This document shows positions 1 to 32,000 of a DNA stretch of 32,000 nucleotides, piece by piece. Below the pieces are notes generated by a model. It saw nothing but the letters and a program-made list of their open reading frames with translations, did not search any database and was not told the origin of the DNA. Numbering within the stretch: the stretch's first letter is position 1; the number at the start of each line of letters is the position of its first letter. The stretch spans positions 4,286,768 to 4,318,767 of the forward strand of contig JAIZWK010000001.1 of the NCBI GenBank assembly GCA_021498095.1. Direction: 5' to 3'. The position numbers were made by a program, and so were the translations under genes. The DNA comes from Candidatus Harpocratesius repetitus. Lineage in GTDB: Archaea; Asgardarchaeota; Lokiarchaeia; Sigyniarchaeales; Promethearchaeaceae.

Positions 1-2
1 AC

Positions 3-608
3 TTAAAATTTATTATCGGAGTAATTTTAGCAATTATTGGAGTTATTCTTCTTATTACTGGAAAAGGGCTAACTTTATCACCAGACACAATTAAAGGAGA
101 TCTTCTATCTATAATTGCTTTTATCTCATGGGCGGCGTACAGCTCCTTTTCGAAACCAATATCTGAAAAGATGCCACCTCTATATTCGATTACTTCAATC
201 CTTTTAATAAGTACTGTGATTCTATCAGGATTTGCATTTGGAACAGGATTAACGGATCAAATTTCTCAGTTATCAGAAATTCAATGGGGGATAATGATAT
301 ATTTGGGAATAATTTGCACTGGTTTGGCATATGTTCTTCATCTTGTAGGTGTTGCAGGTGAAAAAGTAAAAACAGAATATGTAGTATACACAGGTTTTAT
401 AATGCCTGTAGTATCTACTATTTACAGTGTTATCTTTTTAGATAAAATATTTACAAATAGAATGCTTCTGGGGGGGATTCTAATTATGTTTTCTGCAGTT
501 ATTGTTCAATATCAAAATCAGAATAAAGAACAATCATCTCAAGAAAATAAAAAGCAATCACCTCAAGAAAATAAAGGACAATCATTATTGATCAATTGGA
601 TCAGATAG
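3..608 (+). CDS. EamA/DMT family transporter, 5'-truncated by the window edge
   Basis: The frame is open from position 3 (LKFIIGVILAIIGVILLITG...GDLLSIIAFISWAAYS...), so the track's ATG at 171 is internal. Hydrophobic helices with EamA-like motifs (GDLL..IA..SWA.Y; LGGILI). Confidence 0.85.
   Translation, partial: LKFIIGVILAIIGVILLITGKGLTLSPDTIKGDLLSIIAFISWAAYSSFSKPISEKMPPLYSITSILLISTVILSGFAFGTGLTDQISQLSEIQWGIMIYLGIICTGLAYVLHLVGVAGEKVKTEYVVYTGFIMPVVSTIYSVIFLDKIFTNRMLLGGILIMFSAVIVQYQNQNKEQSSQENKKQSPQENKGQSLLINWIR
522..584 (+). repeat. 24-bp tandem repeat (about 2.6 copies) encoding NK(E/K/G)QS(S/P)QE
   Basis: aataaagaacaatcatctcaagaa / aataaaaagcaatcacctcaagaa / aataaaggacaatca. Confidence 0.85.
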
Positions 609-1700
609 ATATTTGCTGCAAAACATAAGACCAGGAATTAATTTCTGAACGATTCCAATCATGTGTGGAGATATTTTGCTGGCATAAGAATCATGGAAAA
701 TCTGTAGATCAGCTGATATTCCTTTTTCATGTAGAGTAGTATTAAACTGCTGAATCTGAGCGAGAAAGCCATATTCATCATTTTCTTCACATGTAATTTG
801 TAAAGCACAATTGTGAAAAGCATTAGGATATTTGTGAATCAAACTGTTGAGATCACGTTCCATCCATTTCTCTTTCGCTTTCGAGTTAAAAGATATAATA
901 TTACCGTTTTCATCCCTCTTGATTGATGGAAGAAGTGGAACATCCTTTGAAAAGATAAGATCGGCAGTATCCAAAATATCATCGAGATCTTGTTGACCAA
1001 GCTTAATAGCTTTTCTTTTTCCATAAATACGTTGATAAAAGGGAATGATTTCTTGATGGTTGAACAATTCTAACCATGAAATTGCAGGACTTAAAGCAGC
1101 AATTGCGGAAAAAAGATCAGGTTTCAGAATACCTCCTAATAATGCACCAAATCCCCCCATGGATCCACCAATCAACGCACGTCCACTCTTTTTTGGAATG
1201 GTACGATATGTATGATCAATGTAATTGACTAGATCTTCAAAAATATAGTCTGCATAATTTCCAGTATATGGTGAATTTAAATAGAATGAACCTTTCTTGG
1301 ATATTAAACCATTGAATCCTTTTTCTTTGAAAATATTTTCTATAGGCAGAGATCCATCTGCTTGGACCAAAATAAAAGATTTTAACTGATTAGTATTGAT
1401 TAAATTATCCAACTGCTCCAATGTTGGAAAATTTTTAAAGAATTTTCGCAATATAACTCGATAAATAAATGGATAATGTTTTGGAATTTCTTCTTTTGAA
1501 ATTATGAGCAGATCGTTAATATCTCCCGAATATCCATGAAGTAAATAAATAACTGGATAATATGTTTCTTGGTTATCTTGAGTGAAATATTTAGGAGGAA
1601 GATAGATATGACATTTTTTTAAAGGATTATCTTCTATTGCATTTCCTTCAAGGTGTTTGGCGTAAAATTGATCTACTCGATAACGCTGCGATGAAATCAT
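585..1700 (-). CDS. Alpha/beta hydrolase, putative esterase (Fes/FrmB-like family)
   Basis: YPVIYLLHGYSG motif, nucleophile elbow GGSMGG, C-terminal E/D and His candidates. Overlaps the convergent EamA gene by 24 bp. Confidence 0.85.
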   Translation of the reverse strand: MISSQRYRVDQFYAKHLEGNAIEDNPLKKCHIYLPPKYFTQDNQETYYPVIYLLHGYSGDINDLLIISKEEIPKHYPFIYRVILRKFFKNFPTLEQLDNLINTNQLKSFILVQADGSLPIENIFKEKGFNGLISKKGSFYLNSPYTGNYADYIFEDLVNYIDHTYRTIPKKSGRALIGGSMGGFGALLGGILKPDLFSAIAALSPAISWLELFNHQEIIPFYQRIYGKRKAIKLGQQDLDDILDTADLIFSKDVPLLPSIKRDENGNIISFNSKAKEKWMERDLNSLIHKYPNAFHNCALQITCEENDEYGFLAQIQQFNTTLHEKGISADLQIFHDSYASKISPHMIGIVQKLIPGLMFCSKYLSDPIDQ

Positions 1701-1790
1701 CTTGTTTTAACATAGGAGAAGGGAGTTAAAAAAATTTCTAAAAATGATAAATTATCACAAATATTATAGAGAAAAGAGGAGAAAAAAAGA

Positions 1791-3005
1791 TTATTCTTGC
1801 GGTGGCTTAATCAGGTGAAGAATTTCGATAAAATCATCGGGATACAAGATTTTTGGAACAGGATAAGCAGGATTTCCTTCTTTTGCAGCGCGTTCGGCTA
1901 ATAAAGCAAAATCTTTCTCTTGTAATTCTTTGATATATGTTGGAATTCCCATGTTTTTATTAAGATCTTTCACTTTCTGGATGAAAATTTCTGCACCTTC
2001 TTTAGGAGTAGTGTATGATTTAATCAATCCTCCTGCTACTGCCAATTTAGCTAGTTTCTTATAGGCTTTTTCACCAAATGCTTCCAATACATATGGTAAA
2101 ACAACAGCATTTGCCAATCCGTGAGGTACTCCATATAGACCGCCCAAATTATGTGCAATAGCATGGACATAGCCCACAGATGCTCTGGTAAATGCCACAC
2201 CGGCATAAAAAGCGGCTAATGCCATATTATTTCGAGCTTCGAGATTACTACCATTTTGATATACTTCTTCAATATTCTCAAATATTAATTTTGTGGCTTT
2301 TTCTGCAAACCCCCGGATATATTTCGTACTGTGCCATCCAATTGAAGCTTCGACAGCATGGGTTAAAGCGTCCATCCCTGTAGTAGCAGTTATAAAGGGA
2401 GGGAGCCCAACCATTAATCTTGGATCTAAAACTGCAACGTGAGGAATAATATTTAAATCAACAATTGCAAATTTTTCATGTGTTTTAGGATTACTTACAA
2501 CAGCAGCTGCAGTTGTTTCTGAACCCGTTCCAGCAGTTGTTGGAACTGCATAAAAAGGAGGTAATTTTTTTAAAATTGTAAATTGACCCCGCATTTTTAC
2601 CACTGATTTCTTTGGTTTTACAACCCGACACGCAGCTACTTTTGCACAATCCATAGGAGAACCACCGCCAAAAGCAATAAAACCATCGCATTTCTCCTTA
2701 GTATACATTGAATATGCATTTTCAATATTCTCTATTGTTGGATTTGGTTGAACATCATCAAAAACAGCAAAGTTTACATTATGCGTTGATAATGCAGCTT
2801 TTAATGAATCCAATAATCCTAATTGATGCAAATTGGCATCAGTTACAACTAAAACTTTTTTTAACCCATCAGATTTAACACGTTCGGCTAATTGTTCAAT
2901 TGCATTTTCTCCAGAAATTAAATCGGGGTTGGGAAATTTAATGATTTTTATTGCCCCGAGAAAAATAATATGGCGAATACGATATAAAATAGTAAGAAAT
3001 TTCAT
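1791..3005 (-). CDS. Iron-containing alcohol dehydrogenase
   Basis: GGGSPMD, PTTAGTGSE, GMDALTHAVE, HAIAH...HG metal-ligand motifs. Confidence 0.95.
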   Translation of the reverse strand: MKFLTILYRIRHIIFLGAIKIIKFPNPDLISGENAIEQLAERVKSDGLKKVLVVTDANLHQLGLLDSLKAALSTHNVNFAVFDDVQPNPTIENIENAYSMYTKEKCDGFIAFGGGSPMDCAKVAACRVVKPKKSVVKMRGQFTILKKLPPFYAVPTTAGTGSETTAAAVVSNPKTHEKFAIVDLNIIPHVAVLDPRLMVGLPPFITATTGMDALTHAVEASIGWHSTKYIRGFAEKATKLIFENIEEVYQNGSNLEARNNMALAAFYAGVAFTRASVGYVHAIAHNLGGLYGVPHGLANAVVLPYVLEAFGEKAYKKLAKLAVAGGLIKSYTTPKEGAEIFIQKVKDLNKNMGIPTYIKELQEKDFALLAERAAKEGNPAYPVPKILYPDDFIEILHLIKPPQE

Positions 3006-3129
3006 GATGAATCACTAGATCTTATTGCACGTGAAATATTTAACTTCTTTCTCCCCCTTATGCAAGAGAAAGTAAAAAAGCACTAATAATTAAGTTAAAA
3101 ATTTTTGTAATTATAAAATAAAAAAAGAA

Positions 3130-4680
3130 TTAATATGTTCGGCCAATACGCCAGTATTCAGTGACAGGTTTCATACAATGAGCACAATAGATCTCTTTTT
3201 CCGAAGAAATCGTCTCATTCAACGCGGGGATGTATTCTTCAGGAATTCCCAAGAATTTTAATCCTTCTAAACGTTGTTCCACCGCAGCTGCACAAGATTC
3301 AGATCCACAAAATGGAATTTCTGCAGTCCCTTTTCCTTCATCAATAAAATTCAAAGCTTCTTCTAAGTCATTTGTTCGTAAATTCCAATCACTATGGCGC
3401 TTTTTAGCTGATTTCCACATATCTGATTGAATTAAATTAAGTAATTTTCTTAATTCTTCTACTGCATTATTCTGATGAATAAATATCTTTTCTTTAGTAT
3501 CTCGGCGAACTAAGCACACATTTTCTTTTTGAACGTCTCTTGGTCCAATTTCAACTCGCACAGGAACACCACGCAATTCCCAATGAAAATATTTTCTTCC
3601 AGGACTTATTTCACGTAGATCAATACGAACACGAAATCCCGCTTCTTTTAATGACTTAAATAAGGAATTGGCTGCATCCAATACAGGTTTTTCTTTATTT
3701 TTAAACAAGATAGGAATAATAACCACTTCAATAGGAGCCACTCTCGGAGGAAGTTTTAAGCCGAAATCATCCCCATGAGAAGCAACAAGTGCTGCAATAG
3801 CGCGTTCACTAATTCCATAACAAGTTTGATGGACATATTCTTGTTTTCCTTCCGCAGTTTCATATTTAATATCAAAGGTTTTTCCAAATGTCTGCCCTAA
3901 ATTATGTACGGTACCTATTTGTAAAGCTTTATGTGTGATAGGAAAGATGCAATCAAAAGCGATCGTGTAATTTGCACCTGGAAAGGTATCCCATTTCGGA
4001 CGCTGTGAAATCACATAAGGAACTCCCATTGCATCGAAAAATGATCGGTAACATTGAATAGCTTCTCGAATTTGTTCTTCACATTCTTCAGCAGTAGCAT
4101 GATAAGTATGAGCTTCTTTGAATGTTGTGATCTCTCGAACACGGATCAAAGGACGAGTATTTTTTCCTTCATAACGAAATGTATTCACAATTTGATATGT
4201 TTTTAAGGGTAAATCTTGATGAGAACGGATCCATAGCTGAGCCATGGGATACATTACAGTTTCTGATGTAGGTCGAAGAGCTAACTTTATATCTAATGGT
4301 TTTGTTCCACCATCTTTTACCCAATATACTTCTTCTTCAAACCCTTTTACGGTTTCGGCTTCTTTCATAAATTGTGGTTCGGGGATCAGAAGGGGGAATA
4401 ACATTTCATCATGCGGGACAGGTGTATTGTCTAGTAAATCTCGTATAATTTGAAATGAATATTGTCGGATTTTAAACCCGTAGGGTAACCAAACGCCACA
4501 TCCTTTCAAATTGTATCGGTAATCTATAATTCCAGCATCAAATAATACTTGATTAAACCACTCACTGAAATTCTCAAATGGAGGAAGTCCTTTTTCAATT
4601 TGGTTTTTTTTTGATTGTTTTGTGGCTTTCTTTGTACTTTTCATATTATTTTCTTTTCTTTCAGCTTTTTCAGAAGTCAT
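3130..4680 (-). CDS. proS: Proline--tRNA ligase, archaeal/eukaryotic type
   Basis: [44 protein letters not shown], anticodon-binding domain and C-terminal CxxxxC...CxxC. Start set at ATG 4680 (MTSEK); the track's 54 upstream codons overlap the neighbouring gene and leader. Confidence 0.95.
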
Positions 4681-4705
4681 GATGTTTCCCCAATGAAATC
4701 GAAAG

Positions 4706-4744
4706 ATACGTCCCGAATAAGATCGCTCATATAACAGAACGTAT
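4706..4744 (-). promoter_or_regulatory. Hairpin in the proS 5' leader
   Basis: mRNA strand AUACGUUCUG...AUGAG-CGAU-CUUAU...CGGGACGUAU: 10-bp outer plus 5-bp inner stem with three G-U pairs, 25 nt upstream of the ATG. Confidence 0.45.
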
Positions 4745-4810
4745 GTTAAAAAATTACGCATATTTGAAAAAATTATCTGTAAAAATAATGAAATAAAAAG
4801 CTTTAAAATA

Positions 4811-5326
4811 TTATAATTGGATAATCCGAGGGTTAATTTCATCTTTAGTTAATTCTAAAAGTCCAAAAGAACCCCGATTTTTGCATGCACCCGGATTAAA
4901 AAACCATTTTTTTCCTCTCTGTGTTATTAAATGTCGATGTGTATGTCCAAACACAATTAAATCGTATTGGCTTAAATCAAATCTTGATTTTATTCGACCG
5001 ATCATATTGATCGGTGCACCCCAACCATGGAGAAGAAGGATTCTATGATTCATTAGAATAATTTCTTTTTTAGCAGGAAGTATTTTTTGTAATTGTGAAT
5101 CCATTGCATCCATATTTCCATGGACAGCAATCACTCGATCCTCACCATATTTATCAATTAGGATTTGATATACGCCCACATTAGTGAAATCTCCCAAATG
5201 AAAAAGATAGTCAATATGAAAATTATTAAATTCCGCCAAGGCCGATTCTAATGCGTTGGAAATCTCATTTGATGAAGAAATATGCGTATCAGAAAGCACA
5301 CCTACAAGTATCTTATCAGCTTCCAT
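4811..5326 (-). CDS. Metallophosphoesterase, YfcE/MJ0936/Vps29 family
   Basis: SDTH, GDF, GNMD, LHG, GHTH and FNPG calcineurin-like motifs; 171 aa. Confidence 0.92.
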
Positions 5327-5445
5327 GTAATTTCATCAGTACTCACTATCACTAAGAAATTATATAAAAGTTAAGATTTTTGCAGATCTAAGCAATTTTT
5401 AAATAATAGATAAATCGTAATTAAAAAAAATAGCACAATTTTATT

Positions 5446-5734
5446 GAGGTTATAGCAGAATTCGAAAAATTGAAGAAAATTCGGAAATCTTGCATCATTT
5501 ATCCATAAACTCCAAATCTATCCCAATTTTAAAATTGTCGAAAAATCGTTTAAGAAAAATATATATAATTAAGTCAATAATTCAAGGAAAAATGATGGAA
5601 ATGTGAAATTCTTGACCGCATTTAAGGGTTTAAAAGTGCCAACTCAAATAGTAATTGGATGCGCAGGAGTATTGTCGAAAATATTGGCCCAAAAGATAGA
5701 ATTTGATTAAGATAAAAAAAATTGCTAGAGCCTC
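5446..5734. mobile_element. MITE-like element, copy 1 (289 bp), inverted relative to copies 2 and 3
   Basis: Ends GAGGTTATAGCA...TGCTAGAGCCTC (10/12 inverted match). Flanked by TATT (5442-5445 and 5735-5738). About 96% identical to the reverse complement of 15288-15576 (about 12 mismatches, hand count). Confidence 0.9.
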
Positions 5735-5847
5735 TATTGAATTATTTTTATTTATTAATGATTTGAAGAAAGTTAAATTCTTAAATTATTTATAGAGTAT
5801 ATTACAATAATATAATCATATAAAAATTAATTGGAGACTTACAAAAG

Positions 5848-7119
5848 ATGTTTTTTATTCAAAATATTAACCATGAATTTACAACAATTGAAGTTATCGT
5901 CATGGTTTTGTACGGTGCCTTTATACTTCTCTTAACATTATTTGGTAGTGATCTTTTAGCAAGATACATTCGAGCAGATAAAAGGACTCGTGGCGACGCA
6001 GCCTATATGATCTTCTTTATTATTTCATGTGCAATGTTGGGATATGGGTTGTATCTATTTCCTGCTTTCATCAACTATTTTCTACAAAAGGATTTTGAAG
6101 CGCAAGATCTAAACTTAAAATGGATCCCAGCATTCCAGTATGTTATCATGTTATCTATTATAGTCTCGATTGGATATGTATGTTTATTGATTTTATTAAA
6201 AAATAAAAAAGTCATTTTATATTCAATCAGTCTTTTTGGAATTCTCACAGTATTGTACATGTTTATTTGGATGGTTTTATGCGCAATTGATCCAGAAAAT
6301 ATTCGGTATGTTGTGATTAGTAGCCCAACAATGATTCCGGTAATTTTAGTCATTTTTGGATTTGGTATTATTGATTTCCTAGGTATTGTATATATTTTAG
6401 TTGTAAAACTATCACCACAACGAGAAGTCCGGCGTCGAGTACTATTTGGAATTTTTGGAATTATAATCGCAGGTGTGGGTGGATTTATTGAAATTTCGAT
6501 TCGAAAGATGTCAAATTATGATCAGCAATGGTGGTATGTTTACGGAACACTGATTGAACTCTTTGGTTTTCTCATCATGCGCTATTTCTTCTTATCTATT
6601 CCATCATATGATGAATTTTCATGGAAATCCGGTATGAAAGAACTCCATGTAATCATAGCTGAAACAGGAATTTCTCTATTTTATCAATCTTTTGCAGAAA
6701 TTGTCGCTTCTGAATTGCATGGTGATATTAAGGTTACTGCAACAATTCCCGAAGATGAGAATAGACCGAATACAGACTTAGTTGCAGGTGGTCTGGTAGG
6801 AATTAAAGGAATGCTTTCAGAAATTTCAGGAGACAGGGGAAAATTAGAAAATATTGAAATCGGGGAAAAATCATTAATATTTAAGCAAGGAAAAGTAGTT
6901 CTTTGTCTTTTATTAGCCGATGAAAATCTAGGAGTATATCACAGTATTTTGGAAGAATTGGTTGAAAAAATCGAATTGTCCCATCCAGATTTGGCAAATT
7001 TCAATGGTGATACTCGAAAATTACATATTCAACCGATTGTGGAAGAAGTTTTTGATATCAAACCAAAGAAAAAGAAACAGATAAAGAATAATCAAGTTTC
7101 AGAAGAGCAAAAAGTATAA
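5848..7119 (+). CDS. Seven-TM membrane protein with C-terminal longin/roadblock-like domain
   Basis: Seven hydrophobic segments in aa ~12-250, then a soluble domain from about nt 6634 (ELHVIIAETGISLF...DLVAGGLVGIKGMLSEI...IEIGEKSLIFKQG...LCLLLAD...ILEELVEKIE) with the beta-beta-alpha-beta-beta-beta-alpha pattern of longin-like folds. The domain call is by eye. Confidence 0.6.
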   Translation: MFFIQNINHEFTTIEVIVMVLYGAFILLLTLFGSDLLARYIRADKRTRGDAAYMIFFIISCAMLGYGLYLFPAFINYFLQKDFEAQDLNLKWIPAFQYVIMLSIIVSIGYVCLLILLKNKKVILYSISLFGILTVLYMFIWMVLCAIDPENIRYVVISSPTMIPVILVIFGFGIIDFLGIVYILVVKLSPQREVRRRVLFGIFGIIIAGVGGFIEISIRKMSNYDQQWWYVYGTLIELFGFLIMRYFFLSIPSYDEFSWKSGMKELHVIIAETGISLFYQSFAEIVASELHGDIKVTATIPEDENRPNTDLVAGGLVGIKGMLSEISGDRGKLENIEIGEKSLIFKQGKVVLCLLLADENLGVYHSILEELVEKIELSHPDLANFNGDTRKLHIQPIVEEVFDIKPKKKKQIKNNQVSEEQKV

Positions 7120-7125
7120 TTGATC

Positions 7126-7133
7126 TTTTTTTT
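7126..7133 (+). terminator. Oligo-T tract, probable archaeal terminator
   Basis: T8 run starting 7 nt after the stop codon, followed by T-rich sequence, between convergent genes. Confidence 0.45.
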
Positions 7134-7300
7134 CTATTAATTTTTTCTATTGATTATCTCCTTATTTTCATTCTAATTTTTCATTTTCATTTGATTTACT
7201 TGATTTTACTTTGGTATTTACTGAAATTAAATGAAAATCTTAATCTCTCTAAAAATACCTAAAAAAACAAAAAAATAATCCATATTTCAAAGATTAAAAT

Positions 7301-7687
7301 TTATAAAAGTTGTAAAATTCTCAGAGCAAGAAAAGCTGCATTTTTTCCGTTGTCTATTCCCACACACGCAACCGGAACTCCTGGTGGCATTTGTGCTATA
7401 GATAACAAAGCATCTAACCCACCTAATTTCGCACTTACTGGAACACCGATTACAGGTTTATCTGTTTTTGAAGCTACAACTCCTGGAAGTGCAGCAGATA
7501 ATCCTGCTACACAAATAAAAACTTTGGCATCAGTTGATCGAACGTATTCAGCTAATTCATCAGGATTTCGATGAGCAGATAGAATTTTCAATTCATGATC
7601 TATATTCTTTTCTTCCAGCACAGATAAAGCTTTTCTGTAAATTTTTTCATCTGAAGTGGAACCAGCAATTACAGACACTAAAACCAT
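7301..7687 (-). CDS. purE: AIR carboxylase / N5-CAIR mutase (short form)
   Basis: [46 protein letters not shown] motifs. Confidence 0.95.
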
Positions 7688-7859
7688 AGGAAAATTAAAT
7701 TATCATCAAAAAAAAAATTACTGATATATTATTAAAATCTCTTGATAAAAAGATACATTTCACACTATTTTAGAAGAAGAAAAATTACAAAAAAATGGAA
7801 GATGAAAAATAAATAATTATGTATTTAATAATTTAAAATTAAAATTACGCTAGTTAACG

Positions 7860-8657
7860 TTAGTTAAAATCGCGCAGTGAAAACTTATGCCCCATACTCC
7901 ACAGCATTTTGAAATATGTCTTGCTGTAGTTGATTAATCGACTTTCTTGAATAAGAAACACCATATTTTCATCTTTAATTGCAATTTTTAAAAAAGACGT
8001 TAGAAAGATAATCATTTCTGTTTGATCAAATAAAATTGCGTCAAATAATACATGTTTTACCATCTGAACCTTTGCAATTGACACCAATTTTCGCCAAACA
8101 TTCTTATTTTTTATATTAAAATGAGTTTCATCCACGATAACATTGATCTCTACTTTTTTCTCAGATAAATCCAAGAAAATATCAAAATACTCCGACAACA
8201 TTTCTTCATTAGGATTTTTCAAGAAGATGGTAAGATCTTTTGAAGTTCCTCGAATCATTTCTTCAACTTTTTGGAAGATTTGACCGTTTAAAATCCAAAT
8301 GGGTGTTGATTCAACTGTTTCTTCAGCCCCATATAATGGTTCAAGTTTCTCTAGCAAAGCAGACTCTATACGCTGGTATTTTTCCTCTAATTCCTTTTTC
8401 GCCAATCTGGCTACAAACGCAGGGCGTTCAGCTTTATATTTCATCGGTCGACCACTAATTACTTTTACCCATTGCTGGGTTTCTAAATTAACTAGCACAT
8501 CATAAATTCGACTATAAGGAATGGAAGTCCGATCGCTTAATTCTTTCGCAGAACTGACTCCGTTTGTAATGAGGGCTACGAATGCTCGAGTTTCATAATC
8601 CGTTAAACCATATTCTTTTAATGCCGCATATACTTCTTGGGAGATATTTGTTTTCAT
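7860..8657 (-). CDS. TrmB family transcriptional regulator
   Basis: LKEYGLTDYETRAFVAL...SAKELS...IPYSRIYDVLVNL...GRPMKY wHTH, followed by a PLD-like effector domain. Start taken as ATG 8657 (MKTNIS); the track starts at 8693. Confidence 0.9.
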   Translation of the reverse strand: MKTNISQEVYAALKEYGLTDYETRAFVALITNGVSSAKELSDRTSIPYSRIYDVLVNLETQQWVKVISGRPMKYKAERPAFVARLAKKELEEKYQRIESALLEKLEPLYGAEETVESTPIWILNGQIFQKVEEMIRGTSKDLTIFLKNPNEEMLSEYFDIFLDLSEKKVEINVIVDETHFNIKNKNVWRKLVSIAKVQMVKHVLFDAILFDQTEMIIFLTSFLKIAIKDENMVFLIQESRLINYSKTYFKMLWSMGHKFSLRDFN

Positions 8658-8842
8658 GCACATGCCCCGCAGATAAATGTACTCAAAGTCCAACTAACTA
8701 ACTTACCCACTTACTACACTCTCATTAAGCTGAGAAAATAATTAACTCTTTCATTTTTATTAAATAATTATCTAGATAGCATAATTTCAATATTTATAAA
8801 AATTTACATAGATTTTAATGCATATAATGTCATTGAATCGAT

Positions 8843-9265
8843 ATGACAGGTCAATTTCACGATCAATTTAATTACAATGGAAAGAGTATGAAATTAGTGG
8901 GAATTGATAGAACAGGATTATTTAATATCGATGATTGTGCATTAGTTCCATTTTCAACATGTAAAGCTTGCTGGCGAGGCTTTTTATGTATATATAATAT
9001 AAAAAACAACCTCCTTTTTCTAACAGGTTTGTGGATTAACTTATATGACCCTTTACCAATCCAAGGTCAAATGCTTTAATCAGAACATTCACTTTTCTTA
9101 TACGAATATAATAACTTAAATATCCTAATCAAATTTTCAGGAACAATTCTTTTAGCAGATAAAATGATTTCTTCTGAATATATCCAAATGGGATTTCAAG
9201 ATTCAACTACTTTTGAGATAGGAATAAAATTAAAGTTCAATAAAGAAAAATCAGTTAATGATTAG
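8843..9265 (+). pseudogene. Conserved hypothetical gene interrupted by an in-frame TAA at 9077-9079
   Basis: The same frame continues after the TAA for 61 codons (SEHSLFLYEYNNLNILIKFSGTILLADKMISSEYIQMGFQDSTTFE...) to TAG 9263-9265. The two halves recall one uncharacterised family (ST..CWRG(Y/F)...F(S/T)G.IL...Y(I/V)xMGF); the family is recalled, not searched. Confidence 0.7.
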
Positions 9266-9320
9266 AAGAAAAAAGAGATAAGAGATAAAATAAAAAATAA
9301 AATTTGAAGAAAAAAAAACC

Positions 9321-10982
9321 TTACATCATACCAGGAGGCATTCCACCCATGCCACCCATACCACCCATACCACCAGGTGCTCCACCAGCAGGACCTTCAG
9401 ATCGGGCACCTGCTATTATATCATCAATTCGTAAAATCATTTGAGCACTTTCTGAAGCGGATTTAATCGCTTGCTTTTTCACAGCAACAGGCTCAATGAC
9501 ATCAATTTTAGTCATATCATCTTCAACTTTCATATCTTCCAAATTTAAACCTGCATATTTCTTGCCTTCACCATGAGCGGCTCGGATTTTCATAAGCATT
9601 TCAATTTGATCTAAACCTGCATTTTCTGCTAATGTTTTTGGAATGATATCCATGGAATCAGCAAAAACCTCTACAGCTAATTGCTCACGACCCTCTAAGG
9701 TTTCAGCAAACTTGCGTAATCCTTTTGCGACTTCAGCTTCAGGAGCACCACCTCCACCCAAAATGCTTGGTTCTTCAATGCAGTCTTTAACTACTGAAAG
9801 AGCATCGTGAATAGAACGCTCCGTTTCATCTACAATCAAATCAGTACCACCTCGAATGAATATCACAACGGATTTTGGATGCTTGCATTGCTCGATAAAC
9901 ACCCAATTTTCATTCATTACCTTGCGTTCTTCAACTAATCCTGCAAATCCAAGACCATCTGCAGACATATCATCTAAGTTAGAATATATTACACCACCTG
10001 TTGCTTTAGACAACTTTTCTAAATCAGATTTTTTAACACGACGAACTGCTGCAATTCCTTTCTTTACTAAGAAATGTTGTGCCATATCATCAATACCTTT
10101 CTGGCAAATAACCACATTTGCTCCTGTAGCTGCAATTTTATCAACTAAATCTTGAAGCATCTGTTGTTCTTGGTCTAGAAAGGCGTTTATTTGTTCAGGA
10201 CTTGTAATTTGAAGTTTCGCATCAAATTCAGTTTTTTCAACTTCCACAGCGGCAGAAATTAAAAGAATTTTGGCGTTTTCTACCCTTTTAGGCATTCCAG
10301 AATTCACTATTTCTTTATCTAATATAATTCCTGAAATAAATTTAGTTTCTTCGATGGAATCGCCTTCTTTCTTCTGAATTTGAATTCGGTCTAAATCAAC
10401 AGTATTTTGACCTTCAACTTCTTCACGAACAGCTAAACAAGCATTCACAACAATATCTGCAATTAAATCATCATACTCGTGAATGATTTTAGAACTCATT
10501 GAAGTTTTTGCTGCTTTCTTCAACATATCTTTATCAGTTGGTGAAATTTTTGTTGCCATTCCATCTAAAATTTCAAGTGCCTTATTTGCGGCTTTTCGAA
10601 AACCCTCGGTAATTACAGTAGGATGAATCTTTTGATCGAGCAATTTCTCTGCCCGTTTCAACAATTCACCAGCTAATATAACAGAAGTTGTGGTTCCATC
10701 ACCCGTTTCTTCATCCTGAGTTTTCGCGACTTCCACCATCATTTTAGCTGCTGGATGCTCCACTGAAATTTCTTTTAAAATAGTTGCACCATCATTAGTG
10801 ATTGTGACATCTCCGAACTGATCGATTAACATTTTATCCATGCCTCTTGGGCCAAGTGATGATCGAACAGCTTCAGCAATGGTTTTTGCTGCGAGTATAT
10901 TATTTCGGGACGCGTCTTTACCGCTTGTGCGTTCCGAACCTTCTTTTAAGATAAGTACTGGAGTTCCTCCGAGTTGTGACAT
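9321..10982 (-). CDS. Thermosome subunit (group II chaperonin)
   Basis: [32 protein letters not shown], and a C-terminal GGM-repeat tail. SD GAGGT 7 nt upstream of the start. Confidence 0.98.
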
Positions 10983-11036
10983 ATTTTTTACCTCAATACA
11001 ATTTTATGGATCTGAGGAAGTCTAAGTCACCAAAAA

Positions 11037-11050
11037 TTTTAAACTTTTTT
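11037..11050 (-). promoter_or_regulatory. BRE/TATA promoter of the thermosome gene
   Basis: Minus strand AAAAAAG-TTTAAAA, about 55 nt upstream of the ATG. Confidence 0.5.
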
Positions 11051-11275
11051 TCTTAGATCAAAACTTCTTAATATTAACAGTCTAATTACTGTTGGAGAAA
11101 TAGGATAAAAAAGTATATTTTATCTAATTTGAAATAAAATTGATTTTCATGGAAAAAAGCAGTAATAAAAAGAAAGCTTTTATACAATGCTAAAACAAAG
11201 AATAGAATAGATCGATAATCCGACTGCTTTGGAAAATAGTATAATGATCAAAATATTCCAATTAGTTGGAAATTT

Positions 11276-13288
11276 ATGAAGGAAGAATCAAAAATGGTTG
11301 AGAAATTTGGATATTTTGGGAAAATATTGTGGGTGAATTTAAGTACTCATGAAATTAATGAGCGTGAAATTCCAGAAGAATGGTATCACCAATATTTAGG
11401 AGGATATGGTCTAGCAGCGCGTATTTTATTTGAAGAAATTCCGTTTGATGCTGATCCATTGGGACCTGATAATATATTGGCATTTATGCCAGGATTATTG
11501 ACAGGAACAACTACACCATTTACAGGACGGTATATGGTTTGCGGTAAAAGTCCATTATCAGGTGGTTGGGGGGATTCAAATAGTGGAGGAACGTTTGGTC
11601 CTGAAATTAAAAGATGTGGATATGATGGAATTATTTTTGTAGGAAAAAGTGAAAAACCAGTTTATCTTTTGATAAAAGAAGGGAAAGCAACGATTGAGGA
11701 TGCATCTTCTTTATGGGGTAAAGACGCTATAGAAACTGACGAACTTTTAAGAATTAAACATGGAAATAGAATCCGAGTTGCAGCTATTGGCATGGCAGGA
11801 GAAAATTTAATTCGCAATGCGGGAATAGTAAACGATAAAGGGCGTATTGCTGCGCGCTCTGGTTTAGGAGCAGTAATGGGATCGAAAAAATTGAAGGCAG
11901 TAGCCTTAATTGGGGCTACCAAATATCCTTATAAGAATAAGAACTCTGTAATTCAAATGACTAAAGAATACAAGGATAAAATGAAATTTAAGGATTTAAT
12001 GTCGCGTGTGATGATGAAATTCAATAACATCCTACCAGGGATGATGCGCCTGATTAAAATGGACCTCTTTTTGACAGAAGGGATGCAGGTAACCATGATG
12101 TCAAAATATGGAACGGGGTTAAGTACCGCAATTTCTTCAGAAGTGGGAGATGCACCTGTGAAGAACTGGAATGGTGTGGGTTATATTGATTTTCCCCAAA
12201 AAAAGGTCAGAAATCTTACTGCACAAAATCTTGAACAATGGAAAGTGAAACCTTATGGATGTTTCTCGTGTCCTCTAAGATGTGGAGCTATTCTATCAGT
12301 GCCTGAATTAAATTTGAAAGAAACCCATCGTCCAGAATATGAAACAGCCACAGCATTTGGGGCATTAATTTTAAATGATGATGTAAATACTCTGCTTAAG
12401 GTGAATGAATATTTAAATCGAGCAGGATATGATTCAATTTCAGCTGGCGGTGTTGTTGCTTTTGCGATTGAGTGTTTTGAAAACGGAATTATAACAAAAG
12501 AAGATACGGGAGGTCTTGAGATTGGATGGGGTAAATCAGAGAGTATTATGCCATTACTTGAAATGATTGTAAAGCGCGAGCACATTGGAGCGATATTAGC
12601 AGATGGAGTCAAAATTGCAGCAGAAAAAATAGGAAAAGGTGCAGAAAAATATGCAGTTCATGCAAATGGTCAAGAATTACCGATGCATGACAGCAAATTC
12701 GGTCCAAGTTTAGCCACAACATATGTATCCGATCCCACTCCAGGGCGACATACGGCAGCAAGTATAGATTTTATGGAGGTTGGACCAATTGGGAAATTTA
12801 TTAAAGGTCTTAAAATACCAAAGTCAAAGAAGCATAAGTACAATTCAAAAGGTCCCGCTCAAGCATTCATGGCAAAAATACACCAAACAGTCAATGCTCT
12901 TGGATTCTGTAATTTTGCAACATGGTCAGGTAATATTCGATTGCTTGATTTTATTTTCCAAGCAACGGGAATACAGTTAACAAACGATGATTTGATTAAA
13001 ATTGGATATCGTATTCAAACTCTACGACAAGCATTTAATGCAAAACACGGTGCAATTCAACATCAAATTAATACTCGTGCACTAGGAATTCCACCAATGG
13101 AAAAGGGACCTCTAAAAGGAATAACATTAGATATAAAAACCATGGTAAGGGATTATTATGAATCAATGAATTGGGACCCTGAAACGGGAATCCCAACTAA
13201 TTCTGTTTTGGAACATCTTGAATTAGATTTTGCAAAAACCTCGCTAAAGTTAAATACTAAGAACACCACTATAGTAATGTTACCTTAA
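11276..13288 (+). CDS. aor: Tungsten-dependent aldehyde:ferredoxin oxidoreductase family protein
   Basis: GKSPLSG...SNSGG, AAIGMAGE, AARSGLGAVMGSKKLKA, C..CPLRC, EYET, DSIS.G and later Cys ligand. Alternative start ATG 11294. Confidence 0.95.
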   Translation: MKEESKMVEKFGYFGKILWVNLSTHEINEREIPEEWYHQYLGGYGLAARILFEEIPFDADPLGPDNILAFMPGLLTGTTTPFTGRYMVCGKSPLSGGWGDSNSGGTFGPEIKRCGYDGIIFVGKSEKPVYLLIKEGKATIEDASSLWGKDAIETDELLRIKHGNRIRVAAIGMAGENLIRNAGIVNDKGRIAARSGLGAVMGSKKLKAVALIGATKYPYKNKNSVIQMTKEYKDKMKFKDLMSRVMMKFNNILPGMMRLIKMDLFLTEGMQVTMMSKYGTGLSTAISSEVGDAPVKNWNGVGYIDFPQKKVRNLTAQNLEQWKVKPYGCFSCPLRCGAILSVPELNLKETHRPEYETATAFGALILNDDVNTLLKVNEYLNRAGYDSISAGGVVAFAIECFENGIITKEDTGGLEIGWGKSESIMPLLEMIVKREHIGAILADGVKIAAEKIGKGAEKYAVHANGQELPMHDSKFGPSLATTYVSDPTPGRHTAASIDFMEVGPIGKFIKGLKIPKSKKHKYNSKGPAQAFMAKIHQTVNALGFCNFATWSGNIRLLDFIFQATGIQLTNDDLIKIGYRIQTLRQAFNAKHGAIQHQINTRALGIPPMEKGPLKGITLDIKTMVRDYYESMNWDPETGIPTNSVLEHLELDFAKTSLKLNTKNTTIVMLP

Positions 13289-13454
13289 CACTAAAATATA
13301 GTGTGTGAATTTTAGGTGATTTTTGAGTTTTTTTTTTGCATTCTTTTTTATACCTCTGGAAATCCTTTAGAGCTCCTTTGGGAATTTTTTTATCTATAAA
13401 TTCTTTAATCAAATTATATAAAAAGAAAAGAAAATAATAATAATTAACAAAAAA

Positions 13455-13727
13455 ATGAAAATTATTGTGAATTTGGCGGGAAGTTTTGGATTAAAGAGCA
13501 TTAATTCAGAGGTATCAATAGATTTAAAGGAAAATGCAAATGTTGAAGAATTGTTACAAGCATTACGCCGACTACTAAAAATAAAAGTATTTTCTGTTAA
13601 AGGAATGAAATCAAATTTTATTGTTGTTATGATTAATGGAGAGAGAATTGACCCAAAATTTGCTAAAAACCGTAATATTTGCGAATCAGATTATATCAGC
13701 ATTGTTCAACCAATTCAAGGTGGTTAA
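13455..13727 (+). CDS. MoaD/ThiS ubiquitin-like sulfur carrier
   Basis: 90 aa, C-terminal GG, ING...D.I.I..PI.GG pattern, directly downstream of aor. Confidence 0.9.
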   Translation: MKIIVNLAGSFGLKSINSEVSIDLKENANVEELLQALRRLLKIKVFSVKGMKSNFIVVMINGERIDPKFAKNRNICESDYISIVQPIQGG

Positions 13728-14025
13728 AAGCTTTATTTAATTATATCAAATTCTAATAAATATTAAGTACAGATTAATTATATAAAGTCTATTCTCTTCT
13801 TAAGTATTCAAGATTTCCACTAATAATCGTGAAACTTCAGATATTCTATATCCCCACTACAAAATTATATTCGTGTTCTGGCAATTGAGCAATTAATTAA
13901 ATCAATTAAATTTAAATAAGTAGTGCTCTAGCTAATTAATAAAGAGTGATTTAACTAGACATTTATTTGAAGATAAGAAATGGACTACAAAAATCATTAA
14001 TAAACCGAGAGGTGAAAAAGAGATT

Positions 14026-15246
14026 ATGAGAGTTGCAATCTACAGTGGAACTTTTAAAAAAAATCAAGATGGAGTAGCACGAGCAACATATGAGCTAGTA
14101 AACTCATTACTAGAAGGACATCATAGAATTCTCTTAGGTGCACCTCTTATAACACCACAACACCGAGCTGGATTGGAACTTGTCTTAATCCCATCTTTTC
14201 CATTTAAATTCTATCCGGATTATAGATTCGCACTTCCTTATTATAAATTTTACCGTAAACTTGATGAGTTTCAGCCAGATATTATTCATATCGCGACTCC
14301 AGATCTTATGGGATTAATTACTTTGGTTTATGCTAAAAGGAGAAATATCCCAGTCATATTTATTCACCACACTGATTTTCAATCTTATATGAAGTATTTT
14401 CAAGTTGATTGGTTAGTAAAAACAATGTGGCCAGCTATGGTTGCTGTTTATAATAAAGCCCTTAATGTTTTCGCACCTACTCAGAAATACGTTGATCTTT
14501 TACATCGCAAAGGCGTTAAACATGTAGATATTTGGTCTAGAGGTATTGATCGAAAACAATTTAATCCAAAAAATCGATCAAAAGAACTTAGAAAAGCATG
14601 GAATGCTGAAAATAAAAAAGTCTTTTTATTCGTAGGTCGATTAGTGTGGTATAAAGGATTACGAACTTTTATAAAAATATATAAACAATTTGAAAATCGC
14701 TTAGATAAAGATATGGCATTTGTTTTGATAGGAGATGGCCCAATTAGAGCAACGTTGCAAGCAGAAATGCCAAAAGCGATCTTTACAGGATATCTTCATG
14801 GGGAAAAATTAGGCCAAGCTTATGCTAGTGCAGATGTCTTACTATTTCCTTCCACAACAGAAACATTTGGTCAAGTAATTCAAGAAGCTTTAGCCAGTGG
14901 TTTACCTGTAATTGTCTCAGATAAAGGAGGATGTCAAGAAATTGTCAATCAATCAAAAGGAGGAATTATTGTTCCTTGGAAAAATCTTTCTCTTTGGAAA
15001 GAAGCATGTGAAGTTATGTTATTCGATGAAATACAATATCATAAATATCGTGAATCAGGATTAAAATATGCAGAATCAAGAAATTGGAAAAAATTAAACG
15101 AACAATTAATTCAGAAATATCAAAATTACGCATTTCTCTGGAATCAAAAGCAAAGATTTAATTATCCAGTTCCAATTCAAGAAAAAATAGATTTTATTCG
15201 ATGTGTTGCAGAAGATTTCTCCAGATGGAGTTTCTCAAGAATATAA
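14026..15246 (+). CDS. Glycosyltransferase family 4 (GT-B; MgtA/SqdX-like)
   Basis: GVAR, PDIIHIATP, HHTDF, WSRGID, FVGRL..YKG, ETFGQVIQEALASGLPV. Confidence 0.93.
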   Translation: MRVAIYSGTFKKNQDGVARATYELVNSLLEGHHRILLGAPLITPQHRAGLELVLIPSFPFKFYPDYRFALPYYKFYRKLDEFQPDIIHIATPDLMGLITLVYAKRRNIPVIFIHHTDFQSYMKYFQVDWLVKTMWPAMVAVYNKALNVFAPTQKYVDLLHRKGVKHVDIWSRGIDRKQFNPKNRSKELRKAWNAENKKVFLFVGRLVWYKGLRTFIKIYKQFENRLDKDMAFVLIGDGPIRATLQAEMPKAIFTGYLHGEKLGQAYASADVLLFPSTTETFGQVIQEALASGLPVIVSDKGGCQEIVNQSKGGIIVPWKNLSLWKEACEVMLFDEIQYHKYRESGLKYAESRNWKKLNEQLIQKYQNYAFLWNQKQRFNYPVPIQEKIDFIRCVAEDFSRWSFSRI

Positions 15247-15287
15247 TATTACTTATACTTATTTTTTTTTATTTTGAATTTATTTAA

Positions 15288-15576
15288 GAAGCTCTAGCAA
15301 TTTTTTTTATCTTAATCAAATTCTATCTTTTGGACCAATATTCTCGACAATATTCCAGCGCATCCAATTACTATTTGAGTTGGCAATTTTAAAACATTAA
15401 ATGCGGTCAAGAATTTCACATTTCCATCATTTTTCTTTTAATTATTGACTTATTTATATATATTTTTCTTAAAAGATTTTTCGACAATTTTAAAATTGGG
15501 ATAGATTTGGAGTTTATGGATAAATGATGCAAGATTTCCGAATTTTCTTCAATTTTTCGAATTCTGCTATAACCTC
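15288..15576. mobile_element. MITE-like element, copy 2 (289 bp)
   Basis: Ends GAAGCTCTAGCA...TGCTATAACCTC, flanked by TTAA (15284-15287 and 15577-15580). Inverted near-identical copy of 5446-5734. Confidence 0.9.
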
Positions 15577-15627
15577 TTAATTATTACCAAAATATATTTA
15601 TGAGCACCATTTCCATTTTATATTAAG

Positions 15628-16140
15628 ATGCCATTCTTTGGAAAGTTAGCAACTTTTGGATTTGCTTCTATTTCACAATATACATTTAAGTGGATAATTG
15701 ATCATTTTCCAGATGGTAGTACAATGCTAGAATTAGGTTCTGGAAATGCTACAAAAGAGTTTACTGATCACTATAATGTTTATTCAATTGAACATAATCC
15801 AAATTGGATTGGAAAATTCCCCACTCACTATATTTTCGCCCCAATTAAAGATTACGGCGATTACAAATGGTATGATATCCAAAAAATTCAAGAACAATTA
15901 CCGTCTCACTATGATTTCATTTTAGTTGATGGTCCACCAAAAAAAATTGGACGTGAGGGTTTTCTTCATAATCTACATCTTTTTAATACTGAAGTTCCAA
16001 TGATTTTTGATGACGCAAATCGAGAGGGTGAATTTGAATTAATTCAAAAAGTAGCAACAAAATTACAATATCCTTATAAGATTATAAAACATGGTGTCAG
16101 GAAGAAAATAGGTATTATTTCACATAAAGAAATTGAATAA
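15628..16140 (+). CDS. Putative class I SAM-dependent methyltransferase-like protein
   Basis: MLELGSG (motif I), YSIEH, DFILVDGP, IFDDANR. Confidence 0.7.
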   Translation: MPFFGKLATFGFASISQYTFKWIIDHFPDGSTMLELGSGNATKEFTDHYNVYSIEHNPNWIGKFPTHYIFAPIKDYGDYKWYDIQKIQEQLPSHYDFILVDGPPKKIGREGFLHNLHLFNTEVPMIFDDANREGEFELIQKVATKLQYPYKIIKHGVRKKIGIISHKEIE

Positions 16141-16155
16141 AGAAAATTAAAAACA

Positions 16156-16539
16156 TCATTCAGTGGTGAATTTTTTCTTTAAATCAATCAAAGAATTGGA
16201 ATTTGGCTGAATTAATTCCTCAGCTTCTCTCGATGTTTTATATTTTTCTTCTAATTTATTTTTTCGTTGAATAAAAAGGGATTCATTAATCGATTCATGG
16301 GGAATATCTAATGAAAACTTACGAGAAAGAGGTGAAATTTCTCGATTAATCGATGGATTCATCGTAAAAAGCGGATTTCTATTAAGATCAATCCGAGAAA
16401 GATAATATTCTTTGTAAGGAACTGGCATGGGAATTTCACGAGGTGCAGGATGAATTAACTGAGTTGGAGGTTTAATTCCCATATTTTTTGCACAATGAGG
16501 GCAGTTTTCAATAGGTAATCCATGCATACAAAAATTCAT
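16156..16539 (-). CDS. Hypothetical protein with N-terminal CxH-x6-CxxC putative Zn site
   Basis: MNFCMHGLPIENCPHC; 127-aa ORF filling the gap between genes. Confidence 0.7.
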   Translation of the reverse strand: MNFCMHGLPIENCPHCAKNMGIKPPTQLIHPAPREIPMPVPYKEYYLSRIDLNRNPLFTMNPSINREISPLSRKFSLDIPHESINESLFIQRKNKLEEKYKTSREAEELIQPNSNSLIDLKKKFTTE

Positions 16540-16886
16540 AGCGTCTCATACTAAAAAAGAATTCAAAACATTTAATTTTCTCCATTAGATATCTTTTGAT
16601 ACTAATACATTCAGGAAAAGTGGTTTTGATGTCTTTACAAATAAATAAATTTTGGATTTCATCTAAATCTATATATATAATATTAGTTATAGAATTAAGA
16701 TGAATTTATGATATATTGAAGTTGATCCTCAATTTTCTTCCAATGTGAGATAAACAATCATAATTTTCGCAAATAATTAAATATTCTCAAATCTAAAAAT
16801 AAATATAATAGTTTAGGTTTAGGTTGTATCTCTTTTTCTATTTATTTATCATTTAAAGTTAATTACCGTAAAGTTGTGAACAAAAC

Positions 16887-18524
16887 ATGGAAAATTCAAA
16901 AAAAATTAAATCAATGAATGATCTAGGCACACCCAGACCTTCTCATAAAGCATATGTTGTAAGGAATTATAAAACAGTAAGCAGACAGCAGAGAGAGCGC
17001 GTTTTAAAAGAAACAGAATATAATATGTTTTCATTTCCAGCAGATCTATTATACTTGGATTATTTATCTGATAGCGGGACCACTTCTATGACAGATTTGC
17101 AGTGGGCAGCCTTGTTTTTGGGAGATGAATCATATGGAAGAAATCGAGGCTATTACGTATTACTGGAAGCATTTCGAGATACATTTGAACGGGGAGATAA
17201 TCCTGTCAAACCAATTGATTTGATTATGAAAGGCGAAGATGATGTAGACGTTCTTATGGATGAATTATACCTTAAAAGTTATCAAGGTGGATTTGTTAAT
17301 GGAGGAAAATTTCAATTAATGCGCCCGAATACCTTCATTTGCCCACAAGGAAGAGTTGCAGAACATCTTCTATTTTCGACTCTTGCAGAAATATTACATG
17401 AAATTGATCCCACAAAACATTATGCTATTCCAAATAATGGCCATTTTGACACAACTGGCGCCAATATAAGGGCAGTCCAAATAGATCCGATTAATGTTTT
17501 CGATAAAAAAATTGTATTGGAAGAATTTCCTGTTTCAGATTTATCAAAAACAAATCCCTTCAAGGGAAATATGGATATTGAACAACTGGAATCAATTATT
17601 CAAGAACGGGGTGCGGATAGTATTCCTTTGATCTACTTGACTATTACAAACAATTCAGTAGCGGGACAACCTGTATCAATGGCAAATATTAAAGCAGTGA
17701 AAAACATTGCAGATAAATACAGTATTCCCCTATTCTTCGACGCTTGTAGATTCGCCGAAAATGCATATTTCATTCGCGAATTTGAAGAAGGTTACGCAGA
17801 TAAATCAATCAGAACAGTCGTTAAGGAAATGTTTTCATACGCAGATGGTTTTACAATCAGCTTGAAAAAAGATGGTCTTGCTAACATGGGTGGTGCTTTA
17901 TTCCTTAGAGATCAAGGTGTTTTTGTCCAAAAATATTCCCTAAATAATCAAAACGTAGGAATTCGAATAAAAGAAAAACAAATTGTCACTATTGGGAATG
18001 ATTCATATGGTGCGCTAAGCGGACGGGATATAATGGCTTTAGCAATGGGTTTGTACGAAATTGTTAAAGAGTCATATTTACGTAGTCGTGTTGAGCAAAC
18101 ACGATATTTTGCAGCAGAATTAGCTAAACAAAATGTTCCTGTAATCCTTCCTCCAGGTGGTCATGCAGTCTATATTGATATGGATCGATTTTTAGAGGGT
18201 ACTGATCTAACGACTGAAGATTTTGGAGGAGTTGGCTTTACTATCGAATTACTACGTCACTATGGCATACGGGCATGTGAATTAGGCCCTTTTGCGTTTG
18301 AATGGGACCAACGAAGCGAGGAAGAACGAAAAGGGATTTTAAATTTAGTTCGTTTTGCAATACCTAGAAATGCATATAGTAAAGAGGATATTGATTACAC
18401 CGTAGCAGCTGTAGTAGAACTTTACAAAAATAAAGAATTAGTTCCAAAGGTACGCATTTCTCGTGGTAAGAAATTAAGTTTACGACATTTTCAAACAGGT
18501 TTAGAGCCAATATATAAAAATTAA
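16887..18524 (+). CDS. tnaA: Tryptophanase-like PLP beta-eliminating lyase, long form
   Basis: DYLSDSGT, GDESY, QGR.AE, HFDTT, DACRFAEN, SLKKD (PLP Lys), RFAIPR. ELG rather than the ERG of tyrosine phenol-lyase favours tryptophanase. Confidence 0.8.
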   Translation: MENSKKIKSMNDLGTPRPSHKAYVVRNYKTVSRQQRERVLKETEYNMFSFPADLLYLDYLSDSGTTSMTDLQWAALFLGDESYGRNRGYYVLLEAFRDTFERGDNPVKPIDLIMKGEDDVDVLMDELYLKSYQGGFVNGGKFQLMRPNTFICPQGRVAEHLLFSTLAEILHEIDPTKHYAIPNNGHFDTTGANIRAVQIDPINVFDKKIVLEEFPVSDLSKTNPFKGNMDIEQLESIIQERGADSIPLIYLTITNNSVAGQPVSMANIKAVKNIADKYSIPLFFDACRFAENAYFIREFEEGYADKSIRTVVKEMFSYADGFTISLKKDGLANMGGALFLRDQGVFVQKYSLNNQNVGIRIKEKQIVTIGNDSYGALSGRDIMALAMGLYEIVKESYLRSRVEQTRYFAAELAKQNVPVILPPGGHAVYIDMDRFLEGTDLTTEDFGGVGFTIELLRHYGIRACELGPFAFEWDQRSEEERKGILNLVRFAIPRNAYSKEDIDYTVAAVVELYKNKELVPKVRISRGKKLSLRHFQTGLEPIYKN

Positions 18525-18644
18525 AGTGATAATTTTAAAAAAAAGCAAATTTTTTCTCTTTTTAAATTCAACTAAAATTGAAGCAAAATTTTCTTTTTTC
18601 AACAAAATTTATAAAGTAACTGAATTGCTGGAAGTCTGAAATAG

Positions 18645-19355
18645 ATGCGATTTGAAATTAAACCAAAAACAACAAATAGTGAAGGAAACTCACCCATTTC
18701 AAATGATAAACTTGCTATCATCAAAACATTAAACAGTAAAACCAGACTTGAAGCATTACTTCTGCTTTTTATCTATCGCAAATTAAGCTTAACTAATATC
18801 AGCGAAATCCTGCATAAATCTAAAAATACAATAATTTATCATATGCGCTTGCTAAATGAACAGGGATTGATTACTGAATTGACTGAAAAAGAAGAGCATT
18901 CCATAAAACCCATAAAGTATTTTGTTTTACATCCAGAATTTCACAAGAAATTATACGAACCATTTGAAAAATTGGATAAATCCTCGACTGCAGATATTCT
19001 AAATTACTCTAAAACAATTTTCAAATATAACATCCTTCTATTTGAGACAATTCGAGAATTTCTTCATCAATTGGGGGAATTCTATAATCAAAACCAACAG
19101 CAAATTCACTCAAGCGAAGAAGCACTTCAATTTCATCAAACACACCAAGTCCCTCGAGATTTAATTCCTCTTTCTGAACAAGCATTTCAACAGTATAGAA
19201 AGGATTATGCAGAATTAATGAAAAAGACATTATCTAATATAGATAAAGAAAAACTTGAAGATACTCACGTTATTCACCCTTATCTGGCTTTCAATACGGT
19301 AATTCCTCTAAAAACATTATTTGAATTCCGTACATCAAAGTTAGAAAAAAAGTGA
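18645..19355 (+). CDS. ArsR-like winged-helix transcriptional regulator
   Basis: LNSKTRLEALLLL...LSLTNISEILHKSKNTIIYHMRLLNEQGLI wHTH pattern. Confidence 0.8.
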   Translation: MRFEIKPKTTNSEGNSPISNDKLAIIKTLNSKTRLEALLLLFIYRKLSLTNISEILHKSKNTIIYHMRLLNEQGLITELTEKEEHSIKPIKYFVLHPEFHKKLYEPFEKLDKSSTADILNYSKTIFKYNILLFETIREFLHQLGEFYNQNQQQIHSSEEALQFHQTHQVPRDLIPLSEQAFQQYRKDYAELMKKTLSNIDKEKLEDTHVIHPYLAFNTVIPLKTLFEFRTSKLEKK

Positions 19356-19445
19356 ACAAATTTAGTAAATTTGAACTTAATTAATGTCATCTATATTATA
19401 TGTGAATATCATTTCATTAATAAAATTCAAATAGATTGATTAAAT

Positions 19446-22400
19446 TTGAGCTCTTCAATGGAAATTCCTGAAATAATTCTTGTTTCTCCGAAATCACTTC
19501 AGCAATATGCACAAAAAACGGCCCGTAATTTGAAAAGCGGAACAGCTTCTGAAATAACTTATTATGATGACTTTAAGCAATTTTTAGAGACAATTTTCCC
19601 ACCATCAAAGGGATACTTAATTCAATCAGGTTATCACATTCCAGGATCTCAAAATAAACCAGATATGACAGTTACCTTCAATGGAATTGTATTATTTCAT
19701 ATTGAAGCTAAAAAACCTTATACACCCATAGAAGAAATTATCGCATATAAACCTGGATCACGGCTATACAATCAAATACAAAGATATCAAAACGAAGGAA
19801 CCCAAGTTCTTTTAACCGACTTTCTTAATCTCTGGATAGTTAAACCTCCGAAAGATAAATCAACAAATTCGAACAAATTGGAAAGAAATAAGGTTAAATT
19901 TCAATTTTCCTGCCGTCTTCTTGAAGAAAAAACATCACATGACCTTATTCCTGCTCAAAATGCTCCACAACATCTTCAAGAATTATTAAACATCACTTGT
20001 GCGGAACACCTTCAGAGTATCTCAAATGCAAGGAAATTAATTTATCATCTGACAAACATTGCGAAAAATATCAAAGAAAAAACAATTTCGCTTATCAATG
20101 CTCGAAAAACATTAAAGAAACTAACACCATCAGAGAAGAGTGCGGCAGATTATCTGTTACAAATCAAAGAAGATTTTGCCAAATCCATATTTAAAGAAGA
20201 ACATGAGCCAGAAACAAAGATGTTTGCAGATCTTTTTGCTCAAACCATTGTTTATGGTGCATTTTCCGCGTGGATCAAATATTCGCAGAACCAACACAAC
20301 AAACAGAATTGTTCTTTTAATCTTCAAATAGTGGGCGATTACCTCCCATTTGGAAGTTTCTTAAGGGACTTGTTTTTAAATCTGAAAAATAAGACGCCTA
20401 AAGAATTTAGGTCTCTACTGCAAGAAATGGAATTGCAATTCCAAAAAACCAAGTTTACTCCGATTATTAATAATTCTGAGACCCTAATCACTACATTCTA
20501 CAGCGATTTTCTTAGATTATATGATCCAAAAACAGCAAAGGAAAGAGGTGTAGTTTACACACCTTATGAAATTGTTCACTTTATCATTGAAGGCATTGAT
20601 TTTCTGTTAAAACGCTGGATGAATAAACCTATGGGGATTCTTTCATCAACAAAACATAAAATCATTCCTACTAAACATTTTTCTTCAATTTCCAGCACAA
20701 AATTAATTCAATCAAAATTAGATAAAAGTATTAAAAAATTCCAAATTCCCATTGATCGTTTACGAATTTTAGATCCAGCAGCTGGAACTATGGCTTTTGC
20801 TTCAGGGTTGCTCCATGTTGCTAAAGAAAAAATATCAGAAAAATTTCCAGACCAACCAAGTCTTGCTCAGCAAGAATTTCATCATTGGGTAACAAATGAA
20901 TTTTTCGAAAATGTCTATGCTTTTGAAATTTTAATGGCACCCTATGTATTAGGGCATATTCGTACATATCTATCTTTAGAAAATTTGGGGTTAACATTAA
21001 ATGCGGAAAATTATCCACTTAAATCCTACTTAATGAATACCCTTATGAGTCCTCCAAAAAATAAAGCGTTAGATGAATGGATCTTCCACAATGCTGAAAT
21101 TGGTAAAGAAATTAAAGAAGCCCTAAGAATTCGCGATGATAAAGAGATTTTCGTAATTATGGGCAATCCCCCTTATAATTTAAGCAGTCAAAACGATTGT
21201 AAATGGATAAATGAGAAAATAATGGATTACAAAGAGGGATTGCATGAACGAAATAAGAAAATCCTTTCTGATGATTACGTTAAATTCATACGATTTGCAC
21301 AATGGAAAATAGAAAAGGTAGGACGGGGAATTGTTGCATTTATCACAAATAGTCGCTATTTAGATGGTCAAATGTTTTCTGTTATGCGACAATCATTACA
21401 GAATACCTTCGATCATATTTACATAGTGAATTTACATGGGGATTATCGGAAAAAAGAAACAGGAAATCCATTTGATATAAAGGTAGGAGTCTGCATTGCG
21501 TTTATGGTTAGAATTGATAATAAAACACCAAAAAATGCCGCCATTCATTATATGGATGTTCCACACCCGACTAAAGAAGAAAAATTTCAAATATTAGGGA
21601 AGGGTTTTAATGAACGACAATTTAAACTGCTCCCACAAACACCAAAATCATATTTTATTGATATTGATACTAGTATGTTAGAGCATTATCAAAATTTTAT
21701 TCCAATTGATGAATTTTTTAAAGCGCGACCAATAAGCGGCATAATGGCAGGAAAAGATCGATTGGTCATCGATTGTGATATAGATAATCTTCATCAAAAT
21801 ATGCATGCATTTTTCAATAAAGATTATTCACAATTAGATAAATGGAAAATCCGATATAATAATACTAAATCATGGCAACGTGACCGTGTATTTCAAACAA
21901 CTAATTTTCAAAGAGCGATAAAATCCATTCGTCCCATGTTATACAGAGGTTGGGATTATCGATTTATTGTTTATGATAGATCTATTGTTGAAGGACATCG
22001 AATGGGTTATATTGATCAAATATCTCCTGAAAATCCTGCAATTACAGTAAGTAAATCTTCTCGGAAATCAAAATTCTGTACTGCTTTCATCGCCGATGAG
22101 CTTATTGAAAAATGTTATATGAGTGTAACCGATACTGCATATGCCTTTCTATTACGATATAAAGGAAAATCAAATGTAATTGTTCCAAAATTGCCATATC
22201 CAGTTAATGGAGATGCTCTTTTTTATTATATCTATGCTATCTTGCATTGCCCATTATATCGAACCAGATATGATGAACTTCTTCGCAAAGGTTTCCCACG
22301 CATCCCTATACCCAGTAAAGCACTAATATTTGAAAACCTTAGTCGTTTAGGCAAAAAATTGGCAGATCTTCACCTTTTAAAAATAACAGTAGATCCTAAA

Positions 22401-22865
22401 CTAGAAACTGCTGATATTGAACCGAAAAAATGGTTAGTGAAAGATTTTTACTTTGATAAAAGCACACAAACACTCTTTTTCGATGGAAACCCTGAAAAGA
22501 ATTCGAAGAACGTAAAAAAATCAAAAGAATCGAAGAACTCAAAAAAGAATGCTAATGGTTTCCAATCAAAAGAAATATTTAAATCAAATAGCCAAAATTC
22601 TTCTATTCCCTGGATTCGACCAATAACACTTGAAATGTGGGAATATTCAATTGGTGGAATTCCTCAAATTGCTCAATTTCTTAAAAGTCGCACATATTCC
22701 CCTATACGTAAATGGAATTCAATTCAGCGATCACTTTCTTATGAAGAACTGATGTACTTATTAAAAATGATTACAGCTATTAAGCAAAGCCTCACAGTTT
22801 TACCAGAAATTGATTCGTATTATGCAAAAATGGATATAATTGAGGAAAATAAGGATAATTTGTAA
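19446..22865 (+). CDS. Type IIG restriction-modification enzyme (fused nuclease, N6-adenine MTase and type-ISP-like target recognition domain)
   Basis: N-terminal PD...EAK nuclease motif (KPDMT...HIEAK), GVVYTP, ILDPAAGT (motif I), GNPPY (motif IV), C-terminal YRGWD.R...FPRIP...IGG. No helicase motifs. Alternative start ATG 19458. Confidence 0.88.
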   Translation: MSSSMEIPEIILVSPKSLQQYAQKTARNLKSGTASEITYYDDFKQFLETIFPPSKGYLIQSGYHIPGSQNKPDMTVTFNGIVLFHIEAKKPYTPIEEIIAYKPGSRLYNQIQRYQNEGTQVLLTDFLNLWIVKPPKDKSTNSNKLERNKVKFQFSCRLLEEKTSHDLIPAQNAPQHLQELLNITCAEHLQSISNARKLIYHLTNIAKNIKEKTISLINARKTLKKLTPSEKSAADYLLQIKEDFAKSIFKEEHEPETKMFADLFAQTIVYGAFSAWIKYSQNQHNKQNCSFNLQIVGDYLPFGSFLRDLFLNLKNKTPKEFRSLLQEMELQFQKTKFTPIINNSETLITTFYSDFLRLYDPKTAKERGVVYTPYEIVHFIIEGIDFLLKRWMNKPMGILSSTKHKIIPTKHFSSISSTKLIQSKLDKSIKKFQIPIDRLRILDPAAGTMAFASGLLHVAKEKISEKFPDQPSLAQQEFHHWVTNEFFENVYAFEILMAPYVLGHIRTYLSLENLGLTLNAENYPLKSYLMNTLMSPPKNKALDEWIFHNAEIGKEIKEALRIRDDKEIFVIMGNPPYNLSSQNDCKWINEKIMDYKEGLHERNKKILSDDYVKFIRFAQWKIEKVGRGIVAFITNSRYLDGQMFSVMRQSLQNTFDHIYIVNLHGDYRKKETGNPFDIKVGVCIAFMVRIDNKTPKNAAIHYMDVPHPTKEEKFQILGKGFNERQFKLLPQTPKSYFIDIDTSMLEHYQNFIPIDEFFKARPISGIMAGKDRLVIDCDIDNLHQNMHAFFNKDYSQLDKWKIRYNNTKSWQRDRVFQTTNFQRAIKSIRPMLYRGWDYRFIVYDRSIVEGHRMGYIDQISPENPAITVSKSSRKSKFCTAFIADELIEKCYMSVTDTAYAFLLRYKGKSNVIVPKLPYPVNGDALFYYIYAILHCPLYRTRYDELLRKGFPRIPIPSKALIFENLSRLGKKLADLHLLKITVDPKLETADIEPKKWLVKDFYFDKSTQTLFFDGNPEKNSKNVKKSKESKNSKKNANGFQSKEIFKSNSQNSSIPWIRPITLEMWEYSIGGIPQIAQFLKSRTYSPIRKWNSIQRSLSYEELMYLLKMITAIKQSLTVLPEIDSYYAKMDIIEENKDNL

Positions 22866-22876
22866 GAAAAAATCCG

Positions 22877-23899
22877 CTAATTTTTAATTATTCTAATTTT
22901 GTGCTTCCAAGGTTTTAAATTCTGCCAGCGCTGGATAACTGATGGAGGAAAAATGAGGGATAAACCTGCCAAATCACCTACAAAATCTTTAAGTTCTGAA
23001 GGAACAAATTTAACTCCTTCCGCTATTTGCCGAAATGAATGTTCAGAAATATAAGCAATAATTCTCGGTAATAAAATATCCTTATTATTCATAAACACAC
23101 TTCCACCAATAATTATTATTTCTGGATCAGTCAAGCTAATAATATCACTGAACATTATTCCCAAGTATTCAATAGTTTCATGAATCAAGGTTTTTGCTTT
23201 CGGATTTCCTTCACGGTAAAGATCAAATACTTTTTTGGTGGTCAACTCTGTTCCATCCTTAACGATTATACCTTGTTCTTTTGCTCGACGCAAAATCGAT
23301 TTCCCAGAAGCAATACTTTCAATGCATCCATGTTGGCCACAACCGCAAAGTGGACCATCTTTTTTAACAATCAGGTGTCCAATATGACCAGCGTTCTTGG
23401 ATTTTCCTTCTAAGAGATGCCCGTTTACAATAATCCCTCCACCTATGCCGGTACTTATAGTGACATAAACTAAATTAGAAAATCCTTGACCAGCCCCAAA
23501 AAGATGTTCTGCTTTAACTGAACTTACGCAATCATTAGCCAATCCATATTTACATTGAAGTCCAAAATATTCTTGTAAAGGAATAAGGTAGGGAACATCT
23601 TTCCAGTCATTTCCATCTCCAGAAATATTTGGTGTCCAAATTCGTGTTCCACGATCAACAAATGGACCTGCAGAACTTGTTCCAACTCCAAAGACTTCTT
23701 CTTTTTGAATTTGTAGTGTACTCAGTCCCAATTCGATCATTTCAATGATCTGATTGATTAATGTGGTTTCAGAACCTTTTTTTTGAGTTGGGCGGATAAT
23801 TTTAAGTAAGAATTCAGAATCAGTAGCAAAAACTACTCGAACATTTGTCCCACCAATATCAACACCAATAAAGTACTTTCTATCCACTAATTTTACCAC
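22877..23899 (-). CDS. ROK family sugar kinase (glucokinase-like)
   Basis: GVDIGGT, NDC, STGIGGG, GHIGH, CGCGQHGCIE Zn motif. GTG start at 23899, or at 23887 behind a GGTGG SD. Confidence 0.93.
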   Translation of the reverse strand: MVKLVDRKYFIGVDIGGTNVRVVFATDSEFLLKIIRPTQKKGSETTLINQIIEMIELGLSTLQIQKEEVFGVGTSSAGPFVDRGTRIWTPNISGDGNDWKDVPYLIPLQEYFGLQCKYGLANDCVSSVKAEHLFGAGQGFSNLVYVTISTGIGGGIIVNGHLLEGKSKNAGHIGHLIVKKDGPLCGCGQHGCIESIASGKSILRRAKEQGIIVKDGTELTTKKVFDLYREGNPKAKTLIHETIEYLGIMFSDIISLTDPEIIIIGGSVFMNNKDILLPRIIAYISEHSFRQIAEGVKFVPSELKDFVGDLAGLSLIFPPSVIQRWQNLKPWKHKIRIIKN

Positions 23900-23900
23900 C

Positions 23901-24602
23901 TTAACTATTACGCTTTTTACGTAGTCGAGCTAATTCTTTTTCTAAATCGAATAATTCATCATCGGGATTCTTATTTCTTTCATCAGAATCATTACTAGAT
24001 AAACCAGGTGCATCAGGAAGTTGATCAAATGCTAAATCTGGTTCGGTATTGCTACTTCCCTTTCCTTTTATTTCTCCAAATTCTTGGCGAATTTCACGCT
24101 CCCTTACTTCAATTGGATGCAATTTTTCAGCCAATTCTTCCTTTCTAATAAAAACTTGATATAATGATGCAAATGGGCCGTAACCGACATCCAATTCATT
24201 TAACATTTTTTGAATTTGAGGATTTCCTAAGGTTAATCGTAATTCACATAAATTTTTAAGCATATCATATCCAACTTCGTCAAAATTATTCATATCTTGG
24301 GCGGTAGATAATTGAAACTGCACATCATCCAGATTAGTTCTAAATTCATCTAACTTATTTGCCCACTTTCGATACAATAAAGCACTTTTCATCAATTTAA
24401 AAGCAGCATGTTTATCTCCATCCGCATAACGTTTTTGAGCTTTAGTATATGCATGTTTTCCTTGAATTTCCATTCGTTTAAACTGCCCTTCTAATTGGCG
24501 ATTGAAGATTTTCAAAGCCATAATGGTTTGTTGCACATTACTTGTCCCAAGGCGGATATTAGAGCGAGCCAACCATTTATAAAAATTTTCCACAGAGCCC
24601 AT
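23901..24602 (-). CDS. ESCRT-III / Snf7-domain protein, CHMP1/Vps46 (Vps2/24/46 class)-like
   Basis: LK...QL..Q.KR......K.....GD...A......AL.........L......DDV..QL.TAQ.M matches the CHMP1/Did2 helices 1-3 pattern. C-terminal DELFDLEKELARLRK resembles a MIM1 (CHMP1 DELSQRLARLR). Aligned from memory. Confidence 0.8.
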   Translation of the reverse strand: MGSVENFYKWLARSNIRLGTSNVQQTIMALKIFNRQLEGQFKRMEIQGKHAYTKAQKRYADGDKHAAFKLMKSALLYRKWANKLDEFRTNLDDVQFQLSTAQDMNNFDEVGYDMLKNLCELRLTLGNPQIQKMLNELDVGYGPFASLYQVFIRKEELAEKLHPIEVREREIRQEFGEIKGKGSSNTEPDLAFDQLPDAPGLSSNDSDERNKNPDDELFDLEKELARLRKKRNS

Positions 24603-24666
24603 TTTTCTCTTATATTACCTTATAGACACACACCTTTAATTTTTTCGCAAAATTGATAAGTACACG

Positions 24667-25314
24667 ATGCATAATTCTCCTAATTATATGAAATTCTTCA
24701 AAAAAGAAAAGATTTCACCTGAAATAAAGAGCCAAATATTTAATTTTGCAAAAAATTACTATGATATTTCCAATGATTTGCATGGATGGGGGCATATTCA
24801 AAGAGTATGGACAAACTGCAGAAAAATTATTGCAAATCTTAATAAGAAAGAAGAAGTTCAATTAGACCTTTTAGAGTTAGCTGTGTATCTCCATGATATT
24901 GGTCGAAAACATGAGAAATTAAGAAATAAAAATCATGCACTTATATCTGCGGATTTATCTAGGCAATTTTTAACTTCACTTTCAATTCCTGAACCAATTA
25001 TAAATGCCATAAATCACATAATCATTAGCCATTCCTTTTCATTGGGTGTGCATGCCCAAACATTAGAAGCACAGATTCTTTCTGATGCAGATAAACTTGA
25101 TGCCCTTGGATCAATAGGTATCTATAGAGTTTGTGCTTACCAAACCCTTCATGGAGGGAATATACAGTCGATCATATCACATTGTGATGAAAAATTATTA
25201 CTTTTGGATAAAAAACTTTATTTAGATGAATCTAAACGCATTGCGGCACCCCTAATGGAACAAATTCGAGATTTTAAAGAAAATTTACAAAAAGAGTCAA
25301 ATCGTTCCATTTAG
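24667..25314 (+). CDS. HD-domain phosphohydrolase
   Basis: HGWGHIQRV, YLHDIGR, H...SA, IISHS, SDADKLDALG. Confidence 0.9.
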   Translation: MHNSPNYMKFFKKEKISPEIKSQIFNFAKNYYDISNDLHGWGHIQRVWTNCRKIIANLNKKEEVQLDLLELAVYLHDIGRKHEKLRNKNHALISADLSRQFLTSLSIPEPIINAINHIIISHSFSLGVHAQTLEAQILSDADKLDALGSIGIYRVCAYQTLHGGNIQSIISHCDEKLLLLDKKLYLDESKRIAAPLMEQIRDFKENLQKESNRSI

Positions 25315-26019
25315 ATATTTTTTGCGTAATTCGGGAGGAAATTTCTCAATTGCATATCGTAACATAGTTCGTGGCATATTTTTATAATGTTGGACTAAAA
25401 AAGCTTCTTCAGTTGGGCGATGTCGATTTCCAACTTCACGCAACATCCATCCCACCGCTTTATGAATCAAATCATGCGGATGGTTCAAAAGTATTGAAGC
25501 AATTTTAAGAGTATCATCAAATTTACGCTCTTTAATGAAATATAAAGTGGTAATTATTGCTATTCGTTGCAACCATAACTCTCCACTTCGGGCAAATTCA
25601 TATAATATTGATTTATCTTTGTGCATTAGGTAAGGCCCGAGAATTTTTGGTGCAGTACCATCCACTAAATCCCAATTATTACAGTATTTAATATTTTTCA
25701 AATAAAATTGAATTACTTCATCTGCTTTCTCTTCAGATTTAGCCTTATTAAATTTCTCTACCAAAATAAAGAAGGCACATTGACGAATTTCATGATATTC
25801 ATTAGAAATAAGCGGTTGGATGTCTGATAAAGGAAGTTTTGAGTAATTTTTTGCGACTTTTCTTACGTTAGGAACCCTCACTCCTAAAAATTTATCACCC
25901 TCACCATAACCACCAGGAAATGCTTGAAAAAATTGCGGAAGCTTTTCTTTTTTCTCAGATTCACTTAAATGTTCCAATTTTTTTCGTATTTCAGACAGTA
26001 GTTCCTGTGTTTGTGCCAT
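25297..26019 (-). CDS. DNA alkylation repair protein (AlkD-like HEAT-repeat family)
   Basis: GDKFLGVRVP, NNWDLVD, LWLQR.AI, DLIHKAVGWMLRE, MPRTMLRYAIE. Confidence 0.92.
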   Translation of the reverse strand: MAQTQELLSEIRKKLEHLSESEKKEKLPQFFQAFPGGYGEGDKFLGVRVPNVRKVAKNYSKLPLSDIQPLISNEYHEIRQCAFFILVEKFNKAKSEEKADEVIQFYLKNIKYCNNWDLVDGTAPKILGPYLMHKDKSILYEFARSGELWLQRIAIITTLYFIKERKFDDTLKIASILLNHPHDLIHKAVGWMLREVGNRHRPTEEAFLVQHYKNMPRTMLRYAIEKFPPELRKKYLNGTI

Positions 26020-26052
26020 GGATTACACTTTTCCATCATTCATTCAAAATTA

Positions 26053-26718
26053 TTAAGATTTTATTTCCATTTTTTCGAGAACCAACTCTAAATAAGATTG
26101 GCGAATTGAATCTTTTTCAGAAAATCCCAATTCTTGTAAGAGATCCAATAATATGTTTGTAGCAACCTGTTTTTCATTTATTTTTTGATTTTCATCTTGT
26201 TTTAGACTCTGGTTTTGATTTTGAGATAAATTATATTCATCTTTTGCATCAGATACCATAATTTCTGCTTCCATAAAAGCTCCAGGTAATTTTTCGATGT
26301 GATCTATCAATATTTCTATATGTTTATCTTGATATTGAAGAGAAAAGACATCACGATGCTTCTCAACTTGACATCGCATTACAAAACCCACTGCTGTTAA
26401 TATTTCTTCCATCGATTTTTCATTTTGCACCATACAGATAATTTCACGGCGAGTTTTTATTATACCTGGTTCTTTAGGACCCTTATACGTTAAATCGATG
26501 TTTGTTTTGCTGGAAGGAGTATCTGAAAGAATTGTTTCTTCTGACATACGAAGGCGCAAAGCTTCATCAGTTTTGGCAAAACTTTCTCTCGGAGGTTGAG
26601 TATCAAAATATTTATCAATATGATGCAAATGAGCGATCTGTAGCGCACCTAATTCCTTCAATTTCTGTCGTAAGGCTTGTTCATCTCGTACTCTGATTTT
26701 CATTTCAACTTCCAACAT
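26053..26718 (-). CDS. cyaB: CYTH-domain protein (class IV adenylate cyclase CyaB-like)
   Basis: ExExK signature at MLEVEMK (start 26718), D.YF, ALRLR, TYKGPK, REI, V.K.R, EAE, SYLEL. Confidence 0.85.
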   Translation of the reverse strand: MLEVEMKIRVRDEQALRQKLKELGALQIAHLHHIDKYFDTQPPRESFAKTDEALRLRMSEETILSDTPSSKTNIDLTYKGPKEPGIIKTRREIICMVQNEKSMEEILTAVGFVMRCQVEKHRDVFSLQYQDKHIEILIDHIEKLPGAFMEAEIMVSDAKDEYNLSQNQNQSLKQDENQKINEKQVATNILLDLLQELGFSEKDSIRQSYLELVLEKMEIKS

Positions 26719-26825
26719 ATGTAGCTGAATTAAGGTGCCTTGGTTCAAATTTTTTTCGTTGAAATTTCGCGCAAATTCGAAAATTTTAATTTTCATAACA
26801 AATTCATAATATTAACTATAATTCC

Positions 26826-26898
26826 AGCCCCTTAGTGTAGCGGCCAAGCACTTTGGACTCTGAATCCAAAAGCGTCAGTTCGAATCTGGCAGGGGCTA
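26826..26898 (+). tRNA. tRNA-Gln (anticodon CUG), no intron, CCA not encoded
   Basis: Acceptor stem AGCCCCT/AGGGGCT plus A, D arm GTGT/GCAC, anticodon arm TTTGGA-CT-CTG-AA-TCCAAA, T arm GTCAG-TTCGAAT-CTGGC. Confidence 0.97.
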
Positions 26899-27018
26899 TT
26901 AAAGTATTACTTTTATTTACATTATATTCCTTCTCATGCAAGATTTGAATAATATTATCTTTTTTCATAGTTTTTATAAAATTGAAATCTTTTTGAAAGG
27001 CATTTCATTACAAGTAAT

Positions 27019-28230
27019 ATGGTCAAAATTACACCAATTTCCCCATATTTACCCATAAACCCAGAAGAATTTTGCACAAACCCATATGATGTCATTGGGA
27101 AAGAAGAAGAACATCAATTAAAAAAAAATCCTAACTCACTTGTACATCTTATTCTTCCTGAGGGTGAAGGTGAAGAAATATATAAAGATGCTAAAAAAGC
27201 CTACGAACGTTTCAAAGCAGAAAATTTGATTAAAAAAGCCGCACAACCAAGCATTTTTGTGTATAGGCAAGAATCTCCCGAATTTAGCCAAGAAGGTCTT
27301 ATAATGGGTGTTGCGCTTCAGGATTATGAAGATGGAAATATAGTCAGACATGAACATACTCGTGAGAAACCATTGAAAGATCGAACCAAGCATATTGCTA
27401 CAATAAAAGCGGCAACTGGATTAGTCTGGAATGTTTTTCAAGCAGACGCAGAGATAAAAAAACTAATTGAGCAAATGAAACAAACAACACCAAAATTCGA
27501 TTTTCACATGAAAGGTTATCGCCAGTTATTATGGCAAATTACAGATGAAAAGATCATTACAAACCTGAAAGAACTATTTGCAGATCGGAAAATATTTATT
27601 GCTGATGGTCATCATAGGGCAGCCAGTGCAGCAGAATATCGAAAAATGAAACTGGCAGAAGGTGCAGATCCAAACAGTGAACATTCATGGCAATACCTGA
27701 TGACATACGTTTCTTCTGATGATCAAATTTGGATTTTACCATATAATCGGGTTATCCGAAAGTTACCAATGTCAAAAGATGAATTTATCGAGAAATTGAG
27801 GGAAGTATTCACAATTGAATTGGTGGAAAAAGCCTTTAATCCTGATAAAAAACATGTAATGGCAATTTGTGTTCAAGGACAATGGCTGAAAGCAACAGTT
27901 AAAGATCAAAACTTTACCGATCCACGAGACGCATTAGATGTTGCAATTTTGCAAGATCGCGTATTAGATCCAATTTTAGGAATAAAAGATATCCGTAACG
28001 ACAAGAATATCTTTTTCGTAGGTGAAGTGAAATATTATCGAAATCCCGAATTAATGAAGACAGAATTTATTGAAAAACAAGGTAATGACGTATTCTTTAA
28101 CTTGTTTGCGGTAGATATTCATGATATTGAAAAAATCGGTGGTGCAGGTGGAGTAATGCCTCCTAAAAGCACCTGGTTTGAACCTAAATTGTTATCTGGA
28201 TTGGCAATCTATCCTCTTGATGAAGATTGA
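27019..28230 (+). CDS. DUF1015 family protein (ParB-like fold)
   Basis: PYDVI, HEHT...P..DR, IADGHHR, MPPKSTWFEPKL.SGL. Confidence 0.9.
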   Translation: MVKITPISPYLPINPEEFCTNPYDVIGKEEEHQLKKNPNSLVHLILPEGEGEEIYKDAKKAYERFKAENLIKKAAQPSIFVYRQESPEFSQEGLIMGVALQDYEDGNIVRHEHTREKPLKDRTKHIATIKAATGLVWNVFQADAEIKKLIEQMKQTTPKFDFHMKGYRQLLWQITDEKIITNLKELFADRKIFIADGHHRAASAAEYRKMKLAEGADPNSEHSWQYLMTYVSSDDQIWILPYNRVIRKLPMSKDEFIEKLREVFTIELVEKAFNPDKKHVMAICVQGQWLKATVKDQNFTDPRDALDVAILQDRVLDPILGIKDIRNDKNIFFVGEVKYYRNPELMKTEFIEKQGNDVFFNLFAVDIHDIEKIGGAGGVMPPKSTWFEPKLLSGLAIYPLDED

Positions 28231-28385
28231 TATGATAATTAAGCAATATTAAAAAAAAATAAAAAATTAAGGATAATTTCAGAACTTAATTAGTTCTTTT
28301 TTTATTCTTATTCTTCTTTCTGATGAAATTTAAAATTCATTAAGCTGCTTCAATTAATTTTTCCAATCATTTAATCAGCATTATT

Positions 28386-28997
28386 TTAATCTTCGTCATC
28401 TTCGTCATCTTCAGTTACATTTTCATCCTCATCAAGAGGGGAAAATACAACAATAATAGTTATGATAGAATAATTCCAATCATCAGAATCATCGGATAAT
28501 AATTTATCTTGATAAGTAAGCACAGAGAAATTTGAGAAATCAGATCTCTTCATTCTCCATTCACAGAAACCAAATGTATCAGGTTTAGTATTGAAGATCT
28601 TTAAAAGAGCTTTATATACTTGAGATGTAATTATTTTTTTATCAAAATAACGGAACACTTTAGAGGCAACATTATAATTAGAAGCAATAATATCTCTTAG
28701 GCAATTTTGATCTCTGCAAGATTCTAGATCAACTTTTGTATCATAACGAAAGAGAATCTCACTATCAAATGGTAAAGAATCTTCATCATCCAAATCTTCT
28801 TCATCAAGTTCATTGTTATGTTCTTCTATATTATTATCATTTTGTTTTTTTGATAAAAAATACATGGCTTTGATGAATTCTTGAATATCATCTTCATCGA
28901 TTTTCCACAATAAATCGGAAGGATTTAAATAACCATTCCTCCATCCGAAATCAGCAAGATCTATGATCTCTTCTTTTTCAATATATATTTTTTTCAT
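28386..28997 (-). CDS. Hypothetical, strongly acidic protein
   Basis: 203-aa ORF with upstream GGAG SD; D/E-rich tracts (ELDEEDLDDEDS; EDENVTEDDEDDED). Confidence 0.75.
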   Translation of the reverse strand: MKKIYIEKEEIIDLADFGWRNGYLNPSDLLWKIDEDDIQEFIKAMYFLSKKQNDNNIEEHNNELDEEDLDDEDSLPFDSEILFRYDTKVDLESCRDQNCLRDIIASNYNVASKVFRYFDKKIITSQVYKALLKIFNTKPDTFGFCEWRMKRSDFSNFSVLTYQDKLLSDDSDDWNYSIITIIVVFSPLDEDENVTEDDEDDED

Positions 28998-29201
28998 GTT
29001 AAGAATCTCCTTTTTGTACTACTATATTTCATATATCTGAAATGTAAGTTTGGTAATGGAAGGACGAAGCCATTATTTAAAAATGACAACATCATAGCGA
29101 TTTACTAAATCTTCCATTGAGATTCTCTAAAAATATTGAATATATAATGGTTTTGAAATAATACACAAATTTTTTTCATATGAAAAAAAAATTTTTTTTA
29201 G

Positions 29202-29490
29202 GAGGTTCTAGCAACTTCTTTATTTTTGACAGAATTTTCATTTTATTCTTTCATTTTCCGACAATAATCAAACTTATCCAAGAATTATTTCAGTCGGCAG
29301 AAATGAACTTTAGAAAATTTAATGATGGGTCGATTTTTGACTATTATTAATCAAATTATAGTTGAATTTGATAAAAAAAGTTCTAAATTTTTGATCGACA
29401 AATTTTAAATTTGGATGGAATGTTGGTAAATGCGTAAATTATGCAGGATTTTTATTTTTTTATTAATCTATCAAATGTTGATAAAGGCTC
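29202..29490. mobile_element. MITE-like element, copy 3 (289 bp, diverged)
   Basis: Left end GAGGTTCTAGCA, degenerate right end TGATAAAGGCTC, flanked by TTAG (29198-29201 and 29491-29494). Ungapped about 56% identity (163/289, hand count) to copy 2, with conserved blocks at identical offsets. Confidence 0.8.
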
Positions 29491-29510
29491 TTAGAACAAA
29501 GCATTTTTAA

Positions 29511-31065
29511 CATTAACGATGTAATTGGTTTTTTATAGTTTTTCTGGTCTTGAAATTTTTATAAAATCTTAATTTTGATTCAATTTCGGTAGAATTGTTC
29601 ATATTTTACTTCTTTGCATGGATGCATTACAATTTTGAGAGATAAAGGGAATAATTTAAAAGCTACGCTTTCTTACCCTTGGATATGTACACAAATCTTA
29701 GAGGAAATCCATCGGCAGCCACCGATATCGGAAAAATTATTCCCGATCAGATTAATCCGCAGTTACTTTTAGATATTGCGGAAATGGTAGATCCTTTGGT
29801 TTTCCAAAAATTGCCTTCAAAACGAAGTGGGTTTTCCTATACGATCTTCGTTCTATTTGCATGTTGTATGCAAATATTAAGACTCTCGCCCCGACACACA
29901 TCAGAAATTTTCCAAGAAAAGTGTTCTCGCGCTCAAATTTCATTTCAATCCTATTCAGTCACCAAATTCTCAAATGGTAAACAACGGAGATTCTTCCCTG
30001 ATCAACCTGCTTTTTCTCGATGCCTCCAAACCTTGTCTAAGTTAGATTTAGTTGAAGAATTTTGGAATTCTGTACTTTTGGCACATTTATTAATTCTTAA
30101 ATCCTTGAAAATTGTCAAAGCGGATTTAAAATTAATTGCAGATTACACCGATACACCCTGTAAAAAAAATATGCAAGATCCATATTGTTTTGGAAAGAAA
30201 GAAGGTAAAACAGTTCATCGTACGCTTAGTTTTTCCGTTATTTCAGGTGATTTTCATCAAATGATTGCCAATTTCAAAATTAAAAAGCATCAAGATAAAC
30301 TCCCTTTGTTTCACAGTATCCATCAAATTCTAGTTTCTAACGGCTTTTCTATAAAATATGCCATGCTTGACAGAGGTTTTTATCGTAAACGAATACTAAA
30401 GTTCTTTCAGCGGAAGCACATAACCGTGATTATGCCTGGAAGAAAATGTGCGCAGACAAAACAAAAAATTATGAACTACTTGAATGGAATTGGCAAAAGA
30501 TACTGCAAAGGTGTAATTAAGGGTAAATACGTAAAAAAAAAGGGGTTTTCACCCATTAAATTCGATCTTCTGCTTGTTGCTAAACGCAGATTTAATTTAA
30601 AAGAAATCATTCAAGATTTTAATCAAAAAAAGATCAGTGAACAAGTCGCCAGCAGCCGTATTTTTCCCCTAATTATTATGTTCAGCTCAAAATCTGGCAT
30701 AAAAACCCTACACGGCAACGAGAATTATATTCGAGATCTCTATCGCCAAAGATGGTTAATAGAAATCGCATTTCGTGAGATGAATCGGTTTGGCATTGCA
30801 CAAAAGGTGCAAGATCGCAATAGCCGGCTGAATATTATGGGAATACGGTGCTTTTTGTACAATATTTGGCAGACACAGCGATTTCTAATAAAAAGAAACG
30901 ATCCTACCGCAAAAGACTTAGAATTGAATGAATTTCTTGGAATGTGCTCAAATCATCGGTATCCATTATATTTATCATCCATGAATTGAAAGGAGTAATA
31001 TTATCGCGAACAAACGAATAGATTAATCTTAAATAGAAGAAAAAGGATCAATTACATAGTGAATG
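29511..31065 (+). mobile_element. Complete IS4-like insertion sequence, 1555 bp
   Basis: TIRs CATTAACGATGTAATTG (29511-29527) and reverse complement CATTCACTATGTAATTG (31049-31065), 15/17 match. 8-bp direct repeat ATTTTTAA at 29503-29510 and 31066-31073. Single transposase gene inside. Confidence 0.88.
29679..30989 (+). CDS. DDE transposase, IS4/ISH3-like
   Basis: IADYTD, MLDRGFY, YRQRWLIEIAFR (Y-2-R-3-E motif). TTG start at 29679 or ATG at 29685. Confidence 0.9.
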   Translation: MDMYTNLRGNPSAATDIGKIIPDQINPQLLLDIAEMVDPLVFQKLPSKRSGFSYTIFVLFACCMQILRLSPRHTSEIFQEKCSRAQISFQSYSVTKFSNGKQRRFFPDQPAFSRCLQTLSKLDLVEEFWNSVLLAHLLILKSLKIVKADLKLIADYTDTPCKKNMQDPYCFGKKEGKTVHRTLSFSVISGDFHQMIANFKIKKHQDKLPLFHSIHQILVSNGFSIKYAMLDRGFYRKRILKFFQRKHITVIMPGRKCAQTKQKIMNYLNGIGKRYCKGVIKGKYVKKKGFSPIKFDLLLVAKRRFNLKEIIQDFNQKKISEQVASSRIFPLIIMFSSKSGIKTLHGNENYIRDLYRQRWLIEIAFREMNRFGIAQKVQDRNSRLNIMGIRCFLYNIWQTQRFLIKRNDPTAKDLELNEFLGMCSNHRYPLYLSSMN

Positions 31066-31245
31066 ATTTTTAAAAAAAAAAAAATTATTAGGATGGATTT
31101 TTAAAAGCAAGGATCAATTAGTACCTTGTGTTTTTTTGATGTTATATCCATAATTTCTGGAACAATTCCGATTATGAAGAGGATATTCTCACTTTAGATC
31201 ATTTCACATATATTTTAATACTTTAGTCTCTCACAAGCGAGGAAT

Positions 31246-31259
31246 CCAAAAGTTTAAAT
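31246..31259 (+). promoter_or_regulatory. BRE/TATA promoter, consistent with a leaderless transposase mRNA
   Basis: CCAAAAG-TTTAAAT ending 22 nt before ATG 31282. Confidence 0.5.
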
Positions 31260-31281
31260 CACAAATATTCTTTGTAGAAAT

Positions 31282-32000
31282 ATGGTCGGTCGTAAAATAA
31301 AGCCTTTCACACCATTATATTCTGAAATACTCATTGAATTGCCGGAAAGAAGAAACATCCTTTTAGAAAACATTCCAATCAGATGTCCTATTTGTAGATC
31401 ACTGCATGTCAGGTCAAATGGTACACAAAAGCGAGGAAAAACACGCGTAGTTTGTTACCGTTGTAATAATCGAGACTGTCCTTTTCGTATTCACTCTGCT
31501 GGAGGAAAACAATTCACAATTTATTCTTCCTTATTTGTTTGTAACATTCTTTATTCTTATTTGGAGATTATTATGTCAAATCTATTTCATGCTCATGGAA
31601 AATTAGTTGATATCGCCCGGAATCACCAGATTTCGCCCAGCTTATTGAGCTATCTTTACACAAAATTTCAGCAAGCCATAATCAAACAGGTTGGTCTCCA
31701 AAACCTCGTAAATAAAAAGCAAAAAGACCATGCTATCGCAATCGATGAAACATTTTTAAAAATAAATGGAAAAACTTATATTATAATGGCGACAGGCTAT
31801 GCGAGTCATAAAATCTTAGGATTAAAAGTATTTCAAACAAGAAAAATGGAAGATATGCTCGAAGTTTTTAACGAAGCAGAAAAAAACGCATCAAAACCGA
31901 TTACGATAATCACTGCAGATGCTTGGAATGGAACACAAGCATTAGCTAAATATCTTGATCGACCTATTACTATCATTATTCACAAACATAAAAAGCCTTA
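31282..32000 (+). CDS. Zn-ribbon DDE transposase, IS6/IS1-like, 3'-truncated and missing from the ORF track
   Basis: Open frame MVGRKIKPF...RCPICRSLHVRSNG...CYRCNNRDC...(HTH)...IAIDETFLKINGKTYIIMA...ITADAW..., running off the window end. Confidence 0.85.
   Translation, partial: MVGRKIKPFTPLYSEILIELPERRNILLENIPIRCPICRSLHVRSNGTQKRGKTRVVCYRCNNRDCPFRIHSAGGKQFTIYSSLFVCNILYSYLEIIMSNLFHAHGKLVDIARNHQISPSLLSYLYTKFQQAIIKQVGLQNLVNKKQKDHAIAIDETFLKINGKTYIIMATGYASHKILGLKVFQTRKMEDMLEVFNEAEKNASKPITIITADAWNGTQALAKYLDRPITIIIHKHKKP

Follow-up and report, generated by a model that had tools for sequence, protein, structure and literature searches.

Three short repeats stand in a 32,000-nucleotide stretch of the Candidatus Harpocratesius repetitus genome (hereafter the window), and the question they raise is what kind of element they are and what has moved them. 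A sequence-only reading had proposed a non-autonomous, possibly abundant, MITE-like family with three independent insertions. The explanation favoured here, and considered very probable, is that these repeats are MITEs, belonging to subfamilies A and B, and that a DDE transposase encoded by a 1.8-kb IS5-like insertion sequence (IS) recognises their signals in trans. The features concerned are collected in Table 1.

Table 1. Coordinates of the MITE copies, their neighbour and the candidate parent IS (window positions unless stated otherwise)
Feature	Position	Strand	Description
MITE subfamily A copy c1	5446..5734	+	289 bp; TSD TATT 5442-5445 / 5735-5738
c1 left subterminal motifs	ATCC 5520-5523; GTCG 5537-5540		
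MITE subfamily A copy c2	15288..15576	-	289 bp; TSD TTAA 15284-15287 / 15577-15580
MITE subfamily B copy c3	29202..29490	+	289 bp; TSD TTAG 29198-29201 / 29491-29494
Unrelated ISH3-like IS, neighbour of c3	29509..31084	+	~1.57 kb; ORF 29679-30989, DDE_Tnp_1; context only
Intact IS5-like IS	genome 2233279-2235103, outside the window		1825 bp; TTAA TSD; 496-aa transposase

The three copies in the window

A repeat search over the window returned c1 and c2 as inverted arms (5446-5735 and 15287-15576) of 290 nt that are 96% complementary, as had been read from the letters alone, and the flanking 4-mers TATT, TTAA and TTAG were those claimed for c1, c2 and c3, respectively. The imperfect 12-bp terminal inverted repeats (TIRs) are likewise present, matching at 10/12 positions in subfamily A (GAGGTTATAGCA / GAGGCTCTAGCA) and at 8/12 in subfamily B (GAGGTTCTAGCA / GAGCCTTTATCA). 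All three copies lie between ORFs and contain no ORF longer than 34 aa, in agreement with the gene-free, intergenic character first ascribed to them; an end of c2 is located 52 bp upstream of the ATG of the ORF at 15628-16140. Regarding c3, taken at the outset for a third, diverged copy, its ends and TSD were as described but its ancestry was not: BLASTN detects no similarity to c1 across the c3 length, and c3 is 93-96% identical to its subfamily B relatives, i.e. a typical member of a sister subfamily rather than a decayed A copy. At a distance of 18 bp from c3 begins an ISH3-like IS present in nine copies in the genome, the ends of which (A[AT]CATT.AC.ATGTAATTG) have no match to the MITE TIRs.

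Two subfamilies dispersed over the genome

In the 4.36-Mb genome, whole-genome BLASTN and nhmmer searches found 58 full-length copies, 29 of A and 29 of B, which together with fragments amount to 82 loci, 20.7 kb and 0.47% of the genome, and so the abundance surmised from the window is real. A and B are homologous over their full length in opposite orientation (nhmmer E 1e-6 to 1e-12), and their consensus sequences are identical at 160/289 positions (55%) in a gap-free alignment vs. 87 +/- 7 for shuffles; judging from these alignments, they are two sister 289-bp subfamilies. ORFs in the two consensus sequences reach 34 aa at most. Divergence among copies ranges from 0 to 20%, with five A copies 100% identical at sites bearing five different TSDs, besides several further identical pairs; some of this identity could be due to homogenisation during short-read polishing of the long-read assembly. 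With a third related MITE family, of 312-bp consensus and 45 sites, included, the full copies in the genome number at least 103, nested and clustered ones among them.

Target sites, empty sites and mobility

The boundaries might have proved ragged and devoid of TSDs; the ends are sharp, and a perfect 4-bp TSD of the WTAW type flanks 53 of the 58 full copies, where 0.75% would be expected by chance, which supports the independent insertions first suggested. T occupies the second TSD position in 50/53 and A the third in 51/53. Integration targets WTAW (TTAT, TTAA, ATAA, ATAT), frequently inside T-WTAW-A, and TTAA makes up only 14/53 TSDs. Empty sites with a single 4-mer, which the sequence-only reading had recommended seeking, were found both in paralogous repeats and in an independent metagenome. 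The paralogous ones correspond to the copies at 2571863, 1493874, 1799215 and 783737, and the orthologous one to c1, as a run X4 contig from an independent 2017 sediment metagenome joins 5441 to 5735 and skips exactly 293 bp (289 + 4). In a run X3 contig, 200 unrelated letters stand between 5446 and 5755.

The empty sites and the identical copies at different sites are evidence of past mobility. Sample-to-sample insertion polymorphism, together with the identical copies, further indicates recent activity, which therefore makes these elements useful strain markers and relevant to Asgard genome assembly. In short, the A and B elements are short (< ~600 bp) and non-coding, carry TIRs and variable TSDs, are dispersed, share their ends with an IS and have empty sites, all of which are the features of MITEs that were tested.

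As the genome was assembled from long metagenomic reads and polished with short ones (PMC8813620), an assembly or polishing artefact duplicating a sequence was also considered, the chance of which is practically nil: every copy stands between unique flanks with a TSD of its own, the copies are 0-20% diverged, and either the element or the empty site is present on independent Logan contigs from three studies. Because of the unique flanks and the independent contigs, this reading is already refuted.

Scarcely more credible is the view that these repeats serve the host, whether as genes for small RNAs or as regulatory or structural sequences, and were spread or maintained by selection and recombination rather than transposition. 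It would fit with the strictly intergenic location (none of the 58 copies has both flanks inside ORFs of at least 100 aa, which cover 84% of the genome), with the highly conserved length (289 bp in 42/58 and 288 bp in 12 more) and with the position of some copies 8-60 bp from start codons. Against this, the TSDs and precise empty sites bear the mark of transposition, the MITEs have no match in Rfam, their RNA folding is no better than that of shuffles (z -0.5, -0.1 and -1.7), the gene-context orientation of the copies is unbiased, and searches of the 40 nearest relatives, two same-genus genomes included, did not recover the family. In these 40 genomes, BLAST-type searches with A and B gave short chance-level AT-rich matches only. 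When both ends separated by a gap of 255-280 were sought in a genome-contig collection with the own genome masked, two Gammaproteobacteria matches came out, consistent with chance since a handful was expected from a rough estimate.

A candidate parent IS

If the repeats are non-autonomous MITEs of DDE type, as had been put forward, an autonomous element with the same ends is called for, and a scan for TIR pairs with TSDs turned up such an IS in the genome, its TSD also of the same type; an earlier scan for the exact TIR 12-mer (at most one mismatch) had given mostly chance matches and fragments. This parent-type IS has one intact copy only, with a clean paralogous empty site, and occupies the same TTAA of a host repeat as the MITE copy 1493874 does in another copy of that repeat. 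Its transposase ORF is intact, matches PF01609 (DDE_Tnp_1) with 31.9 bits vs. a cut-off of 23, and displays D237, D327 and E393, invariant in 25 homologues. The fold is nearest to ISH11 and the IS5 transposase InsH (top AFDB matches; TM by hit 0.58-0.66). None of the IS5 NCBIfam models matches the 496-aa protein at E <= 0.01, and no PDB sequence was matched by a profile built from the transposase alignment. The best NCBIfam match is IS1182 (NF033551), the family membership of which was rejected at 32.3 bits vs. a cut-off of 270.

The transposase has 87 homologues, mostly on metagenome contigs, and those named are annotated as Promethearchaeota/Promethearchaeia, Ca. Harpocratesius sp. or Sigynarchaeota. 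A 4-bp TSD recurs in two related ISs, L069 (TTAA) and L071 (ATAT). As for other candidates, the multi-copy IS clusters 5-11 were rejected as parents for their unrelated ends, and the region 1261272-1265834 for holding ordinary genes and a truncated MITE fragment only; inverted-repeat scans of the AT-rich DNA around two loci encoding 262-aa DDE_Tnp_1 proteins (L031 and L032) yielded nothing usable.

Bipartite ends shared by MITEs and IS

The 12-mer GAGGnTnTAGCA occupies positions 1-12 in all four MITE ends, in the IS and in two relatives that it has in other Lokiarchaeia. In a gap-free alignment of ten ends (four MITE consensus ends and six from three ISs, each of a different organism), GTCG stands at 92-95 in 10/10, against a background frequency of 0.0009 per position, and (T/C)ATCC at 73-78 (ATCC 75-78) in the same ten, one IS end reading TATCT. 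The IS left end GAGGATCTAGCAATTTTT agrees with the right end of A (GAGGCTCTAGCAATTTTT) at 18/19 positions and the IS left end with the left end of B at 24/29. In the whole genome the exact bipartite pattern occurs at 77 sites (75 with ATCC only), every one a MITE or IS end, vs. no match for the reversed control. Outside the TIR and the subterminal motifs, the similarity of IS to MITE is only ~63-65% over ~110-120 bp of AT-rich DNA.

The proposed mechanism would thus start from ends made up of two parts, the terminal 12-bp inverted repeat and, at a fixed distance, the ATCC...GTCG pair as a putative transposase-binding site. The transposase of the intact IS would read these signals in trans, and staggered 4-bp cuts at WTAW would generate the 4-bp duplication.

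That another transposase moved the MITEs is unlikely, though less so than the other rivals. The candidates would be a lost closer parent, two 32%-identical paralogous ISs or the ISH3-like IS, the last lying close to c3. The MITE TIRs (GAGGTT[A/C]TAGCA) differ from those of the intact IS, itself a single copy, at 1-2 of 12 positions, for which reason the true parent could be a more similar IS that the genome no longer has. On the other side, the ends of the ISH3-like IS and of all other multi-copy ISs are unrelated, and the bipartite pattern matches no other sequence in the genome. The TIRs of the paralogous ISs (3318102-3319922 and 3573257-3575115) are different (GAGTAAATTT and GAGGGTTTCTTG), their TSDs are AAAT/AATT and their subterminal motifs incomplete. 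The mover is most likely an IS5-like IS elsewhere in the genome, and we infer that it is the one described here, rather than a lost close relative.

Significance and the Argonaute of the host

The IS5-like clade can be defined by its bipartite end, i.e. the TIR plus ATCC-N13-GTCG at 75-95, and the latter motif offers a ready hypothesis for transposase-DNA recognition. Besides, the MITE/IS system explains part of the repeat load behind the name Ca. Harpocratesius repetitus. The genome also encodes HrAgo1 (PDB 8R3Z), a deep-branching PIWI-clade Argonaute with RNA-guided RNA cleavage (PMC11217426). The idea, suggested by this co-occurrence, that read-through or antisense transcripts of MITEs and ISs supply HrAgo1 with guides or targets is a long shot; were it true, the link would represent a forerunner, in archaea, of transposon silencing by piRNA/siRNA. 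Since their host carries this PIWI-like protein, MITEs and ISs are obvious candidate substrates for tests of its natural role.

Comparison with known systems

By analogy, the system would resemble the PIF/Harbinger-Tourist and piggyBac ones, in which a DDE transposase acting in trans moves MITEs and the targets are TA-rich. Tourist/PIF elements have a 3-bp TWA TSD and a DDE_Tnp_4 (PF13359) transposase, and piggyBac a TTAA target, a 4-bp TSD and CCC...GGG termini. Membership of PIF/Harbinger was rejected, as PF13359 has no match anywhere in the genome, the TSD is of 4 bp (WTAW) instead of 3, and the TIRs show no relation. So was piggyBac, as the transposase matches only PF01609 and no piggyBac Pfam at E <= 0.01, TTAA is a minority of the TSDs, the MITE termini are GAGG...CCTC and the fold TM is only 0.32.

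Like IS5, the candidate parent IS has a 4-bp TSD at a TA-centred target and termini beginning GAG/GG, and like IS5 (InsH, ISH11) and IS1182 it encodes a DDE_Tnp_1 domain in which D-D-E is accompanied by a Y-x2-R-x3-E motif. Unlike IS5, its transposase is ~170 aa longer than InsH and matches no curated IS5 model.

As MITEs, the A and B elements are of an ordinary, textbook kind, to which the Asgard host and the bipartite-end system are added here. Like IS5-derived prokaryotic MITEs and SM1-SM4 of Sulfolobus, the latter with 25-44 copies per genome (PMC10969869), they are small and non-coding, with TIRs and a short TSD, and occur in tens of intergenic copies whose ends are common to an autonomous IS in the genome. 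Set beside these, with the Sulfolobus and haloarchaeal MITEs compared by general features, they differ by their Asgard (Lokiarchaeial) host. No MITEs in Asgard archaea are described in the literature searched, in line with the sequence-only reading, which knew of no description of its family there, and as far as that literature shows no MITE/IS system had been worked out in an Asgard archaeon before this one. Unlike the IS5-derived and Sulfolobus MITEs, A and B possess bipartite ends, with ATCC...GTCG at a fixed distance, and are 45% diverged yet both exactly 289 bp long.

Two sister families and their distribution

A repeat search of the window yielded one long inverted pair (5446-5735/15287-15576, 290 nt, 96% complementary), in agreement with the sequence-only reading of MITE copies c1 and c2 as inverted copies about 96% identical, and direct reading of the sequence bore out the boundaries proposed at all three loci (termini GAGG...CCTC), as well as a different flanking 4-mer for each copy (TATT, TTAA and TTAG). 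Regarding c3, described as a third, diverged copy, no convincing MAFFT alignment with c1 or c2 was obtained in either orientation, and BLASTN against the host genome (1 contig of 4.36 Mb, 31% GC) provided no link between them. At the family level, every copy of family B (that of c3) is matched in reversed orientation by the nhmmer profile of family A (that of c1 and c2) and vice versa, with E-values of 1e-6 to 1e-12, and the two consensus sequences align with zero gaps at 160/289 identical positions (shuffles 87 +/- 7). The kinship therefore stands, but c3 is an ordinary member of a sister subfamily.

The suspected genome-wide abundance holds for both families, since BLASTN of c1 and of c3 against the host genome each retrieved 29 full-length copies of the 289-bp element, with a very constant length (289 bp in 42 of the 58, 288 bp in 12). 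Profile searches bring A and B together, fragments included, to 82 loci (20.7 kb, 0.47% of the genome). Their gene context is without orientation bias, no match was found in Rfam, and their RNA structure is not in excess over expectation. As for the genome as a whole, 7.7% is repeated by self-megablast at >= 75% identity; the species was named for its published 4% of repeats, a figure with thresholds unstated (Wu et al., 2022; PMC8813620).

Coordinates of the mobile elements and neighbouring features
Feature	Position	Size	TSD or flanks	Remarks
MITE c1 (A)	window 5446-5734	289 bp
MITE c2 (A)	window 15288-15576	289 bp
MITE c3 (B)	window 29202-29490	289 bp
Proposed driver IS	genome 2233279-2235103	1825 bp	TTAA	TIR + flanking 4-mer scan
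Its second copy	genome 88747-89997			5'-truncated
Related IS	L069:2624-4448			Ca. Harpocratesius sp. assembly; 79% identical
Related IS	L071:23-1860			ENA metagenome
Distant IS	genome 3318102-3319922		AAAT	TIR GAGTAAATTT
Distant IS	genome 3573257-3575115		AATT	14/14 TIR GAGGGTTTCTTGAG
ISH3-like IS	window 29509-31084	1.57 kb		9 genome copies; 18 bp from c3
312-bp MITE, example	genome 2380005-2380316	312 bp
Composite MITEs	genome 479211-479813 and 2359475-2360079	603-605 bp
Foreign MITE	G014:C134:3399-3734 (L076:1501-1836)	336 bp	TTTA
Dispersed repeat of the host genome, examples	360682-360851, 6116-6716	~600 bp		at least 18 long copies, > 30 partial matches
Argonaute gene	genome 3524960-3527413 (L084:7-2460)
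tRNA gene	window 26826-26898			sole Rfam match in window

Insertion signatures and mobility

Separate insertions with 4-bp target-site duplications (TSDs), as claimed from the sequence, are confirmed by the perfect direct repeat flanking 53 of the 58 copies, against a chance rate of 0.75% at the same spacing in the host genome. The duplicated 4-mers (TTAT 18, TTAA 14, ATAA 8, ATAT 6, and few others) give the consensus WTAW, preferably with T immediately before and A immediately after. The intergenic placement likewise extends beyond the window, as no copy has both flanks inside ORFs of at least 100 aa, though such ORFs make up 84% of the genome, and a mean of 1% of MITE bases overlaps them.

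The proposed search for empty sites was carried out at two levels. When flanks were joined over one 4-mer and matched to sequences elsewhere in the host genome, several copies had a paralogous empty site, with exactly one 4-mer aligned for those at 2571863 (TTAA), 1493874 (TTAA) and 1799215 (ATAA). Besides, contigs from four public runs were compared with window 4900-6300, and one from a marine-sediment metagenome of 2017, produced by a study other than that of the apparent source sample, is near-perfect to 5315-5441 and 5735-5797 but lacks exactly 293 bp (289 + 4). This contig provides c1 with an orthologous empty site, and the insertion of c1 is thus polymorphic in nature; the same run also holds a 92%-identical element on another contig. 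In another run, from a 2025 study, an 84.7-kb contig with ~94%-identical flanks carries, between 5446 and 5755, 200 unrelated letters replacing the MITE, which could represent a sister species with another insertion at this position. A set of five A copies shows 100% identity even though each occupies its own site with its own TSD, and several other identical pairs or triplets occur in A and B, bearing in mind that repeats may become more alike when a long-read assembly is polished with short reads.

A candidate driver with shared bipartite ends

Among potential partners, the multi-copy ISs were rejected, none having matching ends, including the ISH3-like IS next to c3. A scan for inverted 12-mers resembling the terminal inverted repeats (TIRs), with identical flanking 4-mers, recovered the 1825-bp IS, which is inserted in a copy of the ~600-bp dispersed repeat; in other copies of this repeat the site is unbroken and has a single TTAA, and in yet another the very same TTAA is filled by the MITE copy at 1493874. 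Two left-end remnants of the IS are also present in the genome. Its single intact ORF encodes a 496-aa transposase matching PF01609 DDE_Tnp_1 (31.9 bits, cut-off 23), with IS1182 as top NCBIfam match at only 32 bits (cut-off 270). D237, D327 and E393 do not vary across 25 aligned homologues, E393 being part of a motif R-x2-I-E preceded by Y. The AlphaFold model (pLDDT 83) is nearest to ISH11 and IS5 InsH transposases (TM by hit 0.58-0.66); with solved structures, only Tn5 and piggyBac matched, weakly (TM ~0.3). The 87 homologues lie mostly on metagenome contigs of 1.8-2.3 kb, and those with a taxon label belong to Promethearchaeota/Promethearchaeia, Ca. Harpocratesius sp. or Sigynarchaeota.

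The left end of the IS reads GAGGATCTAGCAATTTTT and the right end of A GAGGCTCTAGCAATTTTT, while the left end of B is identical to that of the IS at 24/29 positions. The related ISs of L069 and L071 have TIRs of the GAGGATCTA[G/T]CA type (left end of the former, GAAGATCTAGCA) and 4-bp TSDs, TTAA and ATAT. When ten ends (six from ISs, four from MITE consensus sequences) were aligned over their first 145 nt, no gaps were needed; (T/C)ATCC occurs at 73-78 in 9/10, the remaining IS end having TATCT, and GTCG at exactly 92-95 in 10/10, for a genome background of 0.0009 per position. In the genome, the pattern GAGGnTnTA-N65-ATC[C/T]-N13-GTCG is matched 77 times, and every match is an end belonging to an A/B copy, to a fragment of such a copy or to the 1825-bp IS. 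Among 400 Asgard genomes, its ATCC form occurs 75 times in the host; three further genomes, all Lokiarchaeial, have 2-3 occurrences each, and it was not found in the other 396; a reversed control pattern gave 0 matches in any of the 400. One foreign match is a 336-bp MITE with bipartite ends like those of A/B (GAGGTTCTATCAGAAC / GAGGATCTATCAGAGT), in a host from another family of the same order.

Families A and B thus have a defined structure, duplicate their target, have been mobile in the past and share their end architecture with the IS. Classical trans-mobilisation by an IS5-like DDE transposase is most likely: the enzyme would read a bipartite end, i.e. the terminal repeat and a subterminal site ~75-95 bp in, where the conserved motif is a putative binding site, then pair two ends and integrate at WTAW with a 4-bp stagger. 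We infer that the transposase of the 1825-bp IS itself moved the MITEs; that a lost, closer parent IS did so instead appears unlikely.

Other mobile elements

The genome also contains a third MITE family, 312 bp long, which is absent from the window and represented by 45 full copies; it has TIRs GAGGATGTTTTA / GAGGGTATTTTA, a perfect 4-bp TSD in 40/45 copies (AATT in 27) and a subterminal layout like that of A/B, with ATC[C/G] at 75-78 and GTCG at 92-95. Two composites, in which a B-family MITE bears a nested 312-bp MITE flanked by AATT, are 95% identical and have different flanks and TSDs (ATAA and CTAT); therefore, the composite moved as a unit, and transposition is not strictly limited by length. 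The two distant ISs encode transposases with 32% identity to the 496-aa protein, and the 312-bp family has a candidate driver in the IS with AATT duplication.

The arrangement beside c3 recurs at genome 3351159-3349527, where the 3' part of a B MITE, the spacer and the ISH3-like IS adjoin one another, which suggests composite duplication or a shared insertion hotspot. Window 31092-31600 is 99% identical to genome 3376752-3377260 and overlaps ORF 31282-31998+, with a weak DDE_Tnp_IS240 signal, so it is probably another IS.

Concluding remarks

The sequence-only reading knew of no description in Asgard archaea, and the literature searched agrees: these MITEs are unmentioned in the genome paper (PMC8813620) and in that on the PIWI-clade Argonaute HrAgo1 (PMC11217426), a 2024 review of prokaryotic MITEs holds no Asgard example, and a 2026 survey of archaeal ISs confines MITEs to its background section. 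The host has an 817-aa PIWI-domain Argonaute matching HrAgo1 (PDB 8R3Z) over its full length (1857 bits), which identifies it as Ca. Harpocratesius repetitus FW102 or a strain nearly identical to it; any link of this Argonaute with the MITEs is speculative. While the Asgard host and this co-occurring PIWI-like Argonaute add slightly to their significance, the A/B MITEs are new members of an ordinary element class, with bipartite ends, a candidate driver and signs that they were recently active.

Follow-up and report, generated by a model that had tools for sequence, protein, structure and literature searches.

A 289-bp MITE of the Asgard archaeon Candidatus Harpocratesius repetitus and the spacing of its long terminal arms

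The 289-bp element at its locus and in the genome

The window analysed here is a stretch of 32 000 nucleotides of the Candidatus Harpocratesius repetitus genome (contig JAIZWK010000001.1, positions 4,286,768 to 4,318,767). Three copies of a short repeat were found in it, each of exactly 289 bp and each between two identical flanks (TATT/TATT, TTAA/TTAA and TTAG/TTAG; Table 1). Copies 1 and 2 both belong to subfamily A1 and are 96% alike; copy 3 belongs to subfamily B. The start of copy 2 was set at 15288 and not at 15287, as in the repeat search and the initial annotation, because base 15287 is part of the 4-bp target duplication. In this copy the tip is mutated to GAAG and GTCG to GTTG. When the right arm of copy 3 is read on the minus strand, the geometry of its tip, ATCC and GTCG equals that of the left arm.

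The insertion sequence (IS) that follows copy 3 is present in about nine copies in the genome (77-93% identity). Its transposase matched the Pfam family DDE_Tnp_1, and its best NCBIfam match, ISH3, was below cut-off. This transposase was considered as a partner of the repeat and rejected: other copies of its IS begin at positions corresponding to 29504-29511 of the window, independently of the repeat. A second IS starts further on and has a 98% copy at genome positions 3376349-3377260 (G000:C1, to which all genome positions given below refer). The stretch behind copy 3 is an insertion hot spot. On the other side, copy 3 is preceded at a distance of about 1 kb by a DUF1015 gene. Such a gene also adjoins an IS of the 1825-bp family described below on a metagenome scaffold (ENA; gene at positions 1999-3207), and the two loci may be one and the same neighbourhood in related organisms. 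The window also carries a 1139-aa open reading frame with Type ISP restriction-modification domains. A tRNA was the sole match in an Rfam search of the window.

Table 1. Positions, in window coordinates, of the repeat copies, their parts and the neighbouring features
Feature	Position	Strand	Remarks
Copy 1, MITE subfamily A1	5446..5734	- (inverted)	289 bp; target duplication TATT
Copy 2, MITE subfamily A1	15288..15576	+	289 bp; target duplication TTAA at 15284-15287 and 15577-15580
ORF with Type ISP restriction-modification domains	19446-22865		1139 aa; Type_ISP_C, Eco57I, N6_Mtase
DUF1015 gene	27019-28230
Target-site duplication TTAG of copy 3	left 29198..29201, right 29491-29494		flanks read directly
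Copy 3, MITE subfamily B (GAGG...GCTC)	29202..29490	+	289 bp; ends from copy alignment and target duplication
Left arm of copy 3	29202..29297	+	tip GAGGTTCTAGCA 29202-29213, CGAC 29259-29262, ATCC 29276-29279, GTCG 29293-29296
Centre of copy 3 (element positions 99-193)	29300..29394		same length in A and B, without detectable A-B homology
Right arm of copy 3	29395..29490	-	CGAC 29396-29399, GGAT 29413-29416, tip TGATAAAGGCTC 29479-29490
ISH3-like insertion sequence, ~1.58 kb	29504..31084	+	14 bp from copy 3; 436-aa DDE transposase 29679-30989; unrelated to the MITE
Second insertion sequence (start)	31092-32000

Further copies were collected with BLAST and nhmmer from the genome, which is 4.36 Mb in one contig. 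Subfamily A was found at ~33 loci and subfamily B at ~40, giving 78 loci once merged; together A and B make up, by our arithmetic, ~1% of the genome. The nhmmer searches join the two subfamilies over nearly their full length (E values of 1e-7 to 1e-4), and no intermediate subfamily was found. The tips are inverted repeats, GAGGCTCTAGCA / GAGGTTATAGCA in A and GAGGTTCTAGCA / GAGCCTTTATCA in B, with the common tip GAGGNTCTAGCA at positions 1-12. Genome-wide, 45 elements combine GAG...CTC tips with a perfect 4-bp duplication whose sequence varies by copy and is mostly of the form (A/T)TA(N) (TTAT, ATAA, TTAA, ATAT, TTAG and others). Five A2 copies, all of 288 bp, are identical, a likeness that points to recent activity.

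Near-full-length copies are mostly intergenic (54 of 58, with at most 30 bp of overlap with long ORFs), in a genome 84% of which a crude gene model assigns to genes. Their orientation relative to co-directional neighbour genes is random, without strand bias (19 same, 15 opposite). The longest stop-free frames (48-52 codons) differ in frame or strand among A1, A2 and B; no reading frame is conserved across the three, in agreement with the initial annotation. Contigs of public runs break at the element borders; they list no empty site and no indels, and are silent on expression and excision.

Some copies occur in combinations. Two B-type MITEs of ~603 bp (479211-479813 and 2359475-2360078) have an element of ~314 bp nested inside. 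A and B copies lie 38 bp apart at 2706458-2707073 and about 970 bp apart at 248682-250225; this proximity may result from a common preference for targets, or from hops over short distances. Two candidate composites of 2561 and 3144 bp, each bounded by matching 4-bp flanks, were dismissed, as they are most simply explained by separate insertions at common target words.

Arm architecture and insertion sequences that share it

A direct search of the genome for an autonomous IS, by full-length nhmmer profiles as well as by tip patterns combined with the target duplication, returned none, and no parental IS of the A or the B type was found in it. An IS of 1825 bp was found through a family of arm-like fragments of 200 bp. 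It lies at 2233279-2235103, has a TTAA duplication and a MITE-like tip, and carries ATCC at positions 75-78 and GTCG at 92-95. It sits within a member of a ~360-bp repeat family of about 30 copies, of which the uninterrupted paralogues (e.g. 512461-512815) represent empty sites. The IS encodes an intact protein of 496 aa that scores 31.9 bits with Pfam DDE_Tnp_1 (PF01609; cut-off 23), and its D237, D327 and E393 are invariant among 11 homologues (31-59% identity). With every curated IS family model the protein stays well short of the cut-off; the nearest is IS1182, whose NCBIfam model NF033551 gives 32.3 bits against a cut-off of 270, which leaves the protein outside that family. Two distant homologues of the transposase (32% identity), both single-copy, are also encoded in the genome.

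The arms of the MITEs and of this IS were compared in an ungapped alignment anchored at the tips. All eight arm types (left and right of A1, A2, B and the IS) have GAG at 1-3, ATCC at 75-78 and GTCG at 92-95. Identity between arm types is 39-63%, apart from the same-side arms of A1 and A2 (84-89%). The left arms of A and B are 60% identical and their right arms 63%; MITE arms match IS arms at 39-59%, and the A and B right arms match the right arm of the resident IS at 39-44%. The pattern GAG-N71-ATCC-N13-GTYG has 140 matches in the genome, and forms in which the spacer is shifted by 1-3 bp have 1-6; a stricter form has 101 matches and its reversed control none. Several arms add CGAC at 58-61, which results in a symmetric module, CGAC-N13-ATCC-N13-GTCG (e.g. 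window 29259-29296). The module is also present in an IS relative whose transposase is 37% identical. The module suggests a dimeric or two-domain DNA-binding contact.

Three other genomes of the order share this arm architecture, among them those of Ca. Lokiarchaeum ossiferum (CP104013.1) and Promethearchaeota archaeon CR_4; two of the three are metagenome-assembled genomes (MAGs), and the architecture is also present on metagenome contigs. A phylum-wide pattern search recovered it only in the source genome and these three; single matches elsewhere look like chance, but MAGs rarely assemble repeats, so the search may have missed the architecture in others. Scanning metagenomes with the arm pattern yielded two genuine relatives, both from one sample and both consisting of an unpaired arm, along with six high-GC chance matches. 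The architecture flanks transposase homologues at 48-58% identity. Homologues at 35-37% have differing tips, yet ATCC at 75 and GTCG at 92 are kept on at least one arm. Nearly all of the 87 detectable transposase homologues come from Asgard MAGs or from metagenome contigs of about 1.8-2.3 kb, and are annotated as 'hypothetical' or as a generic transposase; the closest named one, at 82%, is from Ca. Harpocratesius.

Related MITEs with this arm architecture occur in other genomes. One of 313 bp (Lokiarchaeum) was found in six copies belonging to three subfamilies in two species; these are 63-92% identical without gaps and all exactly 313 bp long. Its 119-bp centre is alignable (56-90% identity) and free of indels. 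In CR_4 the related MITE is 336 bp long.

Length conservation and selection against indels

According to the initial annotation, copies 2 and 3 are equal in length, align without gaps at about 56% identity, share five motifs at the same offsets and are near random in the middle. Each of these statements was recovered. Ungapped, the two 289-bp copies are 56.4% identical in a single register, and identity falls to 24-39% at all neighbouring offsets; the subfamily consensus sequences of A and B are 56.1% identical, and MAFFT aligned the plus strands without internal gaps. CGAC at 58, ATCC at 75, GT(C/T)G at 92, CGAC at 195 and GGAT at 212 are in register in both copies. The centre (99-193) is 39% identical between A and B, compared with 33 +/- 4.5% for shuffled sequences (p=0.11).

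Gapped alignment was examined part by part. Allowing gaps added 0 to the score of the right arm and 8 to that of the left arm (p=0.08); where homology is real, gaps bring no improvement. For the whole element the gain was 32 units and looked significant against a letter-permutation control. It was discarded as evidence of indels, as it stems wholly from the centre, and there a dinucleotide-shuffled partner gave an equally good gapped score (p=0.39). With no detectable homology between the A and B centres, the absence of indels cannot be asserted for this part; what can be shown is that its net length is equal in both.

The lengths of the genomic copies do not vary freely. Forty-two of the 58 near-full-length copies are 289 bp long and 12 are 288 bp (seven of them A2), and there is one each of 280, 290, 291 and 293 bp. 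Subfamily B by itself has 29 near-full-length copies, and 23 of them measure exactly 289 bp. The A2 subfamily has a 1-bp deletion at about position 173, in the centre, and its five identical copies indicate that an element of 288 bp is mobile.

Changes in the 58 copies were then divided into those private to one copy, which occurred after insertion and are presumably neutral, and shared variants, which were carried by a transposing element. Over the whole element, 169 substitutions and 12 indels were private and 164 substitutions and one indel were shared (Fisher p=0.003). The arms accounted for 117 substitutions and eight indels among the private changes and for 105 substitutions and no indel among the shared ones (p=0.008), and the centre (99-193) for 52 and four against 59 and one (p=0.20). 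Indels arise in the arms of dead copies yet never spread. The private indel ratio of 0.071 predicts ~7 indels for the divergence between the A and B arms, and none was seen (P~0.001). When this neutral ratio, taken from one genome, was applied to the 313-bp lineage of the others, ~13 indels were expected over the whole element and ~6 in the centre, where none was seen (P~0.002). A simulation with the observed indel spectrum gave a probability of about 0.04-0.11 that the A and B centres have equal net length by chance.

On this evidence selection does act on spacing in the arms, which make up two thirds of the element; for the 95-bp centre the case is only suggestive. Within a lineage, selection probably extends to total length, to about +/-1 bp, with an optimum that varies by lineage. 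The proposal in the initial annotation that selection acts on spacing is thus borne out for the arms, by the contrast between private and propagated changes and by a geometry kept across the IS and across genomes; for the whole 289 bp it is weakened by the 288-bp A2 copies and by the relatives of 313 and 336 bp.

Interpretation and known systems

The 289-bp element is very probably a non-autonomous DDE transposon (MITE) whose arms are held to a fixed spacing. MITEs A and B would owe their movement to a transposase supplied in trans by an IS family specific to Asgard archaea. Each end would be an arm of ~96 bp with recognition points at the tip GAGGNTCTAGCA (1-12), at CGAC (58-61) in many arms, at ATCC (75-78) and at GTCG (92-95), and the transposase, or a transposase oligomer, would contact all of them together. 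Since the same geometry is found beside a transposase gene, a multi-contact transposase binding site is its natural, though predicted, reading. It also fits two of the candidates of the initial annotation, transpososome assembly and a fixed protein-binding scaffold. An indel between recognition points would destroy competence for transposition, so that substitutions spread and indels do not. We infer that the resident 1825-bp IS moves A and B in trans; it may, however, not be the true mobiliser, given that its right arm is so distant from theirs. A and B themselves are best read as descendants of one ancestor that already bore distinct left and right arms, to which the same-side identities point.

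The fixed length would then follow mainly from the arms, as the predicted docking site of fixed geometry takes up ~96 bp at each end and the contacts would fix 2 x ~96 of the 289 bp. The remaining ~95 bp have kept their net length as well, most likely because the arms would have to meet across a stiff loop, put at ~100 bp or more broadly at ~100-150 bp, which would make transposition sensitive to length and twist with a tolerance of +/-1 bp; whether such a loop constrains the centre we regard as evenly balanced. From 289 to 313 bp and from 313 to 336 bp the lineages step by 24 and 23 bp, neither of them a multiple of the 10.5-bp helical turn. One common helical phase across the lineages is not evident and, with three points only, the steps may be a coincidence. 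The in-vivo looping period of supercoiled DNA is reported to be ~11-12 bp, which is nearer to steps of ~23.5 bp than 10.5 bp is. It is conceivable, but rather improbable, that total length is both selected and quantised in steps of ~23.5 bp, with each multi-subfamily lineage exact or within +/-1 bp. If this were true, the arms would have to come together in one rotational orientation over a tight loop formed by the centre, and the element would contain its own ruler for the transpososome of an IS family specific to Asgard archaea, perhaps together with a DNA-bending protein of the host.

Constraint might also be restricted to the arms, the equal length of A and B being inherited from a 289-bp ancestor and kept by luck in the ~95-bp centre. 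This is possible, if somewhat unlikely: compensating indels could have occurred in centres that share no detectable homology, the simulated chance of zero net change is not negligible at 0.04-0.11, the centre test within the genome gave p=0.20, A2 is active at 288 bp, and relatives have settled at 313 and 336 bp. Against it, the 313-bp lineage has kept its 119-bp centre free of indels over three subfamilies where ~6 were expected (P~0.002), and luck would be required twice for an exact length held in two independent lineages. A separate origin of A and B, as internal deletions of two related ISs whose equal length is a coincidence or a convergence on an optimum, would account for centres that are unrelated in sequence and for the lack of an intermediate subfamily in the genome. 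It is nevertheless very unlikely, as the left arms of A and B, and likewise their right arms, resemble each other (60% and 63%) more than the right arms resemble that of the resident IS (39-44%), two arbitrary deletions would match exactly in about 1 case in 100 by our estimate, and the genome contains no parental IS of either type.

Two readings in which the host sets the length would fit a small part of the data. The fixed length with conserved blocks and the intergenic placement would suit a structured non-coding RNA, or else a regulatory cassette that is strand-specific, with a length set by an RNA or protein-scaffold function for the host. We hold this to be extremely improbable: fold z-scores against shuffles were -1.70, -0.02 and -0.57, the predicted structures of A and B differ, no Rfam family was matched at gathering score, orientation relative to genes is random, and the target duplications together with an IS with matching ends account for the dispersed copies. 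The RNA candidate of the initial annotation therefore found no backing. Its histone or hypernucleosome candidate fared no better. Asgard archaea encode histones, and a length set by the wrapping of the element around a defined histone multimer agrees with the fixed length in a general way, with nothing specific in its favour. The conserved spacing belongs, however, to arms common to a 1.8-kb IS of unrelated total length, and by our arithmetic none of the lengths 289, 313 and 336 divides evenly into the ~30-bp units of a histone dimer, so that a chromatin ruler is scarcely credible.

Read as a MITE moved through long arms of fixed geometry, the element can be set beside known systems. It resembles other prokaryotic MITEs, such as the Correia/NEMIS elements of Neisseria and SM1-SM4 of Sulfolobus, in being small, non-coding, multicopy and intergenic with inverted repeats and target duplications. 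It differs from them in its ends, which are predicted to be ~96-bp arms with three or four fixed recognition points, and in an exact length held across subfamilies at 56-69% identity. Length variants of Correia elements are known. With the DDE ISs of the IS4/IS5 superfamily it shares, through its IS, a DDE_Tnp_1 match above the Pfam cut-off and the conserved D, D and E; IS5-group elements likewise make 4-bp target duplications at (A/T)TA(N)-type sites. Long structured ends, present in the Asgard IS family, are atypical of the IS4 and IS5 families. For prokaryotic MITEs the presumed source of mobility is the transposase of an IS whose ends match theirs, acting in trans; the inverted repeats of ISs are ~10-50 bp long (PMC10969869).

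Ends with several contacts are familiar from unrelated transposases. In Sleeping Beauty, Tc3 (IR/DR type), Mu and Tn7 the transposase makes more than one contact per end, and the spacing between outer and inner sites matters for activity; the sites proposed here are deduced from conservation. For very short IS50 derivatives, both the length of the DNA separating the ends and its helical phase are reported to matter. That is an experimental result on a bacterial IS4-family element, whereas the constraint described here is deduced from evolutionary length, and the lineage lengths do not follow a 10.5-bp period.

The MITE itself is an ordinary and familiar kind of element; its rigid architecture is unusual. 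The publication in which Ca. Harpocratesius repetitus received its name, chosen for its repeats, puts these at 4% and mentions neither MITEs nor insertion sequences. MITEs of Asgard archaea are unmentioned there and in the review PMC10969869, where Asgard hosts are absent from the archaeal MITE hosts given. An Asgard IS family with long ends of fixed geometry appears to be undescribed in the searchable literature. New here are the comparison of private with propagated indels, the CGAC/ATCC/GTCG module kept down to 35% transposase identity, the relatives in named genomes with their 313- and 336-bp lineages, and the non-homologous centres of A and B.

Families of the A and B type would explain many of the 'conserved intergenic repeats' of Lokiarchaeial genomes, and such MITE families need to be masked ahead of searches for regulatory RNAs. 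The division into private and spread changes is a simple test applicable to sequence alone, by which indels, and not substitutions, would seem to abolish mobility. Transposases of the family have diverged to 35% identity with the spacing of the arms kept exact. From this a multi-contact transpososome is predicted that differs from the short-end IS4/IS5 models, and the multi-point arms are a concrete target for footprinting.
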